Of a stretch of 64,000 nt of DNA, positions 1-64,000 are shown one piece after another; position 1 is the first letter of the stretch, and every line of letters begins with the position of its first letter. Source of the DNA: a virus. Under the pieces are notes generated by a model that was given only the letters and a program-made list of their open reading frames with translations, ran no database searches and was not told the DNA's origin. Where the stretch lies: the IMG/VR virus record IMGVR_UViG_3300012642_000011, positions 128,001 through 192,000 of that record; one strand, written 5' to 3'. Made by a program: the position numbers and the translations under genes.

Positions 1-25
1 TCGAAGCATACATTAGTATGCTTAT

Positions 26-99
26 GGTCCATTGGAGTAGTTGGTTATCTCGCATGGTTCTCAGCCATGAGGTCACGGGTTCGAATCCCGTATGGACTA
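26..99 (+). tRNA. tRNA-Glu (anticodon CUC)
   Basis: hand-folded cloverleaf: acceptor ggtccat/atggact (G:U at 1-72), anticodon stem catgg/ccatg loop ttCTCag, T-arm acggg-ttcgaat-cccgt, discriminator A, no encoded CCA. Confidence 0.75.
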
Positions 100-100
100 C

Positions 101-175
101 GGTGATTGTACTTTAATTGGTTAAATGCCTTGACTGTGAATCAAGGAGATGTGGGTTCGAGTCCCATCAATCACA
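101..175 (+). tRNA. tRNA-His (anticodon GUG)
   Basis: extra 5' G(-1) then acceptor gtgattg/caatcac; anticodon stem cttga/tcaag loop ctGTGaa; T-arm gtggg-ttcgagt-cccat. Confidence 0.75.
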
Positions 176-206
176 CGATAGAGCGAATGGGTCGCTACCG
201 GACGCT

Positions 207-233
207 TGAAAAATCTATTTAGATTTTTTGTTG
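207..233. terminator. bidirectional hairpin terminator candidate
   Basis: perfect 9-bp hairpin aaaaatcta-ttt-tagattttt flanked by A-run and T-run, downstream of tRNA-Glu/His pair. Confidence 0.45.
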
Positions 234-375
234 GGAATCCCCAACGGTGGAAGAAACAAATGATTGACCATAATGGGTTCGATTCCCTACTGGGCGAGAG
301 ATCGCCTGGCGTCAGGTGGTGACTTATGGTGAGACTCACTTCTCTCTTTCTTCACTGCGCTTCAAGCGCTTTCAT

Positions 376-461
376 GCTCGATTGGTGGAATGCAGGTAGA
401 CACGCTGGCTTGAGGGGTCAGTTCACGTAAGTGAATACGGGTTCGAGTCCCGTATCGAGCA
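376..461 (+). tRNA. tRNA-Leu (anticodon GAG), type II
   Basis: acceptor gctcgat/atcgagc; anticodon stem ctggc/gtcag loop ttGAGgg; long variable arm; T-arm acggg-ttcgagt-cccgt. Confidence 0.8.
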
Positions 462-547
462 CAAAGCAAACGCTTTTGACAAGACGATTTGCTTTCAAGA
501 GATGATTGTGGTATAGTAATATTACTGCATGACATTCTTGAATATGC

Positions 548-630
548 GCCGGATTGGTGGAATTGGTAGACACGCTGGTTTTAGGTACCAGTGCCCATAA
601 GGTGTAAGGGTTCGAGTCCCTTATCCGGCA
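548..630 (+). tRNA. tRNA-Leu (anticodon UAG), type II
   Basis: acceptor gccggat/atccggc; anticodon stem ctggt/accag loop ttTAGgt; long variable arm; T-arm aaggg-ttcgagt-ccctt. Confidence 0.8.
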
Positions 631-865
631 CTGATAACAATGAATATTGTTGTCAAAATGGTTGCTATAGAGAACAAGTTTTGATATAGTAATCATGTCT
701 TCTTGATTATATGAATTCCGAGGTCAAGAAGATATTTCCTGCATATCGGGCTTTACTGATGATGAATCAGTAAGAGCAGAATCTGGGATAATAGAAATAT
801 TGTCGGTAGAATGCTGCAAGTACGCTTCGGCGCGAAACGCCGTGGTGAGTACTATTCATCATTAT

Positions 866-939
866 GGTCTTGTAGCTCAGTTGGTTAGAGCATCGTCCTG
901 ATAAGACGGGGGTCGGTGGTTCAAGTCCACTCAAGACCA
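866..939 (+). tRNA. tRNA-Ile (anticodon GAU)
   Basis: acceptor ggtcttg/caagacc; D-arm gctcagttggttagagc; anticodon loop ctGATaa; T-arm ggtgg-ttcaagt-ccact. Confidence 0.85.
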
Positions 940-941
940 CT

Positions 942-1017
942 CGCGGTGTGGGGGAGTTCGGTTGTCCCCGCTGGCCTCATAAGCCAGAGATCGTGGGTTC
1001 AAATCCCACCTCCGCAA
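942..1017 (+). tRNA. tRNA-fMet-like (anticodon CAU), initiator-type C1 opposite A72
   Basis: 5' cgcggtg / 3' ctccgca leaves C1:A72 unpaired as in bacterial initiator tRNA; anticodon stem ctggc/gccag loop ctCATaa; T-arm gtggg-ttcaaat-cccac; starts 3 nt after tRNA-Ile. Confidence 0.75.
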
Positions 1018-1152
1018 CTAAAACATCATACTCATCGAGATTGATGTTTTTCTCACTTGACATCTTCGCTGATGTTTGAGAGCATTGTTCTTGTCATCAA
1101 GGGATACCTCGAAAGACAAGCATCTTGATAACTTCACAGAGATGTTTTTCAT

Positions 1153-1224
1153 GCCTCTATAGCTGAGATGGATTAGCACCTGGCTCTTAACCAGAAGAGG
1201 TAGGATCGTTACCTACTGGGGGCA
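1153..1224 (+). tRNA. tRNA-Lys (anticodon CUU), atypical T-loop
   Basis: acceptor gcctcta/tgggggc (two G:U); D-stem gctg/tagc; anticodon stem cctgg/ccaga (C:A at 27-43) loop ctCTTaa; T-arm gtagg-atcgtta-cctac. Confidence 0.55.
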
Positions 1225-1336
1225 CTGTAGTCATTATTGATTACTACAACGATAAATACTTTTGTAGACCAGATGAAGATGGATGAAGCAAAAAAGTGCC
1301 AAGGCACTTCATCAACCATCTACGAAAGGATACATC

Positions 1337-1765
1337 ATGATCAACAGCAACATCGATACTGTTCTCCTGAATGCTCTTCAGGGGAAGAAAATTGATCGAG
1401 TGGAATCACGAGGTCATCGCAAGAGTACCCTCGTCTTAGACGATGGTACTGAATTGGAACTCTTTGAGTCTGAGCAAGATTGTTGTGCAAGCGCGGCTGG
1501 CAAATGGGAGATCCTTGATCCCTCACAGCTAGAGGCAATGATCACAAATGTGCGACTTGCGTGTTCTTCTTGGGATGATGGGGATTCATATGGAGTAGAG
1601 GGAGTCATTACGATCCTTCACAACCAAAACCCTATCGCCCTTGCAAACCTGCACGCAGACGCTGGAAACGGCGGATATTACTATTCGATCTTAAGCCTTC
1701 GGGTGAAGATTCCGTCAGAGGATATCCGCGATTACAAAGTCATCTCTTCGAGTGACTTCTCGTAA
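1337..1765 (+). CDS. hypothetical protein
   Basis: in-frame part of track ORF 1283..1765; ATG at 1337 preceded by aaagga; no recognisable motif. Confidence 0.5.
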   Translation: MINSNIDTVLLNALQGKKIDRVESRGHRKSTLVLDDGTELELFESEQDCCASAAGKWEILDPSQLEAMITNVRLACSSWDDGDSYGVEGVITILHNQNPIALANLHADAGNGGYYYSILSLRVKIPSEDIRDYKVISSSDFS

Positions 1766-1828
1766 TGTTTCCTTATTCACCCCGAGACAGATTCATGTCT
1801 CTATGACCAGAGTCATCTGGTCACCTTT

Positions 1829-1914
1829 GCCCTTGTGGTGGAATTGGAAGACACGCAAGACTAAGGATCTTGTTTCTGTAAAAGGAAGTGCGAGTTCAAG
1901 TCTCGCCAAGGGCA
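1829..1914 (+). tRNA. tRNA-Leu (anticodon AAG), type II
   Basis: acceptor gcccttg/caagggc; anticodon stem caaga/tcttg loop ctAAGga (U33, G37); 16-nt variable arm; T-arm gcgag-ttcaagt-ctcgc. Confidence 0.6.
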
Positions 1915-2282
1915 CTGCGCATTGTGCGCAACAACCACCTCACGTCATGGCACGAAGGTTAATTAGGCCGCCATGTGTGAAACGATTAACGGAGTATAAC
2001 CCGTTGTGGTTGCTTTCCTTCTATTCCGTAGAGGAAGAATTCTTGGCCCATAAGCCAAAAGGTTTGTCAGTATGCAAGAGGCTAAAGCACAACTTCGAGA
2101 AGAGGTCGCTCTCACGAGTTCGCATGTTCCAAGGTAGCGAGTCACTGTGAAGAGTTTGATTCTCTTTGATTCCAATGTCTCCTGTTTCTGATAGGCTTGT
2201 TCATATCTATGTCAAAGAAAATGCAATTAAAACCTTATTCAACTCCAAGAAAAGGAGCAATAATGGAGAACTTTAACAACAC

Positions 2283-2330
2283 CTCCTGACCTTCTGTTGA
2301 CACTTTATCAACAGAAGGAGGTGAATCCTT
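2283..2330 (+). promoter_or_regulatory. RBS-sequestering hairpin upstream of small ORF
   Basis: 11-bp stem ccttctgttga / tcaacagaagg (loop cacttta); the 3' arm overlaps the aaggagg Shine-Dalgarno of the 2331 ORF. Confidence 0.4.
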
Positions 2331-2522
2331 ATGAAAAATACATCTACGTTCCGTTATAGCGGAAAAGATGTCACACCGTGGGAGGTTGTAGATAGAACTG
2401 GTAAAGTCCTGACCTACGAAAAGGACAAAAAGAAAAAGATTGCGCGCGGTTTTGATGGTTTTAAGACAGCCAATGAGATGGCGCGAGTACTGGGCGGTGT
2501 GGCGAGAAGGTCACGTCGTTGA
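2331..2522 (+). CDS. small basic hypothetical protein (63 aa)
   Basis: track ORF; strong RBS aaggaggtgaatccttATG. Confidence 0.55.
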   Translation: MKNTSTFRYSGKDVTPWEVVDRTGKVLTYEKDKKKKIARGFDGFKTANEMARVLGGVARRSRR

Positions 2523-2578
2523 GGACGTTGTATTTTCTTCGATAGTCACTGACTAACGAAAAAAGAATTCGGAAAAAT

Positions 2579-2647
2579 GGTCTATAGTATTAATGGCAAA
2601 ATACTCACTCTTTAGTGGGAGATCGCGGTTCGAATCCGCGTAGACCT
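2579..2647 (+). tRNA. tRNA-like gene, anticodon arm degenerate (possible pseudo-tRNA)
   Basis: acceptor ggtctat/gtagacc, D-arm agtat-taatggcaaa-atact and T-arm gcgg-ttcgaat-ccgc fold, but only a 3-bp stem with a 6-nt loop where the anticodon arm should be; 68 nt total. Confidence 0.4.
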
Positions 2648-2826
2648 TCGATTAATAATAACGTGAACACTGATACCATGAATTCTTATATTTCATCAAA
2701 CTATAGCGGGGACACAATTATATTATTTATGCGCCATCTTCACCCAAAGCCCCCATCTCTGATATCACGCCGTGGATTATTATGCTAATTGTTATTCCAT
2801 TTGCATCTTAATTTAGAGAAGTCAGA

Positions 2827-3648
2827 ATGGAAAAGTATCACATCACAGACAAGGGTGAAGTCAAGACCTGCACTGCACATGTGCGTAAATGCCCCATCAA
2901 TGATGCCCCTATGCACTTTTCAAACAAAGAGGATGCCTACGAACACATTGCCAACACAGTCAATAATAGTGCAATCTTGACAAAAAAGAATGAAAGCATG
3001 ATCTCTCAGAGAGACAAGAAGAAGAAAATTCAGGCTTTTGTTGAACTAAACAAAATATTGGAGAAGTCATCTCGGGGTTTTGGATACCACGTCAGCAATG
3101 ACGGTCTGGAAGAAATCAACCCTGATAAAAGGACAGAGAACACTGACTTCACCTACCTTGGAGGAGGAATGGTCAGAGATGCTTACTATCACCAGAAGAC
3201 CAATCTTGTCTATAAGGTAAATCGTTTCTTCACAGATGAAGAATCCAGAAAATTTTCGCTTCACGAGAAGAGGGCCTATGACTCCTTGAATCATGAAGAA
3301 CTATGGAAGAAGAAAGTCCGCTATGCTGACACTGACTTCATTGAAACCCCTGATGGACGAATTTTCGTTACACAGGAAGCTATTTTGGCTGAAAATCTAG
3401 GATACCATCCCACCAAGTTCAGCAGCGCCCATGATGAGATGATGTCTCATTCATCAGGAAAAATAGGTGAGATAATGGGATTCTTGAAGGACAATGGGAT
3501 CACTGATCTTCAGATGGGGAATGTGGTCTATGACAAGAATAAAGATGAGATCATTCTCATTGACTGCCTCCCTATTGAAGATGACCTGTTGAAAAAAGTT
3601 CGAAAAGAGAATGACAAGGCGTGGGAGGATTCAGGAATGGATTATTGA
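2827..3648 (+). CDS. protein with shared N-terminal Cys module (KYHI...C...C...HF.NK.DA); C-terminal domain unassigned
   Basis: 273-aa track ORF; N-terminus MEKYHITDKGEVKTCTAHVRKCPINDAPMHFSNKEDAYEHI matches the module seen on 7 other ORFs in this window. Confidence 0.7.
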   Translation: MEKYHITDKGEVKTCTAHVRKCPINDAPMHFSNKEDAYEHIANTVNNSAILTKKNESMISQRDKKKKIQAFVELNKILEKSSRGFGYHVSNDGLEEINPDKRTENTDFTYLGGGMVRDAYYHQKTNLVYKVNRFFTDEESRKFSLHEKRAYDSLNHEELWKKKVRYADTDFIETPDGRIFVTQEAILAENLGYHPTKFSSAHDEMMSHSSGKIGEIMGFLKDNGITDLQMGNVVYDKNKDEIILIDCLPIEDDLLKKVRKENDKAWEDSGMDY

Positions 3649-3694
3649 TTTGATGTCACAGAACAACTCAATGATCCACCTTCAAGCAAGCGAC

Positions 3695-3723
3695 TTGACA
3701 ACAGTGCAAGCATGGTGTAAAAT
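3695..3723 (+). promoter_or_regulatory. sigma70-type promoter (TTGACA-17-TGnTAAAAT) upstream of tRNA-Ser
   Basis: ttgaca at 3695, 17-nt spacer ending tggtg, -10 taaaat at 3718. Confidence 0.5.
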
Positions 3724-3751
3724 AGAAGATGTCAGAAACGATATCAATAAT

Positions 3752-3839
3752 GGATGGTTGTCCGAGCGGCCTATGGAGCTGGTCTTGAAAACCAGTAGGT
3801 GTAACAGCCACGAGGGTTCAAATCCCTCACCATCCGCCA
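3752..3839 (+). tRNA. tRNA-Ser (anticodon UGA), type II, CCA encoded
   Basis: acceptor ggatggt/accatcc; anticodon stem ctggt/accag loop ctTGAaa; long variable arm; T-arm gaggg-ttcaaat-ccctc; discriminator G then cca. Confidence 0.85.
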
Positions 3840-3842
3840 GAG

Positions 3843-3871
3843 TTGACATAGTAATCACAATATGCTATACT
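3843..3871 (+). promoter_or_regulatory. sigma70-type promoter (TTGACA-17-TATACT) upstream of tRNA-Glu(UUC)
   Basis: ttgaca 3843-3848, 17-nt spacer ending atatgc, tatact 3866-3871. Confidence 0.5.
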
Positions 3872-3910
3872 AACTCTACAAACAGCGACAGTTGTGAGAT
3901 TGACGCTTAT

Positions 3911-3983
3911 GCTCCCATCGTCTAGTGGCTTAGGACATCGCCCTTTCACGGCGACGACACGGGTTCGAATCCCGTTGGGAGTA
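3911..3983 (+). tRNA. tRNA-Glu (anticodon UUC)
   Basis: acceptor gctccca/tgggagt (G1:U72); anticodon stem tcgcc/ggcga loop ctTTCac; T-arm acggg-ttcgaat-cccgt. Confidence 0.8.
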
Positions 3984-4007
3984 CGATAAAAATCATCGAC
4001 ATTCCAA

Positions 4008-4045
4008 CAAGACCCCTTTTTGAATTAATTCAAAAAGGGGTCTTG
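4008..4045. terminator. bidirectional rho-independent terminator
   Basis: perfect palindrome caagaccccttttt-gaattaattc-aaaaaggggtcttg. Confidence 0.6.
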
Positions 4046-4230
4046 TTGTAGAATAAAAGTGATAGGTGATAATGGACAAGATGAAAATAGTGACTCTACA
4101 ACAGTCCCACCCATTATCATGACCCCATTGACACCTCTTACTCTCGTTGTAATCAGATTGACTTTACGCTTCAGACATGATAGGTTCAAGACAGATAACT
4201 AATCAGTCAATACGAGAAAGAGGTCTAAAG

Positions 4231-4692
4231 ATGCAGTCGAGAGTCATGGAAATCAACTTGGGTGACCACTATGGAGACGGTCACGGACGTTACGAAACCT
4301 TCAAGGTTACCATCAGTGGTGACGATGTTTCCAATGAGAAACTGAAGTCGTCCTATGACTCCATGTGCAAGAAGATGGGAGTAGATCTCGATTCCATCCT
4401 TTACACCAAGGATGAGAGTTACTACAGTACCTTCATGTCAAAGAGTAGCCTTCAGAATGCCCTTGACAATGGCTTCGATGGAGACATTGACTTCAGTGAT
4501 GATGAGGTGCCCGGAATTTATGTGGATAAGGACTCTGAGAAGAGAACAATTAGTTCCCTTGACCTTCTCATGTTCTATGTTGGCTCAGAAATTGAAAATT
4601 TCTCTTGGAACCTTCACGAAAAGGAGAAGGAGCCAGATCTTCTCAATGTCATCGGAGCCGTCTATGGGTATGAGTTCTACATGCACGTGTGA
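4231..4692 (+). CDS. hypothetical acidic protein
   Basis: in-frame part of track ORF 4177..4692; ATG at 4231 after gagaaagaggtctaaag. Confidence 0.55.
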   Translation: MQSRVMEINLGDHYGDGHGRYETFKVTISGDDVSNEKLKSSYDSMCKKMGVDLDSILYTKDESYYSTFMSKSSLQNALDNGFDGDIDFSDDEVPGIYVDKDSEKRTISSLDLLMFYVGSEIENFSWNLHEKEKEPDLLNVIGAVYGYEFYMHV

Positions 4693-4933
4693 TTTTGGGC
4701 AAAATTGGCTTTTATGAGAGATCTTCAATCTACAAGGCAGATGGGGGTTATTCCTATCTCTTTGGCAGCATATTGGCATCACTAAGATGAAAAATGACAT
4801 TCCTATGATGACTAAGCATTGAGATAAAAATAGAATGTAGTCAAGAGTAATGAGGATAAAATCATTTAATTATGATATTCAGATCATCATATTAATTCAT
4901 TAAAATTCTCTTCATAAAGGATAAAGATGCTCT

Positions 4934-7648
4934 GTGTCAAGGAACCTCAAAGCCAAGAAATTTCCTCCTAAAATTAGTCGTTCTTTTCAATCGGCTCTGA
5001 AGTATGCACAAGCAAACAAAGATGTTGAGAAAGCAGTAGAGAAAGCAACCTGCAACCTTCTTGAAGAGGGATTGACAGTATATGCGGGCAACGTTGCTCA
5101 TACTCACTACCCTCACAAGACAGACGGTGTTGTCACTGTCTCCAATGGACTCTTTGGCGACATGAGTATTCTGGTGGAAGCAAAGAGGGATTCAGGAGAC
5201 CTTTCTCAGCCCAAGTCCCGCGCTGTTGTAATCGCCCAGTCTGTCTTCTACCTCAAGAGGTTCAAGGATGCAGGAGACCTGATACCGTCTGTTCTGGTCT
5301 TTGCTGACATGGATCAGGTCTTTGCTCTCCCCACCTCTTTGGTCATCAACTACCTTGACGGAGTATGGGGTGAGGTCAGTGAGGGATGGAATTGGTCTCT
5401 GTCCCCTTCTGGGGTCTCCAAGCACTCTGTGAGTCTCGTGGAGGCACTATCTACAGACTCCAACCTCAGACCCTTCGTGCGTCCCGTTGATGACTCCTTT
5501 GACGCTGAGGCTTTCATCTCCTCTGTCTATGATATGGCAAGCACAGGAGAACCCATCAAGATCCCTGTGACAGCATTGACATTGGAGAGGCTGTTCTTGA
5601 AGTTCAATCAAAACGTCTTCGGTGGCATCCTCAACGCCAAGACGCAAGGGGACACAGTATCCAATCAAGATCAGATCTCCATCTTCATCGCTTCCCTGAA
5701 GGGTTCTGACTCCACTTACCTTCACCCTAAGCAGCCCAATGTGCTGGTGCATGGAAAGAAGAGTGTGCGCTTGAATTCAGATGCTTATGAAGCCTTCTGG
5801 AATCACTATGACTCAGCATCTTATACTCTGGATGAACTCAAGGCTATCACTGAAATCGCTGACACTCTCATCAACGATGTTGACAGAAGATTCCATGGTG
5901 ACTTTTGGACTCCTGTGATCTGGGTGAATAAGGCTCATGAGATGATCACTGAATCTCTTGGTGAGGATTGGAAGGATAATTATACTGTCTGGGACCCGGC
6001 TTGTGGCTCCAAGAACTTGACTCGTGACTACTATTTCAACAACCTCTACCTCTCCACTTTGCATGAAGAAGAGTTGGAGATCTCCTCTGACTACAACCCT
6101 GAAGCCTCAGGAGAGCATACCTTCGCCTATGATTTTCTCAATGATGATGTTGATGTCATGCATGGTGAGAATGCTTACACAAGAGATCAAATGGAGGCCA
6201 TGAGTGATGAAGAATTGAGCAGGACATTCAAGATGCCTGTGTCTTTGATTCGTGATTTGTTGGCAAAGAAGCCTTTTGTGTTCATTGGCAATCCGCCGTA
6301 TGGATCGGATGGAAATATGCAATCAGTTAACGAGTCAAAAAAATCAATTGCTGATACAAAGATTAGATCACTCATGCTGAAAAATAAAAAGGGTGGTCAT
6401 GCTGCGAGGGAACTTTATACTCAATTTATCTATAGGGTTAAAATAATATCTGATAAATTCAATTACAGCCATGAAGATGAGTTCCACTTCTTCTTCTTCA
6501 ATAAGGGCTTCTTGACATCTCCTAACTTTAGCGAATTTGTTTTTGACTTAACAGCAAAGTTTCACTTTAATAGAGGTTTTATGATCAATGCTGGTGAATT
6601 TAATGGTACATCTTCCTCATGGGGAATTATTTTCTCTCATTGGTCACTATTGGGTTTGAAAAATCAAAATGTTTTTAATTTTAATGTTCTTGAAAATAAA
6701 AAAGGAATTATAAAAGATATAGGGCATTGGTCAGGAGAAATTACTGGCAAATATAATACTATATCTTCATGGCTTTCCGAGGTGGAAATTCCCAAAAATA
6801 AAACTTATGAAAATGTACCTTTGACTAAAAATGGACTAGAAAAGAATACTTCAGCAAATCTTTATTCTAAAATGTCAAATGATTGGATTGGGTATATTGC
6901 TAATCATGCAAACAACGTCCATAAATCAGATAAGTATGTAGGAATGTATTCTATGGGTGCAGGGTCTCAAGTGGGATGGTGTATCACCCCTAACAACCTT
7001 ACCCGCGCCGCAATGACCTTCTCCATCCGCCGTTCAGTCCAAGAAGATATTGCTGAACACAAACTCCTCTGGGTGCGTGATAAAGACATCTTCACTGCCC
7101 CTTCTGAGGAACTTTCTGAAGACAAAGTATTCACTGCTGACTGCATGGTGTATTCACTCTTTGATCGCCAATCCAATCAGACTTCATTGCGCAACTTTGA
7201 ATACAATGGCAATAGTTATCGTATCATCAATGAATTCTTTCCGTTCTCAAGAGACTTCATTAAAGACTTGGCTGTTCAGCACAGGAATCTGAAGGTTCAG
7301 CAAGATGTCAGTGTAGAGACCAAAGAGCGCATTGTCTACAATTGGCTGCAGGAGAACGAAGAATACTTGAGTGATGAAGCAAGGGATCTCTTGAGAATCG
7401 TGAAGAACATCTATGAAGTCTCCTTTGCTTCCCGTGCTGACTATGATCACATGCACCCACGCTACCAAGTGCAATCATGGGATGCAGGATGGATGCAAAT
7501 CAACAGAATGGTCTTTGGCAACGATAGAATCAGTGATGAGTATCTTCACCTCAAGCCTGATTTCATTGCTGCCAGAAAAGTCTTGGGCAAAAAGATTGCT
7601 CAAGCCGCCTATGATGACGGCATCATAGCGGGGATTGAAAAAACTTAG
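4934..7648 (+). CDS. MmeI-like Type IIL/IIG restriction-modification fusion (N-terminal PD-ExK nuclease + gamma-class N6-adenine methyltransferase + TRD)
   Basis: 904-aa ORF, GTG start; nuclease motif GDMSILVEAKRD (D...ExK); MTase motif X GDFWTP, motif I VWDPACGSKNL, motif IV FIGNPPYG; only TAG stop codon in the window. Confidence 0.85.
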   Translation: MSRNLKAKKFPPKISRSFQSALKYAQANKDVEKAVEKATCNLLEEGLTVYAGNVAHTHYPHKTDGVVTVSNGLFGDMSILVEAKRDSGDLSQPKSRAVVIAQSVFYLKRFKDAGDLIPSVLVFADMDQVFALPTSLVINYLDGVWGEVSEGWNWSLSPSGVSKHSVSLVEALSTDSNLRPFVRPVDDSFDAEAFISSVYDMASTGEPIKIPVTALTLERLFLKFNQNVFGGILNAKTQGDTVSNQDQISIFIASLKGSDSTYLHPKQPNVLVHGKKSVRLNSDAYEAFWNHYDSASYTLDELKAITEIADTLINDVDRRFHGDFWTPVIWVNKAHEMITESLGEDWKDNYTVWDPACGSKNLTRDYYFNNLYLSTLHEEELEISSDYNPEASGEHTFAYDFLNDDVDVMHGENAYTRDQMEAMSDEELSRTFKMPVSLIRDLLAKKPFVFIGNPPYGSDGNMQSVNESKKSIADTKIRSLMLKNKKGGHAARELYTQFIYRVKIISDKFNYSHEDEFHFFFFNKGFLTSPNFSEFVFDLTAKFHFNRGFMINAGEFNGTSSSWGIIFSHWSLLGLKNQNVFNFNVLENKKGIIKDIGHWSGEITGKYNTISSWLSEVEIPKNKTYENVPLTKNGLEKNTSANLYSKMSNDWIGYIANHANNVHKSDKYVGMYSMGAGSQVGWCITPNNLTRAAMTFSIRRSVQEDIAEHKLLWVRDKDIFTAPSEELSEDKVFTADCMVYSLFDRQSNQTSLRNFEYNGNSYRIINEFFPFSRDFIKDLAVQHRNLKVQQDVSVETKERIVYNWLQENEEYLSDEARDLLRIVKNIYEVSFASRADYDHMHPRYQVQSWDAGWMQINRMVFGNDRISDEYLHLKPDFIAARKVLGKKIAQAAYDDGIIAGIEKT

Positions 7649-7658
7649 GAGATTGAAA

Positions 7659-8024
7659 ATGACCTATAGTTCAAGCGGAAAAATTTTACTTAATGTGAAT
7701 ACTATATCTGAAAGAGAAATTGAAGATCTTTTTTCTAATGGTGTATCAGAAAGAAGTTGTATAATAATTAGAATCAACAGAGCAAATATTATTATCGATA
7801 AAGTTCATGATAAGTTCAAGCAAGTAGCCTTATCTTTAAGCAAATCAGTTCAAGACAAAGACAAAGAAATTATTATAGATAATTCAAATCTTATGAGTGA
7901 ATTCACGGTTTTTGGTGGAGACGTAATAAGAGACACTGTTTCTTCTGAAGATAGATATCTTTTAGACTACATCAGAGAACAAGGATTTAAAAATTCCAGA
8001 ATTAAAGATATGGATGCAAGATAA
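7659..8024 (+). CDS. hypothetical protein, very AT-rich (122 aa)
   Basis: in-frame ATG of track ORF 7635..8024 preceded by aggag at 7647; composition matches the AT-rich segment inside the upstream RM gene. Confidence 0.5.
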   Translation: MTYSSSGKILLNVNTISEREIEDLFSNGVSERSCIIIRINRANIIIDKVHDKFKQVALSLSKSVQDKDKEIIIDNSNLMSEFTVFGGDVIRDTVSSEDRYLLDYIREQGFKNSRIKDMDAR

Positions 8025-8036
8025 TTATTGAGTCTC

Positions 8037-8108
8037 TAACCGGATTTGAATCGGCGACCTTTCCACTATGAGCGGAACACGTTCTAGCCAACTGAGTTAT
8101 GGAGGCAT
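8037..8108 (-). pseudogene. degenerate tRNA remnant (anticodon-arm CAU) on minus strand
   Basis: minus-strand sequence gcctccataactcagttggctagaacg...ttccg-ctCATag-tggaa...gccgattcaaatccgg: recognisable D-loop, anticodon arm and T-loop, but the D-stem has two mismatches and no 3' acceptor partner for gcctcca. Confidence 0.4.
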
Positions 8109-8109
8109 C

Positions 8110-8160
8110 GCCCACCTGTGATCAAGTGGCACCACTTGATCACAGGTGGGCGCTTTCTTG
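8110..8160 (+). terminator. rho-independent terminator
   Basis: 19-bp perfect hairpin cccacctgtgatcaagtgg-cac-cacttgatcacaggtggg followed by gctttcttg. Confidence 0.6.
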
Positions 8161-8591
8161 TCAAATTCTACCACTTATTAGATGAGATCAAAGATCTTCA
8201 TGAGTAAGATCAATATAATCGAGGTAATCAACTAAATAAAAAGGATGATTGGTCAGCATTGCGCCTTATCGGGAAGATTACTCCCTGCGCACGTGGGTGA
8301 GACTATCAAATAAAAATAGAATACCCACTTGTTAACAATGCGATTATCCTCAACAAATGAGTATTTGTTCTCACCCCACCCTCACCACTATCGTCAGGTG
8401 GGGGTTGTGCTGTCTCCACCCCCTCAACATTGTCGCCACATCAGCAATACAATACTATATAAGGAGTTGCCATATCAGGTATCCCTTGATATACTGATCA
8501 AGCAACTGAAGGATCTACAAACCCCTTAGTCATTATCGATTGACAAGAGGACATTGAAGATAATAGGTGAGAAGAAACCATAGGAGTTTTC

Positions 8592-8849
8592 ATGTTAGGA
8601 TTCAACATCACAGTTTCAGGGGATAGTGGCTCTGTCACCAGAAGTTCATCAGCACAGTGCAAGATTCCGTCATCATGGGTTACACCTGATCCCAGTGTTG
8701 TCACTGTCATCTCCAATGGTGGCTACCCCACCCAATTCAGAGATGTTTTCAGTGATACAAAGGAAGATCTGACTACTGTCTTCAAATCAGAACGTCTTCC
8801 TTTTGAGGAATCAGAAGTTGTCACTGTCACCCTGTGGGATCAATCCTGA
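8592..8849 (+). CDS. hypothetical protein (85 aa)
   Basis: track ORF; RBS aggag 7 nt upstream of ATG. Confidence 0.45.
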   Translation: MLGFNITVSGDSGSVTRSSSAQCKIPSSWVTPDPSVVTVISNGGYPTQFRDVFSDTKEDLTTVFKSERLPFEESEVVTVTLWDQS

Positions 8850-8937
8850 CTATGCTCTGATCTCTCCTCTCGTTTTAGATTTACTCCGACAGAATCTGAA
8901 TTTTTCTGATAATTAGCTAGAGCGAGAAGGAGAGACC

Positions 8938-9432
8938 ATGAAGATCACCAAGGACACATACCGCTACATCGAAGACCTAATCGCCGCTGAAGACATCGAG
9001 TGGGCATGGAAGAGCACACTGAAGACCCATGCCCACCATCAGGGGTTCATCAACATCACAGAATCTGCAGAGTTCAGTGAAGCCACTGTCTTCAATGAGG
9101 ACACCCTTGATGACCTTGGCTACAACGGTGTCGGTGTCCTCTATCAGTATGCCCTTTCCATCTCCAGCAATGCATCCAAGAAGGAGACAGGGGCCTTCTA
9201 CACCCCTGAGGACATCGCTGACATCATGGCAGCACGGGCTTCCAGTGGAATCCATGAGCAGGGAAGATGGACTTCACCTTTGTTGAGGTGGAATTCCTCA
9301 GAGCGTTCAGAACTTCTTGAACACATTGACACCACCCTCAGCATTGCTACCATGACATCAACAACCCAATGTCGCTTGAGACCAAGACCACATTGGAATT
9401 GGATCAAGTTGACTTGCAAGATGTCAACATGA
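8938..9432 (+). pseudogene. N-terminal fragment of a gamma-class N6-adenine DNA methyltransferase
   Basis: 164-aa ORF with RBS aaggagagaccATG; contains MTase motif X (GAFYTPEDIADIM), but no motif I (DPAxGSG) or motif IV (NPPY) follows in any frame. Confidence 0.45.
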
Positions 9433-9476
9433 TATGCTATGATAGACAAGCAACAACAGAATAGAGAACTTCATAT

Positions 9477-9567
9477 GGATGGTTGTCCGAGCGGCCGAAG
9501 GATCTGGTCTTGAAAACCAGTGTGCAGTAACCCTGCACCGTGGGTTCAAATCCCACACCATCCGCCA
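9477..9567 (+). tRNA. tRNA-Ser (anticodon UGA), type II, CCA encoded (second copy)
   Basis: acceptor ggatggt/accatcc; anticodon stem ctggt/accag loop ctTGAaa; variable arm differs from the 3752 copy; T-arm gtggg-ttcaaat-cccac; gcca 3' end. Confidence 0.85.
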
Positions 9568-9743
9568 GAGTGTTCATGTTTGATATACTCTAAAGAAGGC
9601 ACACGAAACGCTCTGTATCAAAAGATATAGTCGCCGTGGTGAGAAAAGTAGCGCTGCTAATCTCACTTCTATGAATTTATCCATAGAATGCAATTGTCCG
9701 TAAAAAGGCAATTTGATAGGTGTAAGATTTTACACCTATCCTC

Positions 9744-9815
9744 GCCTCTTTAGCTCAGCGGCAGAGCACCTGTCTTGTAAACAGGGGGTCGGGGTCTCGG
9801 AATCCCCAAGAGGCT
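9744..9815 (+). tRNA. tRNA-Thr (anticodon UGU)
   Basis: acceptor gcctctt/aagaggc; D-arm gctcagcggcagagc; anticodon stem cctgt/acagg loop ctTGTaa; T-arm gggg-tctcggaa-cccc (atypical loop). Confidence 0.75.
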
Positions 9816-9836
9816 CAACAACAATTTAATACACAC

Positions 9837-9908
9837 GCTTCTGTAGGTTAACGGTAAACCAGATGACTCTAAATCATTGACATGCGGGTTCGACTCCCGT
9901 CAGAAGCA
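9837..9908 (+). tRNA. suppressor-type tRNA (anticodon CUA, reads UAG)
   Basis: acceptor gcttctg/cagaagc; D-stem ggtt/aacc; anticodon stem gatga/tcatt loop ctCTAaa (U33, A37); T-arm gcggg-ttcgact-cccgt; no alternative register gives a 5-bp stem. Confidence 0.7.
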
Positions 9909-10010
9909 CGAAGATAAAGTAAATCTCTTAAGTTGAGTTTACTCTTTCTTCTGTCTACTTGACAACACAAGAAGTATAGTGTACAATAGAAGACAACAAC
10001 AACAAAATAT

Positions 10011-10098
10011 GGAGATGTGGCTGAGCGGCCTAAAGCGGCACCCTGCTAAGGTGTTAGTCGGTAATCCCGGCTCGCAGGTTCAAATCCTGTCATCTCCG
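10011..10098 (+). tRNA. tRNA-Ser (anticodon GCU), type II
   Basis: acceptor ggagatg/catctcc; anticodon stem gcacc/ggtgt (G:U) loop ctGCTaa; long variable arm; T-arm gcagg-ttcaaat-cctgt. Confidence 0.8.
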
Positions 10099-10139
10099 CG
10101 ATCATTGAAAGCACTGCTGGCAATGAGACAATTGAATAT

Positions 10140-10215
10140 AGGGGTGTAGCTCAGTTGGTCAGAGCGGTGGTCTCCAAAACCTCGTCAGTCGCAGGTTCGA
10201 ATCCTGTCACCCCTG
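10140..10215 (+). tRNA. tRNA-Trp (anticodon CCA)
   Basis: acceptor aggggtg/cacccct; D-arm gctcagttggtcagagc; anticodon stem gtggt/acctc (one U:U) loop ctCCAaa; T-arm gcagg-ttcgaat-cctgt. Confidence 0.65.
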
Positions 10216-10231
10216 CTTATAACTTAATCAA

Positions 10232-10305
10232 GGCCCATTGGAGAAACTGGTTATCTCGCCACCCTCTCAAGGTGGAGGCTACGGGTTCGAGTCCCGTATG
10301 GGTCA
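10232..10305 (+). tRNA. tRNA-Glu (anticodon CUC), second copy
   Basis: acceptor ggcccat/atgggtc; anticodon stem ccacc/ggtgg loop ctCTCaa; T-arm acggg-ttcgagt-cccgt; similar D-region to the copy at 26-99. Confidence 0.75.
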
Positions 10306-10689
10306 CAGGAGAGGCAGCGGTAATGATTCCGAGCGCATCAACATGATGAACAATCAAGCGGATGCGAAAAGGAATTATATCTCGTAGTCAAGACTCCACT
10401 AACCCCCGAAACGCTTTGGCGGGTAATTCAAAGCGACATGGGTATAAATTGTTGAATCCATGGACTAGCGGGCAATTCAACGTTGGCTTCCATAAGAAGT
10501 TTTGTCTGCATTACTGCCACCATGTTGGTATGTCATTGGGGGCACCTGACTTATGGCGAAAGGTGCCCGACAACTCAATATGTGATGTAAAGAGTGTTGA
10601 CAAGCATATGAAGATATACGATCATTACATTATATAAGGAATCAAGAGGATTGAAAGATTTCAATCTGATAGCATTCTTCACATAATTA

Positions 10690-10767
10690 TGGTGACTATA
10701 GCTCAATTGGTTAGAGCGCCGGTTTGTGGTACCGGAGGTTGCGAGTTCGAGGCTCGTTAGTCACCCC
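10690..10767 (+). tRNA. tRNA-His (anticodon GUG), G-1 and CCA encoded
   Basis: G(-1)+gtgacta/tagtcac+C73+cca; anticodon stem ccggt/accgg loop ttGTGgt; strongly resembles enterobacterial tRNA-His in overall sequence. Confidence 0.85.
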
Positions 10768-10770
10768 AAC

Positions 10771-10812
10771 TAAAGAGATCAGGGATGTAATCCATCCCTG
10801 ATCTCTTTTCTT
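10771..10812 (+). terminator. rho-independent terminator after tRNA-His
   Basis: hairpin aaagagatcagggatg-taat-ccatccctgatctcttt followed by tcttgttt. Confidence 0.6.
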
Positions 10813-10949
10813 GTTTAGGCAATTTTATGTCAGCAAGAATCATGTTGACATTGCCTTCTTTCTCTCTGTCAGAGAGCAATATGCTATAATCACGAAGAGT
10901 GTAACACAACGGAGAATCATGGTTAGCAAGAAACGAAAGGTAACCCCTC

Positions 10950-11360
10950 ATGAGTGAAGTAGAACTCCATATAGGAAAACTTACTTTGTATCACGATGCA
11001 ATGGCATCATCCAAGACAATGGACGATGCTATCAAGGAGATCCTTGGAGAAACAGTGCATTCTGAAGATTATAATTCATGGTTAGAACGTTTCTACGAAG
11101 TAGAATATAATAAGCCCAACAGGGAGTATATCGTTGATGAGGCCAGAAGCCGAATCTATAAGACAGAAAATAAAGAAGTCTTCCTGCCAGTCAATAAGAG
11201 TTATAATATGAGCAGCAATGCAGATGGAACTATTGACTACGTTGCTTACTTCTACAACGGGGTAACTCATCTTGATGCGGAATTGCAGAACGGATTAAAA
11301 GAGATCAACGATCAAGAAATAAAAACATCTTTTGAAAAAGGAGAATTGTATTCAATATGA
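10950..11360 (+). CDS. hypothetical protein, paralog A of a tandem pair
   Basis: 136-aa track ORF; shares TxDDAIxEiLG and NADGTxxxxxxFYxG motifs with the next ORF; stop overlaps next start (ATGA). Confidence 0.6.
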   Translation: MSEVELHIGKLTLYHDAMASSKTMDDAIKEILGETVHSEDYNSWLERFYEVEYNKPNREYIVDEARSRIYKTENKEVFLPVNKSYNMSSNADGTIDYVAYFYNGVTHLDAELQNGLKEINDQEIKTSFEKGELYSI

Positions 11361-11746
11361 GCGACATACAGACACATAATGCCAAGGTATCAGTATACTT
11401 TGACTCCAACACATCTGAAAAAACTTTAGATGAAGCAATTCAGGAACTCTTAGGAAAGAGCGAACTGCCTGATTACTGCCGTACATGGTCAGAGTATCTG
11501 GATTGGGAAGAATTTGAATTTGAAGATGGTGCGCAATGCCTTGTTGATAAAAACGAGGGGATCATCTACAAGATAAAAACAGAAAAACTAGAAATGGGTG
11601 ATGGCTTCGTCTTCATGAAAAGAAACGCTGATGGAACTGTCAACGTTCTAACTCAATTCTACGATGGTGGAACGAATCTTCAAGAAGTGGTCTCAGAAGG
11701 ACTTGCAGATCTTGGAAGTAAAGATGAGTATTTCAGTACTTTCTGA
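11357..11746 (+). CDS. hypothetical protein, paralog B of a tandem pair
   Basis: 129-aa track ORF; paralogous to 10950..11360. Confidence 0.6.
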   Translation: MSDIQTHNAKVSVYFDSNTSEKTLDEAIQELLGKSELPDYCRTWSEYLDWEEFEFEDGAQCLVDKNEGIIYKIKTEKLEMGDGFVFMKRNADGTVNVLTQFYDGGTNLQEVVSEGLADLGSKDEYFSTF

Positions 11747-11875
11747 ACACTTAATTGTGATCAAGGAAAAATACTAACGCATAAGATTGCAAAGGCACTT
11801 TCAAAGAGGATTCATATTTTAATCATATGCAAGTGTCAGTAGGGAAAGAAGTCTCATCATCTTCCCCTACACCTT

Positions 11876-12016
11876 ACAGGAATAACTCAATGGTAGAGTG
11901 CTCAGAGTTCTGTCCACGAAGGTTCGATTCCTTCTGAAGCCAAGGTGGCATGGTTAACAGGTAACGTTCAAAAGAAGACTCATGAGAAGATGAAGGTTCA
12001 AATCCTTCTTCCTGTA
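11876..12016 (+). ncRNA. composite tRNA-like element (141 nt) with two T-arm hairpins
   Basis: 5' acaggaa (11876-11882) followed by canonical ta-actc-aatggta-gagt D-arm; two T-arm hairpins gaagg-ttcgatt-ccttc (about 11918-11934) and gaagg-ttcaaat-ccttc (about 11992-12008); terminal ttcctgt (12009-12015) is a perfect 7/7 complement of the 5' end; no canonical anticodon arm could be folded. Confidence 0.4.
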
Positions 12017-12148
12017 CACAACAAAGATCACATGATCATGCTTGAAGATCGCATAATAGTGACAATCAGCACATTGAGTAGACAAGAAGCAATAACTTTG
12101 ATATAGTAACCTATAGCAAGACCACAAAGGCATCTTCAGATTCCTTCT

Positions 12149-12222
12149 GGCCCTGTAGCGCAGTTGGTTAGCGCGCCGCCCTGTCACGGCGGAGGTCGCG
12201 GGTTCAAGTCCCGTCAGGGTCG
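12149..12222 (+). tRNA. tRNA-Asp (anticodon GUC)
   Basis: acceptor ggccctg/cagggtc (one G:U); D-arm gcgcagttggttagcgc; anticodon stem ccgcc/ggcgg loop ctGTCac; T-arm gcggg-ttcaagt-cccgt. Confidence 0.85.
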
Positions 12223-12347
12223 CAACTTTTATCGTAGACTCTCTTGAAAAACTGGATACGGTATATTCCTTGAAATCACGAAATCAATTCCACTGGACTA
12301 AAAACTTCCACGAATTGTAAAGATCATGAAAAGCAGAGGTCATAAGG

Positions 12348-13838
12348 ATGAATTTCTTAGAAGCACATCCAGAAGTTTCATCATCATGGTCTGAAAATAA
12401 TGCATTCTCTCCTGACTCAATCTCCAAAGCATCAAGGAAAAAAGTCATCATCATCTGTGATAAACATGGTGACTATGAAATCAGGGCAGATTCTTACCAC
12501 AATGGCAACAGATGCAAACAATGTGCAGCAGAAGTCAAAGCACAGAGCAAGATCACGAAAGCAATTGCTCAACATGGAAGCGGTCTAGAAAAGTACCCCT
12601 CGCTAAAAAAGTATGCAGTAAGAGATTTCCACGCTAAAGATGATCACAAGATACCATTCCGCTGTCCCGATTGCGCACACGAATGGACGCTATCGCCCTA
12701 TAGTCAAATGATTATCAACGGCTGCCCACAATGTGACCCACAGGCAAAGATAAGAATGAAGAATCACATTCCTACTATGAAGTCTTTGACACATGGAAAC
12801 ATAGCAGACCAGAAACCAGAGATAGTTGCACAATGGTCGCCAAAAAATGATCTAACAACAGAACAAGTCAGTTGCGGTTCTGGTTATCGCGCTACATGGA
12901 TATGTGAGATCAATCCGAACCATGAATGGGAATCCTTTGTTTACCAGAGAGCAGGAAAGAAGGAAACAGGATGCCCACAATGCAATATATCTGGAATAGA
13001 ATCAGAAATTGGTCAACTCCTATCCGATCACCATGTTGACTTCATTCGTTCCAATCGAAAAATTATTGCACCCTATGAACTGGACATATACATTCCAGAG
13101 AAAAATGTAGCCATAGAAGCCAATGGTGTCTATTGGCATACAGAAAAACAAGGAAAAGATAGGAACTATCACTACAACAAGTGGAAACAATGCCATGATC
13201 AAGGAATCCAACTGATCACCATCTGGGAAGATGACTGGATGATGAAAAAAGAACTCATTAAAAAGATGATTCTTCACAAGATTGGACTATCCCATCAGAA
13301 AAGTATCTACGCACGTACATGTTCAGTCAAAGATGTTCCCACTATAGAATCCAATAGATTCTTGAATACTTACCATATTCAAGGAGAAGCAAGAGGAAGT
13401 GTGAAGATTGGACTTCACCATGAAGGAGAACTGGTTGCTATCTCCGTATGGAAGAAACTTAAAGAAGATGAATGGGAATTATCTCGCTATGCAACAAGCA
13501 TGAACGTTGTTGGTGGAGCAAGCAAAGTCATCAAAGCATTCATTCGTCAACACTCGCCAAGCAAGATTGTCACATTCGCTGACCATGAAGTATCTGATGG
13601 TGGACTATATGAAAAATTAGGGTTCACTGCCGACAAGGAGATCAAGCCTGATTACAAGTATGTTATAGACAACAAAAGAATACACAAGTTTAATTATAGA
13701 TTGAAGAGGTTCAAGAGCGATCCCACACTCATCTACGAAGAAGGATTGAGTGAATCACAGTTGGCTCAACTGAATAACATTGATAGAGCATGGGATTGCG
13801 GTAAAACACGATATATTCTGCAGTTACCCTTGATTTGA
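12348..13838 (+). CDS. putative freestanding homing endonuclease: N-terminal zinc-ribbon repeats + C-terminal DUF559/Vsr-like PD-(D/E)xK nuclease (paralog 1)
   Basis: 496-aa ORF, RBS aagga; repeated xxCxxC...HEW...GCPQC units; nuclease core ELDIYIPEKNVAIEANGVYWH; conserved tail RAWDCGKTRY shared with 15917 and 20738 ORFs. Confidence 0.75.
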   Translation: MNFLEAHPEVSSSWSENNAFSPDSISKASRKKVIIICDKHGDYEIRADSYHNGNRCKQCAAEVKAQSKITKAIAQHGSGLEKYPSLKKYAVRDFHAKDDHKIPFRCPDCAHEWTLSPYSQMIINGCPQCDPQAKIRMKNHIPTMKSLTHGNIADQKPEIVAQWSPKNDLTTEQVSCGSGYRATWICEINPNHEWESFVYQRAGKKETGCPQCNISGIESEIGQLLSDHHVDFIRSNRKIIAPYELDIYIPEKNVAIEANGVYWHTEKQGKDRNYHYNKWKQCHDQGIQLITIWEDDWMMKKELIKKMILHKIGLSHQKSIYARTCSVKDVPTIESNRFLNTYHIQGEARGSVKIGLHHEGELVAISVWKKLKEDEWELSRYATSMNVVGGASKVIKAFIRQHSPSKIVTFADHEVSDGGLYEKLGFTADKEIKPDYKYVIDNKRIHKFNYRLKRFKSDPTLIYEEGLSESQLAQLNNIDRAWDCGKTRYILQLPLI

Positions 13839-13948
13839 ACTCTGAGTTGACAAAACAACCACGATGCTATAAGATACGAGTATCGTTTCATATGAAGAAT
13901 ACAGACCAACTTCTACGAATAAGTGATTCAAGTCTCTTGTTAACTGAG

Positions 13949-13977
13949 TTGACATGGTAATCTTGATATGCTATGAT
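13949..13977 (+). promoter_or_regulatory. sigma70-type promoter (TTGACA-17-TGcTATGAT)
   Basis: ttgaca 13949-13954, spacer ending atatgc, tatgat 13972-13977. Confidence 0.5.
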
Positions 13978-14049
13978 AGTAACATCAACCAAGGGAAACC
14001 GAGGAAGATACAACAACTGAAGAAGTTCTAAGAAAACTTGGAAAACGAG

Positions 14050-14078
14050 TTGACATCGAGAACAAGATGTGTTAGAAT
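14050..14078 (+). promoter_or_regulatory. sigma70-type promoter (TTGACA-17-TAGAAT) upstream of the tRNA-Gly/Ala run
   Basis: ttgaca 14050-14055, 17-nt spacer, tagaat 14073-14078. Confidence 0.5.
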
Positions 14079-14132
14079 AGATTCATCGCCTCAGGGCAAC
14101 AGATACTTGATAACAGAATAGTGGACAAACTT

Positions 14133-14206
14133 GCGGGTGTAGTGTTCAACGGTTAGCACATCAGTCTTCCAAACTGAGAGTAGGAGTTCGAATCTCCTTA
14201 TCCGCT
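14133..14206 (+). tRNA. tRNA-Gly (anticodon UCC)
   Basis: acceptor gcgggtg/tatccgc (G:U pairs); anticodon stem tcagt/actga loop ctTCCaa; T-arm aggag-ttcgaat-ctcct. Confidence 0.8.
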
Positions 14207-14323
14207 CAAGTCGAACAAAGACATGGTTTCATTGTGAACATGCTTTGGTAGACTCCAACTGTACGCTAGTGAAATAGTGTTACAGCGAACAATGACGATG
14301 ATTGCTTATCAGTCATTGACCAT

Positions 14324-14396
14324 GGGGGATTAGCTCAATGGGTAGAGCGTCTGCTTTGCAAGCAGAAGGTAAGGGGATCGTAGCCCCTATCCTCCA
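14324..14396 (+). tRNA. tRNA-Ala (anticodon UGC) with G3:U70
   Basis: acceptor gggggat/atcctcc with G3:U70 wobble and A73; anticodon stem tctgc/gcaga loop ttTGCaa; T-arm agggg-atcgtag-cccct. Confidence 0.8.
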
Positions 14397-14663
14397 CGTA
14401 GGGCAGGTTTCCAGACCTGTAATTGTTTCCCGTCGTGACCAGTATTACTGGTCACGTAAGAAGATTCACTTTCCCTACACATAGTGTTTCTTCGCCGCGA
14501 TTTCTACATTGCTGGAACAGTGTGCGGTAGGAGTTTATAGTTGCAATCAGAACAAAGGAAATCAACTGTGAGCAACGCCAGACTTGTTTTCATGTGGTCT
14601 CTTCAGCAGTCACATGAGGACAAGATTAGCCCTCCGGTCTTCAGGGAAGTAAAGAGGGCATAT

Positions 14664-14737
14664 GCGGAAGTAACTCAGTTGGCTAGAGTTCCTGCCTTCC
14701 AAGCAGGCTGTCGCGGGTTCGAGTCCCGTCTTCCGCT
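14664..14737 (+). tRNA. tRNA-Gly (anticodon UCC), second copy
   Basis: acceptor gcggaag/cttccgc; D-arm actcagttggctagagt; anticodon stem cctgc/gcagg loop ctTCCaa; T-arm gcggg-ttcgagt-cccgt. Confidence 0.8.
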
Positions 14738-14963
14738 CTCAAGCCAAAGGCAACAGTATTGCCAATGGTAAGAATTGATGTCATGTTCACTCAATGTTGA
14801 AAACATTGGCAGTGGCATCTTGTTCACAGTAAAGTAAGGCTTAATAGTCTCCCCTGTGAACCAACGAACAATACAGTGGCAAGACTTTCTCACAATGTGA
14901 AGAATGTTTTCGCTATTATACAGTGGTCATCATGCTTACACAGTGTGTTGAGGTGATGACTAT

Positions 14964-15034
14964 GCGGATATAGTTTAATGGTAAAACTCGTCCTTGCCAT
15001 GGACGTAATGGGAGTTCGATTCTCCCTATCCGCT
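14964..15034 (+). tRNA. tRNA-Gly (anticodon GCC)
   Basis: acceptor gcggata/tatccgc; anticodon stem cgtcc/ggacg loop ttGCCat; T-arm ggagt-tcgattc-tccc. Confidence 0.8.
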
Positions 15035-15208
15035 CTGTGTTTTCACTGAAAGCATTGTCTTGAGGTGTTAACGCTCCATTTACGATCTGAGATTGCCCGG
15101 CCATGGAATCGGGATGAGTCTGCACAGCCAAAGAGGTAGATTAGGTGCCATTGCCTATCAGATCATGGACAATGGAAGTCATGCTGTGCGCACAGTATGG
15201 CGTTTTAA

Positions 15209-15283
15209 CAGGCGGTAGGGAAGTTTGGTCATCCCGCCTTCCTTGGGAGAAGGAGATCGGTGGTTCGAATCCACCTCGCTTGA
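15209..15283 (+). tRNA. tRNA-Pro (anticodon UGG)
   Basis: acceptor caggcgg/tcgcttg (two G:U); D-stem ggga/tccc; anticodon stem ccttc/gaagg loop ctTGGga; T-arm ggtgg-ttcgaat-ccacc. Confidence 0.7.
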
Positions 15284-15320
15284 CTGATTGCTTATTGATA
15301 CTCTCAATAAGTAATATTGA

Positions 15321-15369
15321 GGGGGCGGTTACGTAACCCTTAGAACTGGCTCGATACCAGTTGCCTCCA
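15321..15369 (+). ncRNA. tRNA-like minihelix MH1 (acceptor stem + mini-hairpin + T-arm, no anticodon arm) with Ala-type G3:U70/A73
   Basis: gggggcg-gttacgtaac-ccttagaa-ctgg-ctcgata-ccag-t-tgcctcc-a: 7-bp acceptor (G1-C72, G2-C71, G3:U70, G4-C69, G5-C68), palindromic mini-hairpin, T-arm-like hairpin, discriminator A. Confidence 0.5.
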
Positions 15370-15423
15370 CTGTTGTCCACTATTCTGACAATGAAGATTC
15401 TTGAAGAAATTTGAGATGATGAG

Positions 15424-15452
15424 TTGACAATAAGTTATCAGTATGCTATGAT
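15424..15452 (+). promoter_or_regulatory. sigma70-type promoter (TTGACA-17-TGcTATGAT) driving minihelix MH2
   Basis: ttgaca 15424-15429, spacer ending gtatgc, tatgat 15447-15452; MH2 begins about 20 nt downstream. Confidence 0.5.
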
Positions 15453-15471
15453 GGTAACATCAATTGAATAT

Positions 15472-15519
15472 GGGGGTAGTCACGTGACTCATGAATTGGT
15501 TCGATACCAGTTACCTCCA
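15472..15519 (+). ncRNA. tRNA-like minihelix MH2, paralog of MH1, Ala-type G3:U70/A73
   Basis: gggggta-gtcacgtgac-tcatgaa-ttgg-ttcgata-ccag-t-tacctcc-a: same architecture and the same first five acceptor pairs as MH1 and as tRNA-Ala at 14324. Confidence 0.5.
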
Positions 15520-15707
15520 CGATGAAAACTACGATTAGTATTCGCATTCTATAGTAGTGAGTAATTACTGAAAACTCAATATAGTTCGTGCCGAGTACTC
15601 TGACTCATAATCAGAGGAAGCCTACAGGGCCTGCTTAGGCAGGTACACTGAGCGCGTTATGCGTGGATTGAGGCAATGCGAAAAGAGAACATTGGGTTTT
15701 CTTTTAT

Positions 15708-15782
15708 CGGGATATAGGAAAGTTTGGCTAATCCGCCTGCTTTGGGAGCAGGAGACCGACAGTTCAAATCTGTCTATCCCGA
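15708..15782 (+). tRNA. tRNA-Pro (anticodon UGG), second copy
   Basis: acceptor cgggata/tatcccg; anticodon stem cctgc/gcagg loop ttTGGga; T-arm gacag-ttcaaat-ctgtc. Confidence 0.8.
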
Positions 15783-15916
15783 CAGTGTATGAAATAGACC
15801 AGTAAATTACTGGTCTATTTTTGTTTTTGATGGTCGTTTTTATCTTACTTCTCACCATACTTGTATACTTCTCCCAAATGGTGTGCTCTAAGCATAGATC
15901 TTGTTATCATATATGT

Positions 15917-17665
15917 ATGAAGCCCCAACTGTATGAGTATTTTTTAGATCATCCCGAAATGAAAGCAATGTGGTCACGTCGCAATAGTGACGAACTGTTG
16001 TCTAAAACGGCTGGAAGCAATGTGAAGGCACTATGGTCTTGCTCTACTTGTGGGCAAGAATCATTAATCCCTATTTACCGCAAGGTCAACAATCCTCTTA
16101 CATGTTCTACATGCAATGGGAGCAAGGTGGTTCAAGGGGTGAATGATTTGGAAACAATGTATCCCGAAATAGCGTCTGAATGGTCGTCGAGGAATGAGAA
16201 GAAACCTTCAGAAGTAAAATATAGTTCTGCAATCACTGCTGAATGGGATTGTAAAAATGGGCACTCTTTTACTATGTATCTTCCTGAAAGGACGAGATCG
16301 ACCAGGAAATCTCGGGGGTGCCCTGAGTGTAGAAGACAAGAAATCCAGGAAGACAAAGAGAATAACCCTAATAAGCGCTCTATTGCATCGGGAAATGGAT
16401 CAGCGGAGATGCAGCAGATGTTTGTGGAATCATTAGGAAAGATCAAATTTCCAGGAGCGAGGTCAGGCACACTTTGCTTATGGAGATGCTCGAAGGGGCA
16501 TGAATGGAGGCAAGTTCCTAAGAGATTTAATGGATGTGAAATCTGCGATCCGCCCCAGTATATTCTACCGCAGTCCAGGAACAAAAACATTTTAAAGGTA
16601 TCCAATTCGATCCTCCACACTCATCCTCATGCTATAGAATTATGGAATGATTCAAGAAGTCCAGAATCAGTAACTAAAGGATCATCCTATCGCGCTCAAT
16701 GGAAGTGTGCTAAAAACCATCAATGGGAACAATCTGTCTACACAGTGCTCCGGTCCCTCGACAAAGGTCACAAAGCATGCCCTCATTGCTCTTCCATGAT
16801 TTCTGCTGCTGAAAAGAAAATCTCTGAGATTGTAAAGGAGGCAATGAATCCATTGGGTTTAACTGTCCTCACTTCCCATCGTAAATTGATTCCTCCCTAT
16901 GAAGTAGACATTTATGTTCCTGAGAAGAAGATTGCTATTGAATACAATGGTCTCTACTGGCATAGTGATGCTAATCGAAAGGGTAAAGACAGGAATTATC
17001 ACTACAACAAGTGGAAGAAATGCAAAGATCAAGGTGTCCAATTGATCACCGTGTGGGAGGATGATTGGCGTGACCATGAGGACATTGTGACATCAATGTT
17101 GTTGACCAAGTTGGGTGTTTCTGATGCTCAGAAAGTCAATGCTCGTGATTGTGTGATCGTAGAATCTTCTTATACCGATTCTTCTGCATTTCTTGATGCT
17201 CACCATATTCAAGGTTCAGCAAGAGGGAGTTTCTATCTTTCCTTATTGCATGATGGTGTCATGGTGGCAACTTCGGTGTGGGTGAAGAGGGGGTCAGACC
17301 TTGTTCTTGAGCGCTACGCAACCTCTGTGAGCGTTCGTGGTGGCATGGGTAAACTGTTGAAGGCTGGGTGCATAGAAGGCCGTCAGAGGGGCGCACAGCG
17401 CGTTGTGACTTTTGCTGATCATGGTGTTTCTGATGGTGGATTGTATGAGCGCCTTGGTTTCGTTGCTGACAAGGTGTTGAAGCCTGATTATGCGTATGTT
17501 GTAGATGGTGATAGGAAGCATAAGTTCAATTACAGGTTGAAGAGGTTCAAGAATGATCCAGTATTGAGATATGTGGACGGTTTATCTGAATCCCAGTTGG
17601 CTGAGTTGAATGAGATTCCTCGTGTATGGGATTGTGGGAAGACGCGGTATGTGATGGGTCTTTGA
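15917..17665 (+). CDS. putative homing endonuclease: zinc-ribbon repeats (DUF4379-like) + DUF559/Vsr-like nuclease (paralog 2)
   Basis: track ORF 15821..17665 starts over the preceding tRNA; first ATG at 15917 (MKPQLYEYF); repeats GVNDLETMYPEIASEWSSRN...GCPEC; nuclease EVDIYVPEKKIAIEYNGLYWH; tail RVWDCGKTRY. Confidence 0.75.
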   Translation: MKPQLYEYFLDHPEMKAMWSRRNSDELLSKTAGSNVKALWSCSTCGQESLIPIYRKVNNPLTCSTCNGSKVVQGVNDLETMYPEIASEWSSRNEKKPSEVKYSSAITAEWDCKNGHSFTMYLPERTRSTRKSRGCPECRRQEIQEDKENNPNKRSIASGNGSAEMQQMFVESLGKIKFPGARSGTLCLWRCSKGHEWRQVPKRFNGCEICDPPQYILPQSRNKNILKVSNSILHTHPHAIELWNDSRSPESVTKGSSYRAQWKCAKNHQWEQSVYTVLRSLDKGHKACPHCSSMISAAEKKISEIVKEAMNPLGLTVLTSHRKLIPPYEVDIYVPEKKIAIEYNGLYWHSDANRKGKDRNYHYNKWKKCKDQGVQLITVWEDDWRDHEDIVTSMLLTKLGVSDAQKVNARDCVIVESSYTDSSAFLDAHHIQGSARGSFYLSLLHDGVMVATSVWVKRGSDLVLERYATSVSVRGGMGKLLKAGCIEGRQRGAQRVVTFADHGVSDGGLYERLGFVADKVLKPDYAYVVDGDRKHKFNYRLKRFKNDPVLRYVDGLSESQLAELNEIPRVWDCGKTRYVMGL

Positions 17666-17734
17666 TTGATTTTAATGATACCTCCTTCTATAGAGAATTC
17701 TTCATAATATTCTTGTTAAGAAGGAGGCATCATA

Positions 17735-18793
17735 ATGTCGGCTAAGTATGCTTTAAACACGGCAACAGGTGAAATCACGCTTTGTCGTAGCACTGGTCAA
17801 CGTCCTTGCCCACATGCCTCTGCAGATCATTACTCTTCGAAAGATGAAGCCCAGAATGCTTTTGAATCACTCATGAAAAAACAAGAAACGTTGTCATTGC
17901 AGAGAAAAAGCACAACATCACCATCTTATGACAATCTTCCATGGTTATCTCATGTAGGCGATCATTTTGATCAGATTGATGCTCACTATGAGATCACGGA
18001 TAGGTTTGAACACAATGGTCAAGGAATGGTTCTTCTACACAGTGACAAATCACCCTATAGCAATAGAGACATCTCGGCGTTCACAGAAGATGGCGCTGAA
18101 GTTAGCACCAGTGAAGTCAGGGATGAGGAAACAGGTGAGAGAATAGGGTTCTTGAAGACAGTCCAGTACTCTGATGCTGCTTTAGAAGCATCCTTTGGGA
18201 AAGAGGATGATTACATGACATATTTAAAATATGGTGAACGGTATCATTCTCTGTTCTATGATTTTGACGATGATCCAAAAGAGAGCATAGAGAACATGAA
18301 AAAATTGTGGAAGTCTGTGGCATCCTCTTCTGTCGTTAGATCCCATCCCCAGTACAGTGTCACATCTATGGGAATGAAACATAGACATGCAAATGGTAGA
18401 AGTCTTAATCCGCCTGAAAGCATGGAAGAGATAGAATCTGACCTTAAAGAGTCATCTAAATTCTTCCAAGAGGAATATATGAAACGATTTGATCCCTCCA
18501 CGAGATCATATGCTTTCATTGAATACTCCGAAATCAATGAAAGCCATAGAGGAACAGGGCTTGGCAAAAAGATGTACCTATCATCTGCGCGTGCTTTAGG
18601 AGCAAGGGGCCGTATTCTTGCGTCTTCAACCTTACAAACAGACAATGCTCAAGGTCTATGGAAATCATTGCTGAAAGACGACAATGACCACATTAGAATC
18701 CACTCCTATGACTATAAGGGAGAAAAGAAAAACAATTACTTGCTTGATTATAGAGATAAGAGTATTGATCAAGTCAAGGATGGTGAAGAATAA
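17735..18793 (+). CDS. N-module protein (shared Cys module) with possible GNAT-like C-terminus, paralog A
   Basis: 352-aa ORF, RBS aaggaggcatcataATG; N-term YALNTATGEITLCRSTGQRPCPHASADHYSSKDEAQNAFE; C-term HRGTGLGKKMY resembles acetyltransferase motif A. Confidence 0.7.
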   Translation: MSAKYALNTATGEITLCRSTGQRPCPHASADHYSSKDEAQNAFESLMKKQETLSLQRKSTTSPSYDNLPWLSHVGDHFDQIDAHYEITDRFEHNGQGMVLLHSDKSPYSNRDISAFTEDGAEVSTSEVRDEETGERIGFLKTVQYSDAALEASFGKEDDYMTYLKYGERYHSLFYDFDDDPKESIENMKKLWKSVASSSVVRSHPQYSVTSMGMKHRHANGRSLNPPESMEEIESDLKESSKFFQEEYMKRFDPSTRSYAFIEYSEINESHRGTGLGKKMYLSSARALGARGRILASSTLQTDNAQGLWKSLLKDDNDHIRIHSYDYKGEKKNNYLLDYRDKSIDQVKDGEE

Positions 18794-19821
18794 TGCCTCA
18801 ATACGCTTTGAACACGCAAACAGGTGAGATCACGCTTTGTCGTAGCACTGGTCAGCGTCCTTGTCCACATGCTGACAATGATCACTATGCATCCAAAGAT
18901 GATGCTCAGAAATCTTTTGAGAGCATGAATGAGAACAATCAGATTGCCACATTGTCCAAGGCAAAAAAGGCACCAGAGGAATCATCCCTGCCCTTTCCTT
19001 CATGGGCAGAAGAACACAAGAAAGCAGTGGAAGCAGTAGGCGGAGAGTACAGTATTGTCAATAGGATCATACATCAAGGGAAGCCTATGGTCATCACACA
19101 TTCTACATTGTCTTCTCGTGATCACGATAAATTCGTCCAAGAGAAAAGCGGAATGAACATCTCAGAGACGATTGTTCATGATGAGGAAACAGGAGAAAAG
19201 ATTGGTTTCATCAATGTATGCTTTGTCAATGATGAGTCAGTGAGAAGATGCTTTGGTGATGAAGATGACTACATGACTCCTATCAGGTATGCCAAAAGGT
19301 ACATATCTTCAATTCAAGGCGCGAAGATGAAGGTCAATGAAGACCCTCGTGGCAATGATAAAAAGATGAGGGAATTGTGGCTTGATGTGATGAATGTTGA
19401 TTCATCTCATATAAGGGATTTCAAAGTTCCCTCTGGTGCCAAGATGAGCGGATGGTCATGGACAGCAGATGATGTTCCTGAAGACCCTAAGGCAGTAGAA
19501 AAGGATATCGAGTCACTATCTGGTCAATTCAAGGAACAACTCAGAGAGTTCAAGAGATCTTTTAGCGTTCCTTTTGTTGAATTTGCTGAAATAGAAGATG
19601 AGTACAAGGGAACAGGTTTAGGCAAGAAGATGTATGTGGAAGCAGCCAAGGCAATGGGAAAGCGTGGTATGGTAATCAGATCATCAGCAATTCAATCTGA
19701 AGATGCAGAAAGGCTATGGTCATCATTACGTAAAGATGAGAATATTGTTGTCAAAGAAGGTAATCTAGCCGTCAAGGGAGACACATACGATTACCTCTAT
19801 CTTGACTACAGGGATCAATGA
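18793..19821 (+). CDS. N-module protein, paralog B of 17735..18793
   Basis: 342-aa ORF; start overlaps upstream stop (ATAATG); N-term YALNTQTGEITLCRSTGQRPCPHADNDHYASKDDAQKSFE; C-term KGTGLGKKMY. Confidence 0.7.
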   Translation: MPQYALNTQTGEITLCRSTGQRPCPHADNDHYASKDDAQKSFESMNENNQIATLSKAKKAPEESSLPFPSWAEEHKKAVEAVGGEYSIVNRIIHQGKPMVITHSTLSSRDHDKFVQEKSGMNISETIVHDEETGEKIGFINVCFVNDESVRRCFGDEDDYMTPIRYAKRYISSIQGAKMKVNEDPRGNDKKMRELWLDVMNVDSSHIRDFKVPSGAKMSGWSWTADDVPEDPKAVEKDIESLSGQFKEQLREFKRSFSVPFVEFAEIEDEYKGTGLGKKMYVEAAKAMGKRGMVIRSSAIQSEDAERLWSSLRKDENIVVKEGNLAVKGDTYDYLYLDYRDQ

Positions 19822-20008
19822 TACTAAGATTTGGCCTGCCCTTATGATAGTTGAAACGGGTATCAGTGCGTACATTCGTCCACATTGGTGATCGATACTG
19901 AATTTTCTTCTGATCGATTTGCATACAAGATCATCATATGCTATACTATGAAGAGTTGATCAGGAGATCACACAAGATAAAAATTGAAAACTAAAGAGCA
20001 ATCTGAAG

Positions 20009-20037
20009 TTGACAACGAAGAATCCATGTGATAGAAT
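20009..20037 (+). promoter_or_regulatory. sigma70-type promoter (TTGACA-17-TAGAAT)
   Basis: ttgaca 20009-20014, tagaat 20032-20037; one of three tandem promoters upstream of tRNA-Gln. Confidence 0.45.
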
Positions 20038-20102
20038 GATGGACATCAAGTGGTTACGAGAGTGATCACGAGAACAACAGAAAAACATGCAGGGATTAGA
20101 AC

Positions 20103-20131
20103 TTGACAAGAGAGCAAGTACCTGATATACT
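20103..20131 (+). promoter_or_regulatory. sigma70-type promoter (TTGACA-17-TATACT)
   Basis: ttgaca 20103-20108, tatact 20126-20131, about 20 nt before tRNA-Gln(UUG). Confidence 0.5.
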
Positions 20132-20150
20132 GGATGTAGCAATTGAATAT

Positions 20151-20221
20151 TGGGCCATGGTGTAATGGCAGCACGGGGGTCTTTGGAACCTTCGGTCCCG
20201 GTTCGAATCCGTGTGGCCCAG
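20151..20221 (+). tRNA. tRNA-Gln (anticodon UUG)
   Basis: acceptor tgggcca/tggccca with U1-A72 as in bacterial tRNA-Gln; anticodon stem ggggt/acctt (two G:U) loop ctTTGga; T-arm cccgg-ttcgaat-ccgtg. Confidence 0.7.
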
Positions 20222-20408
20222 CGAGATCGGAAGTGAGAGATATGAGTTTCTTCAAAAAGAAAAATCGATACATCTGTCACTTTTGTGATCAACTTGTTGA
20301 CTTAGATCGTATGCGTATGCATCAGTTAGGACATGATCTAAGCGAGGAGAGAAGGTACATCGTATTTCCTCGGCATACAAGAACAAAACAATAGAATAGT
20401 GTACTCAT

Positions 20409-20480
20409 TGGGATATAGTTTAATGGCAAAACGTTCGGCTCTGACCCGAGTAATCTTGGTTCGAATCCAGGTATCCCAGC
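20409..20480 (+). tRNA. tRNA-Gln (anticodon CUG)
   Basis: acceptor tgggata/tatccca (U1-A72); anticodon stem ttcgg/ccgag loop ctCTGac; T-arm cttgg-ttcgaat-ccagg. Confidence 0.75.
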
Positions 20481-20593
20481 GATAGCGACAATCAAGCCTC
20501 TTCCGTCAGGAATGCTCAAATGCATTGGAGTCACTGAGAAGAGAAGACGTTCTTTGATCACACTTGTCCTCTTATGAGGATTCGCTTATTTAA

Positions 20594-20667
20594 CGGGATG
20601 TAGCTCAGTTTGGTAGAGCGCTTGTCTGGGGGACAAGTGGCCGCTGGTTCAAATCCAGTCATTCCGA
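20594..20667 (+). tRNA. tRNA-Pro (anticodon GGG)
   Basis: acceptor cgggatg/cattccg (G:U); D-arm gctcagtttggtagagc; anticodon stem cttgt/acaag loop ctGGGgg; T-arm gctgg-ttcaaat-ccagt. Confidence 0.75.
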
Positions 20668-20737
20668 CAGATTTTTGTTATAATACATCAGTAGAGTAAA
20701 CGCTGACAACAGTATTATAACCATAGGACAGATCATT

Positions 20738-22675
20738 ATGAAACTCTGTGATAAGTATCCCCAGCTTAAAAATAAGTATTCACAACTTAATAATACTATT
20801 TTTGAGGAAAAAGAGTATCGATACGATGAGTATCTTTTTTGGGATTGTCCTCAAGGGCATCATATTTATAAGCCTGCTAGAGAAATCAATAGATATCAAA
20901 ATTGCAATTCCTGTGAAAACATCAAAAAGACTGGGATTGAGTTCTTTGAAAGCTTGGAATACCTCTATCCCTCTATCGTAGAAAAATATAGTGTCAAAAA
21001 TATTCTTTCTGCAAACAGTGTTCGACCAGACTCACTTTTTAATGCAATCTGGGAAGATCGAGATGAGAAAATAAAAATATACGATAGGGTTCTGGAAGAA
21101 ATATCTTCAGGAAATGTGAAAAGAAATCATGTAACGAAGAGAAACGTAAAAAATAGAAAAAAGAAAGACAATGTTTCTGCGGAAAGTATATCCAAGCCGC
21201 AAGAAAAAGAGGATTCACCTCTTTTAAAAGATGCCTACCCAGACCTTTATGAAATGCGATTAAACGATTGTGAAGATCTTAATATTTGGTCTAATAAAAA
21301 ACTTTTGTGGAAGTGCGACAAAGGGCATGAGTTCACTTCAAGTATACGAAACCTCATTAAAAGATCAACTAAGTGCAATGTCTGTAGTGGAGTTGCCTTG
21401 CAAAAGGGAGTCAATGATATTTCGACCCTGGCTCCTGACCTTGCCTCATGCATTGTATCTCCTGACCCTTCAGAAATTACATTAGCATATAATAAACCTA
21501 TCACTTTTAAATGTTTCACTTGCATGCATCAGTGGGTTTCAAATTTGGATAAAAGAAAAGACAGATCTTTAAGATGTCCTGGATGCAGCGGAAAAACTGT
21601 AATTCATGGATTCAATGACATTGAAACTATTATGCCGCACATCAAAAATTCATGGGCAAAGAATAATAAATACATGCCTTCTGAAATGACAACAAAAAGC
21701 GAAAAAGAAGTATACCTTTATTGTTCGAATGGAATATCGCATGATCTGGTTAAGACTTATGCATATGTAATTTCTCGAACACCTAATAGGAGAACTTATT
21801 TATGTAATCACTGTTCTGGATCTGCTGGTGAAATCGATATGGCAAATTTCATTGCTTCGCTCGGATTTACCACAATCAGAAAAGACAGGAAAATTATAAG
21901 GCCAAAAGAACTGGATGTATATCTTCCTGATCTCAAGGTGGCTTTTGAATACAATGGTCTCTATTGGCATTCAGATAAGGCAGGCAAATCCGACACCTAC
22001 CATTACGACAAGTGGAAGCGCTGTGCTGACAAGGGTATCCAGTTGATCTCTATCTGGGAGGATGATTGGAACTATCGTGAGGACATTGTCAAGAGGATGA
22101 TTGCTCACAAGTTGGGCGTCAGCAATGATCGCAAAGTCTACGCTCGGCAAACCGATGTCGTCATTGTAGACAAGGATGATGCCCGAGCGTTCTGCAATGC
22201 CCACCACATTCAAGGCTATGTATCTGGTAGCGTCTACTATGGTCTCAAAGATCGCAGGACGGATTCTTTGGTGGCTGTGAGCGTCTGGAAGCGTTCAGGT
22301 GACCAATTGCGCCTTGAGAGGTATTGCACGTCTGAGAACGTGATTGGTGGCATGGGAAAGATGTTGAAAGCGGGAGTCCAGTATGCCAAGGACAATGGGT
22401 TGAGCAAGATCGTCACTTTCTCTGATCATGATGTCTCTGATGGTGGACTGTATCGAAGACTTGGATTCATTCCTGACAAGGAGTTGAAGCCTGATTACAA
22501 GTATATCGTCGGCGGTACCAGGGTTCATAAATTCAACTATCGCATCAAGAGGTTCAGGGATGATCCGAACTTGAAGTATGCTGATGGTCTCACTGAATCC
22601 GAGTTGGCGCAGTTGAACAGTCTTCCTCGTGTTTACGATGCCGGCAAGACGCGTTGGGCGATCAATGTATCCTAA
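20738..22675 (+). CDS. putative homing endonuclease: zinc-ribbon repeats + DUF559/Vsr-like nuclease (paralog 3)
   Basis: 645-aa ORF; repeats LQKGVNDISTLAPDLAS..., HGFNDIETIMPHIKNSWAKNN...; nuclease ELDVYLPDLKVAFEYNGLYWH; tail RVYDAGKTRW. Confidence 0.75.
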   Translation: MKLCDKYPQLKNKYSQLNNTIFEEKEYRYDEYLFWDCPQGHHIYKPAREINRYQNCNSCENIKKTGIEFFESLEYLYPSIVEKYSVKNILSANSVRPDSLFNAIWEDRDEKIKIYDRVLEEISSGNVKRNHVTKRNVKNRKKKDNVSAESISKPQEKEDSPLLKDAYPDLYEMRLNDCEDLNIWSNKKLLWKCDKGHEFTSSIRNLIKRSTKCNVCSGVALQKGVNDISTLAPDLASCIVSPDPSEITLAYNKPITFKCFTCMHQWVSNLDKRKDRSLRCPGCSGKTVIHGFNDIETIMPHIKNSWAKNNKYMPSEMTTKSEKEVYLYCSNGISHDLVKTYAYVISRTPNRRTYLCNHCSGSAGEIDMANFIASLGFTTIRKDRKIIRPKELDVYLPDLKVAFEYNGLYWHSDKAGKSDTYHYDKWKRCADKGIQLISIWEDDWNYREDIVKRMIAHKLGVSNDRKVYARQTDVVIVDKDDARAFCNAHHIQGYVSGSVYYGLKDRRTDSLVAVSVWKRSGDQLRLERYCTSENVIGGMGKMLKAGVQYAKDNGLSKIVTFSDHDVSDGGLYRRLGFIPDKELKPDYKYIVGGTRVHKFNYRIKRFRDDPNLKYADGLTESELAQLNSLPRVYDAGKTRWAINVS

Positions 22676-22745
22676 GTCATATTGATTTTCTCTTTCTCTT
22701 ATGTTAGAGTAAGAATGTCAAGATCAAAAGACAAGGAGAAATGAT

Positions 22746-22889
22746 ATGGGTTATCTTTCAGATTACTACGCAGCAAAAGACGCCGAGAACGAGCGCGGAG
22801 AGGTTGACTGGTCTCAGGTTCCCGCTCGCAATGGTGGATACTTGATCACGGACCATCCTGAAGATACCGAGTGGTGGAATGGTGAAGAC
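22746..22889 (+). CDS. small hypothetical protein (47 aa, MGYLSDYYAAKDAENERGEVDW...)
   Basis: not in track (<60 aa); RBS acaaggagaaatgatATG; plausible but unsupported by homology. Confidence 0.3.
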
Positions 22890-22968
22890 TGATTTTTAAG
22901 CAATATGGCATTTTTGCTTATGTTTTCCATCACGTTTCAGAACTACTCTTTTGATAGAATAGAAGAGA

Positions 22969-23310
22969 ATGAAATCAAAGAAAGGTATCAATGTGAGCAA
23001 TCAAGATTTTCTTCGCATGAACAAGGATGATGCTATCAAGTCATTGATCCATAGTGATAACCTGGAAGAGAGAGTTTTCAATGCTCTTGACTATGCGTAC
23101 TGTTACTCAGGGATTGATGGAGGACATCATAAGGAATGGGTTATCGATACGATGGTCAAATCTCTTTTGGGAGAGGATGCTTACAAAAAACTCGTTGAGC
23201 ATTATGAAGTTCCTAGAGACAAAGATGACAACATGGTTTCTGAAGGTGACGACGCCTACGACAGTGGTGACTATTACGAATGCGAATGGGGTAAAGGCAT
23301 TGCTCCGTGA
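22969..23310 (+). CDS. hypothetical protein (113 aa)
   Basis: track ORF; no recognisable motif. Confidence 0.5.
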   Translation: MKSKKGINVSNQDFLRMNKDDAIKSLIHSDNLEERVFNALDYAYCYSGIDGGHHKEWVIDTMVKSLLGEDAYKKLVEHYEVPRDKDDNMVSEGDDAYDSGDYYECEWGKGIAP

Positions 23311-23497
23311 GCGATCAAGGTCTGACACATAATCTTACACAAGAGAACACACTTGTCGCCTGAGAAAAACTCAAATGTTAATACTCATGATGAAATGATT
23401 GAATATCCCTAAAAACGATAGTGATCAATTCAATCCTCTATAAACATGTTAGAAAAGTGTTCATACATGTTTTCAAACAATACTATAGAGGTACATC

Positions 23498-25360
23498 ATG
23501 AGTAAGATGCATATTTCAGAAGATGGCAACGCAAGGCCATGTCATGCTTCAACCCCAGAGAAATGTACGTTAAAACCAAACCCAAATGACATCTACGGTA
23601 TCACAGGCAGGCACTTCGATTCTCAAGAAGAAGTAGAGAAGTTCTATGAGAGTATCCATAATGGTGGACTTGCATCCTTGAATAAGGAAAAAGAAAAGAA
23701 AGATCATATTCACCAATCAGACTCTCATGGAACATCTTCTCATCAACAAGAAACGTCAGACAACAGTGCTACAAGTCAGGACGACGATTCAGAAGAAAAT
23801 CATGCTTTCAATCCTACATATACCATTAACCCAGATGATTTAGACAAATTCAAGAAGAAGATTGACAAGGCCAACCAAAGGCTCAAGGACAATGGTATCG
23901 ATGACGAATTCACATATGATGTTGAGTATGAGGAAAGAAAGAAGAAAATTGGTCCAAACCTCTATGCTTATGAGCAATTTGCCAAAGTTACACTGAATAA
24001 ACCTGTCATCAAGCAAGAAGGATACACCTTTGAAGCGTCCGTGACCCAAGAAGAGGGCGGTATGCTGGTCAGGGGAACAAGAGAATCAGACCTTGAGGGC
24101 TGGCGTCCTTCTGACATGAGTTGTGAACACTGTGGTCAGAACAGGGACAGAAAGAAGGTCTATATCCTCAAAGATGAGGAAGGTAAAAAACATCAGGTAG
24201 GTTCCTCTTGTGTATCTGATTACTTGGGCGTCAAGCCTGAAGGATTGTGGGCACTTGATGTAGACCACGAAACATTTGCCCCCAGTGACAAAACACCTAG
24301 GTTCAAACCTATGTATGAACCTAAAACTCTTGCTGCTGTAGCAATGGCATTGAGTGATAGTGGAGAGAATTATATTGGTTCACAATCTCAAGGGGTTTCC
24401 ACTGCTTCTGAAGTCGATGCTTACTTCAATCCTCCTTCTCCTCAAGGAAGAGGCTACGAGGCTAGACGAAAAGCCCAAGAAGAAAACGAGAGACGAGCAC
24501 AAAAGGTAGAAAAATACTTGGCTGATCCTGAGAACACTAAGAAAATAGATGATGCCATGAATGCTGTAAAAAACATGAATAGGGGTGACTATGCTGAAAA
24601 CATGAAGACCATTTTTAATTCTTCTAAAGTCAGTGGAAAGTCCTTCAACTATGCCGTTTCTGCAGCAGCTGTTTACAATAGGGCGCAAAGAGATGCCCAA
24701 AGGACGCAACAGTGGGCAGAGGAGAAGAAATCAAGAGAAGAGAAGAGGGCACAAGAAGTAAAACAGTACGCCACTGGCTATTTAGGTAATGAAGGTGATT
24801 CTGTCAAAGGAACTTCAGCTACTTTTGTAGGCATGAGGAATACAAGCATGACAGATATGCGTGGTAACCCTGTGAAAGCAATCACGATGAAGAGCGCAGA
24901 TAATAAACAGGTGGTCTGGTTCACTGCTACTCCTGATAATGATTTTAAAGAAGGCGATGAGATTGAGATCACAGCGGGCAGTGTCAAGAGGCAGGGGCAT
25001 TACAACGGCATTGACCAAACTATCATCACCAGAGCAAAGATTACTGATAAGCATACATTGAACACATCTAATAATGTTCGTGAAGCAATGAAGAAGTCTA
25101 GGTTGACGAAGAACTTCAAAAATGGTCGTGGACAGAATGACAAGGATTACGTCATCACTCCTGCAAGTACTGAAGATGGATATGCAATGAGTTTCTCAAA
25201 GAACAAGGAGACTGGCGAATTCTCTATTCTCAAGTACCACATTCATGATAAGTTTGATAATGGATTAGTATTCAAAGGCAGCGAATCAGATGGCTATGAT
25301 TTCATGAAAAATGCTATCAAAAACAACGAATCAGTGTCTAACATGAAATCTATTGATTGA
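23498..25360 (+). CDS. N-module protein, 620 aa, C-terminal part unassigned (contains CEHCGQ...CVSDY zinc-ribbon-like segment)
   Basis: track ORF; N-term MSKMHISEDGNARPCHASTPEKCTLK...HFDSQEEVEKFYE fits the shared module. Confidence 0.7.
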   Translation: MSKMHISEDGNARPCHASTPEKCTLKPNPNDIYGITGRHFDSQEEVEKFYESIHNGGLASLNKEKEKKDHIHQSDSHGTSSHQQETSDNSATSQDDDSEENHAFNPTYTINPDDLDKFKKKIDKANQRLKDNGIDDEFTYDVEYEERKKKIGPNLYAYEQFAKVTLNKPVIKQEGYTFEASVTQEEGGMLVRGTRESDLEGWRPSDMSCEHCGQNRDRKKVYILKDEEGKKHQVGSSCVSDYLGVKPEGLWALDVDHETFAPSDKTPRFKPMYEPKTLAAVAMALSDSGENYIGSQSQGVSTASEVDAYFNPPSPQGRGYEARRKAQEENERRAQKVEKYLADPENTKKIDDAMNAVKNMNRGDYAENMKTIFNSSKVSGKSFNYAVSAAAVYNRAQRDAQRTQQWAEEKKSREEKRAQEVKQYATGYLGNEGDSVKGTSATFVGMRNTSMTDMRGNPVKAITMKSADNKQVVWFTATPDNDFKEGDEIEITAGSVKRQGHYNGIDQTIITRAKITDKHTLNTSNNVREAMKKSRLTKNFKNGRGQNDKDYVITPASTEDGYAMSFSKNKETGEFSILKYHIHDKFDNGLVFKGSESDGYDFMKNAIKNNESVSNMKSID

Positions 25361-25386
25361 TCCATATATCTGTTTTAAAAATAAAC

Positions 25387-25427
25387 ACCTTTCTTTTAGA
25401 AGATTAGTTCTACAACAAAAGAAAGGT
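25387..25427. terminator. bidirectional terminator between convergent genes
   Basis: inverted repeat acctttctttt-N19-aaaagaaaggt; near-identical motif recurs at 30902-30942. Confidence 0.55.
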
Positions 25428-25485
25428 ATTTATAAAAGGTGAGTAAATCGTAGAGAATGAAAACCTCGACGTAGTTCACTTAGGA

Positions 25486-26787
25486 TTACTCGTCATCGAT
25501 ATCAAAATGTAAATCCAGATCTTTCAAGATCTCTTCATCTGTCTTCTTTTTTAGCGGATTTTCACCTGTCTGTTTCTCGACAAACTCAGCAAAGCCAGGA
25601 ATCATTTTGGCTATGCGGGCAGTATAATCTACTCTTGAGGCGTTTCTTGCAAGAGTTTGATCGTCCTTCAGCCTTCCCTCCTGTGCTTCCTTCATGAAAA
25701 ACGCCAAGTTTTTGGCGGCACGAGTATAATCCTTGTGCTCACTTTCGTCATAGAAACTTTCCTTGTGATCTCCTGAATATGGTAATCCCTCACCATCCCA
25801 GTTCTGCTTTCCGTTGATGACGATACTGTCTTTATTCCTGTGCTCATAGACGACAAAAGTTCTCGTGGAAGCATCAGGAGCCATGACCGTATAAGTAAGA
25901 CCGTTCTCTCTGCCGTTCTCCATGAAAGAGACGAATACATTGCCAATTCCTTGTTTGTCCATCTCTTCCTTTAGTTCCTTATGAGGAAAGCCGAAAGCAA
26001 GATATGCCTGTTGATTATCCTTTGTTTCTGCGACGATGCGATCTCGTGGCTGTAGATAAAAGATGCTTTCATAATGTTCTCCATTATCCATTCCTTCTGG
26101 GTGCATCTGATAATCATCATTCTCACCATTGACAATTCTCCCAATGGATTCCTGTACATATTTTTTCTCTTCGAGTTCTTTAACCTTCTTCTCCCCAAAG
26201 CCATAAGAGAAGAACTTTTCTACCGCTGCATCTGTTGAATGATCGAATCCAACCAATTTTTCATTCTTTTCGTATTCTGAAGAAAATCGTTGTGGAGTAT
26301 GGGATTTTCCCCATTGGGACATGATTTCCGTGCCAGCAATGTCTTTAATCTCTCGACTTCTTACACCAGGATCAGATGAACGCCAACTGTGTTGCCGAAT
26401 AGGAGGCTTCTGTTCAATTTGATTGTATTCCTTAATTGCTGTATCAAGGTCGCCTTTTCTTGCTGCTAGTACTGACTTTTCTGCGCGGAGAAGAGCAGCA
26501 TTGTCAAAAGAATCCCATTTCGTTGGATCTTTTTCAATATACTTCTTTTTAAAGTAGTGCATATCTGGGTTATCGCTTCCTTGTGGACGATCCAGAATCC
26601 TATTGAGAACCCTTTCTCTTGCGTTTTCGCTTAGTGCCTCCACCTCTTGCTTGAATTCAAAGTGTTCGCGTGCTTCCTCTTTTGAATCAAAATGATCTTT
26701 TTCCATGTCACCCATTCTACACTTACGCTTTGCAGGGCATTTTACTGCTGTTCCTTTGGCTGAAATATGGTATCTTTCTTTTTCCAT
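25486..26787 (-). CDS. N-module protein, 433 aa (minus strand)
   Basis: track ORF; N-term MEKERYHISAKGTAVKCPAKRKCRMGDMEKDHFDSKEEAREHFE fits the shared module; rest unassigned. Confidence 0.7.
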   Translation of the reverse strand: MEKERYHISAKGTAVKCPAKRKCRMGDMEKDHFDSKEEAREHFEFKQEVEALSENARERVLNRILDRPQGSDNPDMHYFKKKYIEKDPTKWDSFDNAALLRAEKSVLAARKGDLDTAIKEYNQIEQKPPIRQHSWRSSDPGVRSREIKDIAGTEIMSQWGKSHTPQRFSSEYEKNEKLVGFDHSTDAAVEKFFSYGFGEKKVKELEEKKYVQESIGRIVNGENDDYQMHPEGMDNGEHYESIFYLQPRDRIVAETKDNQQAYLAFGFPHKELKEEMDKQGIGNVFVSFMENGRENGLTYTVMAPDASTRTFVVYEHRNKDSIVINGKQNWDGEGLPYSGDHKESFYDESEHKDYTRAAKNLAFFMKEAQEGRLKDDQTLARNASRVDYTARIAKMIPGFAEFVEKQTGENPLKKKTDEEILKDLDLHFDIDDE

Positions 26788-26851
26788 CTTGCTCTCCTAT
26801 GTGAGTTCATATAGATACATTTCTCTCTATAAACATAATGGTAAGATATAC

Positions 26852-26881
26852 TTGACATCCTCATCATCGACGTGCTATGAT
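26852..26881 (+). promoter_or_regulatory. sigma70-type promoter (TTGACA-18-TGcTATGAT) upstream of tRNA-Thr
   Basis: ttgaca 26852-26857, tatgat 26876-26881. Confidence 0.5.
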
Positions 26882-26914
26882 GGTCATATCACGTCAACAC
26901 GAATGATGAAACAA

Positions 26915-26987
26915 GCCCGCATAGTTCAGTTGGTAGAACACTTTCTTGGTAAGAAAGAGGTCGTCGGTTCAATCCCGACTGCGGGAC
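26915..26987 (+). tRNA. tRNA-Thr (anticodon GGU)
   Basis: acceptor gcccgca/tgcggg(a) (position 1-72 G opposite A); anticodon stem ctttc/gaaag loop ttGGTaa; T-arm gtcgg-ttcaatc-ccgac; cca follows. Confidence 0.75.
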
Positions 26988-27020
26988 CAAAAGATATCTG
27001 ATCAACTTTGAGAGGTTATA

Positions 27021-27383
27021 ATGCGCGATTCACAGGAACCGTTGATGTCAGATGGGTGGAAGACCGCTTCACGAAAGAAAAAGAACACAAAGAAATGGTG
27101 CAAGGGCAAGGTCGGCGTAGAACATAAGCCAGTAGTAAAGATCAACGAAAAGATCCTTCTTGGCCGTCGCTCAAACTGCGAGTTCTTTGTAGACAACGAT
27201 TACGTGCAGAGCTTCTTAGATTGTGATCACCACGTTGTCTGTGAGGTGTGCAACAAGGAGTTGCAATGGCATCCTGATGTCTGCCCGATTACACAGAAGC
27301 CAATTTCAAATGAAATCACCGATCACAAGGAAAGACTTCTAACTCAAGGGATATCTAAAGTTCTCCACTATAGAGAAGTTTAA
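27021..27383 (+). CDS. Cys/His-rich hypothetical protein (possible zinc-binding, 120 aa)
   Basis: track ORF; cluster NCEFF...CDHHVVCEVC...CPI. Confidence 0.5.
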   Translation: MRDSQEPLMSDGWKTASRKKKNTKKWCKGKVGVEHKPVVKINEKILLGRRSNCEFFVDNDYVQSFLDCDHHVVCEVCNKELQWHPDVCPITQKPISNEITDHKERLLTQGISKVLHYREV

Positions 27384-27527
27384 GTACTAAACAATAAGAT
27401 CATCAGTTCAAATCTAGTCACCCTGCTATCGTTCTCATAAGATACAAGTGTCATCTCTACATTGATTAACCTATTACGATGGTAATTTTTAGAGAAGAGT
27501 GATGAGAAAACAGCAGGTGATAAGAAC

Positions 27528-28541
27528 ATGAAATACCATATTGATGATAATGGGACACCAAAAGTATGTGATGCTTCTTATGATAACTGTCCTTATGGGG
27601 CTGATGCTCCACACTTTGACAATAAGGCAGATGCTCACCAATACTATGAGAAGATCAATACGTCAGAGGAGATTCCTTCTGGACTGTCAAAGAAAAAGTC
27701 AAAGTCTCCTATGATGGTCTCTGTTTACAGAGCAGGCAGAATGAGTCCAGCCAGTGCTGAAGAGAGTTTTGAAGATCTAGAAAGGGTCAAGAAACTCTTT
27801 GATGATCGTGCCCCAGAAGGGAGGCAGAAAAGATCAGGAGCACTTTTCGCCAGTCCTGATTTAAAATCACATTCCAGATGGGTCGGCAGTTCTGGCCCTG
27901 CATCATTGACCAGTCATGAGTTTAAAGTAGATGCGAATAATGTATATATTTACAATGTCAATCTTTACGAGAATGCGTCTTATACGGATGAATCGGAAAG
28001 CATTGAAACTGTAAATAAAATGATTGATGATTATTGGAATTCTGGAATGACTCTTGCCCAATGGCATCAGATGTCCGAAGAGGAAAAGGGTGATTATGGC
28101 TCATGGGAGATTCTTCTTCCTTCAGATCGGGAATACAAAACTAAGAAAGTTCCTAATAAAACAGTAATCACTGAATCTGATCCTTCCCTATCAAATCAAC
28201 TCAATTGGTCTTTAGAGAGAAAACGAGCCAGAAATGGACTTATATGGAGAAAATCTCACCTATCAGAAGATGATTATCAGCAGGTAAAACAATCTCTTTC
28301 ATCAGAGAATATTGATGAAGAATTCATTGAAGACATGGAGAGCATTCATAGATCAAATGCTTACAGGGTTGAGGATTTGTATTCCGCAAGAATGGAAATC
28401 TACAACAAGTACAAGAACATCAGAAAGAAAAAAGATGACATAATACCCAATTACAGTCAGATCAATGACGGACAGAAGGAGGAGTTCTTCAATAAGGTTG
28501 AGGTCTATTTCAAGAAAACTGATGATTTTTCACATACATGA
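27528..28541 (+). CDS. N-module protein, 337 aa
   Basis: track ORF; N-term MKYHIDDNGTPKVCDASYDNCPYGADAPHFDNKADAHQYYE; its last 13 codons are duplicated downstream at 30724-30765. Confidence 0.7.
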   Translation: MKYHIDDNGTPKVCDASYDNCPYGADAPHFDNKADAHQYYEKINTSEEIPSGLSKKKSKSPMMVSVYRAGRMSPASAEESFEDLERVKKLFDDRAPEGRQKRSGALFASPDLKSHSRWVGSSGPASLTSHEFKVDANNVYIYNVNLYENASYTDESESIETVNKMIDDYWNSGMTLAQWHQMSEEEKGDYGSWEILLPSDREYKTKKVPNKTVITESDPSLSNQLNWSLERKRARNGLIWRKSHLSEDDYQQVKQSLSSENIDEEFIEDMESIHRSNAYRVEDLYSARMEIYNKYKNIRKKKDDIIPNYSQINDGQKEEFFNKVEVYFKKTDDFSHT

Positions 28542-28542
28542 G
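28501..28542 (+). repeat. left copy of 42-bp direct repeat flanking the surface-protein cassette
   Basis: aggtctatttcaagaaaactgatgatttttcacatacatgag; 41/42 identical to 30724-30765. Confidence 0.7.
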
Positions 28543-28641
28543 TAAGAATTATCGGATTATATTAAATCTTTTTATTTCATATAATCCAATAGCCTCCGAT
28601 ATTCCTTAATGCCATCTTAGTTTATCATAGGAGAATATGAT

Positions 28642-30567
28642 ATGAAAAACATAAAACTCAAAAAGATATCTGCTGCTGTAGTAATCTCATTTGCATCAGC
28701 AGGATTTTTGACTACTGCCAACGCCCCTGGCGCTTTCGCTCTTCCTGATTCTCAAGACAATGTTAATTCCAGCAATATCGTTGATACTGGTGGTCACGTT
28801 GATGTCACAGGAATCAACGCTACAGTTAACGACAATGATACTGTAACATATAAGTATCAAGTTTCTGTTCTTCCTATGATGTCTTCAGATCATGGTCAGA
28901 CTTCATCTGTTTTCAAGATGAGTGTCCCCCAATTTGTAGAGCAAGATCAGGTGAAGTTCACTCTGGTCGGAACATATGACTCTTCTGTTCACATTGACAA
29001 TGTAGATGGAATTAGTGTGCCTGCTACGGAAATCACAAGAGTCAACAGACCTCTTGATGTCTTCAGCGATCGTAATCTACTTTCCTACTATGATGATAAA
29101 ACTGGTAGTAGTAAAGCTAGTCATCAAATCCCCACTACTGATCAAATTCAACTTGAACTCGATAGTGGTTTAACGTCCATGCCGAATGCTGTCTTCTACA
29201 CACCTGCTGGCATTTTATATGAATCTTCAGAGGGACCAACTGAACCAACAGATAGCATGAACCGTTACTATATAGCAAGCAGCTTCGTTAAGCCAGTTGT
29301 CATGGAAGTAGAGATTACTGTTCCTCTAGATGCCGCTCAAACATATAAGACCGTCCCACTTCGAGTAGAGAATTTTACTAGGGCTTTTGAAACAGGCAGC
29401 GCAGAGACTGCCGAAGGAGCACAAAGATTCGATATCGCTCCATATCGATTCTGGGATGACTCAATTAAACAACTGGTCGAAGATTTCCCTGACCAATATG
29501 CAAATCTCCCCTATGTTGATGACTGGATGAGTCCTTTAACCCATCCTGAATTGATTGATGCTGCTTCTGTTCTTCCATCAGGGCTGATGGGAGTCTCTAC
29601 GTGTACTCCTACTAAACCATCTGCGTTCGGTACTATCGGCTATGACATTGCTGCCAGTGCATTCAGCTATGTTAATACCTTCGCCCTTGAAACACATCCA
29701 TATGCTAGTTTTTTGACCACTAAGAATGAAGACATGTGTGATCAGGATGCTATCATAAGCACCCAACTGTTCACTCCTGAAGCCACTGATGATTCATCAA
29801 CTGCTCCACAGGGTCAGTCTGTTGATATAGATGTTCTTAGCAATGACACTCCATCAAATGTAGACCTTGATCCTACTACTCTCAAATTGGTAGATGCAAA
29901 TGATGACCCTGTAGATACCTTGGTTGTTGATGGAGAAGGAACATGGACAGTCGTAGATGGTCGTTTGAATTTTACTCCACTCGCTGATTTCACAGGAGAA
30001 ACTACACCTGTTTCATACATTGTGAAAGATATGAACGGAAATTCAACTACTGCTAACGTTATGGTTACTGTAACTCCTGCGGTAACACCAGAGCCAACTC
30101 CAACACCAGAACCTACAAATCCTGTAGTAACACCAGAGCCAACTCCAACACCAGAACCAACAAATCCTGTAGTAACACCAGAACCAACACCCACACCAGA
30201 ACCAACAGACCCTGTAGTAACACCAGAACCAACACCAACACCAGAACCAACAAATCCTGTAGTAACACCAGAACCAACACCCACACCAGAACCAACAAAT
30301 CCTGTAGTAACACCAGAACCAACACCCACACCAGAACCAACAGACCCTGTAGTAACACCTACCACATCGGTAGTGGTATCAGATCCTACTACAGAGCCTG
30401 TGAAAACAGAAACTCCTCAGTCTGACAGCGTTCTGATTAAGACCGGAGAATCTGTAAAGAACGATAATCAGAATCTTCTTATGGCTGGTGTTCTTTCAGG
30501 TCTGGGAGTTTTGGGATTTATTGGATCTACTCTCGGAATCAGTCGTTTCAGGAAGAATAAGGCATGA
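28642..30567 (+). CDS. secreted cell-wall-anchored surface protein (signal peptide, PT-rich tandem repeats, LPxTG-like LIKTG sorting signal)
   Basis: 641-aa ORF; N-term [33 protein letters not shown]; seven ([15 protein letters not shown]) repeats; C-term LIKTGE + hydrophobic 24 aa + RFRKNKA. Confidence 0.75.
30079..30360 (+). repeat. 45-bp tandem repeat x about 6.5 (encodes the PT linker)
   Basis: unit acaccagaaccaacacc(c/a)acaccagaaccaaca(a/g)a(t/c)cctgtagta repeated head-to-tail; the minus-strand GVG-repeat ORFs in the track are its artefact. Confidence 0.8.
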
Positions 30568-30723
30568 AATAATCGATTATTTAGTTCTTAATCCTGAATA
30601 ATTAGAACAACTGGTGGTAGCAGAAGATCAATTTGTTACCACCAGTTGTTTTTCATCAAGTACTTTGTAAATATTTGATCTCTTGAATACAGTACTTGAC
30701 ATCGATGAAAAGAAAAGATCTTT

Positions 30724-30765
30724 AGGTCTATTTCAAGAAAAATGATGATTTTTCACATACATGAA
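30724..30765 (+). repeat. right copy of 42-bp direct repeat flanking the surface-protein cassette
   Basis: aggtctatttcaagaaaaatgatgatttttcacatacatgaag. Confidence 0.7.
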
Positions 30766-30901
30766 GTGATTTTACTTAATATGGAATCTATCGATTTTTA
30801 GTTCACCAAATATGGCAAGGATGCTCCATGCTGAAGCACGGAGCAGGATGTCAACCAACAATTTCCAACAACTTGTTTTAACTGTTGCTACCAGTATAAA
30901 A

Positions 30902-30942
30902 ACCTTTCTTTTGATAGATTAGTTCTATGACAAAAGAAAGGT
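30902..30942. terminator. hairpin terminator, same motif as 25387-25427
   Basis: acctttctttt-gatagattagttctatgac-aaaagaaaggt. Confidence 0.5.
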
Positions 30943-30948
30943 GTTCTC

Positions 30949-31662
30949 ATGCGTGTAGTCCATGGCCTCTGTGAAGCAAGGTATTCAGGAAGAGGAGACA
31001 CTGTTCTTCCGCTTTTTGAGAGAATGATTCTTTTAAAACAAGATGGAACTGTTGCTATTCATAGTAATACCAGTCTCAAGCCATTGAATTACATGAACGG
31101 TGGTGCCAAAGGCAGCATGGTGGAAACAATGGATGCTTTTGGCAGAAAAGTATGGATCTTTGAGAACTCTAAAGAAAACTTGACTATTACTTTTGACAGA
31201 ATTTTTTCTGACATGAGCATGGACATTCCTGAAGGAGACCCTGGCCTTGAGTATGATGGCACAGAAGATCAGATTCAAGAATTTTTGAGCAATAACATTA
31301 ATATTCTTAATGAAAACTTCGATTTTGTCCAACGTGAATACAGGACAGACAACGGCCCTGTTGACTTGCTTGCTTTCGATAGGGCAACTGGCAAGCATGT
31401 TCTCATTGAAGTCAAAAGAGTTGCCACTATGTCTGCACTTCATCAATTGAAGAGATATTGTGATGGTGTGACGGATTTTGAAGAGTTTGATTCTCTGTTG
31501 GTTGCTTTAGATGTTAGGCCAAAGACTAGAGAGAAAGCACTGAAGATGGGAACACCATGGATACAGTTGAGAAAAGACGATGTTCATATTGGTTGCTTCA
31601 TTGTTGATGAGACATCAGAAGACAGTATGAATGTAGAAGATAATCCCACTTTGCCATTATGA
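30949..31662 (+). CDS. NucS/EndoMS-like endonuclease
   Basis: 237-aa ORF; N-term MRVVHGLCEARYSGRGDTVLPLFERMILLKQDGTVAIHS and C-terminal PD-(D/E)xK core PVDLLAFDRATGKHVLIEVKR match the NucS pattern. Confidence 0.6.
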   Translation: MRVVHGLCEARYSGRGDTVLPLFERMILLKQDGTVAIHSNTSLKPLNYMNGGAKGSMVETMDAFGRKVWIFENSKENLTITFDRIFSDMSMDIPEGDPGLEYDGTEDQIQEFLSNNINILNENFDFVQREYRTDNGPVDLLAFDRATGKHVLIEVKRVATMSALHQLKRYCDGVTDFEEFDSLLVALDVRPKTREKALKMGTPWIQLRKDDVHIGCFIVDETSEDSMNVEDNPTLPL

Positions 31663-31735
31663 AGACTGATTGATGCAGAGTAACTCTCCAATACCCTCAT
31701 CTTTGCTATGATCTCATCAGAGCATATAAAGCCAA

Positions 31736-32170
31736 ATGATCAGGAAGAAAACAATGATTCAGAACTCCTTAAGGTATATTTCAAACAACGCCAACTATGA
31801 TCCCCCTGTTATCACACCTGTGACGATTTCTGAATTGACTCATGGAAAACTGAATAGGTCCAAAGAAGGAATAAATGTCATCTGCAAGGACATTAACACA
31901 GACATCTTATGTAACTCTGTAGAAGCATACAAAGCACACGTATCAAGGAAAGCAAAAGGGATGAAACCAAGAAACCTCTACAATGTTGGAGGTCAGCCGG
32001 GCATTAAATTGATTTTTGACATCGATGTAGATTCTGTTCACTCCTTTGCGAATGACTTTGATCTGATAGACAGGTTGACTGATTTCTTTGAAACGGCATA
32101 CTATTACTCTATCGAACAGTTTTTCCATCCTCCTAACTGTCGATGTTTTTTCTTATCTTTTTTGATATAA
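31736..32170 (+). CDS. 5' part of an archaeo-eukaryotic-primase-like gene interrupted by an IS607-family element
   Basis: 144-aa ORF with IKLIFDIDVD (hhFDIDxD catalytic motif); reading frame runs into the IS left end. Confidence 0.4.
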   Translation: MIRKKTMIQNSLRYISNNANYDPPVITPVTISELTHGKLNRSKEGINVICKDINTDILCNSVEAYKAHVSRKAKGMKPRNLYNVGGQPGIKLIFDIDVDSVHSFANDFDLIDRLTDFFETAYYYSIEQFFHPPNCRCFFLSFLI

Positions 32171-32174
32171 TATA

Positions 32175-32801
32175 ATGATACAAGAGGGAGTTGAAATGAT
32201 GAGTCAGAGAATGCGTATTGGTGAAGCGTGTGAGTACTTGGGTATTCACCAGCAAACTATGAGAAAATATGTAAAACAGGGAAAAATTCCCTGCTCCTAC
32301 AATGACGCAGGACAAAGAATCTTCCTTCTTGAAGACCTCAAAAAATTCATTGGCGAACCCGTATCGCAAGAAAAATACTCCCCAATCTTCTATGTTCGAT
32401 CATCAGACGGAGACAAAAAACTCATCCAAAAACAGATCGAACTTCTCACCGAAAAATATGGTGAGCACCCCGTCATCAAAGACACGGGATCAGGACTCAA
32501 CGAAAAAAGACAAGGACTACAAAGACTCATAAAACTCGCCAAGAAAAGAGAAATATCCCACATCTACATCACCCACCAAGACCGACTCACCCGATTCGGA
32601 TTCACCTACCTACAAGAACTCTTCACAGCATACGGAGTAGAAATCCACACTCTCAACCCAAAGAAAAACAACACACCACACGAAGAACTCATGCAAGACT
32701 TCATGAGCCTCATCGCAAGTTTCAGCGGACGCTTCTACAGAATGAGAAGCAAAGAAAACCAAAGAAAACTCCTTGAAAAAGCAGCAAAAGAGGTCGCATG
32801 A
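32175..32801 (+). CDS. tnpA: IS607-type transposase TnpA (MerR-like HTH + serine recombinase catalytic domain)
   Basis: 208 aa; HTH MRIGEACEYLGIHQQTMRKYVKQGKIP; catalytic IFYVRSSDGD and THQDRLTRFG. Confidence 0.8.
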   Translation: MIQEGVEMMSQRMRIGEACEYLGIHQQTMRKYVKQGKIPCSYNDAGQRIFLLEDLKKFIGEPVSQEKYSPIFYVRSSDGDKKLIQKQIELLTEKYGEHPVIKDTGSGLNEKRQGLQRLIKLAKKREISHIYITHQDRLTRFGFTYLQELFTAYGVEIHTLNPKKNNTPHEELMQDFMSLIASFSGRFYRMRSKENQRKLLEKAAKEVA

Positions 32802-34372
32802 AAAACAGCATCTATCGTGGACTCACCCTACCCCTCCAAGAATACTACCGAATTATAAGAGGGAAGAAAAACTCGGAGTACTCACCTGTCAACAATCAAG
32901 AAGTCATGGACAAGATCGGTAAAACCATAACGATTGTAAAAGACTGCGTAAAATGGGGGATCAACACCCCACAAAATGCAGAATACTACAAAGCCATCAA
33001 CAGCGGAGCACACCCAGAAACCGGCGAACAATTACCCACTAACCTCAATGAGCAAGCCCGCATTCTCAATCATAAGTACCAAGAATACTTACCGGAAGAA
33101 ATGAAAGGGAAATCCATTGTTGAACGTATGATCGGTCACAATCTTCTCGAACTTGAAAGCGCCTTTGGGAAGAAACTCAAAGCAATACATGGAGAAGAAT
33201 ACATTTCTCAAGGATGGGCGCGAACCATCAATAGCGTACTCCCACAACCCAGCGCAAAAATTAACATTGGTAGCACGAACAATGTCTACTCTTCCCAAAA
33301 AGTCGAGGAAAATAAAATTATTCTCGACATGATCTGCTACGATAACTGGTATCGACTTATTTTTACAATTCCTGAGAATTATCAAAAGACCGACTACAGT
33401 AAGATCTCAAAACCGTTGATTACGCTGAACGATCAAGGCGAGATGAAGTTCTATTTCAGTTTTGAATATGATCGTTATTATCCTGAAATCAGCGATCAGT
33501 ATGTTATTGGTGTTGATGTGGGCGTTGTAAAACCAATTGTTCTTAGCGTTATTGAGATCAAAACTGGAAGAATCGTTGCTTCTCATGAATCAACGCCACT
33601 GATTGATTCTCTGGTTCACGATATCAAGCAGACTCAGGAGCAGATCACGAACCTCTACAAAAAGGTTGAGAAATATATTAAAAATGGCGATTACCCTGCT
33701 TATGATAGAGCAATGACCGAAATCCAGCAGGAGCGTTTGGGATTGTCTCGTAAGAGGAAGGAGATGGCGAAGCGTATTGGTCAGTTTGTATCGGATATTG
33801 CTTGTGCTTGGGGCGATCCTGTGATTGCTGTTGAGGATCTTGGTTGGGTTCGCAATACGATGCAGAATGGTCGTTGGAATCGTGGTGAGATTGTGAATTG
33901 GGTGGAGCATTATGCGAATCTTGACGGGAGACTGTGTTATCGTGTGAATGCTGCTCATACTTCATCCACGTGTTGTCTTTGTGGTAGTAAGGGTTATTTT
34001 TCATCTGGTCGGGTTTTCAATTGTTCTTCTTGCGGTGAGAGAATCGATAGAGATGAAAATGCTGCGGCAAATATTGGCAAAAGAGTGATCAATAGCGCCC
34101 TGAAATCAAGCAAAACGAGAAAGAAAAGAAGGAAAGAAAAATGCATTACTGAACAATCTAAGCGTAGGTCACCAGTGAATAGGGGCGCTAAGAATCGCCC
34201 CACTCCTGTTCGTCCTGCTAAGAAGAAAAAGAAAACAGTTCTGAAAAGACAAGAAAAAGTAAAAGATTTTGGTTCCTGTACTAAGGGTAGTATGGGGTTC
34301 GAGAGAGCAGATTCTTCAAAGAACACCCTCACGGGTAACCACAACAATCTTACCATTACTCAAAAAGAGTAA
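32798..34372 (+). CDS. tnpB: TnpB (OrfB, RuvC-like nuclease with C-terminal zinc finger)
   Basis: 524 aa; C-terminus CCLCGSKGYFSSGRVFNCSSCGERIDRDENAAANIG is the TnpB/Cas12-like zinc finger + RuvC-III motif. Confidence 0.85.
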   Translation: MKNSIYRGLTLPLQEYYRIIRGKKNSEYSPVNNQEVMDKIGKTITIVKDCVKWGINTPQNAEYYKAINSGAHPETGEQLPTNLNEQARILNHKYQEYLPEEMKGKSIVERMIGHNLLELESAFGKKLKAIHGEEYISQGWARTINSVLPQPSAKINIGSTNNVYSSQKVEENKIILDMICYDNWYRLIFTIPENYQKTDYSKISKPLITLNDQGEMKFYFSFEYDRYYPEISDQYVIGVDVGVVKPIVLSVIEIKTGRIVASHESTPLIDSLVHDIKQTQEQITNLYKKVEKYIKNGDYPAYDRAMTEIQQERLGLSRKRKEMAKRIGQFVSDIACAWGDPVIAVEDLGWVRNTMQNGRWNRGEIVNWVEHYANLDGRLCYRVNAAHTSSTCCLCGSKGYFSSGRVFNCSSCGERIDRDENAAANIGKRVINSALKSSKTRKKRRKEKCITEQSKRRSPVNRGAKNRPTPVRPAKKKKKTVLKRQEKVKDFGSCTKGSMGFERADSSKNTLTGNHNNLTITQKE

Positions 34373-34709
34373 AGAAAAGATTGACCCTATAAGTTTCACC
34401 TTTGGAGAGAATCAAGATGGAAGCCCTGTTCATATTGTGACCACATCTTTCAACACTTATAGTGGTCCTTCTAGGATCAGGAAGAACAATGCGTTTTTCA
34501 ACGTCAATACTGGTGATTCTGATAATGACGATTCCCCTTTGAATCGCAAAGATATCGCTATAGAAGAATTGCTGATCTGGATCAAGCAGGGAAATCACAA
34601 GAAGGCAAAGAATGATTGCACAGAGAATGACTTCAAGATGATCCCGTGGTAATCACACATCTACGTAAGATGCTTCTCAAGAGATTCTTGAACTCAACAG
34701 GGAAGCAAG

Positions 34710-34738
34710 TTGACATGATGGCATACATCTGATATGAT
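34710..34738 (+). promoter_or_regulatory. sigma70-type promoter (TTGACA-17-TATGAT)
   Basis: ttgaca 34710-34715, tatgat 34733-34738; drives the tRNA-like gene at 34822. Confidence 0.5.
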
Positions 34739-34821
34739 GATGTCATCAACACGTTCAGAACGTATTTGATGTTTGATAACTTAATTGCCGATCTTTCTTA
34801 CACATTATTGTAAGAAACACT

Positions 34822-34896
34822 TAGGGTATGGAATTAATGGTATTTCGTCGTACTCAAGGTTATTACGAAGATACGGGTTCGATTCCCGTTACTCTA
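34822..34896 (+). tRNA. tRNA-like gene with 11-nt anticodon loop (non-canonical)
   Basis: acceptor tagggta/tactcta (7/7 with one G:U), D-stem gaat/attt, T-arm acggg-ttcgatt-cccgt, 75 nt; the only stem in the anticodon region is tcgta/tacga enclosing ctcaaggttat (11 nt). Confidence 0.4.
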
Positions 34897-35031
34897 TCTC
34901 GTCCCGATGCCTCTGGTCTCTTTGGAGATTATGCACACTTCGTGGTCACTGGTGGCACTTGATCAATGCTGTCAAACCTGATCTATGAGTAGTCATAGGT
35001 TGGACTTCAACTTGTTCATTAGAAGGTATTC

Positions 35032-35060
35032 TTGACATGGTGAAAACTGTGTGGTATACT
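35032..35060 (+). promoter_or_regulatory. sigma70-type promoter (TTGACA-17-TGgTATACT)
   Basis: ttgaca 35032-35037, tatact 35055-35060; transcript enters a hairpin-rich leader then the Sec-like tRNA. Confidence 0.5.
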
Positions 35061-35137
35061 TGATGATGTACAGTGGTTGTCCCGCTCTCCATGTGAGATG
35101 TCGGGCATCTTGGTACCTATGAAAACATGGGTACCAC

Positions 35138-35220
35138 GTGCGCTTGCTGAGTAGATGGTTCTGCTGGCGGTCTGCAAAACCGTTGCGAAAGCCGAAGGGG
35201 TTCGATTCTCCCAAGCGCGT
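35138..35220 (+). tRNA. tRNA-Sec-like / allo-tRNA-type fold carrying a Cys GCA anticodon
   Basis: 9-bp acceptor gtgcgcttg/caagcgcgt (two G:U); 6-bp D-stem agtaga/tctgct with 4-nt loop tggt; 6-bp anticodon stem ggcggt/accgtt loop ctGCAaa; 12-nt V-arm gcgaaagccgaa; 4-bp T-stem gggg/ctcc with ttcgatt. Confidence 0.55.
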
Positions 35221-35266
35221 CGAGATTGTAGTACATTGAGTGGTCTTGATGTACTACAATTATAAT

Positions 35267-35340
35267 GGCACTGTGGCTGAATGGTTTTAGGCAACAGATT
35301 GCAAACCTGTTTTATGTGGGTTCAAATCCCATCGGTGCCT
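35267..35340 (+). tRNA. tRNA-Cys (anticodon GCA), canonical 7/5 fold
   Basis: acceptor ggcactg/cggtgcc (one U:G); anticodon stem acaga/cctgt (A31 opposite C39) with enterobacterial-type loop ttGCAaa; T-arm gtggg-ttcaaat-cccat; preceded by 12-bp inverted repeat attgtagtacat/atgtactacaat. Confidence 0.75.
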
Positions 35341-35372
35341 CAAGAATAGAAAAGCGAACAAAGGTGATTACA

Positions 35373-35702
35373 GTGGCTATCTGCTATGCTTGCAAAAGAG
35401 AACTCAAGCCTGAGAATGAAAACATGACTACTGATTATCAGTTCGACAATGCTCTATGGATTGGTCTCTTTGGCGGTTATGGCATGTTCATTGAGTCAAA
35501 GTCATTCAATCAGTACTCTGACAAAGATCATGTAATCAAAGCAGACATGGAAGCAGTGCTATGTCATGATTGCGCTCATGAGGCTTGCGAGAAACTCCCA
35601 TGGCTTGAGAGCCTCATTGACACTCACAACGCTCATTCGCACACGATTGAATATATGAAGGAAAACCCTGACCACTATGGTTGGGATTATGATGAAGATT
35701 GA
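35373..35702 (+). CDS. small zinc-ribbon protein (CYAC...CHDC)
   Basis: in-frame part of track ORF 35265..35702 downstream of tRNA-Cys; GTG at 35373 after aaggtg; alternative ATG at 35424. Confidence 0.45.
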   Translation: MAICYACKRELKPENENMTTDYQFDNALWIGLFGGYGMFIESKSFNQYSDKDHVIKADMEAVLCHDCAHEACEKLPWLESLIDTHNAHSHTIEYMKENPDHYGWDYDED

Positions 35703-35869
35703 TTTTGTCACCCTCGAACAGCACACCCGTCCTTAAGGATTGCTCCACGGTCATTATCATATAGATATCTTGAGAATGTCTTTTGGCATGATGGTATCAT
35801 AAATGAAATGGGATCAATTCTGTACACGGTCTTGCATGTCTAGTCAACTATGGACACAATGATCACATC

Positions 35870-36373
35870 ATGAACAACTTATTGAAAGGTACTTCCATGA
35901 AAGTCATGATCTATACAGGCTACTTTGACTACGAGACCTTTGCGGATGGGAATAATAACATCTTCAAGGACAGGGCAAGAGTCTTTGATATCTCCACTGA
36001 TGAAAAGTTTAGAGCAGCAAAAGTTTTCTTCATCAAGCAGGAACTCCTCCAGTGGGATTACTATTTTGCCTACAGTGACATCAATTTAGATAAGCCTGAG
36101 GAACCTTCATTCACAATGAAAGAGATGAAGGATACTGACTTGGTGGCAGAGAGAACTAAAGAGTATGAACTTGCTATGGAAGAATACGAAGCAAGTCAGA
36201 GAAAGTACCGTGAGCGTGTATCGTTTTTCTCAAGGCTACAAAATGATGATGTGCATGAGAATGATGATCATATCATCGATGAGGTCTTTGACATGATCAT
36301 GGAAAAAGATAAGAATCAGGATTCTCATTACCCTGCAGTGTACTTCAAAGACCTTGAAGATCTGTCACTTTGA
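35870..36373 (+). CDS. hypothetical acidic protein
   Basis: 167-aa track ORF (alternative ATG at 35897). Confidence 0.5.
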   Translation: MNNLLKGTSMKVMIYTGYFDYETFADGNNNIFKDRARVFDISTDEKFRAAKVFFIKQELLQWDYYFAYSDINLDKPEEPSFTMKEMKDTDLVAERTKEYELAMEEYEASQRKYRERVSFFSRLQNDDVHENDDHIIDEVFDMIMEKDKNQDSHYPAVYFKDLEDLSL

Positions 36374-36471
36374 TTACAAGAGACCTAGAACGATGTTAAC
36401 AATGTCATCGTTCTAGGTCTCTTGTTTCTTTAGAGATTATTCTATTGAATAAGAAGTTATGAGGTACCATC

Positions 36472-37536
36472 ATGAAGAAATACCACATCAATCTCAAAGG
36501 TAATGTGATGCCATGCGAGGCTGATGTCAAGCCTTGCAAATTCGGATCTGCAGATCACTTTGAAAGCAAAAAGGCAGCACAACAATCATTTGAAGATGCT
36601 GCAGAGAAAACGCCTTTAAAGAATAGAGAAAAATTCAAAGATCAATCAGATTATTTTGCCTCTATAGCCCAAGATTCCCTTGATTCTGAATATGTGATGG
36701 TAGGAGATAAAAATCGTGATGTTTTGAGTTTCTCATCTGCTGAACTTGCTAAAGGGAACAGTAAGATCGTGGCTGATTATATGAAATGGTATACAGAGCC
36801 ATATGAAGGAGATCATGATGATGACTATGATGACTATACACCTCCTCAAGAACTCTCTGTGACATGCTACAATCCCCGTGGACCACACTTCTCTGACGAT
36901 CACTATGCTAACTACTACATTGATGACAATGGGCAGAAGATCATTGTGGATTATGGATTCTCAGAGTTCGATGAAAATGAGAATCAACCTTATGTTGGTA
37001 CAGAAGATCAGTGGAAACGTGATATCAAGCATCATGCTTACATGGGTTCTGTGTTGTCAGAAAGAACTATAAAACTGCAACGTCGATCAGGTACTCTTCC
37101 TGTATTTCCTGCAGGAGAAAAGAACCCTCTTTTAGATAAGACTGTCTTGGAAGAGCCAGAAGGAAGAAATCCATTCAAGGGTCCAAAGGACAATTATCCT
37201 CACACACGCTTTCTTTCTGTTGATGGCATAAGAGTAGCGGCTGTTCAATATGGTCTTGACGAGGATGGCAAAACACCAAAGATTTGGTCTGCAGAGACAA
37301 GGAAAGAGTACAGAAATCAAGGTTACATGACCAAACTGTATAATATGCTTGCAGAGGATTACAACGTTCCTCATGTGACATCAGGAGGATCATACACTCC
37401 CGATGGTTATGCTTATATGAAGAGATATCACGATGCTCACGGTCAGACAGAGGGGAAAATCAACTTCCCCTACTATCAAGGAGAAAATAAGTTTTCCTTT
37501 ATACACGATTGGGTTGATAGAGGAGAATTTAATTGA
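36472..37536 (+). CDS. N-module protein, 354 aa, possible acetyltransferase-like C-terminus
   Basis: N-term MKKYHINLKGNVMPCEADVKPCKFGSADHFESKKAAQQSFE; C-term YRNQGYMTKLYNMLAE resembles the C-termini of 17735/18793. Confidence 0.7.
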   Translation: MKKYHINLKGNVMPCEADVKPCKFGSADHFESKKAAQQSFEDAAEKTPLKNREKFKDQSDYFASIAQDSLDSEYVMVGDKNRDVLSFSSAELAKGNSKIVADYMKWYTEPYEGDHDDDYDDYTPPQELSVTCYNPRGPHFSDDHYANYYIDDNGQKIIVDYGFSEFDENENQPYVGTEDQWKRDIKHHAYMGSVLSERTIKLQRRSGTLPVFPAGEKNPLLDKTVLEEPEGRNPFKGPKDNYPHTRFLSVDGIRVAAVQYGLDEDGKTPKIWSAETRKEYRNQGYMTKLYNMLAEDYNVPHVTSGGSYTPDGYAYMKRYHDAHGQTEGKINFPYYQGENKFSFIHDWVDRGEFN

Positions 37537-37642
37537 TCATAAGGAAAGTGCTTTGAATTCTTGTAGAGAAAAGGTTGACCCATGATGGCGGATCTGTTAT
37601 CATGGTTATGAGCAAGAACACCACGAGAAAGAAAGGCATCCC

Positions 37643-38035
37643 ATGATTAACACGAAAGTCATGACACGCATCAATGTCCCTATGTTTGCAGGAAGAGATT
37701 GTGTCGAAGGTATTCTCCCAAAGAACATGAATGATGTCTCCATGCCTGTGTACGTTGACTTCCTTAATACTATGGAGGCAAATGAGGCATTCATAGTAGA
37801 GTTGGCTTTTCAGTTGAAGATGGGACTGAATGAGAACATTGATATTGTCACACTTGCAGGAGATGAGCATGGAAAGATGCTCTTGGCCGAAATGGCTAGA
37901 ATCAACGCTAAGAACAAGTTGTCTTCATTGACCCATACGGAGATCACGAGGAAAGAGCATGATCTCGTGATGCAGTCTTTTGAAAACAAGGGGATGGTAT
38001 CAAAGGAAACAACGTCTTCTTCATGGTTGCATTGA
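37643..38035 (+). CDS. hypothetical protein (130 aa)
   Basis: track ORF; no motif. Confidence 0.45.
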   Translation: MINTKVMTRINVPMFAGRDCVEGILPKNMNDVSMPVYVDFLNTMEANEAFIVELAFQLKMGLNENIDIVTLAGDEHGKMLLAEMARINAKNKLSSLTHTEITRKEHDLVMQSFENKGMVSKETTSSSWLH

Positions 38036-38159
38036 TTTTCATAAACTATGCAACCTCCAAGGATCAATATGCTATAGAGTTAATATTGAATTAACTCACT
38101 TAAATAAGCACAAAAGTATGCTCATTAGCCAAAACACAAATATGAGCATACATATCTTC

Positions 38160-38188
38160 TTGACATCCTTAGACTAAGATGATATACT
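38160..38188 (+). promoter_or_regulatory. sigma70-type promoter (TTGACA-17-TATACT) upstream of tRNA-Val
   Basis: ttgaca 38160-38165, tatact 38183-38188. Confidence 0.5.
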
Positions 38189-38202
38189 TATCATTGCAAC
38201 AT

Positions 38203-38277
38203 GGTCGCATGGCTCAATCTGGTTAGAGCGCTTCCCTGACTCGGAAGAGGTTGTGGGTTCAAATCCCGCTGCGACTA
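38203..38277 (+). tRNA. tRNA-Val (anticodon GAC)
   Basis: acceptor ggtcgca/tgcgact (G1:U72); D-arm gctcaatctggttagagc; anticodon stem cttcc/ggaag loop ctGACtc; T-arm gtggg-ttcaaat-cccgc. Confidence 0.8.
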
Positions 38278-38548
38278 CTACAGCAAACATGCTGAACAAG
38301 TGTCACGGAGTTAGAATGTGCGCAACGGGTCAGGGGCGGAAGTCAGCATCCCACGCACATAATGGCTGGTGTGATAACCAAGAGACCACTGAAAAGTGGT
38401 CTCTTGTGTTTTGAATCTTTCTTTTCATTCAGTAAACAGAATCATCACCTTCCCGAGATGTGTACAAAAGTATACACCAAAAAGCATAAAACAATGCAGT
38501 TACGTTGATAACATAGTAATGATAAGCAAATACAATAGGAGTATAAAA

Positions 38549-39043
38549 ATGATTTCAACAGGTTTTCTGGATGGATTGAGGGTGTGGATTGATGGATTGG
38601 ACGCGATATTGCAATGGTTAGGGATCTTGTTGATCTCTACCATTCCTTACGTTGAATCATATTTTGGATCATTCATTGGGACAGGTCTTGGCATCAATGT
38701 TTTCATTGCCATCATTTCTGCTATTATTGGAAACATCATCTCCATGCTTGTTTTTGTCTTTTTTGGAGAGAAAATTGGAATGCTAAGAGATGAGTCAAAA
38801 ATCTCTGAGAAGAAGAGAATGAAAAGACAAAAGTTAAGAGATAGGTTCGATAAGTATGGAATTATTGGTGTTTCATTAATGGGTCAAATTTTCTTGCCAA
38901 GTCAGATCACGTCATCTGTCATGGTAGGTTTTGGATTGAACAGAAACAAAGTGATATTCTGGCAAATCATTTCCATTATTCTATGGGGTATTGCTTTTGG
39001 AATCATCGGAATGTTTGCTTTCAGCGGACTTCATTTCAACTAA
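38549..39043 (+). CDS. small polytopic membrane protein (about 4 TM helices)
   Basis: in-frame ATG after ataggagtataaaa; hydrophobic segments LGILLISTIPYV, VFIAIISAIIGNIISMLVFVFF, IIGVSLMGQIFL, IISIILWGIAFGIIGMFAF. Confidence 0.6.
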   Translation: MISTGFLDGLRVWIDGLDAILQWLGILLISTIPYVESYFGSFIGTGLGINVFIAIISAIIGNIISMLVFVFFGEKIGMLRDESKISEKKRMKRQKLRDRFDKYGIIGVSLMGQIFLPSQITSSVMVGFGLNRNKVIFWQIISIILWGIAFGIIGMFAFSGLHFN

Positions 39044-39061
39044 TACGTTATTGTCAATAAT

Positions 39062-39102
39062 GTGGTTAACAAAATATCATTGTTAACCACGTTATCTATT
39101 TT
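39062..39102 (+). terminator. rho-independent terminator
   Basis: hairpin gtggttaaca-aaatatcat-tgttaaccac followed by gttatctatttt. Confidence 0.6.
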
Positions 39103-39249
39103 AATAATTATAATAAACATAAAAGATTTAAATAGCATTAGAATACAAATGACAAATCTATTTCCGCTTGACAATTCCGTTGAAGCATGCTATCTTTGAC
39201 ACCATGAGATCATGACAATGAATCATAGACAACTACATAGAGGAACCTT

Positions 39250-39299
39250 GTCTGCAACTCAATTAGGGAAAACAAATGGTTCGATTCCATTTGCAGACA
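39250..39299 (+). ncRNA. tRNA-like minihelix MH3 (acceptor stem + T-arm, no anticodon arm)
   Basis: gtctgca-actcaattagggaaaacaa-atgg-ttcgatt-ccat-t-tgcagac-a: perfect 7-bp acceptor pairing, T-arm-like hairpin, discriminator A; followed by about 260 nt of GC-richer, hairpin-rich non-coding sequence. Confidence 0.45.
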
Positions 39300-39727
39300 C
39301 TGGAAGCAAGCGCTGGATGCTGTCGCGGTGCATTGGAAACAATGGCTGAGGAACTTCCGAGCTACACAACCTTACCTTGCAGGAGAGGGAAACCTCGTTT
39401 TTACTGGGAAGCCACAACTTAAAAAGCAGAGGCGGCGGGAGTAACAACGCAAACAGAACAGAGAGTGGAGTTGCTCGTTGACGTTCGGGTATGCGGCTTA
39501 GACAGATGACAAGCAGCAATCAAAAGATTGTAACAGAACTCGGGGTATGAGGCGCTTGCTTCCTTCTCTCATAGAATATGATTTTTGGAACAGATAAATT
39601 TATCTGGCATATAAATCAATCTCAATATTGATAACATAGAACACAACGTTATCTCATAGTTGCTTCTGTACGATAACTTAACTATGAGAGTATTCTCTTA
39701 TCAACGATAAACAGAAAGGTGATAATC

Positions 39728-40540
39728 ATGATGCCAAAAAATCTCGTCTTTGTCCGTCATGGCGAATCGGATGGAAACATTGCTGTAGAGAGGTCCAAAG
39801 TAGGAGACTACAGGCACTATACTGACGATTTTGTTAACATTCCCGGTAGCCAATGGCGACTTTCACCCAAGGGAATTGAGCAAGCGCAGACAACAGGCAC
39901 ATGGTTGAAGGATGTCTACAAACAGTTCCATCGACAGATTGTTTCTCCTTATGTGCGAACAAAGGAAACGGCAGGACACCTCGGAATGGGTGGGAACTGG
40001 ATGATGAACCGCGCCGTCCGTGAAAGGGATTGGGGCGACATTGGATCTGTTCTTCGAAAGGACTTCCAGACAGAGTATCCCCGTAACTTTACAATGAAGT
40101 CTATCGACCCATTGTACTGGCGTCCTCCGGGCGGAGAATCCATTGTTGACGTTTCAGAGAACCGAGTCAGAAACCTTCTGGACACTTTGCACAGAGAATG
40201 TGAAGGTGATGATGTCCTTGTTGTTTCTCATGGTGAGTTCATGTGGGCTTCTCGTCTCGTCCTAGAGAGGTGGAGTGATACTGAATTCATCAACAGGGAT
40301 TCTGATAAGAATGAGAAGATCCATAATGCTCAGGCCATCTGCTACACCAGAGTGAATCCGCACACTAATGAACTGGCAAAGCGTTTAGAATGGGTTCGCG
40401 TGGCTACGCCTGTGATCGATGATAACGGAGTGTGGTCAATGAATGTCAGCAAGTGGCAGAAGTTTGGAAGAGAACTCCTCACTGATGAGATGCTTCTTGA
40501 AGAAGTCAACAAGATTCCTCATTCCATTTCTTACGATTGA
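39728..40540 (+). CDS. histidine phosphatase superfamily protein (phosphoglycerate-mutase-like)
   Basis: catalytic motif VFVRHGESDGN near the N-terminus; ATG at 39728 after aaaggtga. Confidence 0.7.
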   Translation: MMPKNLVFVRHGESDGNIAVERSKVGDYRHYTDDFVNIPGSQWRLSPKGIEQAQTTGTWLKDVYKQFHRQIVSPYVRTKETAGHLGMGGNWMMNRAVRERDWGDIGSVLRKDFQTEYPRNFTMKSIDPLYWRPPGGESIVDVSENRVRNLLDTLHRECEGDDVLVVSHGEFMWASRLVLERWSDTEFINRDSDKNEKIHNAQAICYTRVNPHTNELAKRLEWVRVATPVIDDNGVWSMNVSKWQKFGRELLTDEMLLEEVNKIPHSISYD

Positions 40541-40548
40541 GAATCATC

Positions 40549-40577
40549 TTGACAAAAATGATCTCACCTGTTATCAT
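40549..40577 (+). promoter_or_regulatory. sigma70-type promoter (TTGACA-17-TATCAT) upstream of tRNA-Thr/Ser pair
   Basis: ttgaca 40549-40554, tatcat 40572-40577; spacer contains 12-bp inverted repeat tctcacctgtta/taacaggtgaga. Confidence 0.45.
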
Positions 40578-40607
40578 TGTAGTATCACTTGGTAACAGGT
40601 GAGACAT

Positions 40608-40680
40608 GCATCCATAGCTTAGTTGGTAGAGCATTCCTCTCGTAAAGGAAAGGTCGTCGGTTCGATCCCGACTGGATGCC
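40608..40680 (+). tRNA. tRNA-Thr (anticodon CGU)
   Basis: acceptor gcatcca/tggatgc; anticodon stem ttcct/aggaa loop ctCGTaa; T-arm gtcgg-ttcgatc-ccgac. Confidence 0.85.
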
Positions 40681-40708
40681 CCATATTGATTTCATCAATA
40701 ACACCAAT

Positions 40709-40796
40709 GGAAGATTGACAGAGTGGTAATGTGTCTGCCTCGAAAGCAGTAGCCATCCGTAAAACGGGTGCAGGAGTTCGATTCTCCTATCTTCCG
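40709..40796 (+). tRNA. tRNA-Ser (anticodon CGA), type II
   Basis: acceptor ggaagat/atcttcc; anticodon stem tctgc/gcagt (U opposite U at 27-43) loop ctCGAaa; long variable arm; T-arm aggag-ttcgatt-ctcct. Confidence 0.75.
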
Positions 40797-40906
40797 CTTC
40801 ACGTTGAATCAGTAACTTCTGTGAGTTCTTGAGTGAATTCATAGGAATCTCCATGCTAAAGCATAGAGAGGATGTCAAACGAGTATATAATTATTCTTTA
40901 ATCCTA

Positions 40907-41236
40907 TTACGATGAGACGCTCCAACAACCACTATTGTCAAATCTACTTCTGTATGCTTTATCGCCTCGTATAGCGCAATCAGATCTCCAAGCTTGAGTG
41001 CCAACACATATAGTATCACGATTCTGCATTAACGCTTGGCCATAATTAGTCACGCATCTAGCGGTATCCGCACCAACACCATACAAGGCAGTAGTGATCC
41101 AACCCACAATCGCAATTGCAGCAATAGCAAAACCAGCAACAATAATTATCATCTGGACGAGATCGCCACGATCTTTACCCTCAGCCTCTTGACTATTCAA
41201 GAAAACATCATGAATATTCTTCAAAAATCCTTTCAT
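40907..41236 (-). CDS. small signal-anchored Cys-rich protein, array member 1 of 4
   Basis: 109 aa; MKGFLKNIH...DRGDLVQMIIIVAGFAIAAIAIVGWITTALYGVGA then a variable 4-Cys C-terminal domain. Confidence 0.65.
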   Translation of the reverse strand: MKGFLKNIHDVFLNSQEAEGKDRGDLVQMIIIVAGFAIAAIAIVGWITTALYGVGADTARCVTNYGQALMQNRDTICVGTQAWRSDCAIRGDKAYRSRFDNSGCWSVSS

Positions 41237-41467
41237 TAGTTAGTACTCCTGTGTATAAGATTATGATCACATTGCGTGATAACTCTTTAATTTATATCAA
41301 ACAATTTCTAATAATAATATCAAAGAAAGGTTATTTATTTACGATAAACTAACAGGGTGATAGTGCTTTTCTTCTTAAAAACACTATCACCCTGTTAAGT
41401 GTGCGTAAGATCTAAATCCTTTGATCTTCCGACTTATATGAATGTATAATTACTCTTCAATGCTATT

Positions 41468-41803
41468 TTATACATAAACTTGTGACCAATAACAACCATT
41501 CTTATCAAATCTACTTTTGTATGCACTATCGCCTCGTATATCACACTCAGATTTCCAAGCATGCTCATCATAACATAGAGTATCACGATTCTGCATTAAC
41601 CCTTGACCATAATTAGTCATGCATCTAGCAGTATTAGCGCCAACACCATACAGAGCTGTAGTGATCCAGCCCACTATTGCTATTGCGGCAATAGCAAAGC
41701 CAGCAACAATGATTATCATCTGGACAAGATCTCCACGATCCTTGTCCTCAGTCTCTTGATTATTCAAGATAACAGCGTGAATATTCTTTAAAAACCCTTT
41801 CAT
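41468..41803 (-). CDS. small signal-anchored Cys-rich protein, array member 2 of 4
   Basis: 111 aa; same N-terminal 60 aa, divergent C-terminus LCYDEHAWKSECDIRGDSAYKSRFDKNGCYW. Confidence 0.65.
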   Translation of the reverse strand: MKGFLKNIHAVILNNQETEDKDRGDLVQMIIIVAGFAIAAIAIVGWITTALYGVGANTARCMTNYGQGLMQNRDTLCYDEHAWKSECDIRGDSAYKSRFDKNGCYWSQVYV

Positions 41804-42023
41804 ATTGATTGGTGCTCCAGTGTATAAGATCAGTAATCACATAGTGTGATAACTTTTTAATTTATATCAAATAATTTCTAATACTAACATCAAAGAAAGG
41901 GTATTAATTGATGATAAATTAACAGAGTGATAGTGCTTTTATTCTTAAAAACACTATCACCCTGTTAAGTGTGCGTAAGATCTAAATCCTTTGATCTTCC
42001 GCCTCATACAAATCTATAAACTA

Positions 42024-42356
42024 TTACGAGGGCAAAGCAAGCAGACAACCATTATCATCAAATCTACTACTGTATGCTTTATCGCTTCGTATAGCACACT
42101 CAGAATCCAAAGCGTGATCATTATAACACGCAGTATCACGATTCTGCATTAAGCCTTCACCATAAGTAGTCAAGCATCTAGCACTATCAGCACCAACACC
42201 ATACAAGGCAGTAGTGATCCAACCTACAATTGCGATTGCAGCAATGGCAAAACCAGCAACAATGATTACCATCTGGACAAGATCTCCACGATCCCTGTCT
42301 TCAATCTCTTGATTATTCAAGATAACAGCATGAATATTCTTTAAAAATCCTTTCAT
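42024..42356 (-). CDS. small signal-anchored Cys-rich protein, array member 3 of 4
   Basis: 110 aa; C-terminus ACYNDHALDSECAIRSDKAYSSRFDDNGC. Confidence 0.65.
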   Translation of the reverse strand: MKGFLKNIHAVILNNQEIEDRDRGDLVQMVIIVAGFAIAAIAIVGWITTALYGVGADSARCLTTYGEGLMQNRDTACYNDHALDSECAIRSDKAYSSRFDDNGCLLALPS

Positions 42357-42403
42357 TGTTTGGTGTTCCCTGTGTTGATTGAGTGAAAACTTTTTAACCT
42401 ATA

Positions 42404-42751
42404 TCAAGTAAGAACTTCCCCCACCCAATCATCATTCCAACAACTATCAGTATCAAATCTACTTTTGTATGCTTTATCGTCTTGTATAGCGCAATCAGAT
42501 TGGAAAGCATGACTGTCATAACACCAAGCATCATGATTCTGCATTAACCCTTGACCATAAGTAGTCAAGCATCTAGCACTATCAGCACCAACACCATACA
42601 AAGCAGTAGTGATCCAACCCACAATCGCAATTGCAGCAATGGCAAAACCAGCAACAATGATTACCATCTGGACAAGATCTCCACGATCCTTGTCCTCAAT
42701 CTCTTGACTATTCAAGAGAACAGCATGAATATTCTTTAAAAATCCTTTCAT
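42404..42751 (-). CDS. small signal-anchored Cys-rich protein, array member 4 of 4
   Basis: track ORF 42404..42766 trimmed to the conserved MKGFLK start; C-terminus WCYDSHAFQSDCAIQDDKAYKSRFDTDSCWNDDW. Confidence 0.6.
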   Translation of the reverse strand: MKGFLKNIHAVLLNSQEIEDKDRGDLVQMVIIVAGFAIAAIAIVGWITTALYGVGADSARCLTTYGQGLMQNHDAWCYDSHAFQSDCAIQDDKAYKSRFDTDSCWNDDWVGEVLT

Positions 42752-42856
42752 TAGTTGGTGCTCCATTGTATAAGATAGTGATCACATTATGTGAAAACTT
42801 TTTAATTTATATCAAAGAATTCTAATACTAATATCTTATTCATTTATAATCTTTTC

Positions 42857-42885
42857 TTGACTTTCTTCCTCTATTGTGATATACT
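42857..42885 (+). promoter_or_regulatory. sigma70-type promoter (TTGACT-17-TGaTATACT) upstream of tRNA-Thr
   Basis: ttgact 42857-42862, tatact 42880-42885. Confidence 0.5.
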
Positions 42886-42939
42886 TAGAATGTAAAATTA
42901 AAGACATTAAGAATATGTTCGAAGATACTTACGATACAT

Positions 42940-43011
42940 GCCTGCATAGCTCAGTGGTAGAGCACTTTCTTGGTAAGAAAGAGGTCGTCGGATCAATCCC
43001 GACTGTAGGCT
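42940..43011 (+). tRNA. tRNA-Thr (anticodon GGU), second copy
   Basis: acceptor gcctgca/tgtaggc (G:U); anticodon stem ctttc/gaaag loop ttGGTaa; T-arm gtcgg-atcaatc-ccgac; near-identical body to 26915 copy. Confidence 0.8.
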
Positions 43012-43233
43012 CCGCTTCAAGGTGGCTATGATTACCCATAGTCACCTTTTTATTTCATTAGAAGAATCGTCTATCACACTAGGAAACATATCCGTTCTAA
43101 TCGGTGACGTAAATGTGAAGAAATAGTGAGGATAGGCACGCTCAAGAACTGTTTGCTATTGCTCTCCTTATGTGGTACAATTTCTCTGTCACGTCATATC
43201 ATGATTCACACACTAAGAGGAAGAGCATAAACA

Positions 43234-43734
43234 ATGGACATCAAAGACAACAATGATTGCTGCTGTGGTAAAATCCACCATAGTGGCTTCAAGTTGTCCA
43301 AAGATGACAATGGATACTACTCTTTTATTGCTCGAAAGAAGTTTGACAGTGGAATGACAGGGGAAATTTCCTTTGACCTCTATCAGATGTCAGAAGGAAG
43401 TCATGATGTCCTTGTAGATATCTCATTTGTTGTCTATAGAAAGCGCAAGAGCGCATGGGGCGTGCCTAACGAAATCACAGGTCGTGATGGCGCTGCAACC
43501 CTTGTGTGGGCAAATGAGCAAATCAATGCTTTCAGCGAATTCGTTTGGAATAAGACTATAGCCAATGAAGTCACACTGGTTATTGGTTGGACGGATAAAA
43601 AGCGAGGGGATCTGTATAAGAAGGTTCTGACGCAACGTGGATTCTCTATTGTCAGAGATGAAGGAGAAATCGTCCTCAAAAAGAAAATCCATCGAATTCC
43701 CCTAAAGGATCGAAAGTATCAGTTTTCACGATAA
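43234..43734 (+). CDS. hypothetical protein (166 aa)
   Basis: track ORF; N-terminal CCCGKIHH cluster; no confident family. Confidence 0.5.
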   Translation: MDIKDNNDCCCGKIHHSGFKLSKDDNGYYSFIARKKFDSGMTGEISFDLYQMSEGSHDVLVDISFVVYRKRKSAWGVPNEITGRDGAATLVWANEQINAFSEFVWNKTIANEVTLVIGWTDKKRGDLYKKVLTQRGFSIVRDEGEIVLKKKIHRIPLKDRKYQFSR

Positions 43735-43744
43735 GAAAACACAA

Positions 43745-43800
43745 GAAAACGCGTTGTGCAGTTAGTGGTTTTAATCCCATGTTGCACAACGCGTTTTCTT
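43745..43800. terminator. bidirectional terminator between convergent genes
   Basis: inverted repeat gaaaacgcgttgtgca-N22-tgcacaacgcgttttc. Confidence 0.6.
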
Positions 43801-44947
43801 ATCGGGAAATCAAAGCATCGACTGCATTCATAGCCTGATTCAATCTACTGTAGTAGTTTCCAGAGATCACTTGATATTTCACACCTTGACTATCAAGCAG
43901 TGCTTTCAGTCTTTGAGATGACCTTTCTCTGACCTCTTGATCCCCAAACACGCGTGTACCATCATCCACCCATTCCACGTCGGGATCAAGGAACAACCAC
44001 AAATCAAACTTCTGAGACTTGGCAATAGCCTCAACAAGCGGTTGCTCAACATCTTCCCCTTCATACTCTACGCTGAAGTTCTGTGTCACATATGCTTCTG
44101 TGTCAACAAAAAGGATCTTGTTCGCTTCCTTTTGCTTTTTATAAACTTCATGCGCATGCTCAACAGCAATCTGTGAGAAGTCTTCAGGAAGAGTATTGTA
44201 GTCATTCATTTTCTCATAGAATGTTCTGCCGATTTCCTCCACATAACATGTTCCATACAGGGAAGCAAGATTCCTCACCATCGTGCTTTTCCCATTGGAT
44301 TCTGTGCCAACAATGACCACCTTCTTGACGAAATGCTCCCTGACTACAGAAGGAATCATATCCCAATGTTTAAGAACCCCATCCTGCCTTATTTTGGTAC
44401 CACTGATGTTGAACCTTGATCGCTGATGATCAATGATCACATGTGTTGCCTCTGGGTACAAACGCGCAAAGATGGAATCATACTCATATTCTGAAGAGAA
44501 AACCGCATCAATAGGCTTCCCGATAACATTTTTAATCCCATCAGCGCCCTTTTGCCAATCCTCAATATGACCAGTCTGTTCCTCGTAAACAGCGTGAACA
44601 TGAACATGAGGCATATCTTTAGTGATCTGTTTCCACCACCTGACTCTAAGTTTGTAATTGACCTTACTCACCTTGTTGTCTGCATACAGAGAATCTTCAT
44701 ATTTTTCATCATAAGAAACAATGATATGCAACTCTTTACACATAGTAGACGCCTGAATCATGGCATATAGGTGACCATTATGAGGGATGATGAATTTACC
44801 ACCATAGAATCCAACATCGAACTGATTTTCAATGACTTTGGACATTCCTGCATTTGTATCTTCTGTGATAACAATGGTCTCTGGTCTCAATTGGTTCTTA
44901 TCTTTCATCACTATTTCCTTTTCCAATTCAAGAGTGTTAGCAATCAT
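43799..44947 (-). CDS. nadR: NadR-type bifunctional NMN adenylyltransferase / ribosylnicotinamide kinase
   Basis: nucleotidyltransferase motif GGKFIIPHNGH and P-loop GTESNGKST; ATG at 44947 overlaps the pnuC stop (ATGA); track ORF extends further upstream. Confidence 0.75.
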   Translation of the reverse strand: MIANTLELEKEIVMKDKNQLRPETIVITEDTNAGMSKVIENQFDVGFYGGKFIIPHNGHLYAMIQASTMCKELHIIVSYDEKYEDSLYADNKVSKVNYKLRVRWWKQITKDMPHVHVHAVYEEQTGHIEDWQKGADGIKNVIGKPIDAVFSSEYEYDSIFARLYPEATHVIIDHQRSRFNISGTKIRQDGVLKHWDMIPSVVREHFVKKVVIVGTESNGKSTMVRNLASLYGTCYVEEIGRTFYEKMNDYNTLPEDFSQIAVEHAHEVYKKQKEANKILFVDTEAYVTQNFSVEYEGEDVEQPLVEAIAKSQKFDLWLFLDPDVEWVDDGTRVFGDQEVRERSSQRLKALLDSQGVKYQVISGNYYSRLNQAMNAVDALISR

Positions 44948-45708
44948 CACAAAACCTCTTCCTTCTGGTTTCCTGCGATCTTTCTCCAATTGATGTAGCC
45001 ATACACGCTGTTGACCAAGAAAGCAATCCACATCACAAGGATGGAAAGGTTGTTTCCTCCTTGCTCAATCATTGTCATGATCCACATGGTGATAGTCAAA
45101 ATATTAATCACAATCCATACAAGCCACTGCTCCACGAACCTATTGATCATAAGGATTTGTGCAACAATGCTGAGAACAGTGGTCACACTATCAAGGCCAA
45201 TGGATCTTCCACCAATAGTAGAAAGGAAGAAGGCATAGACCACACTGAGAGCAATAGTGGACGCCACGAGGATTGCCCACTTCTTGAGATCCATTTTCTT
45301 AGCAATGACCTGTTCTCCTACTACACTCTCTTTGCTCTTTACGGCATTCTTCCTCCACAGATAGAACCCGATAAACTGCATGGGGATGTAGAAGAGCCAG
45401 TTAAGCATTACTTCACCGTAAATGGCATATGTATAAGAGATGTAGCCATACAAGGCTGCTTGAATAAAGCCGAAGAAGTAATTACTGATTTTACCCTTGG
45501 CGACCAGAACTACACAGATCATTCCTGCCATGGCAGCAATCAGACTGATTACTGTTCCATCTGTGAACAGAAATACAGCAAGGTTGACCAAGAAAAAGAT
45601 GGTTATCCATACTCTTTCAAATATAGTCCATTCAGAAAGAGATCCAAAAATAGATCTCAAAACATTCTTTGTAGTGAATCGAGGTGTAGTAACTGTAGCA
45701 GTACTCAT
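44947..45708 (-). CDS. pnuC: PnuC-family nicotinamide riboside transporter
   Basis: polytopic membrane protein with PnuC-like W-rich helices; start MSTATVTT with RBS aaggag; track ORF 44947..45765 trimmed. Confidence 0.7.
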   Translation of the reverse strand: MSTATVTTPRFTTKNVLRSIFGSLSEWTIFERVWITIFFLVNLAVFLFTDGTVISLIAAMAGMICVVLVAKGKISNYFFGFIQAALYGYISYTYAIYGEVMLNWLFYIPMQFIGFYLWRKNAVKSKESVVGEQVIAKKMDLKKWAILVASTIALSVVYAFFLSTIGGRSIGLDSVTTVLSIVAQILMINRFVEQWLVWIVINILTITMWIMTMIEQGGNNLSILVMWIAFLVNSVYGYINWRKIAGNQKEEVL

Positions 45709-46103
45709 TTCTTTCTCCTTTGTTTTTGTTCTGCTGGCGATGGAGACCAAAACCCAGCAAGGCATTCATAACCAAGTTTTCTTGATCAACACTAATATAT
45801 CAAAGTGACTACTAAGAAATCGACTAAAGTGACAATCACCACAATATCTTGGTTTTTAGTGATATCAAACCGACAATTCCTTTTGATATGATTATGTATC
45901 AGTTTTTGTATCCAAAAAGAAAGGGGAAATAAAATGGATAATCTCCCTATGACAGATACCGAAGAGTGGGGAATCGAAGTCGCAAAGGAAATAGATGCCA
46001 TGATTCGAGTGCAATCCTCATTCAATATGTAATTGAGCCTCTCGACAACCTCTTATACTTTGCCATCTTCTTTAGAGAAAAAGACATCCATCAAGGAGGA
46101 ATA

Positions 46104-47558
46104 ATGGCAAAGAAATACCACATTAGCGACAATGGAGAAGTCGTAGAATGCAGAGCAAACAAGATCCCCTGCAAAAAACAGAACTTCAACTCACAACAAG
46201 AAGCAGAAGAGCATCTTGAATCTACTTTGGCTTCACCATTGTCAAAGTTCTCTCCATCAGGAAGCAGACAAAACGCACACCTGTCAAAAATGAGAGACAA
46301 GTATGGCACAGACCATATTCACTCCTATACTATGTCTTCTATTGACAAGCCAACCAATGAGTTGCTGTCTTCATTGTCCTCTGTAGGAAGCCCTCTCATT
46401 GTTGGTGGATCAGTCAGGGATTCTTTGGTAGGGTCAGAATCTAAAGACATAGACATAGAAGTACACAAAACATCCATGAATGCGTTGATTAAACACCTGA
46501 AATCATCTGGATATAACGTTAACGAAGTTGGGAAACAATTCGGTGTGCTCAAAGTTACAGGACATGGCTTAGAAGAAACAGATATCTCTGTTCCCCGTAA
46601 AGAAAATAAGGTAGGTTCAGGACATAGGTCATTCAATACTTCATTTGATCCCGAGATGAGCATTACAGAGGCTGCAGAGCGAAGAGATTTCACTTTCAAT
46701 GCCATCATGTACGATCATCAGAACAATGTCCTCATTGATCCAACTGGAGGTAAAGAAGACCTTGAAAACAAAGTTATGAGACATGTTTCTGACAAGTTCA
46801 CTGAAGATCCCTTACGAGTTCTCAGGGGAGCGCAATTTGCAACACGATTCAATATGTCTTATCACCCCGATACAGCAAAGATCTCAAAACAGATCAGGCA
46901 TGAGTACAATGATCTCTCCAAAGAGAGGTTGCGAGAAGAATGGGGTAAATTCCTAGAAAAAGGAAAAAATCCTCGATCTGGAATAAAAGCGCTTCAAGAT
47001 TCTGGGTGGGATGACATGACTACTGGATTGAAAGAATCCCTCTCATCTGAGCATACTCAACAATCTCTTGAGAGAGTTACAGAACAACCTAAAGAATACA
47101 GAGCATTGCTAGGATCTGCTGCTATCATGACAAACATGGAGAAGAAGAACAGAGAAAAATTCTCCACAACTTCTTTAATGTCTAAATCAGATGAAAAAGT
47201 CGCCATGGCCCTTTGTGATCTTCAAGATTCCCAATGGGAGAGCACCTATGATAGAAAAGTTGCAGCGAAGTCATTCCCCAAAGGAGTCGATTTTGAACTT
47301 GTACACAGGTATGCAACTGTGACAGACAACAGCGTTCTCAAAGATCACAGCCGGAAAGCAATTAGTGAAGGACTAGGGAAAGAGCCTGAGAAGGACTTGA
47401 TAACAGGATCAGACATCATGATGAAGACAGATCGCACACCTGGGCCTTGGATGGCACAACTTCTCAATGAGATCAGAGACAACCAGTACAAGAATAACTG
47501 GACTGACAGAAAAGATGCTTTAAACTACATGAACAAGAGACTGGAACAGATGACATAA
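46104..47558 (+). CDS. cca: CCA-adding tRNA nucleotidyltransferase fused to the shared N-terminal Cys module
   Basis: head-domain motifs LIVGGSVRDSLVGSESKDIDIEV, RRDFTFNAIMYD, DPLRVLRGAQFATRF; N-term MAKKYHISDNGEVVECRANKIPCKKQNFNSQQEAEEHLE; RBS ggagg; track ORF 45966.. trimmed to this ATG. Confidence 0.8.
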   Translation: MAKKYHISDNGEVVECRANKIPCKKQNFNSQQEAEEHLESTLASPLSKFSPSGSRQNAHLSKMRDKYGTDHIHSYTMSSIDKPTNELLSSLSSVGSPLIVGGSVRDSLVGSESKDIDIEVHKTSMNALIKHLKSSGYNVNEVGKQFGVLKVTGHGLEETDISVPRKENKVGSGHRSFNTSFDPEMSITEAAERRDFTFNAIMYDHQNNVLIDPTGGKEDLENKVMRHVSDKFTEDPLRVLRGAQFATRFNMSYHPDTAKISKQIRHEYNDLSKERLREEWGKFLEKGKNPRSGIKALQDSGWDDMTTGLKESLSSEHTQQSLERVTEQPKEYRALLGSAAIMTNMEKKNREKFSTTSLMSKSDEKVAMALCDLQDSQWESTYDRKVAAKSFPKGVDFELVHRYATVTDNSVLKDHSRKAISEGLGKEPEKDLITGSDIMMKTDRTPGPWMAQLLNEIRDNQYKNNWTDRKDALNYMNKRLEQMT

Positions 47559-47707
47559 CGATAAACGTTTGGTACAATAAGTACAGAGAGTTACTCTTGC
47601 GGTAGCATTGTTGACCACGGATTGAGAACGTGAAGTTGACACGCTACCGCTTTTGTAGTAACTTAAGAACTATCACAACACGAAGAAGAAAAAGGAGACG
47701 ATTTACT

Positions 47708-47974
47708 ATGGCAAACATGCCTCGCAACAAGAACAAGAGTACTAAGCGACTGACCATCAAGCAGAAGGGCGGAAGCAACTTCCTCATTTCTTACGATCTC
47801 GAATCTGGATCTACTCTTCCTGTAGGAAAATGGGACAATAAGGATATTGATGTCTCCAAGGGCGTAGGCAAGAGTCTTATGCTGGAAATTGGCAAGATGG
47901 TCAAGGATGGATTCATTCCGTCAGTACTTGTTTCAAGTAATGAAGGTTTTGTTATTTCCATCGCGGAGATCTGA
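47708..47974 (+). CDS. small basic hypothetical protein (88 aa)
   Basis: ATG after aaaaggagacg; in-frame part of track ORF 47630..47974. Confidence 0.5.
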   Translation: MANMPRNKNKSTKRLTIKQKGGSNFLISYDLESGSTLPVGKWDNKDIDVSKGVGKSLMLEIGKMVKDGFIPSVLVSSNEGFVISIAEI

Positions 47975-47977
47975 TCC

Positions 47978-48493
47978 ATGTCCAAACGAGATGATTATAG
48001 GACTTGGGATGACACATTCGTAGGAATGTCATTTGTCATCGCCGGAAGATCCAAAGATCCTCGAACTCAGGTAGGGGCAATCATTGTATCTGATGAGAAC
48101 AAAGTTCTCTCTGTAGGATACAATGGTGCCCCTCCTGGGCTATCTGATGACGATATGTATTGGGGTTCTTCAAGAGAATTCAATGACCCCCTGCAGACAA
48201 AGTATCCCTATGTCATCCATGCAGAAGAGAATGCTATCAGCAGTTATAAAGGCTACAAGAGAGATCTAGAAGGCGGGACAATCTACACTACTCATTTTCC
48301 CTGCAATGAATGCGCTAAAGACATTACCAAAGCGGGCATCAGAGAAGTTGTCTATGTCCACGATTATGAGTACCCCCTGAAACCTGCTGCTTATACTATC
48401 TTTACAAGCGCAAATGTACTTGTCAGAAAGATAGAAGAATACACAGGTCACACTATTCCCGCCTTGAATACAGGAGAAAAGGAAGTATCATGA
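47978..48493 (+). CDS. dCMP deaminase (cytidine/deoxycytidylate deaminase family)
   Basis: zinc-binding motifs HAEENAI and PCNECAKDI. Confidence 0.8.
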   Translation: MSKRDDYRTWDDTFVGMSFVIAGRSKDPRTQVGAIIVSDENKVLSVGYNGAPPGLSDDDMYWGSSREFNDPLQTKYPYVIHAEENAISSYKGYKRDLEGGTIYTTHFPCNECAKDITKAGIREVVYVHDYEYPLKPAAYTIFTSANVLVRKIEEYTGHTIPALNTGEKEVS

Positions 48494-48792
48494 TCCCAAT
48501 TATTATCATGTTGGCGTTCTTTGCAGGAATTGGAATCGGTGTTTATATTCCTTCCTTAATGGGGAAAAACACAGTTAAGCCTAATAACACTATTCAACTC
48601 AATGCACAGCAACGAGAAGCACTAGCATCCCTGTCAGAACACAAGGCAAGGCTGCTGGAAGAAGAGTCTGAAACTCTTTATGGAACAGGTATCATCTCAA
48701 CGGATATGCATACCTCCCATTCAAATGAGATTCAAACCTATAAAACACTGTCAAAAACTCTTCGCACGAGGAAAAGCATCTCCTCAAATTGA
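48490..48792 (+). CDS. small membrane protein (100 aa, one N-terminal TM)
   Basis: track ORF overlapping upstream stop (ATGA); MIPIIIMLAFFAGIGIGVYI. Confidence 0.5.
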   Translation: MIPIIIMLAFFAGIGIGVYIPSLMGKNTVKPNNTIQLNAQQREALASLSEHKARLLEEESETLYGTGIISTDMHTSHSNEIQTYKTLSKTLRTRKSISSN

Positions 48793-48914
48793 GAGACAAT
48801 TTGATATTTTCCTGTAAAAGAGAAGCCTTTTTGCTCTTATTGGTTGACAGCAAGAAACATATATGCCATACTGTCAACCAATAAGAGCAAAAAACGATCT
48901 TTAAGGAGAGTATC

Positions 48915-49994
48915 ATGGAATTTATCAAGTTGTGGTGGATGGCTTTTTGGAGACTGTCCTTTGTCAGCATCATCTTTTCTGAACATGGAAACGGTAGCGC
49001 ACCGTTTTTCCTTTCTCTTCTTTTTGCCACCATCATGATTGTTGGGTTCAAGAAGAGTCTTCACACATTCCCTGTTCTCAAGGCAACTAGAGGAGAGAAC
49101 CCTCTTATCAACCTTGAACTTGCTCCCACCATGCCCAATTCCCTGCCTGCCATCACCAACCTTCGCAATGATTACATGGCTAAGGAAGACATTGCTGTTG
49201 ATCACAACAATGATTTCTCTTACTCTCCTGTCTCAAACCTTCGAGACGACATCCGCCATCAGGACGAGATGACTTCCCCTGAGTATTCTGTTGAGAAAAA
49301 TTCTGCTGTCCGTGTACAGAGGTCATCCAATAAGGGTAGAATGACGGGATATGAGCCTTATCACATGGATAATACTCCTATCCCTTCATCTTCCAAGATG
49401 GTTGGCACACCGGGTGAGTCTCTTTCTTCTTCTTCCAGAATCTCTGAGAAGAACAAGGAAATGGGAACCAAGGGTGAGATGAATTTTGCCAAGGCTCTTA
49501 AGTCTACAGGAATCCTTGACGAAGTATACACCTTCTGGTCTGTTCCTATGCCTTCTGAGAGTCATCTTGACACCCCTGACAACAGACTGAATACAGACAT
49601 TGACTGCATCGTTGTCAGCAATGGTGCAATGTTCCTGATTGATTTGAAGTTTTATCGTTCAGGTGATGTCACCTACAAGAACGCAGGTGATAACAAGATT
49701 CACGCTGTAGACAATGTGACTGGCAACATTGTTGGTGATGATTACACCATGAGCAAGAACATGGAAATCGCTAAGGAGAGATTCTCTAACTTCTTCGGAA
49801 AGGCTATCGCTGTCAAGTCTGCTGTTGTCTTGATGCCCAACAACGATGGTGAGCCTATGGTAGCCAAGGATACACTCTGGACTGGTGACATTCCTGTTTA
49901 TAATCTCACTACGATGCTCAAGATGTTGAAGCATCAGAAGGGTGATACTGCACCTGAGGTTGTCCTTAATCCCCTCCGCGCTTTAAAGTGGTGA
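48915..49994 (+). CDS. membrane-anchored NERD-like nuclease-domain protein
   Basis: N-terminal TM helices; C-terminal DIDCIVVSNGAMFLIDLKFYRSGDV resembles the NERD core. Confidence 0.5.
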   Translation: MEFIKLWWMAFWRLSFVSIIFSEHGNGSAPFFLSLLFATIMIVGFKKSLHTFPVLKATRGENPLINLELAPTMPNSLPAITNLRNDYMAKEDIAVDHNNDFSYSPVSNLRDDIRHQDEMTSPEYSVEKNSAVRVQRSSNKGRMTGYEPYHMDNTPIPSSSKMVGTPGESLSSSSRISEKNKEMGTKGEMNFAKALKSTGILDEVYTFWSVPMPSESHLDTPDNRLNTDIDCIVVSNGAMFLIDLKFYRSGDVTYKNAGDNKIHAVDNVTGNIVGDDYTMSKNMEIAKERFSNFFGKAIAVKSAVVLMPNNDGEPMVAKDTLWTGDIPVYNLTTMLKMLKHQKGDTAPEVVLNPLRALKW

Positions 49995-50042
49995 CAATTT
50001 GTTAGAATACTCCATGTCAAACATCAACAGAAGGAGACAAAC

Positions 50043-50657
50043 ATGGAGAAAGATTCTTTCAAGGAAAAGGTCTCTAAAGACGCAGATCATGTCATCAATG
50101 AGGTTAAGGACGGATTGGACTCCCCTAAAGTGAGAAGCCTTTCTGAAAAGGTAATCCCTAACCAGAAGAAGACAGACAATGAAAAGGTTCAGGAGTTCTA
50201 TCGATCCTTCAACCAGCATGAATTCATGGGAACAAAACCATCTCTTGAAGACATGACAGAGGACCGCATCCACTTAAAGATGAAACTCATTCTTGAGGAG
50301 TTCGTTGAATTGGTGGAGGCTGTCTACAATAAGGAAAGTGCTGACATTATTCAGGAAGCATGGGATAGAATTCATTCCGAAGAAACCTATCAGCCTATGA
50401 TTAAAGACACCATTGAGATGGCAGATGCCACTGCCGACCTGAAGTATGTCATTGAAGGATTTAACATAGAAGCAGGCATCCCTGCTGACGAGATCTTTGA
50501 TGAAGTTCACAGATCAAACATGTCAAAACTAGATGAGAACGGAAACCCCATCATTTCTGATGGAAGCGTTTACCCTCTTGGAAAGATCCTTAAGAGCGAA
50601 AGATACTTTGCTCCTGATATCCTCGGTATCATCAACGAACATAAAAGGAATGCGTGA
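50043..50657 (+). CDS. MazG-like all-alpha NTP pyrophosphohydrolase (tentative)
   Basis: LILEEFVELVEAVYN...EMADATADLKYVIEG...EIFDEVHRSNMSKL pattern of MazG/HisE-type NTP-PPases. Confidence 0.45.
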   Translation: MEKDSFKEKVSKDADHVINEVKDGLDSPKVRSLSEKVIPNQKKTDNEKVQEFYRSFNQHEFMGTKPSLEDMTEDRIHLKMKLILEEFVELVEAVYNKESADIIQEAWDRIHSEETYQPMIKDTIEMADATADLKYVIEGFNIEAGIPADEIFDEVHRSNMSKLDENGNPIISDGSVYPLGKILKSERYFAPDILGIINEHKRNA

Positions 50658-50664
50658 TAATAGC

Positions 50665-51336
50665 ATGAAGAAAAAGTCTATCACATCAGCAGTAGTCCTC
50701 ATGGGGTCTCTTCTTCTTTCTGGGTGTTCATCATCTGGCTCAGAGCCAATTGACATGAATGATGCACAAACAGGGATCACTACTTTTTACAATAACTACG
50801 CTGAAAAGATCTCATCTGAAGATTTCAATACTGCCCCAGTGAATGATTTCCTCAAATCTAAAATTGACCACAAGGAATCAAAGGATTACTCTGCAACTGT
50901 AGTAAAAGAGATCTCTAAGATGAGCAAGAGTGATCTTGATTCCCTCAATGAGAACATCAACAAGACCATCAATCTGGATGATTTCGTTGAAGAGGAAGAA
51001 TTAAATACAAAGCAGAAAGCAATCCTTGGGTACATGCTGGTTGCAGATTCTTCACGATTGGCATCTTTGAATGTTTCTCCTGAAATCAAGATGGCAGATG
51101 ATGCCATTGCTTTGACTGGTGATAACAAGATTACTATCAAGACAGATGCAGGAGACAGGGTAATCAAAGAGGAAAAGGGGTATGTCAAAGCATACTCTGA
51201 TTCCATCACTGATGCTGCTGGTACGCCTGTTGACATCATGAACCTTGATGTGATATACTTTGATAAGAATTCTGATGGAAACTGGAAGATCAGTGGAAAA
51301 GAAACCATTGATATGATGGAATCTATCAGTAAATAA
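50665..51336 (+). CDS. lipoprotein (lipobox LLSGC)
   Basis: ATG at 50665 after aagga; MKKKSITSAVVLMGSLLLSGCSSSG signal peptidase II signature. Confidence 0.65.
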   Translation: MKKKSITSAVVLMGSLLLSGCSSSGSEPIDMNDAQTGITTFYNNYAEKISSEDFNTAPVNDFLKSKIDHKESKDYSATVVKEISKMSKSDLDSLNENINKTINLDDFVEEEELNTKQKAILGYMLVADSSRLASLNVSPEIKMADDAIALTGDNKITIKTDAGDRVIKEEKGYVKAYSDSITDAAGTPVDIMNLDVIYFDKNSDGNWKISGKETIDMMESISK

Positions 51337-51636
51337 TGATGTTACACAACTGAATATGTAATCCATCAGCAGCCTTGAGAAAGGCTGCTGACATGGGCTT
51401 GACAGGTTTCGATTGGCAACGAAAAAAGTCAGATGCAAGTCACCTTTGGGTAAGAGGTGTAAAAAAGATCCAAAAAAATAATTGCAAACTCTGCAAAGAA
51501 CGATTTCGCCCTAGCTGCGTGATCCATCAGTGTGGTAACTCTGGTTTCTGGTCCACACTGGTGTCGCTTTAAGAAACCACCATCATTCCTTCGCCATAGG
51601 GGAATGAAATGGTACAATATGGCAACATCTATGAAA

Positions 51637-51738
51637 GGGTCTGCCATCGCTTTCATAGATTACTCAATGGCAGTAAACTTGTGAACGAATCTTTCTTTGG
51701 AAATTGTCAAGACCCCGGTTCGATTCCGGGCAGGTCCA
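51637..51738 (+). ncRNA. over-long tRNA-like element (about 102 nt)
   Basis: 5' gggtctg pairs 7/7 (one G:U) with 3' caggtcc after a canonical T-arm cccgg-ttcgatt-ccggg; contains a D-arm-like tact-caatggc-agta; no canonical anticodon arm; about 28 nt longer than a type I tRNA. Confidence 0.35.
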
Positions 51739-51768
51739 CTCTCAATTTAAGGTATTGGTGATGAAAAG

Positions 51769-52851
51769 ATGCGGAAAGACTCTGCGTGGAAATCTTCGAT
51801 TGTACAAACATTAAAAGAAAACGCTAATCTTATCACTGCATTCACTGCTCTTGTAGTGTTGTTCAGTGGAATTGCCATCGTCAACAATCCTTCTCAATGG
51901 TGGGTGCCACTTATAGGTATATCATCCATCTTCCTTATAATTTTCTTGATGATGAACGCTAGAGTCATCATCAAGTCTACTGTAGCATTCATTGCTATCA
52001 TCTTACTTGCTTCCTTTGGGTTACAATTAGGATTCTTCTATGACCCCCTTGGCTCTGCAGGATTCTCATGGATGTCAATAACTATTGCTATCCCTCTTGC
52101 ACTCTTAGGAATCAGTTATCTCTTCCCCAGAGGAAGGAGTAGGTGGGGATCTCTTACCGCATCATCAATTGCTGGTTTCTTCACCACATATATCCTCTTA
52201 TTTGCACCATTGAATATTTATATTAACATTCTGATCGGTGCATTGGTCAACATAGCATTCTTCCTTGTCCCCTACTATGTCTTTGGCAAAACCAGATACA
52301 AAAAAGACATCATGCCTCAGAATGGTCTAACCAAAAATGCTTTGAATAGCATTACAACTGGTCTAATGAATGATGGATGGAACGTATCAGTTCTCAATTA
52401 TGATGAAGAATCAAATGAGGGTCAGGTATTGACATGGAAGGACAATAAAGCATTCCTTCTAGTGCCTTCTGTGTTAGACAATGAACTGACTCTTATTGGA
52501 AGCGCTAAAAAGCCTTCGCTTGGTTACAATGGAAAATCAATAAATCCATGGTTACTCAATATAATTTATAACAAGATCCCTTCATTGAGGTCAAAAAACG
52601 CCCCAATCACAGCTGTGATCTTGGATATGAGAAGTTCCAATGGAAATAATGCAAGATCTATTGGCGCATCTCTTCCTGACACAAAGAAAAGAATCCCCGT
52701 CGTGATTTCACCTGCTCTCAATGCAATCCAAAACAATAGAAAAATGGCTGATGTCATGGACATGATTGTACGTGAATCATCTGAATATTCCCATGATCTC
52801 AAGCCAAAACACCTGAAGGCGCTCGACAAGTTCTCTCGTCTATCTCTTTGA
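51769..52851 (+). CDS. polytopic membrane protein with C-terminal soluble domain
   Basis: 360-aa track ORF; N-terminal 190 aa almost entirely hydrophobic helices. Confidence 0.55.
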   Translation: MRKDSAWKSSIVQTLKENANLITAFTALVVLFSGIAIVNNPSQWWVPLIGISSIFLIIFLMMNARVIIKSTVAFIAIILLASFGLQLGFFYDPLGSAGFSWMSITIAIPLALLGISYLFPRGRSRWGSLTASSIAGFFTTYILLFAPLNIYINILIGALVNIAFFLVPYYVFGKTRYKKDIMPQNGLTKNALNSITTGLMNDGWNVSVLNYDEESNEGQVLTWKDNKAFLLVPSVLDNELTLIGSAKKPSLGYNGKSINPWLLNIIYNKIPSLRSKNAPITAVILDMRSSNGNNARSIGASLPDTKKRIPVVISPALNAIQNNRKMADVMDMIVRESSEYSHDLKPKHLKALDKFSRLSL

Positions 52852-52915
52852 TAGAATAGAAGAACAAGAACCGGATCAAGAAAATATTCTGATCCAATGA
52901 AACATTGGAGTGCAT

Positions 52916-54397
52916 ATGAGTAACTACGACTTCGCGCACCTTCATGTTCACTCACACGGGTCTTTGTTGGATGGATTTTCCAAGCCTGAAGAGTATATTG
53001 AAGCTGCCTTGAAAAACGGACAGAAAAGCCTTGGGTTGACAGACCACGGAAACAACTTCCTCACCTATGAGTTCATCAAATTAGCAAATGACAAAGGCAT
53101 TCGACCCATTCCAGGATGTGAGTTCTATGTTGCTCCGCAAAACCCTGAGGGAGCATTCTGTCAAGAGAGAGTATTCTATGGCACACCATCTCAGAAAAAA
53201 GATGATGTTTCTGCCAATGGCGCATATCTTCACCTGACTGTATGGGCTATAAATAATACAGGATTGAACAATCTCTTCAAACTTTCTACTCTTTCCTATG
53301 ACCCGAATAGACAGTTCATGAACACCAAGAAGCCCAGAATTGATTTCGATCTTCTTGCTGAGTACTCTGAAGGTCTCGTTGTCTCTACAGGATGCCCCTC
53401 ATCTGAGGTATCTACACGACTTCGACTTGGACAAGAAAAAGAGGCATATGAGTATGCTTCACGTCTAAAAGATGTGTTTGGTGACAGACTCTTCGTTGAA
53501 ATCATGGATCACAAGATGACTATTGATCTTGAAAAATCACTTCTTCCTCAGCAAATGGAACTTTCTCGTAAACTAGGCATACCTCTTCTTGCCACCAATG
53601 ACGCACACTATGCATACAAAGAAAATGCTAAACCTCACGAAGAAATGCTTGCTCTACAAACAGGAAGTAAGATGAGTGAACTTCCTTATGATGAAGATGG
53701 TGGAACTCGTTTTGCCTTCAATGGCAGCGGTTACTACCTTAAGTCATCGGAGGAAATGTATCACCTCTTCCCTGACCATGATTTCCCAAATGCCAACAAG
53801 AACACTCTACTCATTGCGGAGATGGCGTCAGACATCAAGTTGCAATACAACCCGCATTTGAAACCCACGCCTTTCATTCCTGAAGGATTTGATAGTAGTT
53901 ATTCCTACTATCGACACCTCATTAAAAAGGGATTGAAAGAAAGGTATGGCAATCATCCTGCACACATCAAAGAAGAAGCAATGAGAAGAGCAAAGTACGA
54001 GATGGAAGTTATTTACTCTTCTGATTTTGTGGATTACATGCTAGTTGTAGAATCTTATTTGAACTGGAGTAAGGAAAAATTCTCTACTAGAAATTCAGAA
54101 GGAAAGATTATGGCATCTAGTATCGGAGCGGGAAGAGGATCTGTGGGTGGATCAATCCATGCTTACTGCCTCGGAATCTCAGAAGTTGATCCTATTCGCT
54201 TTGGATTGTTCTTTGAAAGGTTCTTGTCAGCAGGACGTGGACCTGAATACATGATTGAATTTAATGATGGAAGCCTTGAAAAACACGTTGCTTCCAACTC
54301 TTTCCTTGCTCAAAGAAACAAGGAAGAGCGTGAAAAAATGTACGTTCACCAGTTAAACGTTGGGGACACAGTATACTACGAACAGGAGCATTGCTGA
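52916..54397 (+). CDS. dnaE: DNA polymerase III alpha (DnaE) N-terminal piece: PHP domain + first palm segment
   Basis: FAHLHVHSHGSLLDG PHP motif; ends ...GRGSVGGSIHAYCLGISEVDPIRFGLFFERFL just before where the catalytic PDxDxDF motif should follow; ATG at 52916 (track uses GTG 52910). Confidence 0.8.
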   Translation: MSNYDFAHLHVHSHGSLLDGFSKPEEYIEAALKNGQKSLGLTDHGNNFLTYEFIKLANDKGIRPIPGCEFYVAPQNPEGAFCQERVFYGTPSQKKDDVSANGAYLHLTVWAINNTGLNNLFKLSTLSYDPNRQFMNTKKPRIDFDLLAEYSEGLVVSTGCPSSEVSTRLRLGQEKEAYEYASRLKDVFGDRLFVEIMDHKMTIDLEKSLLPQQMELSRKLGIPLLATNDAHYAYKENAKPHEEMLALQTGSKMSELPYDEDGGTRFAFNGSGYYLKSSEEMYHLFPDHDFPNANKNTLLIAEMASDIKLQYNPHLKPTPFIPEGFDSSYSYYRHLIKKGLKERYGNHPAHIKEEAMRRAKYEMEVIYSSDFVDYMLVVESYLNWSKEKFSTRNSEGKIMASSIGAGRGSVGGSIHAYCLGISEVDPIRFGLFFERFLSAGRGPEYMIEFNDGSLEKHVASNSFLAQRNKEEREKMYVHQLNVGDTVYYEQEHC

Positions 54398-54398
54398 G

Positions 54399-55487
54399 AT
54401 GAGCGATAACTACATGGAAATCTACAAGAAATACCGCCCTAATCGTTGGGAAGATGTTATTGGTCAGGACAAGACTGTTAAAAGCCTGAAGGTATCTCTT
54501 CTCAAAGACAGCCTTCCTACAGGATACGGCTTCTTCGGAAAAAGAGGAACGGGAAAGACCACTCTTGCACTCTTGTTAGCAAAAGCGGTCAACTGTGAGA
54601 AGATGTCTTCTACAGGCAACCCTTGTAATGAATGTTCTTCATGTGTCAGCATTGACTTTAACAATAACCCAGATGTGGTTTATGAGTCCATGGCTAACAA
54701 TGGTGGCGTAGAAGACGTAAGAAAGATGGTGGAAAAGGCAAACTTTGCACCTCTTTATAAGAAAAGAGTATTCATCTTTGATGAGGTTCATAATCTTTCG
54801 AAGGCTGCATTTGAATCTCTTCTGATTCCCCTTGAATCCCCCACGACAAAAGCCCTTTTCATCCTTTGCTCAACCGATCCCCAGAAGATCCCTGAGACAA
54901 TTTTCTCTCGTATCAAGAAGAGGAATCTCATGCTAGTAAGCAATGAGACTATGAGAAAGAAAGTCGAGGAGATTCTTGAGAAAGAGGGAGAGAGTCTTTC
55001 TGACGATCAAATTGATTCCATTGTCCGACAGGGAAAAGGATCTGTCAGAGATACTTTGAACATTCTTGAATCAGAACTCATTGATGTAAATGATGATGAC
55101 GATGATGAAGAAGAAGTAGACTTTTATAGTCTGTTGATTCACTCTGTCAGTGAACATGACATCAGTAAGACTTATAGGACAATTGCAGAAGCAACTGCTG
55201 CTGGTGTCTCAGGAGATGACCTTGCAGAACAGTTGTTCTCGGATGTGCGAGATCTGATGATCATTGCATCAGGGGGAGATAGGGAATTGACTCCTAACCT
55301 TCCAGAAGCAGACTATACGGCAGTGATTAAGGGCATGATGGGATTGGGAGGATTGAATATGGTGGCACAGAGCATTGGCGAAGCCATCAGCAAAATGGGA
55401 ATGAATGTAGATTCAAGAATCATGCTAGAAGTTGCTCTAGGCAACTCTATCAGAAAACTTAAAGCGGCTAAAGCAAAGAGGGGATGA
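54399..55487 (+). CDS. dnaX: DNA polymerase III gamma/tau-like clamp-loader ATPase (DnaX)
   Basis: YKKYRPNRWEDVIGQ, Walker A FGKRGTGKTT, Zn module CNECSSC, Walker B FIFDEVH, sensor SRI; sits between the two dnaE pieces. Confidence 0.8.
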   Translation: MSDNYMEIYKKYRPNRWEDVIGQDKTVKSLKVSLLKDSLPTGYGFFGKRGTGKTTLALLLAKAVNCEKMSSTGNPCNECSSCVSIDFNNNPDVVYESMANNGGVEDVRKMVEKANFAPLYKKRVFIFDEVHNLSKAAFESLLIPLESPTTKALFILCSTDPQKIPETIFSRIKKRNLMLVSNETMRKKVEEILEKEGESLSDDQIDSIVRQGKGSVRDTLNILESELIDVNDDDDDEEEVDFYSLLIHSVSEHDISKTYRTIAEATAAGVSGDDLAEQLFSDVRDLMIIASGGDRELTPNLPEADYTAVIKGMMGLGGLNMVAQSIGEAISKMGMNVDSRIMLEVALGNSIRKLKAAKAKRG

Positions 55488-55495
55488 GATAATCA

Positions 55496-58183
55496 ATGAC
55501 TACAAACAATACCAAGACGATTACTAAGATCATTCCTCTTAGCCCTGGCTCTCCCCCTGACATTGATTCCGATTTCTCTCAAAAGAGTAGGGATCATGCT
55601 ATTCATCATGTTACTGAGAAATATGGAAGAGATAAAGTGTGCAGCATTGTCACCTTTGGAACCTTGAAGTCTAAGGGTGCTTTCAAATCCATGTGTACAA
55701 TTTATGATATCCCCTTCTCTACAGCCAACAAAATCACATCATTGATCCCAAATCCGCAAGAAGGTGTGCAGTTCGATCTAAGAGACGCATATAATCCCGA
55801 TGCGGATAGGTATGCCGAGGCGGAAGACTTCCGAAACGCTCTTGCTGACGACGATAGAATGAAGGATATTTTTGATGGTGCAGTCCAGATTGAAGGTAGG
55901 AACAGGACAACAGGAATCCATGCTGCTGGTATTGTCATTTCCCAGCAGCCTTTGATTGACTCAATCCCCCTTCAAGTTGTCAAGAAGGAAGACAAAGTAG
56001 TAAGCCAATGGGTTTATAAAGATCTTGAAAAAATGGGATTGATCAAGATGGACTTCCTTGGCCTTGAAACTATTGACATTATCCAAAGAGCAGTTGAGTA
56101 TGTTTTGAAGAATAACAAGGACATCATTTCCATGATTGATCTTATTCATGGTCCTATGGATGATCCTAAGGTTTATGATCTTTTCCAGAAAGGCAACACT
56201 ATCGGAATTTTCCAGTTTGGATCATCCATGGTGATAGACCTTCTGAAGAAAATCATGCCTACAAAGTTTGAGCATCTTTCCGCTACCACTGCTATCGCAA
56301 GACCTGGCCCTATGGGAATGGATTCTCATAACAAGTATGCTGCTCGAAAGAATGGGTTTGAGGAGATTGACTTCATCCACCCTGACTTCGATAATAGCCC
56401 CCTAGAAAAGATTCTAGGGGAGACTTATGGCCTCTTGGTGTATCAGGAGCAGGTCATGCAGATCGCCTCTGAGATCGCAGGTATGACGCTTCAGCAAGGT
56501 GATGATCTTCGAAGCGCCATGGGCAAGAAGAAGATTGCTGTTATGGAGAGCATGAAGCCTCTCTTCTTTGAAGGATCAATCAAAAATGGGTATTCTGAGG
56601 AAGCAGTTTCTCTTCTTTGGGATATCATTGCAGAAATGGCTAAGTACGGGTTCAATAAAGCGCACTCTGTATCCTACGCTATGAACTCATACCAATCTGC
56701 TTACTTGAAAGTCCATTATCCTGTTGAATTCATGGCTTCCTTGATCACACAGGCTACATCTAACAATGCTAAGAAGGATAAAGTTCTTGAGTATTTGAAA
56801 GAATGCAATCGCATGGGGATCAAGGTATTGACTGCAGATGTCAACTCATCTGATGTCTTTGTCTCCCCAGATTTTGCCAACGGCGGAAACAACATCATCT
56901 TCGGCTTGTCTGCATTAAGAGATGTTTCAGAAACCAATGCTGAAATCATTGTCAATGAAAGAGAGAAAAATGGTAAGTACACTTCACCTCAAGACTTCAT
57001 CAATAGATGCCACGCTCTTGGGATAAGAACAGCAAAAGTGTATGAATCTATTGCGTTATCTGGCGGATTTGATGGTTTTGGAATGTCACGAAAAGGAATT
57101 GTCGAAGCAATTCCAGCCATGATTAATTCTGCAAAGAAAAAGAATTCTTCTGGCGATTCTCTATTTGATATCTTTGAGGATCTAAATGAGATTGGAAATA
57201 TAAATATATCCGATGAAGAATATGATTTTGTTGAAAAATTAAAACTTGAGGCAAATACTGTTGGTCTATACTTGACAGGTCATCCACTGGAAAAGGTTGG
57301 CATTTCTTCAAGACTCAACACAATTGATTCCATCTTCAAACGGAACAAAAAGGATTCATACAATATTCTTTCCTCCATCACCAGTATTGAAGTCAAGCAA
57401 TCACGAGGTGGCGGAAACAAGGGCATCATCGTTGGTCTTGATGATGGCACTGGATACATGAACGCACGACTATCTAAGGAAGCAGTTAAATCAATCGAGA
57501 AATGGGAGGCAAGAGAAAAGCTAAAGAGTCTTTATTGCAAAGGAAGCAATGCTATCCCCGACTATCTTAAAGTACAAATCCTTAATCAGCATGTTCCTGC
57601 TAGACCGCCACTGGAAGTCAATGCTACGTACATTGCTAAAGTGTCCTATAACAGAGGATGGGGCGATGATGATTACAGGGCAACAATTGAATGGATCTTC
57701 CCTCTCAGGCTTTCCAAAGATGGAGAACTACCATTGAGGATGAGGTTTGAAATCAATAAAGACAACCATGAGAAAATGAAGAAAGCCTATGCTGGTCTTC
57801 CCAAAGTTATCTCTGGGAAGATAGAAGGCAATTCTCCAATCTTTAAGGCTGTTCACAAAGGCATTGACAATATTCCTGTATCTTCAGGTGACCTGCCCTA
57901 TTTCCAGGCACTTCAAGATACTAAGAGATTGTATATGGAGAATAAGACAACCACAGATCCACGAGTATGGCCTCCACAGGAGATCAGCGACAGGGTGAAA
58001 GATATTGTCAAAAAAGGAACAGTCTACTTTGAGGACCAAGAGGAAGCAATCGAATCACTTGAATATAAAGATTCAGGATATTCCACTGAGAAGTCACAAA
58101 GAGTAGAGATGGGGATTGAAAAATATCTTGGTCATAACTCTTATGATTTTGGTGTTCCGAAAACTTTCTTAAGAGAAGAGTAA
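55496..58183 (+). CDS. dnaE: DNA polymerase III alpha (DnaE) C-terminal piece: catalytic palm/fingers/beta-binding/OB
   Basis: begins ...SPPDIDSDF...VTEKYGRDKVCSIVTFGT; RTTGIHAAGIVI; MDFLGLETI; KYGFNKAHSVSYA, all collinear with bacterial DnaE after the FERFL segment. Confidence 0.85.
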   Translation: MTTNNTKTITKIIPLSPGSPPDIDSDFSQKSRDHAIHHVTEKYGRDKVCSIVTFGTLKSKGAFKSMCTIYDIPFSTANKITSLIPNPQEGVQFDLRDAYNPDADRYAEAEDFRNALADDDRMKDIFDGAVQIEGRNRTTGIHAAGIVISQQPLIDSIPLQVVKKEDKVVSQWVYKDLEKMGLIKMDFLGLETIDIIQRAVEYVLKNNKDIISMIDLIHGPMDDPKVYDLFQKGNTIGIFQFGSSMVIDLLKKIMPTKFEHLSATTAIARPGPMGMDSHNKYAARKNGFEEIDFIHPDFDNSPLEKILGETYGLLVYQEQVMQIASEIAGMTLQQGDDLRSAMGKKKIAVMESMKPLFFEGSIKNGYSEEAVSLLWDIIAEMAKYGFNKAHSVSYAMNSYQSAYLKVHYPVEFMASLITQATSNNAKKDKVLEYLKECNRMGIKVLTADVNSSDVFVSPDFANGGNNIIFGLSALRDVSETNAEIIVNEREKNGKYTSPQDFINRCHALGIRTAKVYESIALSGGFDGFGMSRKGIVEAIPAMINSAKKKNSSGDSLFDIFEDLNEIGNINISDEEYDFVEKLKLEANTVGLYLTGHPLEKVGISSRLNTIDSIFKRNKKDSYNILSSITSIEVKQSRGGGNKGIIVGLDDGTGYMNARLSKEAVKSIEKWEAREKLKSLYCKGSNAIPDYLKVQILNQHVPARPPLEVNATYIAKVSYNRGWGDDDYRATIEWIFPLRLSKDGELPLRMRFEINKDNHEKMKKAYAGLPKVISGKIEGNSPIFKAVHKGIDNIPVSSGDLPYFQALQDTKRLYMENKTTTDPRVWPPQEISDRVKDIVKKGTVYFEDQEEAIESLEYKDSGYSTEKSQRVEMGIEKYLGHNSYDFGVPKTFLREE

Positions 58184-58186
58184 GAT

Positions 58187-59536
58187 ATGTCTCCATTGCC
58201 AAAAAGACCGCAGAAGCCTGAAGGGTATGATTTCCCTCCTTCATCACCTCAAAGGGAGGAGTCGTACCCTGGGCAAAGCGAAATTGACCTTGATTCCCTC
58301 ATGACAAGTCCAGATTTTTGGGAAGATGATTCAGATGATCTTCCTGATCTTCCAAACGATGTAGAAGATGAGACTTCTGATGATAATGTTGATGAAGAAT
58401 TCAATGACAGCATGGAAACGCACACCCATCCACTCGACTTGTCAAACGATGAATTCTACGAAGATGACATTGACGAAAGTCAGTATTATGATGATGAAGA
58501 CAATGAAGAAAATCAAGAAGAATTCTCATTTGACAGTTCAGAATTCTCCTTCATGAATGAAGATTCTGATGATGAATATTCCAATGAAGGCTACGGATTA
58601 CTTGAAGGCAATGATAGTCACGAAACGTTTGAATCTCACGAATTCTCTGATTCCAAAGACGATCCAGAACCAGAAAACCCCTACTCTGCAATTGACATCA
58701 ATGGCGAAGGCTTGGAATGGGAAAGAAATGAGGATGGTTTTGAGAATTCTTCAGATCCATTTTCCACTATGGAAAACACAGATGAGGAAGACTGGACTGA
58801 AGAAGATGATACAGACCTAAGCATCCTTGACGACGAAATAGAAGACGAAGATGAAATGGAAGATACATCTGCTATTAAGTCTCTGTCTAAATCAAAGAAT
58901 AAAAAGAAATCAGATCAAGAAAAGCCTAAAACACGAGGATCTTCTTCAAGTGAGAAAGATTCTAATCCTCTCAGTATGAAGATTTCAAAGATCCCTGTTA
59001 TTGGATGGGTTTACTCTTTCGTCAAGAACCTATACTTCAAACTCGTAGATCTCTCCTTCTCTCTGATCATAGGGATTCTTGGCATCTTATCTCGTATCCC
59101 ATTTATTGGAAAGTTCTTTGGGGCTGCAAAGAGTGCTGTAAACATTGTTCGCAAGATTGCATCTCTCTTCCCACTTGTTTTCTTAATTCTGTTACTTGTA
59201 TTCTTGAACTGGAAGTCTGTTGATTCAAATACCACCTCTCAACTTCCAGATGAAGCAAAATTCTCAATTTCCCAAGGAGAATTCAACAAAGACAACGGAA
59301 CGGCATCAGCGAAAGTTGAAAACATCTCTGATGTTTCAATGGGAGCAGATGTCACCATGACTGTATATTCATGGCAGCCCTCCCTTAACCCCGTAACATG
59401 GGTACTACACCAAGAAGATATTACGTGTGATCCTACATTTGTTGAATTACAGTCAGGAGAATCCAAAGAAATAGATTTCACATGTCAAGGAGAATTGCAC
59501 GGAATGTTCGCAAGAGTAAGCGGTGATGCTAAATGA
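58187..59536 (+). CDS. highly acidic protein with C-terminal transmembrane segments
   Basis: 449 aa; N-terminal 260 aa D/E-rich; then hydrophobic helices IPVIGWVYSFV..., SLFPLVFLILLLVFL. Confidence 0.55.
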   Translation: MSPLPKRPQKPEGYDFPPSSPQREESYPGQSEIDLDSLMTSPDFWEDDSDDLPDLPNDVEDETSDDNVDEEFNDSMETHTHPLDLSNDEFYEDDIDESQYYDDEDNEENQEEFSFDSSEFSFMNEDSDDEYSNEGYGLLEGNDSHETFESHEFSDSKDDPEPENPYSAIDINGEGLEWERNEDGFENSSDPFSTMENTDEEDWTEEDDTDLSILDDEIEDEDEMEDTSAIKSLSKSKNKKKSDQEKPKTRGSSSSEKDSNPLSMKISKIPVIGWVYSFVKNLYFKLVDLSFSLIIGILGILSRIPFIGKFFGAAKSAVNIVRKIASLFPLVFLILLLVFLNWKSVDSNTTSQLPDEAKFSISQGEFNKDNGTASAKVENISDVSMGADVTMTVYSWQPSLNPVTWVLHQEDITCDPTFVELQSGESKEIDFTCQGELHGMFARVSGDAK

Positions 59537-60324
59537 CAAATATAAATATTGAAAAACCCAATAGTTCCATTGAAGGCGTAAACTCCAAAGTGGCACAGGG
59601 AATCTACAGTATGCTCAAAGATAAAGGGAGAAGAAGATTTGGTGTATCAGGAAGTTATATGATGCACCAGTCTGGTTCTGAAGAGTATAAAATTAAAGGC
59701 GTCAAACGTACTATTGCAAAAGAATTCCTCCAAGCAGAAAATGATCTATCAAAATTTCTTTTGGGTTGGGTGAAAGACAAGCCCAATGCTGTCCTGATTG
59801 AATCAGCCCGTGTGCCTGGTGCGGAAAACTCAGAGCCATCTGAAGTTGATGAAGAAAAAGGAATCATTGATGGCATTGACACTGACCACATTGTGATCAT
59901 TGGGGATGAAGTCATACTCATAGACACGACAGCATGGCCTAAAAAGAAGACTTATACCATTGGTGACGAAGGTGAAGTCTTGATGACCAAGAAAACTTTC
60001 GCTTTCTCTGATGTCCCTATGAAAAAGAACATCTACCAATGGTATCATTACCTTGATGAATCTGCATCCTTAATAGGAATTGTATGCATCAACTCCCCTG
60101 AAACCACTGTCATCAGAAACAAGAACTGGTATTTACAAGACTTTAGAGTAGTGGAATTCGGAAGATTTGAAGAGTTATTGAACAAAAAATACGATGAGAT
60201 TGATGATGATGACAGAAACAAAATCAACAGTACATTGGTTGCTCAATGCGTAGTCAGATGCATCAAGCCTTATGATGAGAGAACTAAAGTCATTAACTCC
60301 CGTGGACTATCGGAGTTGAGATGA
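59533..60324 (+). CDS. NERD-like nuclease-domain protein, tandem paralog A
   Basis: 263 aa; core GIDTDHIVIIGDEVILIDTTAWPKK; start overlaps upstream stop. Confidence 0.5.
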   Translation: MTNINIEKPNSSIEGVNSKVAQGIYSMLKDKGRRRFGVSGSYMMHQSGSEEYKIKGVKRTIAKEFLQAENDLSKFLLGWVKDKPNAVLIESARVPGAENSEPSEVDEEKGIIDGIDTDHIVIIGDEVILIDTTAWPKKKTYTIGDEGEVLMTKKTFAFSDVPMKKNIYQWYHYLDESASLIGIVCINSPETTVIRNKNWYLQDFRVVEFGRFEELLNKKYDEIDDDDRNKINSTLVAQCVVRCIKPYDERTKVINSRGLSELR

Positions 60325-61085
60325 CAGATATAATACAACCTGACAATGAAATCTATGGTGTTAATCCACAAGTAGCAGAAAAAATCCAAGAGATGCTTCA
60401 TAAAGGTAGAAGATACTTCGGGTCTGCAGGTGCATCTCTCACACATCATGTCAACAACCCTGAACACGAATCAGACTTCAGACTTCCTTTAGTGAGAAGC
60501 GGTATGGAAGGAGAAAGATCAACATCTTACTCCATCAGAAAATGGATGGAAGATAAAGATGATGTTGTCCTTATTGATTCAGTTCACATCAAGGGGATGG
60601 GAAAAGAGTACATTGATGAAGAAACTGGTGTTGCTGAAGGCGGAGACACTGATCACGTTCTAATCATAGGAAACAATGTAATCATCATTGATACAAAAAG
60701 ATGGAAATCAAAGAGAAAATACTCTATCAGTAATAAAAACACCGTACTGAGACAGGGCAGATCCTTCGGCGGCGGAAACGTCAGCACAAGAGAGGCAAAG
60801 CACTTATGGAGACAGTATGTTGGAAAGAAAGTGGGAGTATCTGGAATTGTTGTCATCAACCAAGAAAAAATCTTTGTTGTCTATGACAATAACTGGAAGA
60901 AAGCACCATTCCGATTGGTAACGATTGAAAACCTTTATGAAACCCTTGATTTTCAATATGAGCGAATTCAACATAAAGGATTCATTAATTCATCATTGGT
61001 CTCTCAAGTTGTCGTCTGTGCCATCAAGCCATATGACTCAATGAAGAGGGTTTTCGATATGGAGAAAATTAAAGACTTCAAATGA
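60321..61085 (+). CDS. NERD-like nuclease-domain protein, tandem paralog B
   Basis: 254 aa; core GGDTDHVLIIGNNVIIIDTKRWKSKRKY; ATGA overlap with paralog A. Confidence 0.5.
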   Translation: MTDIIQPDNEIYGVNPQVAEKIQEMLHKGRRYFGSAGASLTHHVNNPEHESDFRLPLVRSGMEGERSTSYSIRKWMEDKDDVVLIDSVHIKGMGKEYIDEETGVAEGGDTDHVLIIGNNVIIIDTKRWKSKRKYSISNKNTVLRQGRSFGGGNVSTREAKHLWRQYVGKKVGVSGIVVINQEKIFVVYDNNWKKAPFRLVTIENLYETLDFQYERIQHKGFINSSLVSQVVVCAIKPYDSMKRVFDMEKIKDFK

Positions 61086-61146
61086 TGTCCCACTATATTT
61101 TCTGATATGAAAAGTAGGACAAAAAACTTAAAGAACGGAGATAAAT

Positions 61147-61755
61147 ATGAGCAAGAAGTACATTGCTAAGAGTGAAGATCTTGAGAACAGACTTGGCGAC
61201 AAATTGAAAGGGACAATCTTCAAGGATGTAGACACATTCATTGAAAATTACAACCTTGAGATCATCAACAAGAATTCCCCCTCTGTTAAAGAAATTGCTG
61301 AAGACATTCTCTCTACATACAAGAATGTCACACAACCCAAGAGAGGCGTTCTCTCCGTATTATCCAGTAGAGAAATCATGATCTCTGACACCATCGACAA
61401 ACTCAAGTCATGGGTTATGGTCACAAAATTGAAGAGAATTCTTTCTGAGAAAATTGATCTTGGTTTGATCACACCTGATGACTATGTTGCCTTCAGTTCA
61501 GAGGTCAAGAATCCCGGCATTGTCAGAGTAGAAGAGCATGAAGACGAAAACGGAAACGAAGTTAAAACCGGAGTGATCGAAGAGATCAATGAAGAGAAGA
61601 TCCCAGTAGATGAAAGCACTATCACCGCATTGTCTTCCATCAGAGGAACAGATGTGCCATTTACAGATGAGGTTGACGCTCACGTTCTACAGGTGAAAGA
61701 GATTCTTGAGTTTGATGATGCATTCATTGAATCCATACATGATCTCGTAAAGTGA
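61147..61755 (+). CDS. hypothetical acidic protein (202 aa)
   Basis: track ORF; RBS ggag. Confidence 0.5.
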   Translation: MSKKYIAKSEDLENRLGDKLKGTIFKDVDTFIENYNLEIINKNSPSVKEIAEDILSTYKNVTQPKRGVLSVLSSREIMISDTIDKLKSWVMVTKLKRILSEKIDLGLITPDDYVAFSSEVKNPGIVRVEEHEDENGNEVKTGVIEEINEEKIPVDESTITALSSIRGTDVPFTDEVDAHVLQVKEILEFDDAFIESIHDLVK

Positions 61756-61849
61756 CTATTTAGAATAAGAACACGGGAGAGCAATTGATATCGTTGCTCT
61801 CCCTTTTCACTCAACACAATAATCGTGAAATCCGAAGAGGTGTTAACCA

Positions 61850-62905
61850 TTGAAAATTAAAAGAATGAAAGAAGTCACTCCAACAATGTCTCGTTGTATT
61901 GAGGTTGACTCTGCCAACAGGTTGTTTGCATCTGGTGGAGAAGACGCAGTATCTTTCGTTACACACAACTCTGTGGTGCAGAGGAACATTATTTTTGGTG
62001 CTATCTTGAGACCAGATAGGTGGAGATTCCTTGGCATTGACCTTAAACGTGTAGAACTTTCAGCTTTCCGTGCTTATTCAAATGTTGTCCTTGGAATTGC
62101 CACAACGATTGAAGATGCACTCATTGTTCTAAGATTTGCCCAACAGACCATGATGAAAAGATACACAGAAATGGAAGAGTTGGGAATTAACAACTTCCTT
62201 GATCTACCAGAAGCAGGTCAGGCACTTATGGTCATGGTAGACGAGATGGGTGAGTTACTCGGTGATTCAGGAAAAGCAGTCACTGATGAGCAAAAAGAAG
62301 AAGCACTACTTAAAGGAGAAGCATCTGCCATTATTGGATCTATTGCCCGTTTGGGAAGAGCAGCAGGTGTTCATTTAGTGGATGCAACACAGAGACCTGA
62401 CGCTACCATCATTGCTGGTGAAACTAAAGAGAATCACCCCGTGAGAATCAACTGTGGCAGAACTAGATCAACAGCATCCAGCATGATTCTTGACAGCAGT
62501 GAAGGAACCAGAGTAAAGGCAAACCCACGTGGACGACTCTATCTTCAGATTCACGGAAACGGAAACCACGGACAAGGATTCTTTGCAGAACCTTCATGGA
62601 TAGATGAATATCTCGCCAGTGTCGGAAAGAACCCTGACGGATCACCGTTGTCTGAAAGAAAACCAAAGGTTCAGAACATCACCAATATATCTGAATTTGA
62701 AAATGCAGACCTTGATGCCAAAGAAGGAATTGATAACAGCAGTATCATTAACAAGATGAGAGAAGAAGATGAAATAGCAGCACAAGAATCTTCTGAATCT
62801 CTTGTAAGGCCGGAACTTGGTGGAGGAATAGGAAAAGATAAGTTCCATCGCCCAGAGGATGATTGGGATGATGAACTTGATGCCTTGATCAATGAAAACA
62901 ACTAA
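61850..62905 (+). CDS. FtsK/SpoIIIE-family ATPase domain protein with degenerate Walker A
   Basis: FLGIDLKRVELSAF, Walker B MVMVDEMGEL and IARLGRAAGVHLVDATQRP match FtsK; but where GxxGSGKS should be the sequence reads SFVTHNS; start codon uncertain (TTG in track; ATGs at about 61865 and 61889). Confidence 0.55.
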   Translation: MKIKRMKEVTPTMSRCIEVDSANRLFASGGEDAVSFVTHNSVVQRNIIFGAILRPDRWRFLGIDLKRVELSAFRAYSNVVLGIATTIEDALIVLRFAQQTMMKRYTEMEELGINNFLDLPEAGQALMVMVDEMGELLGDSGKAVTDEQKEEALLKGEASAIIGSIARLGRAAGVHLVDATQRPDATIIAGETKENHPVRINCGRTRSTASSMILDSSEGTRVKANPRGRLYLQIHGNGNHGQGFFAEPSWIDEYLASVGKNPDGSPLSERKPKVQNITNISEFENADLDAKEGIDNSSIINKMREEDEIAAQESSESLVRPELGGGIGKDKFHRPEDDWDDELDALINENN

Positions 62906-62923
62906 AGCAATAAGGAAAATGAC

Positions 62924-63136
62924 ATGATTAATTCAAGCAATAAATTAGAAGAACTCAGAAATGCCTATAAAGAGATGTATCGTAGATACTCATCTAAGAA
63001 AGTCAACCCGTCCCCAAACATCATTGTAAACGTTGATAAGAATTGGATTCTTTCTGATCAAAGCACTGGAGAGGTGAAAGCGTTATATGTCGCTATTGAT
63101 CGTTTGGGAAGATCAGCAGGCGTCTTTGTGAAATAA
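62924..63136 (+). CDS. small protein echoing the FtsK motif region (70 aa)
   Basis: RBS aagga; ALYVAIDRLGRSAGVFVK resembles IARLGRAAGVHLV of the upstream ORF. Confidence 0.4.
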   Translation: MINSSNKLEELRNAYKEMYRRYSSKKVNPSPNIIVNVDKNWILSDQSTGEVKALYVAIDRLGRSAGVFVK

Positions 63137-63248
63137 AATGATATATAAATAAGAATGCTAAATAAAGATTGCGCTGTTCAGTCAAATGCTGACTAAGACA
63201 CAGCGTAATCTTTTTGCTAACAACCAACGTACAGAAGAAGAGGGAAAA

Positions 63249-64000
63249 ATGGAACAGAACATGAAAGTCATCAAAGAAGACGATGAAAATATCTATGTAA
63301 AAGTAAAGAACATCAAAGGGAGAAGAAAGGCTCTAGGATTCCTCTCTCCTTTGACAGTCATGGCGTTTACAATTGTGTTCTCAATAGTCGCATCACTCTT
63401 ACTCATTGTATTCCCATCTGCCACACTTCTGATTTTGTTGATTGTCACCTCATTGTCAATGTTCGCAACTATGATTTTCGGACTTTGGTTCACTGACGAT
63501 ACGAAAAACTATAAGGAACTATTAAGATTCAGACTTCCCAATAAGAAGAAGTGGTATTTCATAGCGCCGATTGCCGGAATTCTCTTCTTCGCTGGACTAC
63601 AAGGTGCTGCATGGCTGATGGGGCAAATGGGACTCAGCGTTGAATCAAGTGATACATCAACTTCAGTTTCACAAGCACCAGGAGTAGTAGGAATTATTCT
63701 CATGGCTGTCTTTGTCCCAATCCTTGTCCCCATAATGGAAGAAATATTCTACCGTGGATATATTCTCTCCACTTTTGAACATTCCACAGAGAACAAGAAT
63801 ACAGGTTTAAAACTCGGTATCATCATGTCATCTGTCTTCTTCGGACTTGCTCACATTCAATTTACTGGAACAGCAACTGATTTCTTTATCCCGCTGTGGA
63901 CAGGTCTACTAGGTCTTGCCAATGCACTCTTGGTTGTGAAATCAAACTCCATCATCCCACCTATTCTTTTTCATGTGTTTTACAATGGAATCACTGTGTT
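63249..64000 (+). CDS. CPBP/CAAX-family intramembrane metalloprotease (Abi-like), 3' partial
   Basis: open to window end so absent from track; RBS agagggaaaaATG; motifs EEIFYRGYIL, FFGLAHI, HVFYN; multiple TM helices. Confidence 0.7.
   Translation, partial: MEQNMKVIKEDDENIYVKVKNIKGRRKALGFLSPLTVMAFTIVFSIVASLLLIVFPSATLLILLIVTSLSMFATMIFGLWFTDDTKNYKELLRFRLPNKKKWYFIAPIAGILFFAGLQGAAWLMGQMGLSVESSDTSTSVSQAPGVVGIILMAVFVPILVPIMEEIFYRGYILSTFEHSTENKNTGLKLGIIMSSVFFGLAHIQFTGTATDFFIPLWTGLLGLANALLVVKSNSIIPPILFHVFYNGITV

Follow-up and report, generated by a model that had tools for sequence, protein, structure and literature searches.

The capsid-targeting sequence (CTS) of phage T4 is an unstructured propeptide of 10–20 residues that is cut off by the prohead protease. 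It is an N-terminal element common to otherwise unrelated proteins of one phage (IPI–III, Alt), as is the module described here, which opens eight otherwise unrelated proteins of an uncultured giant bacteriophage; the CTS is portable, functioning on foreign cargo (PMC5694885), and its cargo includes a packaged ADP-ribosyltransferase (ART) (PMC5512222). Unlike the CTS, to which it has no sequence similarity, the module is a predicted folded domain with Cys and His residues and is about 46 residues long with a linker behind it.

The phages phiKZ, 201phi2-1, and SPN3US resemble the present one in being very large. Many head-internal (inner-body and ejection) proteins of giant phages have N-terminal regions of ~110–130 residues, thought to target the prohead (PMC5694885, PMC13282480); module and disordered linker together place 58 (gene 6) to ~105 residues (gene 4) ahead of the cargo, a length shorter than or comparable with these regions. 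However, phages of the phiKZ/SPN3US type are Gram-negative myoviruses, and their propeptides are not one domain spread across unrelated cargo and lack a Cys/His signature; no homology of the module to inner-body or ejection proteins was detected, and no PHROG from phiKZ-type phages matches it.

Polymorphic toxins (MuF-toxin fusions of temperate phages, LXG, PAAR, Rhs) likewise combine a constant N-terminal domain with hypervariable C-terminal domains in many paralogues, their C-terminal domains being of ART, nuclease, and kinase types. The cargo here, most of it unannotated, includes ART, Zeta, GNAT, and GmrSD_C domains and equally LigA, a CCA-adding enzyme, and HEAT/LRV repeats. MuF and LXG are both much larger than the module, and neither MuF, LXG, PAAR, Rhs nor other known trafficking domains were found with Pfam in 8 + 148 + 39 proteins, nor were immunity genes noticed in passing. 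Polyvalent proteins, known from phages and conjugative elements (Iyer et al., 2017, PMC5512222), share ART, GNAT, ParB-type, nuclease, and kinase domains with the proteins studied here, and the prediction for their enzymes is that they reach the cell interior along with the DNA; polyvalent proteins carry 2–15 effector domains in each giant polypeptide, whereas here each gene has one cargo and a small tag, the only two-cargo tagged protein (P0027, from elsewhere) being a fused two-module version of the tandem paralogues, genes 2 and 3. Finally, small zinc fingers (C2H2, zinc ribbon, treble clef, e.g., DUF4379) also have two Cys and two His, and the predicted β-hairpin and helix of the module recall ββα fingers, but the ligand order and spacing, H-x9-C-x6-C-x7-H, fit no family tested. 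For the module, Pfam, NCBIfam, PHROGs, and PDB gave nothing significant, in agreement with the original prediction, made from the sequence, in which it was not recognised as a named domain.

The module and its eight genes

The window is the whole analyzed stretch of 64,000 nucleotides (positions 128,001–192,000 of the IMG/VR record IMGVR_UViG_3300012642_000011). All eight ORFs listed in the original prediction are present, each with the module at its start:

Gene 1, 2827..3648, + strand: 273 aa; module at 2827–2967
Gene 2, 17735..18793, + strand: 352 aa; module at 17735–17881, with the 'YA...CPH' variant of the ligand pattern
Gene 3, 18793..19821, + strand: 342 aa; module at 18793–18936; tandem paralogue of gene 2 (34% identity)
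Gene 4, 23498..25360, + strand: 620 aa; module at 23498–23665, its Cys-to-His loop extended by an insertion of 9 residues
Gene 5, 25486..26787, − strand: 433 aa; module at 26641–26787; cargo phrog_11149 and phrog_6319, with no known function
Gene 6, 27528..28541, + strand: 337 aa; module at 27528–27665; disordered linker at residues 46–58
Gene 7, 36472..37536, + strand: 354 aa; module at 36472–36609; cargo with a sub-threshold GNAT signal
Gene 8, 46104..47558, + strand: 484 aa; module at 46104–46235, lacking the last His; cargo a class II CCA-adding enzyme

The listed start 25486 is in fact the end of gene 5, which runs from 26787 to 25486. The "at least eight" copies of the prediction become exactly eight within the window: an HMM built from their N-termini recovered 8/8 copies among all 1,072 segments of the six-frame translation, with E-values from 6e-27 to 8e-20, the best non-member segment having E 1.3, and the 8.7 kb upstream of the window contain no further copy. 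With leave-one-out HMMs, each omitted copy was found at E 8.8e-6 to 1.9e-16 and other segments scored 0.37 or worse, the values for genes 2 and 3 being not fully independent, since the other paralogue stays in each model.

Residues G10, C15, and C22 are invariant in all eight modules, and a His stands ahead of F/Y-x-S in seven. Mean pairwise identity is 34% for amino acids and 48% for nucleotides, with third codon positions agreeing at only 47% of identical residues; these values indicate that the conservation is old and acts at the protein level, the module being neither a DNA repeat nor a product of recent gene conversion. Compositional similarity was considered and rejected, since the same profile matches 3,692 other proteins, with end-to-end alignments at the N-terminus. 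Chance resemblance or mis-called ORFs have next to no probability in view of these homologues, the leave-one-out E-values down to 1e-16 against the six-frame background, the invariant Cys residues, and the consistent AlphaFold fold.

The C-terminal parts had been described as unrelated, which BLASTP bears out except for tandem genes 2 and 3 (E 1e-52). The CCA-adding enzyme call for gene 8 holds (PolyA_pol, 3.8e-21; phrog_2244, 5.7e-59); as start of this gene, ATG 46104 is favoured over GTG 45966 because a ribosome-binding site and the upstream motif are found there. As for the acetyltransferase-like cargo also proposed, GNAT signals do occur in genes 2 (C-terminal), 3, and 7, but all are below Pfam thresholds. 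Similarly sub-threshold are an LPD11 match in gene 2 (16.8 bits vs 27) and the only match of gene 1, to crAss_CARGO2 (E 0.003); the gene 1 cargo, with no assigned function, recurs in P0001, P0084, and P0131. The cargo of gene 4 (residues 105–517) is phrog_2319 and occurs without the module in two cultured actinophages (Rhodococcus phage Finch gp27, Gordonia phage Stormageddon gp21), and the cargo of gene 6 has a BC2332-like ADP-ribosyltransferase fold.

The upstream element

The motif TWTAGAGA is found upstream of seven of the eight module genes, compared to 0/60 other genes (p = 8e-9), and gene 4 has a version with one mismatch:

TTTAGAGA, 2812..2819, + strand: element 7 nt ahead of the gene 1 ATG
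TATAGAGA, 17689..17696, + strand: element 38 nt ahead of the gene 2 ATG
TATAGAGA, 18749..18756, + strand: element 36 nt ahead of the gene 3 ATG, within the end of gene 2
TATAGAGG, 23484..23491, + strand: one-mismatch element 6 nt ahead of the gene 4 ATG
TATAGAGA, 26824..26831, − strand: element 36 nt ahead of the gene 5 ATG
TTTAGAGA, 27488..27495, + strand: element 32 nt ahead of the gene 6 ATG
TTTAGAGA, 36429..36436, + strand: element 35 nt ahead of the gene 7 ATG, after a terminator-like hairpin
TTTAGAGA, 46071..46078, + strand: element 25 nt ahead of the gene 8 ATG

This private element of the eight genes lends unexpected support to the earlier idea that they are co-regulated. An unrelated huge phage has an analogous TWTAGA[GA]A ahead of 5/7 module genes vs 0/16 others; the element is not present in all lineages, and most of those keeping the module have no conserved element. 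The tRNA and replication genes use sigma-70-type or extended −10 promoters instead. TWTAGAGA is a putative promoter and suggests a promoter class outside the sigma-70-type scans run here, in phages with an unstudied transcription programme; if the element of gene 1 is indeed a promoter, the mRNA of this gene may be leaderless.

Signature, predicted fold, and the wider family

The full module pattern is M-x-K-Y-H-I-x3-G-x4-C-x-A-x4-C-P-x-G-x4-H-[FY]-x-S-K-E-E-A-x3-[FY]-E, the signature H-x9-C-x6-C-x7-H being followed by the SKEEA helix; the M-x-K start is nearly invariant across the family. The ligand pattern H-x9/10-C-x5/6-C-x7-H is present in 146 of 150 relatives, and the only lineage without His5 has gained a His two residues past Cys22 (ligand swap). 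The module ends with a conserved Glu, acidic in 138/146, which is no guide to prohead-protease cleavage, X-E motifs being too common to inform.

The AlphaFold prediction for the module alone (pLDDT 79) consists of a β-hairpin, a Cys loop, and an α-helix, and the fold is consistent across models; in the full-length model of gene 6, the module stands apart from a well-folded cargo, and the linker between the two has pLDDT <50. The disordered tether between module and cargo has 13 to >50 residues and a Lys-rich patch. The module is basic in its N-terminal half (+2.7) and electrically neutral as a whole, and its most conserved surface (SKEEA...E) is acidic. We infer that the module binds one metal ion, probably Zn, via His5, Cys15, Cys22, and His30; the metal-binding adaptor suggested originally fits the near-invariant H-C-C-H, the His swap in one lineage, and the separate small predicted domain on its tether.

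A profile search of 1.84 billion proteins yielded 3,692 cluster representatives, with the module starting at residue 1 in 136 of the 150 top relatives; the module is a genuine domain family. Cultured phages gave no match (tblastn of the consensus vs 50,697 phage records), and among 185,579 species genomes there were only 5 hits. The module is concentrated in viral contigs of 100–440 kb, at 5–10 copies per ~20 kb: 17/24 IMG/VR carrier contigs fall within 99–325 kb, and further carriers are contigs of 332 kb (332,269 bp, also encoding the exact gene 7 protein) and 437 kb. Eight copies in 64 kb here compare with 10 in 21 kb (locus L005), 7 in 17 kb (L048), and 5 in 21 kb (L047), and 'Siphoviridae sp. 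ctHip2' has at least nine. The carriers are best explained as very large uncultured phages that make up one clade or several.

Tandem and internal copies occur, as do cargo-less proteins consisting of module, coiled coil, and module. No virion gene was seen near any module gene in the neighbourhoods examined. Mobile elements and homing-type genes adjoin module genes, in variable regions. A link to tRNA or RNA, considered from the tRNA genes around the modules of the window, is not general, tRNA genes being absent at 19/20 other module-gene loci.

By BLAST, 144 proteins fall into 106 cargo clusters. Most cargo is unannotated; the recognisable part is effector-like or acts on nucleic acids and comprises ADP-ribosyltransferases, Zeta kinases, GNATs, nucleases (among them GmrSD_C and HNH-type), the NAD-dependent DNA ligase LigA, the CCA enzyme, polynucleotide kinase, an RNase T-like exonuclease, the ParB C-terminal domain, and HEAT/LRV repeats. 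LigA is the one replication enzyme; no canonical virion structural protein, DNA polymerase, helicase, or primase is seen among the recognisable cargo, and the PHROG matches of the cargo include no head proteins. The cargo is almost always soluble, and one has a transmembrane helix. CCA enzymes and LigA normally have no such module; together with the module-free gene 4 cargo of the actinophages, this indicates that the module is an add-on to the cargo.

Possible roles of the module

The module is likely to be a non-catalytic shared adaptor or address domain. It would act as an autonomous N-terminal mini-domain on a disordered Lys-rich linker, fused to >100 unrelated accessory proteins, many of them host- or nucleic-acid-modifying enzymes (ARTs, Zeta-type kinases, GNATs, nucleases, DNA ligase, tRNA/RNA repair), and in at least two lineages a promoter-like element private to the tagged genes would drive them. 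As a common handle, it would bring very different cargo to one shared partner. The preferred destination would be the assembling capsid, with the tag loading the cargo into the virion for injection with the DNA, on the model of the T4 CTS and of the long propeptides that giant-phage ejection proteins carry. Packaged cargo has precedents in the ADP-ribosyltransferase Alt, MuF fusions, and polyvalent proteins (PMC5512222), and loading signals in the T4 CTS and the >100-residue propeptides of giant-phage ejection proteins (PMC5694885).

Taken as one statement, the address tag with capsid loading as its preferred destination falls somewhat short of an even chance; virion loading as the specific destination is a tentative and rather doubtful assignment, and it is unlikely that every tagged protein is packed in the capsid and delivered to the host with the DNA, the tag being a sequence-readable signal for loading and injection. 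No capsid-loading signal known to us is a folded domain of the zinc type. Virion loading is weakened because LigA, the RNase T-like exonuclease, and the CCA enzyme would be odd in a capsid and fit a cytoplasmic or nucleic-acid setting better, because the module–coiled coil–module proteins resemble bivalent binders, not passengers, and because no virion gene was seen near module genes in the neighbourhoods examined. The transmembrane helix of one cargo and the incomplete spread of the upstream element also count against the combined reading.

What is known of giant phages comes mostly from metagenomes, and the majority of their genes lack a functional assignment. The module marks in them a coherent, probably separately regulated accessory class (5–10 or more per ~20 kb, thousands of families) and makes a whole functional compartment of their genomes accessible by sequence. 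If the tag sets the destination, identifying its single partner would place thousands of uncharacterised proteins at once, be it in the capsid, in a replication factory, or at a machine of the host. If it is an injection signal, the tagged metagenome proteins would form a readable catalogue of injected effectors, i.e., first-strike ADP-ribosyltransferases, kinases, nucleases, and repair enzymes, and, if it loads cargo, it could serve as a portable engineering tag, loading foreign proteins into phage heads. Should the module prove to be no more than a small zinc finger of a generic kind, the result comes down to a new Pfam domain family.

Nearly as likely as virion loading, and likewise on the unlikely side, is a cytoplasmic hub or nucleic-acid adaptor, with the tagged enzymes docked on a single partner inside the cell (DNA or RNA of phage or host, a factory for replication or repair, or some abundant machine of the host), raised in local concentration, and never packaged. 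Many of the recognisable cargos are directed at nucleic acids (LigA, RNase T-type exonuclease, CCA enzyme, polynucleotide kinase, GmrSD_C, ParB C-terminal domain), small Zn domains commonly bind them, the basic N-terminal half and the Lys-rich linker patch are consistent with such binding, and the module–coiled coil–module proteins resemble bivalent bridging factors; however, the module is neutral overall with an acidic most conserved surface, the cargo substrates (nicked dsDNA, the 3′ ends of tRNA, and, for C3-like ARTs, probably proteins) are too varied for one nucleic-acid specificity, other phages show no linkage between module and tRNA genes, and the private upstream element is left unexplained. 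That element, travelling with the module in two lineages, is central to a further alternative, in which promoter-like element, ribosome-binding site, start codon, and small folded domain form a 5′ cassette behind which new foreign coding segments are expressed, the module having no partner and giving transcription, initiation, and stability. The add-on nature of the module, whose cargo exists alone elsewhere, the very high cargo turnover, the adjoining mobile elements and homing-type genes, and the nearly invariant M-x-K start agree with this; yet four putative metal ligands, as well as surface residues, have been kept by purifying selection throughout 3,692 clusters with ~35–45% identity, which argues for a biochemical function, 48% DNA identity is too low for recombination homology, most module-keeping lineages do not conserve the element, and tandem and internal copies exist, which makes such a cassette improbable.

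There is also little probability that the module is a regulatory switch or degron, sensed by metal, redox, or protease and timing the activity or lifetime of potentially toxic enzymes. The Cys/His site, the many toxin-type cargos (Zeta kinases, ARTs, GNATs, HNH-type nuclease), and the strict N-terminal position would suit it, but a disordered tether of this length makes direct autoinhibition of varied folds unlikely, harmless cargos (CCA enzyme, DNA ligase, HEAT/LRV repeats) are tagged too, and the module matches no known degron or anti-sigma-type Zn motif.

Outside the eight tagged proteins, DUF4379 (treble clef) is found in three other proteins of the window.

The N-terminal module and its family

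The Cys/His motif of the module (about 46 aa) is directly visible at the start of all eight ORFs in their translations. An HMM of the eight N-termini, run against 1,072 six-frame segments, finds the eight copies at E-values from 6e-27 to 8e-20, with the next best segment at 1.3; the original prediction of at least eight copies is thereby narrowed to exactly eight in the window. As this recovery is circular, leave-one-out models were also run; these find the omitted copies at E-values from 8.8e-6 to 1.9e-16 and every other segment at 0.37 or worse, the procedure being only partly independent for the tandem paralogues starting at 17735 and 18793 (genes 2 and 3), because each model retains the other paralogue. 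The C-terminal parts (hereafter, cargo) are indeed unrelated, except for this same pair, who are kin beyond the module. The minus-strand ORF carries the module as predicted, with the gene starting at 26787 rather than at 25486.

Residues G10, C15, and C22 are invariant in the eight copies. The mean identity of the modules is 34% in protein and 48% in DNA, and third-codon positions of identical residues match just 47% of the time; therefore, the conservation is old and resides at the protein level. A DNA- or RNA-level repeat as the origin of the module is rejected, given the randomised third-codon positions.

A HMMER scan of 1.84 billion protein cluster representatives with the profile of the eight copies yields 3,692 proteins at E ≤ 1e-3 and 79 at E ≤ 1e-10; a word-indexed protein search with the 8-sequence alignment gave no match, while this full scan did find the family. 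Its consensus is M-x-K-Y-H-I-x3-G-x-P-x2-C-x-A-x4-C-P-x-G-x4-H-[FY]-x-S-K-E-E-A-x3-[FY]-E. Among the best 150 of the 3,692, protein lengths range from 39 to 649 aa, the module begins at residue 1 in 136, and the pattern H-x9/10-C-x5/6-C-x7-H is kept in 146. The sole lineage with His5 replaced by Ala (genes 2 and 3 and the database relative P0027) has a new His two residues past the second Cys, which, at the sequence level, suggests a ligand swap, as expected for a putative metal site. The last His is missing only from the CCA-adding enzyme (gene 8). Conservation ends about 16 residues past the last His, where the sequence becomes weakly rich in Lys; the net charge is +2.7 in the N-terminal half of the module and −2.8 in the C-terminal half. 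Two modules are present in 8/150 of these best proteins, one being a fusion of tandem paralogues and four being cargo-less (relatives P0006, P0033, P0041, and P0078, loci L045 and L046; 146–169 aa). The latter, found on contigs of at most 1.4 kb only, consist of a module, a coiled coil of about 50 aa, and a second module opening with RWHIT or KWHIT.

No significant counterpart of the family turns up in the libraries and literature searched. Neither the eight proteins nor 108 diverse modules have a significant match in Pfam, consistent with the module not having been recognised as a named domain at the outset, nor in PHROGs or NCBIfam. Profile searches of Pfam, NCBIfam, and PDB produce sub-threshold noise only (DUF7552, DUF6233, DUF2188, and a PABP RRM segment), the best PDB match of the module being an RRM strand–helix segment at E = 0.3. 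The resemblance to PABP RRM β3-α2, HFETQEAAERAIE, is sub-threshold and probably does not reflect homology, since HF-x-SKEEA, at the passage from strand to helix, is more likely a capping motif of a common type. Searching four cargos against PDB with phmmer gave no match, family members are named “hypothetical protein” in the source databases, and the literature searched contains no description of the module.

AlphaFold, given a 62-sequence alignment, predicts strands at residues 4–6 and 12–14 and a helix at 33–46 (mean pLDDT 79), with both Cys on a loop and a bridge at the second His. Foldseek against viral models (BFVD) retrieves nine proteins, all from uncultured “Siphoviridae sp. ctHip2” and all members of the module family (TM-scores 0.60–0.73, identities 25–44%); these are uncharacterised apart from one named Zeta toxin. 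The full-length model of gene 6, whose cargo has an ADP-ribosyltransferase-type fold, comprises the module, a linker at 46–58 (pLDDT <50), and a confident cargo domain, so that the module is predicted to be a bead on a string.

Cargo and distribution

BLAST sorts the 144 cargo regions into 106 clusters. Among the cargos that can be recognised are ADP-ribosyltransferase exoenzyme domains, Zeta-toxin/AAA_33 kinases, GNATs, GmrSD_C nuclease, polynucleotide kinase, ParB C-terminal domain, RNase T-type exonuclease, NAD-dependent DNA ligase, CCA-adding enzyme, and MORN, HEAT/LRV, and LysM repeats. No canonical virion protein, DNA polymerase, helicase, or primase is seen among the cargo, the one replication enzyme being LigA, and just about 1 in 150 cargos has a transmembrane helix. 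The module is an add-on: Rhodococcus phage Finch and Gordonia phage Stormageddon have the gene 4 cargo with no module on it.

Counts in IMG/VR and in genomes were obtained with a fixed-spacing degenerate DNA pattern in one spacing variant and are therefore lower bounds. In IMG/VR, at least 28 loci on at least 24 contigs match, 17 of these contigs being 99–325 kb long, and the matches are often clustered, 2–3 within a few kb. Across 185,579 species (one genome each), just five loci match the same pattern, on contigs of Nesterenkonia alba DSM 19423 (two) and of Clostridia MAGs (three). The consensus module has no tblastn match in 50,697 cultured-phage records. The module copy number is high at every long locus available:

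Module genes at other loci
L005: 10 module genes in 21 kb; lineage with a 437-kb contig
L047: 5 module genes in 21 kb; 179-kb contig
L047, 5964–8225, minus strand: NAD-dependent DNA ligase bearing the module
L048: 7 module genes in 17 kb
L048, 1025–11458: run of seven module genes, 10 kb, with two ART toxins, a Zeta-type kinase, an RNase T-type exonuclease, and three unknowns
L036, 3125–4587, and L039, 7479–7546: three module genes of Nesterenkonia alba DSM 19423 (NZ_ATXP01000020, NZ_ATXP01000018)

The observation of the module is thus solid and reaches far beyond the window. Nesterenkonia alba is a cultured actinobacterium, and the GC content of its L036 locus is 51–55%; its module loci, which have no Pfam annotation, could represent a resident large phage, hence an experimental entry point. 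The many tRNA genes around the modules in the window suggested a role in tRNA binding; this is rejected, since 19/20 other loci have no tRNAs near module genes.

Regulation and candidate roles of the module

The element T[TA]TAGAGA is found upstream of the start codon in all eight module genes, in one with a single mismatch, at 25–38 nt from the ATG in six genes and at 6–7 nt in two. Counting both strands of the window, there are only 11 copies of the 8-mer, 7 of which precede module genes; it is seen before 7/8 module genes vs. 0/60 other ORFs (Fisher p = 8e-9), with no conserved −35 region. At L005, from an unrelated huge phage, TWTAGA[GA]A precedes 5/7 module genes vs. 0/16 others (p = 6e-4); the element is absent from the other lineages tested. 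This private upstream element is a new observation. By its geometry, similar to that of the T4 late promoter, it may be a single-element promoter; a phage-specific factor would recognise it, giving the tagged genes a regulon to themselves.

The tRNA genes instead have near-perfect sigma-70 promoters (TTGACA, 17–18 nt spacer, TAnnnT, with TG) and, in contrast to the module genes, are apparently transcribed by host RNA polymerase. An extended −10, TTTGATAnAAT, lies upstream of a further gene set that includes the DnaE, NucS-like, resolvase, and NMN transporter genes as well as four small paralogues; TTGATA is present in 13/68 upstream regions vs. 3.6 expected.

Promoter-like sites
20009–20037, 20103–20131, 26852–26881, 34710–34738, 35032–35060: sigma-70-type promoters just upstream of tRNA genes
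Upstream of 22969, 30949, 32175, 40907, 41468, 42024, 42404, 44947, 52916: extended −10 sites

We infer that the module is an address or adaptor tag and not an enzyme or a specific DNA-binding regulator, since it is a small, putatively metal-stabilised domain in a strict N-terminal position on a disordered tether, is borne by more than 100 unrelated soluble cargos with many copies per genome, and is restricted to very large phages, in which its genes seem to be regulated separately. The principle, an unvarying N-terminal tag on changing cargo, is known from other systems. Of the destinations, the virion ranks slightly ahead, albeit tentatively: by analogy, the tag would bring cargo into the capsid, as does the T4 capsid targeting sequence, which sits on Alt and internal proteins, or the long propeptides of giant-phage ejection proteins (PMC5694885), and phiKZ-type heads hold a large protein payload (PMC13282480); moreover, cargo types overlap with those of proteins for which injection alongside the DNA is predicted (PMC5512222). 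However, one would not expect DNA ligase, RNase T, or the CCA enzyme as passengers, some bivalent family members have no cargo at all, and virion genes are not found near module genes. To our knowledge, there is no example of a folded zinc-type loading signal, which also counts against loading into the virion.

A cytoplasmic or nucleic-acid hub, ranked close behind and likewise tentative, accounts for the nucleic-acid enzymes among the cargo and for the bivalent module–coiled coil–module forms, but leaves unexplained the neutral charge and conserved acidic surface of the module, the heterogeneity of substrates, and the private regulon. Less weight is given to an “expression starter” cassette and to a regulatory switch. 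For the tag, whichever its destination, function is open to experiment, possibly via Nesterenkonia alba DSM 19423.

Source genome and other features of the window

The window derives from an uncultured phage-like genome of very large size; the gene 7 protein has exact matches encoded on a 332,269-bp ENA contig (ERZ27289831 k141_11150) and on several JGI contigs. Megablast finds no close cultured phage relative, giving a tRNA match only, and the window DnaE has 38% identity to a Streptomyces phage DnaE. Ten other large window ORFs include no virion genes by comparison with PHROGs, and the left flank beyond the window contains SNF2 and VWA genes, with neither module nor virion genes seen; the protein at the right flank has no database record. 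Along with 36 tRNA genes and one tmRNA, the window encodes a split DnaE polymerase, a clamp loader, NadR, an NMN transporter, an IS607-like resolvase/TnpB pair, and three DUF4379 proteins.

Features of the window
2578–2649, 34822–34898: two tRNA-like genes with odd anticodon loops (2-nt, 4-nt calls)
9837–9909: tRNA with anticodon CTA (amber suppressor; “tRNA-Pyl” in ARAGORN)
12348–13838, 15821–17665, 20738–22675: three large DUF4379 proteins, each with 2–3 treble-clef zinc-finger repeats
28642–30567: 641-aa protein with CshA-repeat, Big_9, and cadherin-like Ig domains
30949–34372: NucS-like nuclease gene, then the IS607-like pair
32175–32801: serine resolvase of the pair
32798–34372: TnpB/Cas12f-like protein of the pair
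40907–42766, minus strand: four tandem paralogues of about 110 aa, MKGFLKNIH...
43799–45765, minus strand: NadR-like bifunctional protein (cytidylyltransferase and AAA_28) with NMN transporter
51395–51739: phage-encoded tmRNA, tag ANSAKNDFALAA
52910–54397: DnaE-type polymerase III alpha, part 1 (PHP and start of NTPase domain)
54360–55487: clamp-loader gene between the DnaE halves
55496–58183: DnaE-type polymerase III alpha, part 2 (rest of protein)

The DUF4379 genes, scattered among tRNA genes, constitute a second multi-copy family of the module-gene region; one of the three proteins also has an MTES_1575 restriction-endonuclease-like domain, and all may be homing-type nucleases. Another TnpB, with a Y1 transposase, sits amid module genes at L048. 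All four tandem paralogues combine a single hydrophobic helix with a C-terminal part containing 4 Cys, and the identical long sequence TTTGATATAAATTAAAAAGTTnTCAC lies upstream of each. The 641-aa CshA-repeat protein starts 100 nt downstream of module gene 6 with no separate promoter-like element; it may share a transcript with gene 6, and may be a surface or virion adhesin, a hint to the host. The TAG stop is used by 5/68 window ORFs and by 1/30 ORFs longer than 200 aa; the CTA tRNA, the odd tRNA-like genes, and the scarcity of TAG stops may point to TAG suppression or recoding.

Follow-up and report, generated by a model that had tools for sequence, protein, structure and literature searches.

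An amber-suppressor-type tRNA gene and the near absence of TAG stops in a putative huge phage

The CUA tRNA gene and the element that carries it

The window, by which we mean the whole stretch of 64,000 nucleotides analysed here, contains a tRNA gene whose anticodon, CUA, reads the amber codon UAG. The features on which the argument is built are the following:

4934-7648, + strand: gene of a 904-aa protein terminated by TAG, with no family match.
7646-7648, + strand: the sole TAG stop among the ORFs of at least 100 aa, inside a TAGGAG sequence.
9409-9443, + strand: sigma-70-like promoter matches upstream of the Ser-Thr-CUA cluster, found by a consensus scan; putative function.
9477-9567, + strand: tRNA-Ser(UGA), upstream of the CUA tRNA (ARAGORN, Rfam).
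9744-9816, + strand: tRNA-Thr(UGU), directly upstream of the CUA tRNA (ARAGORN, Rfam).
9837-9908, + strand: the CUA tRNA gene, 72 nt to A73, reading UAG (ARAGORN, Rfam RF00005, cloverleaf drawing).
9910-9951, + strand: hairpin just 3' of the CUA tRNA (-12.8 kcal/mol, z = -3.0), U-rich on its 3' side.
9959-9987, + strand: near-consensus promoter match TTGACA-17-TACAAT (consensus scan, 11/12 matches).
45966-47558, + strand: CCA-adding tRNA nucleotidyltransferase (Pfam PolyA_pol, 9.9e-21).
51395-51741, + strand: tmRNA with the tag ANSAKNDFALAA (ARAGORN; Rfam RF00023, 107 bits).

ARAGORN reports a 73-nt tRNA at 9837-9909 with the anticodon cta, and the Rfam tRNA model RF00005, searched with Infernal, matches 9837-9908 over the full length (model positions 1-71; 65.5 bits for a gathering score of 29; E = 5.6e-12 for the window) without flagging any non-canonical pair. 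The two programs independently place CUA at positions 34-36. The first-pass annotation had proposed this interval and this anticodon from a gatga/tcatt stem framing U33 and A37; both finders agree with it, and the covariance model, from which a different call could have come, gives the same CUA. The cloverleaf consists of a 7-bp acceptor stem (GCUUCUG/CAGAAGC) followed by U8-A9, a 4-bp D stem (GGUU/AACC) closing a 7-nt D loop with G18-G19 (the whole D arm being GGUUAACGGUAAACC), a 5-bp anticodon stem (GAUGA/UCAUU) closing the 7-nt loop CUCUAAA (U33, C34-U35-A36, A37), a 5-nt variable loop (GACAU), a 5-bp T stem (GCGGG/CCCGU) with the loop UUCGACU, and the discriminator A73. All the conserved tRNA positions are kept (U8, A14, G18-G19, U33, G53-U54-U55-C56 and A58), the gene ranks 7th in Rfam score among the tRNA matches of the window, and it is identical in a second strain (L017) with different flanks.

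These data bear on two alternative identities. The gene could be a relic or a non-decoding element, serving as an integration target, an anticodon-nuclease decoy or a processing signal, and the fact that sequence comparisons assign it no isotype (see below) is in keeping with such a reading; the presence of the conserved positions, the four intact stems, the Rfam score and the perfect conservation between strains nevertheless make it very unlikely. ARAGORN, for its part, names the gene 'tRNA-Pyl', and this label and the anticodon are all that speaks for a pyrrolysine tRNA. In tRNA-Pyl a single base links the acceptor and D stems, the D loop is small and lacks GG, the anticodon stem measures 6 bp and the variable loop 3 nt, whereas the CUA tRNA folds as a standard cloverleaf with two linker bases (UA), GG in a D loop of 7 nt, 5 bp in the anticodon stem and 5 nt in the variable loop; furthermore, no pyl-type family was met when about 50 window proteins were scanned with Pfam, nor among the Pfam labels given to the flank genes. 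The label is the codon-table name for CUA and is refuted by the structure, so that a pyrrolysine identity is hardly conceivable.

The tRNA-Thr gene is separated from the CUA tRNA by a spacer of 20 nt, and tRNA-Ser, tRNA-Thr and CUA tRNA probably form one transcription unit. The promoter matches in front of it are TTGACT-18-TATGCT and TTGCAA-18-TATGAT, each with a TG, in a region (8000-11000) where the sigma-70 consensus scan returned 13 sites for 5.8 expected. On the 3' side, the hairpin at 9910-9951 is a possible weak terminator or processing site, which the terminator scan did not flag (low G+C), and the near-consensus promoter at 9959-9987 precedes the next tRNA group (Ser-GCU, Trp, Glu) and thereby bounds the unit. 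The CUA tRNA has no encoded CCA, the bases after A73 being CGA, and the same is true of most tRNAs of the array, so that a CCA-adding enzyme is needed; the protein encoded at 45966-47558 is the candidate, which the NCBIfam CCA tRNA nucleotidyltransferase models match below their cut-offs.

The window is 100% identical to part of the 332,269-bp ENA metagenome contig ERZ27289831:k141_11150, where it occupies positions 187744-251743 in reverse orientation, and near-identical strains are found in several ENA and JGI assemblies. It holds 36 tRNAs called by ARAGORN, one tmRNA and one SRP RNA; the array continues upstream, and 90.9 kb of sequence contain 46 tRNA/tmRNA genes, i.e. about 45 tRNAs and the tmRNA. 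Among the genes of the window and its flanks are those of GyrA-like and RadA-like proteins, PIF1 and SNF2 helicases, a dCMP deaminase, NadR and PnuC. The element, of about 332 kb, would be a huge phage or at least phage-like, because the encoded proteins match phage families and core genes of cells, ribosomal or other, are absent; the 90.9 kb include neither a capsid nor a terminase gene. A secreted G5 and transglycosylase-like protein, as well as best matches to Streptomyces phage proteins, would point to a Gram-positive host. No close relative was found among GenBank phages, PLSDB or IMG/VR, two scans of one metagenome collection did not find the element, and the contigs L165 (363 kb) and L177 are distant relatives only. 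Two independent assemblies, of 332 kb and 221 kb, share one end, which lies some 188 kb beyond the downstream side of the window (about +251.7 kb) and is position 1 of ERZ27289831:k141_11150; it may be a physical end of the genome or a terminal repeat.

Several members of the array are unusual. A tRNA-like gene at 34822-34898 has an anticodon loop of 8 nt (ARAGORN 'caag'; Rfam tRNA 44.1 bits) and may be quadruplet-reading or degenerate. The Gln-like tRNA-like gene at 2578-2649, a second stop-related oddity of the array, has a 6-nt anticodon loop, CUUUAG, is labelled 'Lys|Stop, tt' by ARAGORN and receives no Rfam tRNA match at the gathering score; a UUA reading is possible, and the gene is probably a pseudogene. 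An 83-nt tRNA(GCA, Cys) with a long extra arm (35138-35221), matched by the tRNA-Sec model RF01852 with 48.9 bits for a gathering score of 47, is directly followed by a normal tRNA-Cys(GCA) at 35267-35341. Finally, two Leu-anticodon tRNAs (CAG, AAG) of 73-74 nt, with a short variable loop and a 3-bp D stem, lie about 0.8-1.1 kb upstream of the window (16689-16762 and 16935-17007 of the scaffold L021), and the element also possesses normal long-arm tRNA-Leu genes. The small SRP RNA (38297-38383) scores 40.4 bits, just over the gathering score.

Homing-endonuclease-like paralogues, with DUF4379 zinc fingers and a PD-(D/E)XK-like core (PHROG 'homing endonuclease'), lie among the tRNA genes at 12348-13838, 15821-17665 and 20738-22675, and strain L017 carries at 9354-11102 an allele (P0003) that is 75% identical, with flanks about 99% identical in the stretch compared. 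The family counts more than 1,500 members, many of them on contigs of 100-460 kb, and no further paralogue from the element appears among the best 120 of these matches. An IS607-like pair at 32175-34372 associates a serine recombinase with a MerR-type HTH (32175-32801) and an overlapping TnpB (32798-34372); several independent assemblies break at or beside it, which suggests a presence/absence polymorphism. This TnpB is single-copy, and a second TnpB lies about 17.6 kb upstream of it, at the start of L021.

Other genes of the window deserve mention. DnaE is encoded by two ORFs (52910-54397 and 55496-58183) with a clamp-loader-like AAA gene (DNA_pol3_delta2; 54360-55487) between them; the DNA_pol3_alpha Pfam domain, of 260 positions, is broken at about position 98-100, and split-intein halves were rejected as there is no room for them. 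The distant huge-phage contig L165 has a single DnaE with an intein. On the - strand at 43799-45765, NadR (NMN adenylyltransferase/ribosylnicotinamide kinase) overlaps the NMN transporter PnuC, the two forming an NAD salvage pair, and at 40907-42766 four tandem paralogues of 109-120 aa, mutually 76-83% identical and function-unassigned, lie on the strand that hardly any other gene uses. At 30100-30350, within 28642-30567, a unit of 18-27 nt is repeated about nine times in tandem, close to the C-terminus of a protein of 641 aa that has CshA-repeat/Big_9 domains; judged from the nucleotides, the copies likely encode a Pro/Thr-rich repeat.

Stop codon usage and the reading of TAG

Stop codons were counted in a greedy, non-overlapping set of ORFs of at least 100 aa, in a region of 90.9 kb which consists of the window and of flanks taken from the same contig or from near-identical strains, reaches from about -17.8 kb to +73.1 kb and represents 27% of the 332,269-bp contig. 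The window ORFs end with TGA 29 times, with TAA 19 times and with TAG once, in agreement with the single TAG among about 50 stops counted in the first-pass annotation; in the 90.9 kb (76 ORFs, 22,986 codons), the corresponding figures are 51, 24 and 1. TAG-recoded phages are recognized in part by the fact that TAG is not used as a genuine terminator, and here it terminates 1/76 ORFs.

A shortage of this kind might be unrelated to the tRNA: it would be compositional or inherited from the host, the CUA tRNA being of little effect in a partly degenerate collection. The aberrant tRNA-like genes of the array (8-nt and 6-nt anticodon loops, short Leu-anticodon tRNAs), the fact that TAG is, overall, the least frequent stop triplet, and the existence of IMG/VR phage loci with 0 TAG stops in 13-16 ORFs are in keeping with this explanation. 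However, TAG makes up 15.4% of the off-frame stop triplets inside ORFs versus 1.3% of the real stops, and its Markov-1 observed/expected ratio is an unremarkable 0.87 versus 0.85 for TAA; the shortage is thus specific to stop positions. The probability of finding at most one TAG among 76 stops is 4.5e-5 at p = 0.154, and 1.5e-3 at p = 0.11, which is the TAG share in locally standard-code IMG/VR phage loci with CUA tRNAs, among the matches listed. The CUA tRNA is, in addition, among the best-scoring and most canonical tRNAs of the window, and we regard a shortage without relation to it as quite improbable. Two tRNA finders and the stop statistics uphold the central proposal of the first-pass annotation, that of an amber-suppressor-type tRNA in a genome that avoids TAG. 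That the tRNA is a functional suppressor is highly probable, and the combination of a functional amber suppressor with the removal of TAG as a terminator is well supported.

The lone TAG stop has a particular context. The TAGGAG sequence that covers it is the Shine-Dalgarno sequence of the next gene (ATG at 7659), and two further in-frame stops, TAG (7667) and TAA (7691), come after the lone stop, so that read-through at 7646-7648 would add at most 15 residues. The 904-aa protein that it terminates has no match in Pfam, NCBIfam, PHROG or PDB sequences, and the 'MmeI-like' label which it had received earlier is therefore unsupported.

Whether TAG is also read as sense is a separate matter. The first-pass annotation had suggested either a tuning of TAG read-through or a reassignment of TAG in genes elsewhere in the genome, and the latter idea agrees with published cases (10.1101/2021.08.26.457843; PMC7162821); in the 27% of the contig covered, a scan for ORFs that close only with TAG as sense returned none: no gene contains or needs an in-frame TAG, and the long ORFs all close in the standard code. 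When TAG is changed from stop to sense, ORF coverage rises from 0.830 to 0.849 on 75 kb and from 0.843 to 0.867 on L021, these values being obtained by a simple ORF method on part of the genome, as opposed to a Prodigal-type coding density. Borges et al. require a gain in coding density above 5%, for contigs of at least 100 kb, when TAG is not a stop (10.1101/2021.08.26.457843), and the gains of 0.02, measured on part of the genome, fall below this value. The extra length consists of 5' extensions, of overlaps with real genes or tRNA genes, and of one antisense shadow. The latter is the recoded-gene candidate 63182-63850 (- strand), which has three in-frame TAGs and was rejected as the shadow of a CPBP protease gene that runs past the window end; the other long ORFs containing TAG were dismissed as 5' extensions of, or overlaps with, real genes. 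The 90.9 kb have three gaps of at least 350 bp, all explained (an N run in the scaffold, a 381-bp spacer, and an artefact of the greedy selection over the clamp-loader gene), and two seemingly uncalled gaps of L021, considered as possible recoded genes, are N runs in the scaffold. Pfam scans of about 50 window proteins, together with the Pfam labels given to the flank genes, show neither RF2 nor an aminoacyl-tRNA synthetase; such accessory genes of a code change are optional in the literature on TAG-recoded phages.

The bearing of these results depends on the nature of the region. TAG-recoded phages carry in-frame TAG in structural and lysis genes and keep their early genes in the standard code (10.1101/2021.08.26.457843). 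The 90.9 kb contain no structural or lysis module, a secreted peptidoglycan hydrolase gene upstream (P0122) is in the standard code, and the region looks like an early/replication region. Its intactness fits the standard-code early region of a recoded phage and equally a non-recoded genome; as recoded phages keep such regions in the standard code, the absence of in-frame TAG lowers the probability of recoding without removing it.

The second possibility, a functional suppressor without recoded genes, is one to which we give real weight, though well short of an even chance. The element would be at a pre-recoding stage, as proposed for phages in which TAG stops have been lost and a suppressor acquired while in-frame TAG is still absent, or the suppressor would be a tool against the host or competing phages. 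In the host-directed version, the read-through of TAG-terminated host genes would disturb the host proteins, while the element would be spared by avoiding TAG ends and its tmRNA would clear the stalled ribosomes; the rescue by this tmRNA of ribosomes that have read through the TAG of host messages, and hence its link with the suppressor, is speculative. The intactness of 76/76 ORFs in the standard code, the presence of the tmRNA, and the fact that any active suppressor selects against TAG stops, which makes the shortage equally expected, are on the side of this explanation. Against it, the 27% covered is early/replication-like, where recoded phages too avoid in-frame TAG, and we know of no demonstrated benefit of a suppressor devoid of recoded targets. 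A precedent does exist in a standard-code relative of recoded phages that gained a suppressor tRNA (10.1101/2021.08.26.457843).

Known suppressors and the amino acid

CUA tRNAs are very common in phages and have been tied to TAG recoding (10.1101/2021.08.26.457843; PMC7162821; PMC9523058). Like the TAG-recoded phages (Lak megaphages, crAss-like phages and other code 15 clades), the element combines a large genome with a phage-borne CUA tRNA, located in a region readable by the standard code; as in the phages of Borges, Al-Shayeb, Peters et al., TAG has been vacated as a terminator; and its host presumably uses the standard code, since TGA and TAA both serve as stops. It differs from them by the absence of in-frame TAG in the 27% of the genome examined, by a G+C content of 41% instead of about 25-35%, and by the fact that no RF2 gene is seen in the Pfam results for the window and flanks.

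A scan of IMG/VR with GACUCUAAAUC followed by the T arm yielded at least 119 loci and at least 86 distinct CUA tRNAs, and a second scan, with the D arm, gave further ones; among the matches listed for both, the best identity to the CUA tRNA is 74%. Again among the matches listed, many are Gln-like (U1, GGUGUAAUGG D arm), and these Gln-like suppressors reside on low-G+C contigs whose local coverage gains 0.1-0.6 with TAG as sense. The gain exceeds 0.10 at about 33 of the 84 CUA-tRNA loci of this list, about half of which are locally standard-code, some of them using TAG stops freely. A CUA tRNA alone is thus no proof of recoding, and the many locally standard-code loci among these matches also favour a suppressor without recoded genes.

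The anticodon loop CUCUAAA is that of the classical amber suppressors supF/su3, a tRNA-Tyr with CUA, and su7/supU, a tRNA-Trp with CUA that is charged with Gln in E. coli. It is one change away from the Trp (CUCCAAA), Tyr (CUGUAAA) or Lys-CUU (CUCUUAA) loop. Unlike supF and su7, which are mutant alleles, the present tRNA is a dedicated extra gene on a mobile genome. Its variable loop is short, unlike that of bacterial tRNA-Tyr, and it is not a long-arm tRNA, the tRNA-Tyr of the element being 82 nt long. Its 18-nt D arm is found in the GTDB species set in one bona fide tRNA only, the tRNA-Trp of a Bryobacterales MAG (L171), in which it is identical, and a su7-type suppressor would have a tRNA-Trp body with C35 changed to U; bacterial tRNA-Trp (L171, and 10140-10216 in the window) nevertheless has A1-U72, G73 and U31-A39, and differs from the CUA tRNA, with its G1-C72 and A73, by the acceptor pair, the discriminator and the 31-39 pair.

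The closest tRNA among GenBank phages, with 84% identity over 50 nt, is unannotated:

MF403008.1 430713-430787 (L174 1485-1559): tRNA(UCA), reading UGA, of Agrobacterium phage Atu_ph07, a published 490-kb jumbo phage.

It too reads a stop codon in a jumbo phage, and it has in common with the CUA tRNA the four GAUG/CAUU pairs of the anticodon stem, a GA(G/C)AU variable loop, the 5' strand GCGGG of the T stem, G1-C72 and A73. It differs by its UCA anticodon, by another D arm and acceptor stem and by an encoded CCA. The likeness may be generic, as a tRNA-His has the same variable-loop/T-arm motif: a scan of IMG/VR with the scaffold of the CUA tRNA recovered one CUA tRNA, one UCA tRNA and one tRNA-His, the last of which carries this motif.

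The glutamine-type body of many phage suppressors was considered and rejected. The tRNA-Gln genes of the element itself (20151, 20409) have U1-A72, G73 and the D arm GGUGUAAUGG, and the Gln-like IMG/VR suppressors likewise have U1-A72, whereas the CUA tRNA has G1-C72, C2-G71 and A73 and another D arm. No isotype could be assigned: in pairwise comparison with the 44 tRNAs of the element, the best match is a tRNA-His with 65%, and in a nearest-neighbour comparison with 397 phage tRNAs, anticodons masked, it is another suppressor with 71%.

In E. coli amber suppressors, such as su7 and the set of Normanly, Abelson and Miller, GlnRS or LysRS tends to charge a generic short-arm tRNA that carries CUA, because both enzymes read U35; A73 favours Lys and G73 favours Gln. 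In hosts without GlnRS, such as most Gram-positive bacteria, the amidotransferase step requires U1-A72. On the basis of A73, of U35 recognition and of the absence of U1-A72, we rank Lys first, followed by Gln, Trp or Glu, with low confidence. Because the G1-C72/A73 body fits the glutamine route poorly, we also considered a reassignment of UAG in late genes to a residue other than Gln, e.g. Lys, Trp or Glu, which we judge unlikely. In the recoded phages reported so far, TAG stands for Gln (10.1101/2021.08.26.457843) or its amino acid was left unresolved (PMC7162821); a non-Gln reassignment, if true, would thus add a new variant to the phage codes, in a lineage found neither among GenBank phages nor in IMG/VR.

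A model for the CUA tRNA and its implications

The model we propose combines these observations in a single chain of events. The CUA tRNA would be transcribed by the host RNA polymerase together with tRNA-Ser and tRNA-Thr from the sigma-70-type promoters, in a unit bounded by the 9910-9951 hairpin and by the next promoter, and its 3' end would be finished by the CCA-adding enzyme of the element, to judge from the missing CCA and the presence of the enzyme gene. Once charged by a host aminoacyl-tRNA synthetase, it would compete with release factor 1 at UAG, thereby making UAG unreliable as a stop in the infected cell. The genome has adapted to this by the near-complete loss of TAG as a terminator, the lone TAG stop being kept by the Shine-Dalgarno sequence to which it belongs and backed by further stops. 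The standard-code region with the tRNAs and the replication genes would be expressed first, and the purpose of the suppressor would most likely be, by analogy with TAG-recoded phages, the reading of TAG codons that lie in frame in genes beyond the 91 kb, such as late, structural or lysis genes. Strong local recoding at about a third or more of the CUA-tRNA loci listed from IMG/VR favours recoded genes here; the lack of in-frame TAG in the 90.9 kb, of RF2 and of a synthetase in the Pfam results for the window and flanks, the standard-code gene of P0122, the body that is not glutamine-like and the locally standard-code half of those loci speak against them. Taken as a whole, including recoded genes elsewhere in the genome, we hold this model tentatively, at slightly less than an even chance.

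In conclusion, amber suppressors of phages are already a well documented phenomenon, and the only feature that could be new here is the non-glutamine tRNA body, which would add a scaffold of another type to the known phage amber suppressors. For engineered amber suppression, natural CUA tRNAs that fold well and are not Gln-like could serve as starting points. If the element is recoded, standard gene callers would break up its late genes, and a code-aware pipeline would be needed to annotate it. Confirmation of the suppressor would make this uncharacterised 332-kb element, of a lineage missing from the reference collections, a candidate for stop-codon recoding. Which host synthetases charge the phage suppressors, and is TAG always read as Gln? 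This is the question left open by Borges et al. (10.1101/2021.08.26.457843), and the non-glutamine scaffold described here would bear on both of its parts, the charging synthetases and the identity of TAG.

What the first reader, a model, noticed from the sequence alone, without database searches (positions are those of the whole stretch)
15321..15519. Two paralogous about 48-nt 'alanine minihelices' (acceptor stem + T-arm, no anticodon arm) with G3:U70 and A73
MH1 (15321-15369) and MH2 (15472-15519) share the layout 7-bp acceptor / palindromic mini-hairpin / 7-8 nt linker / T-arm-like hairpin with loop (t/c)tcgata / acceptor 3' strand / A. Both carry G1-C72, G2-C71, G3:U70, G4-C69, G5-C68 and discriminator A73, the same acceptor-end identity set as the real tRNA-Ala(UGC) at 14324. 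Acceptor-T minihelices with G3:U70 are known to be substrates for AlaRS, RNase P and CCA-adding enzyme. MH2 has its own consensus promoter. These look like dedicated, non-decoding alanine acceptors. Possible roles are donors for an aminoacyl-tRNA-dependent transferase, or decoys for host AlaRS or tRNA-targeting defences. A third minihelix (MH3, 39250-39299) has the same architecture but a different acceptor sequence.
Basis: partly seen in the sequence, partly recalled or inferred. Interest (0 to 1): 0.8.

Follow-up and report, generated by a model that had tools for sequence, protein, structure and literature searches.

The report
Phage-encoded anticodon-less alanine tRNA minihelices
A large phage carries three tiny tRNA-like genes that keep only the amino-acid-accepting half of a tRNA; two bear the marks for charging with alanine, so they resemble the tag-less tmRNA fragments known from one other phage and some organelles, but are smaller and differently built.

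Summary
MH1 (15321-15369), MH2 (15472-15519) and MH3 (39250-39299) each fold into a 12-bp acceptor/T-arm stack with a small side hairpin. They lie on the tRNA strand in non-coding DNA: 3 descriptor hits against 0.2 expected. No tRNA or tmRNA model detects them.

MH1 and MH2 differ at about 12 positions, yet every stem pair holds, two through compensatory double changes. MH2 has a near-consensus promoter. Its 11-nt leader is identical to the leaders of tRNA-Trp and tRNA-Gln.

Similar elements recur in other viral contigs. Among well-formed stand-alone copies, G3:U70 gives 11 hits, G3:C70 gives 0 and A3:U70 gives 1. Seven independent families encode CCA directly after A73.

The closest known relatives are CDS-less (TLD-only) tmRNAs, such as that of mycobacteriophage DS6A. 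MH1/2 lack the tmRNA D-loop and do not match the tmRNA model.

My best reading is that MH1/2 are expressed, non-decoding alanine acceptors. Their downstream role is unknown.

MH3 has no alanine marks. It sits 6 nt upstream of a previously unflagged, minimised RNase P RNA (39306-39563). That keeps a processing-handle role alive as a rival explanation.

The only relatives found are about 98% identical, so they give no deep conservation test. Expression and charging are untested.

The parts
15321..15369 (+). MH1: 49-nt acceptor/T-arm minihelix with G3:U70 and A73, a 3-4 bp side hairpin (loop ACGU), a 7-nt linker and T-loop CUCGAUA
   Evidence: Sequence. The minimum-energy fold equals the minihelix. 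Descriptor hit. Pair counts. Present in relatives L111 and L112.
15472..15519 (+). MH2: 48-nt paralogue of MH1 with the same identity set and T-loop UUCGAUA (CUCGAUA in relatives)
39250..39299 (+). MH3: 50-nt minihelix with a paralogous T-arm, a different acceptor (GUCUGCA/UGCAGAC, no G:U) and A73
   Evidence: Its T-arm is within 3 mismatches of MH1/2, with C-G / U:G / A-U at pair 50:64. It is identical in relative L116.
15424..15452 (+). Sigma-70-type promoter in front of MH2 (TTGACA-17-TATGAT, TG-extended)
   Evidence: Conserved in relatives.
15461..15471 (+). Leader CAATTGAATAT ending at MH2 position -1; the same 11-mer directly precedes tRNA-Trp (10140) and tRNA-Gln (20151)
   Evidence: tRNA-Gln has the same promoter-plus-leader layout.
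15520..15707 (+). 188-nt non-coding stretch between MH2 and tRNA-Pro, probably co-transcribed with MH2; the least variable spacer among relatives; it holds anticodon-arm-like hairpins; function unknown
   Evidence: No Rfam match at E<=10.
15708..15821 (+). tRNA-Pro(UGG) and an intrinsic terminator that probably end the MH2 transcription unit
39168..39196 (+). Promoter (TTGACA-17-TATCTT, TG) upstream of MH3 and the RNase P RNA
39306..39563 (+). Candidate minimised RNase P RNA (class A-like), 6 nt downstream of MH3
   Evidence: RF00010 at 49.5 bits (gathering score 100), E=1.8e-14. The match runs end to end through the model, with P1, P3 and both P4 strands present. It is 99% identical in L116.
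14324..14397 (+). Canonical tRNA-Ala(UGC) with the same first five acceptor pairs and A73
45966..47558 (+). CCA-adding enzyme ORF. No tRNA and no MH in the window encodes CCA; each has N73, then C, then a non-C base
   Evidence: Pfam PolyA_pol head and tRNA_NucTran2_2 domains. 3' flanks.
51395..51739 (+). Full-length phage tmRNA (tag ANSAKNDFALAA, acceptor GGGCUUG/CAGGUCC-A with G3:U70)

Best explanation
MH1 and MH2 are real, expressed tRNA-type small-RNA genes. They are free-standing minihelices, made of an acceptor stem stacked on a T-arm, with the alanine identity set but no anticodon arm and no mRNA module.

Proposed pathway:
1. They are transcribed with the tRNA arrays. MH2 has its own promoter and a tRNA-type leader.
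2. RNase P cuts at G1. This could be the host enzyme or the phage's own candidate P RNA.
3. The 3' end is trimmed after A73.
4. The phage CCA-adding enzyme extends the end.
5. Host AlaRS charges them through G3:U70 and A73.

Because they cannot decode, they act as non-decoding alanine acceptors, or more generally as mimics of the tRNA acceptor end. Functionally they belong with the CDS-less (TLD-only) tmRNAs of phage DS6A and some organelles. The most likely targets are alanine-specific or acceptor-end-recognising machinery, such as AlaRS, EF-Tu, trans-translation at empty A sites, or host factors that inspect tRNA 3' ends.

Shown here: the structure, the strand, paralogy with compensatory changes, the tRNA-type promoter, leader and 3' flank, and the existence of a recurrent virus-enriched class biased to G3:U70 and CCA.

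Inferred, not shown: transcription, processing, CCA addition, alanylation and the cellular target.
For: - Folds and chance.
- MH1 versus MH2: 98.7% of cells are paired. Two pairs carry changes on both sides (6:67 C-G/U-A; hairpin U-A/C-G) and three carry one-sided compatible changes. Slid controls pair only 31-61%.
- G:U pairs and the weaker minus-strand folds point to a + strand RNA.
- MH2 has a promoter matching 11 of 12 consensus positions. Its 11-nt leader is identical to those of tRNA-Trp and tRNA-Gln.
- All three MHs share the genome's tRNA 3' rule: N73, then C, then a non-C base.
- The window encodes a CCA-adding enzyme.
- Class evidence in IMG/VR: 26 of 27 hits to the G3:U70 pattern have a 5/5 T stem. 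Eleven stand-alone hits (8 independent families) also have a 7/7 acceptor, against 0 for G3:C70 and 1 for A3:U70.
- CCA is encoded directly after A73 in 7 independent families.
- Four families (L084, L086, L092, L102) share the MH layout: hairpin right after the acceptor strand, then a 6-9 nt linker.
- One genome per species for 185,579 species gave only 2 well-formed stand-alone copies, so the class is essentially viral.
- Precedent: the DS6A TLD-only tmRNA inhibits E. coli tmRNA (PMC4131195; PMC11915505).
Against: - There are no expression or charging data.
- The only relatives (L110-L112, L116) are about 98-99% identical across the whole intergenic region. MHs are no better conserved than the spacers: 4 variable columns in 97 nt, against 9 in 326 nt, while tRNA-Pro has 0 in 76.
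- Two of the four variants would weaken an alanine acceptor. One is MH1 G67C in L111. The other is the loss of one G from the GGGGG run of MH2 in L112. These could be assembly errors or signs of relaxed constraint.
- MH3 is a paralogue without G3:U70, so the family's shared function may not depend on alanine.
- C54 in the T-loop is unusual.
- MH1/2 lack the tmRNA D-loop that SmpB binds, so the DS6A-type mechanism may not transfer.
- The phage also has a full tmRNA and a normal tRNA-Ala.
Confidence: 0.5

Rival explanations
1. Processing handles. The minihelices are minimal tRNA-like signals. Their job is to recruit RNase P and tRNA 3' endonucleases so that neighbouring stable RNAs are cut out of primary transcripts: MH3 for the RNase P RNA, and MH2 for the 188-nt spacer RNA and tRNA-Pro. 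On this view the alanine marks are only a legacy of descent from a tRNA-Ala or tmRNA gene.
For: - MH3 ends 6 nt before P1 of a candidate RNase P RNA and shares its promoter.
- The predicted precursor places MH3 as a branch between an outer leader/trailer helix (AGAGGA/UUCUCU) and P1. The changes in L116 keep that helix paired.
- The SRP RNA lies 18 nt after tRNA-Val, so this phage does embed other stable RNAs in tRNA-type units.
- MH3 lacks alanine identity.
- MH2 is followed by a well-conserved non-coding 188 nt and then a tRNA.
Against: - Both MH2 and MH3 sit directly behind promoters, where the transcription start could define the 5' end without any handle.
- MH1 is followed only by the MH2 promoter region.
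- This model does not explain the G3:U70 bias or the encoded CCA in the wider viral class.
- Several of those elements are followed directly by ORFs rather than by RNAs.
Confidence: 0.22
2. Decoys for host defences or toxins that inspect or modify the tRNA acceptor end, such as nucleotidyltransferase, pyrophosphokinase or acetyltransferase toxins and acceptor-stem nucleases. The minihelix would soak up the effector and spare the real tRNAs.
For: - The module keeps exactly the acceptor/T-arm half of a tRNA.
- There are two alanine copies, one with a strong promoter.
- The class is enriched in viruses.
- Acceptor-stem-specific antiphage toxins that accept minihelix substrates exist. One such paper surfaced in the literature list (bioRxiv 2024.07.05.602228). 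I did not read it in detail.
Against: - No defence system that targets tRNA-Ala acceptor ends is tied to this phage or its unknown host.
- Nothing in the window points to such a conflict.
- A decoy would not need encoded CCA together with exact alanine identity.
Confidence: 0.1
3. Decaying remnants. The MHs are internal-deletion derivatives of tRNA-Ala or tmRNA genes that no longer have a function.
For: - They are no more conserved than the flanking spacers among close relatives, and two variants are damaging.
- The region also holds other tRNA-like debris: anticodon-arm-like hairpins at 15599-15617 and 15629-15643.
Against: - Three paralogues keep the same architecture.
- MH1 and MH2 have diverged at about a quarter of positions with every stem pair preserved, including two compensatory double changes.
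- MH2 has a dedicated promoter and a tRNA-type leader.
- Unrelated phages carry the same layout, often with CCA.
Confidence: 0.1
4. DNA-level elements. The 12-bp palindromes (GGTTACGTAACC, AGTCACGTGACT) would be protein-binding or homing-endonuclease sites, and the rest would be coincidence.
For: - Both side hairpins are perfect 12-nt palindromes with an ACGT core.
- Homing-endonuclease-like ORFs lie nearby.
Against: - 12-nt palindromes are not enriched in the window: 13 found against 17 expected.
- The palindrome follows automatically from a hairpin with a self-complementary 4-nt loop.
- The analogous elements elsewhere have non-palindromic hairpins.
- This model does not explain the acceptor and T-arm pairing, or the G:U pairs.
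Confidence: 0.03

Closest known systems
CDS-less (TLD-only) tmRNA: mycobacteriophage DS6A, jakobid mitochondria, Mallomonadaceae plastids
   Same: It has an alanine-type acceptor (G3:U70, A73) stacked on a T-arm, with no anticodon and no tag reading frame, and it occurs in a phage. I located the DS6A element at JN698994 28478-28557. Two IMG/VR elements of this kind reach the Rfam tmRNA gathering score (L087 and L105).
   Different: - MH1/2 are 48-49 nt, against about 65-80 nt.
- They lack the tmRNA D-loop analogue (GGNUUCGAC) between the acceptor strand and helix 2a. Instead, a 3-4 bp hairpin abuts the acceptor and a 6-7 nt linker precedes the T-arm.
- RF00023 gives no hit even at E<=10.
- SmpB binding is therefore doubtful.
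- They coexist with a full-length phage tmRNA.
Synthetic tRNA-Ala minihelix (acceptor/T-arm substrates for AlaRS, RNase P, CCA-adding enzyme and EF-Tu; established biochemistry, from my own knowledge)
   Same: It has the same 12-bp acceptor/T stack, T-loop, G3:U70, A73, G2-C71 and G1-C72.
   Different: - MH1/2 are natural genes with a promoter.
- They carry an extra side hairpin and a linker at the acceptor/T junction.
- Most copies have C54.
- Their activity with the enzymes is untested.
Canonical tRNA-Ala (window 14324-14397)
   Same: It has the same first five acceptor pairs, the same discriminator and the same 3' flank rule.
   Different: The MHs have no D-arm and no anticodon arm. The T-arm sequence is unrelated. 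ARAGORN and RF00005 do not detect them.
Non-tRNA stable RNAs and tRNA-like processing modules inside viral tRNA clusters (T4 species 1 and 2 RNAs; herpesvirus MHV68 tRNA-like/miRNA units; spacer tRNAs of rRNA operons; from my own knowledge)
   Same: These are small structured RNAs embedded in tRNA-type transcription units and matured by tRNA-processing enzymes. The MH3 to RNase P RNA arrangement looks like a tRNA-like element that releases a downstream RNA.
   Different: There is no sequence or structural homology. Those elements are full tRNA mimics or unrelated folds. None is an alanine minihelix.

Membership tests
tRNA (Rfam RF00005, cloverleaf) | Acceptor stem of 7 bp stacked on a T-arm with a T-loop of the UUCRANY type | tested here: met
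   MH1, and MH2 in the relatives, have C54 instead of U54.
tRNA (Rfam RF00005, cloverleaf) | D-arm and anticodon arm; detection by ARAGORN or the tRNA covariance model | tested here: not met
   Only 16-18 nt lie between the acceptor strand and the T-arm. There is no ARAGORN gene and no RF00005 hit at the gathering score or at E<=10.
tmRNA including CDS-less/TLD-only forms (RF00023) | Alanine identity: G3:U70 with A73 | tested here: met
   Met by MH1 and MH2 but not by MH3.
tmRNA including CDS-less/TLD-only forms (RF00023) | D-loop analogue (GGNUUCGAC-like) 5' of helix 2a, and helix 2a adjoining the T-arm | tested here: not met
   It is absent from MH1-3. It is present in DS6A and in L087, L105 and L081.
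tmRNA including CDS-less/TLD-only forms (RF00023) | Match to the tmRNA covariance model | tested here: not met
   There is no RF00023 hit at E<=10. Only local matches of the T-arm plus 3' strand to permuted and beta tmRNA models appear, at 6.5-13.7 bits. True TLD-only elements score 47.9 bits.
tmRNA including CDS-less/TLD-only forms (RF00023) | Binding of SmpB and entry into stalled ribosomes | not testable with these tools
   This needs biochemistry. No SmpB gene was found among the window ORFs scanned, but the window is only part of the genome.
Alanine minihelix (AlaRS substrate class) | 12-bp acceptor/T coaxial stack with G3:U70, A73 and G2-C71 | tested here: met
Alanine minihelix (AlaRS substrate class) | Free 3'-ACCA end and aminoacylation with alanine | not testable with these tools
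   CCA is not encoded here, as for every tRNA of this genome, and a CCA-adding enzyme is present. Analogous elements elsewhere do encode CCA.
Recurrent stand-alone G3:U70 minihelix-like elements of viral contigs (a class defined here) | Acceptor 7/7, a hairpin directly after the acceptor 5' strand, a 6-9 nt linker, a T-arm 5/5, A73, and not inside a tRNA or tmRNA gene | tested here: met
   MH1 and MH2 share the layout of L084/L103, L086/L095/L098, L092 and L102. Common descent was not tested; the resemblance is architectural.
Bacterial Y RNA tRNA-like module (YrlA) | A tRNA-like domain embedded in a longer RNA with a Ro-binding stem; a match to the Rfam model | tested here: not met
   No Y RNA family hit appeared at the gathering score or at E<=10 around MH1/2.

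The most novel reading that the evidence does not exclude
Phages repeatedly encode free-standing 45-55-nt alanine minihelices, natural counterparts of the laboratory minihelix-Ala. They have no anticodon, no tmRNA D-loop and no tag. They would be CCA-tailed and alanylated, and would act on the translation apparatus or its guardians. One possible role is as SmpB-independent acceptors of nascent chains at empty A sites. Another is as sponges for AlaRS, EF-Tu or acceptor-end-directed toxins.

In this phage the same module, stripped of alanine identity, is fused in front of a phage-encoded minimal RNase P RNA. That would be a natural substrate-ribozyme tandem.
Probability: 0.3. Interest if true: 0.85.

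Novelty: new variant of a known kind. Interest (0 to 1): 0.65.

Why it matters
Acceptor/T-arm minihelices are a classic laboratory model and a proposed ancestor of tRNA. They are not known as natural genes, apart from tag-less tmRNA fragments.

If MH1 and MH2 are expressed and charged, they show that phages deploy minimal alanine acceptors alongside full tRNA, tmRNA, SRP RNA, RNase P RNA and CCA-adding functions. That would open a testable route by which a virus manipulates AlaRS, EF-Tu, ribosome rescue or tRNA-directed immunity.

The strong G3:U70 and CCA bias among stand-alone minihelices in viral contigs suggests an unannotated class that current tRNA and tmRNA finders miss.

The MH3 and mini RNase P RNA pair is a second lead. 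In two full-text searches I found no report of a phage-encoded RNase P RNA.

Tried and rejected
1. Fragments of longer tRNAs. Rejected: ARAGORN and Rfam find nothing.

2. A permuted two-piece tmRNA running from the MH1 T-arm to the MH2 5' strand. The Rfam hit has E about 1 at 13.7 bits and is explained by shared T-arm and CCUCCA features. Each MH is self-contained.

3. Coding potential. Only short ORFs overlap the region, and none is credible.

4. A palindrome or DNA-site network. Palindromes are not enriched.

5. An aminoacyl-tRNA transferase partner. ORF 36472-37536 has only a weak C-terminal GNAT motif. It shows no FemAB or other match and has no solved relative. Nothing else relevant turned up among the ORFs scanned.

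6. Distant relatives for covariation.
- 'phages' by BLAST: none.
- IMG/VR: DnaE is at most 38% identical, and there were no MH pattern hits.
- JGI metagenomes: only tRNA-Tyr genes and one unrelated 43-nt candidate.
- A phage whose histidine phosphatase is 62% identical, carrying 12 tRNAs, has no MH (L117).

7. Gene context of the IMG/VR analogues. No common neighbour emerged: terminase, RNA ligase/HNH, or unknown proteins. BLAST of two such loci against cultured phages found nothing.

8. Other mini RNase P RNAs in IMG/VR, searched with a P4 motif pattern: none.

9. A covariance model of the hairpin-type class was not built. MAFFT misaligned the G-run 5' ends (A3, A6). The model would also not have been independent of the search pattern.

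Full report
SETTING. The window is part of a large phage-like genome.
- It carries 36 tRNA genes, a tmRNA (51395-51739) and an SRP RNA (38297-38383), all on the + strand.
- It encodes a CCA-adding enzyme (45966-47558), a split DnaE, an IS607-like recombinase/TnpB pair and three homing-endonuclease-like ORFs.
- Nothing similar exists among cultured phages. The best IMG/VR DnaE relative is 38% identical.
- A histidine phosphatase (39719-40540) has 50-55% identical homologues in Actinobacteria, which hints at the host.

MH1 (15321-15369), MH2 (15472-15519) and MH3 (39250-39299) read as described.
- For each, the minimum-energy fold equals the centroid and is an acceptor stem enclosing a small hairpin and a T-arm. 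The minus strands fold worse.
- Several pairs are G:U, so the structure belongs to a + strand RNA.
- A structural descriptor finds exactly these three on the + strand, none on the - strand, and 0.2 in shuffles. In 1.27 Mb of unrelated phage DNA it finds only 7 poor hits.
- ARAGORN and Rfam do not call them tRNA or tmRNA at any threshold tried. No credible ORF overlaps them.
- MH1 and MH2 share G1-C72, G2-C71, G3:U70, G4-C69, G5-C68 and A73 with the phage's tRNA-Ala.

THEY BEHAVE LIKE GENES, NOT DEBRIS.
- MH1 and MH2 differ at about a quarter of their positions, mostly in the unpaired linker. Even so, 98.7% of pair cells are standard pairs. Two pairs changed on both sides (6:67 C-G to U-A; hairpin U-A to C-G) and three changed compatibly on one side. 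Slid controls pair only 31-61%.
- The MH3 T-arm is within three mismatches of the MH1/2 T-arm and adds a third state at pair 50:64 (C-G, U:G, A-U). So all three are paralogues.
- MH2 has a TG-extended promoter matching 11 of 12 consensus positions.
- The 11 nt up to its position -1, CAATTGAATAT, are identical to the 11 nt before tRNA-Trp (10140) and tRNA-Gln (20151). tRNA-Gln has the same promoter-plus-leader layout.
- All tRNAs and all three MHs follow the same 3' rule: discriminator, then C, then a non-C base, with no encoded CCA.

LIMITS OF THE COMPARATIVE EVIDENCE.
- I found the phage's relatives only through two neighbouring proteins. The loci are L110, L111 and L112 for MH1/2, and L116 for MH3.
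- They are 98-99% identical across the whole region.
- The MHs are present but no better conserved than the spacers: 4 variable columns in 97 nt, against 9 in 326 nt. tRNA-Pro has none in 76.
- Of the four variants, one is neutral for pairing (hairpin U-A to U:G) and one is the T-loop U54/C54 difference.
- The other two would weaken an alanine acceptor: G67C in MH1 of L111, and the loss of one G of the GGGGG run in MH2 of L112.
- I cannot tell assembly error from relaxed constraint.

A WIDER CLASS EXISTS. I scanned IMG/VR for GGGGG, an 18-30 nt gap, a GG-YTCGA-NN-CC T-loop core and CCTCCA. This gave 27 loci, and 26 have a fully paired T stem, which chance would not produce.
- Six lie inside ordinary tRNAs.
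- Of the 21 stand-alone hits, 11 (8 independent families) also have a 7/7 acceptor.
- The same pattern with G3:C70 gives 0 such hits. With A3:U70 it gives 1.
- CCA follows A73 directly in seven independent families, where chance is 1 in 64 for each.
- Three families carry the tmRNA D-loop. Of these, L087 and L105 reach the Rfam tmRNA gathering score as TLD-only tmRNAs; L081 was recognised by its D-loop sequence only.
- Four families (L084/L103, L086/L095/L098, L092, L102) have the MH layout instead: a hairpin right after the acceptor strand, a 6-9 nt linker, then the T-arm. No Rfam model detects them.
- I ran the CCA-extended pattern over one genome for each of 185,579 bacterial and archaeal species. 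It mostly hit 3' ends of normal tmRNA and tRNA-Tyr genes. Only two well-formed stand-alone copies appeared: a Kiritimatiellales MAG and Nakamurella endophytica.
- The class is therefore mainly viral.

WHAT IS KNOWN.
- Full-text searches found no description of phage minihelices as such.
- Hudson, Lau and Williams (PMC4131195) list a 'TLD only' tmRNA in mycobacteriophage DS6A. They note that a similar molecule strongly inhibits tmRNA.
- The 2025 tmRNA database paper (PMC11915505) adds CDS-less tmRNAs of jakobid mitochondria and of Mallomonadaceae plastids (about 65 bp).
- I located the DS6A element (80 nt, with the GGUCGAC D-loop).
- MH1/2 share the alanine acceptor and the T-arm with these RNAs. 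They are shorter, lack the D-loop analogue and fail the tmRNA model.
- They work like this kind of RNA, but I do not file them as members of the tmRNA family.

AN UNEXPECTED NEIGHBOUR. A permissive Rfam scan of the MH3 locus matched bacterial RNase P RNA class A at 39306-39563.
- The score is 49.5 bits, below the curated 100, with E=1.8e-14.
- The match runs end to end through the model in only 258 nt. P1, P3 and both P4 strands are intact, and the specificity domain is cut down.
- MH3 ends 6 nt before P1 and shares a promoter with it.
- The predicted precursor places MH3 as a branch between P1 and an outer leader/trailer helix. The changes in L116 keep that helix paired.
- Two literature searches found no report of a phage RNase P RNA.
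- This keeps alive the rival view that the module is a general tRNA-like processing handle.
- It also means the phage may supply its own enzyme for maturing the MHs.

MECHANISM, WITH CONFIDENCE.
- I rate it likely (about 0.8) that MH1/2 are expressed tRNA-type genes.
- I rate it fairly likely (about 0.6) that they are CCA-tailed and alanylated.
- Their target is open. Overall confidence in the stated best explanation is 0.5.
- Rivals: processing handle 0.22, defence decoy 0.10, relic 0.10, DNA-level site 0.03.
- None of the expression, processing or charging steps could be tested here.

VERDICT. This is a real and unusual feature. It is a new variant of a known kind, the tag-less alanine tRNA mimics. 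It comes with evidence for an unannotated, virus-enriched class and with a noteworthy link to a candidate phage RNase P RNA.

Noticed in passing
window 39306-39563 (+): Candidate phage-encoded, minimised RNase P RNA. RF00010 scores 49.5 bits (E=1.8e-14), end to end in 258 nt, with conserved P4 strands. It was not reported at the gathering threshold. It lies 6 nt after MH3, behind the promoter at 39168-39196.
   Followed up: partly
window 38297-38383 (+): A bacterial small SRP RNA (40.4 bits, just above the gathering score) lies 18 nt downstream of tRNA-Val (38203-38278). An SRP RNA in a phage tRNA array is unusual.
   Followed up: no
window 15520-15707 (+): A 188-nt non-coding stretch between MH2 and tRNA-Pro is the least variable spacer among relatives (2 variable columns). 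It contains an anticodon-arm-like hairpin CUCUGA-CUCAUAA-UCAGAG (15599-15617). It also contains a tRNA-Pro-like anticodon stem with a shortened loop (15629-15643). There is no Rfam match.
   Followed up: partly
window 15287-15315 (+): A strong 12-bp hairpin with no U tract lies between tRNA-Pro (15209-15284) and MH1. It may be a processing site.
   Followed up: no
window 12348-13838, 15821-17665, 20738-22675 (+): Three DUF4379 (Hef-like homing endonuclease) ORFs each start just downstream of a tRNA gene (Asp, Pro-UGG, Pro-GGG). In relatives L110 and L112, a shorter endonuclease allele (582 aa) travels with a clearly different tRNA-Pro allele. This suggests endonuclease-driven gene conversion of the flanking tRNA.
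   Followed up: partly
window 14324-14397 (+): The phage tRNA-Ala(UGC) has an odd T-loop, AUCGUAG, with A54 and U58 apparently swapped.
   Followed up: no
window 9837-9909, 34822-34898, 2578-2649 (+): There is a tRNA with anticodon CUA, a possible amber suppressor (ARAGORN calls it 'Pyl'). There are also two tRNAs with irregular anticodon loops, one four-base (caag) and one two-base (tt).
   Followed up: no
window 11957-12016 (+): A weak fourth minihelix-like candidate of 60 nt: acceptor ACAGGUA/UUCCUGU (6 of 7 pairs), T-arm GAAGG-UUCAAAU-CCUUC, then A73 and C. It lies in the gap before tRNA-Asp.
   Followed up: no
window 52910-58183 (+): DnaE is split. The PHP/N-terminal part (52910-54397) and the rest (55496-58183) are separated by a clamp-loader-like ORF (54360-55487).
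   Followed up: no
window 32175-34372 (+): A serine recombinase followed by a TnpB (Cas12f-like TNB domain) looks like an IS607-type insertion inside the phage.
   Followed up: no
window 36472-37536 (+): A 354-aa ORF carries only a weak C-terminal GNAT motif (residues 248-295). I checked it as a possible aminoacyl-tRNA-dependent transferase. There was no FemAB or other match and no solved relative.
   Followed up: partly
window 43799-45765 (-) and 39719-40540 (+): NadR-like (cytidylyltransferase plus AAA_28) and PnuC-like NMN transporter genes are present. A histidine phosphatase has its closest cellular homologues in Actinobacteria, and the tmRNA tag ANSAKNDFALAA is consistent with that. Together these hint at an actinobacterial host.
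   Followed up: partly
L200 6147-6197 (Nakamurella endophytica) and L194 7570-7616 (Kiritimatiellales MAG): These are the only two well-formed stand-alone G3:U70 minihelices with encoded CCA found in one genome per species for 185,579 species. The Nakamurella copy has the hairpin-type layout. I did not check whether they sit in prophages.
   Followed up: no
L113 about 1330-1372: An unrelated 43-nt minihelix-like element (GCCUGAA / 11 nt / AGUGG-UUCGAUU-CCACU / UACAGGC / A, acceptor 6 of 7) lies on a short metagenome contig. ARAGORN does not call it.
   Followed up: no
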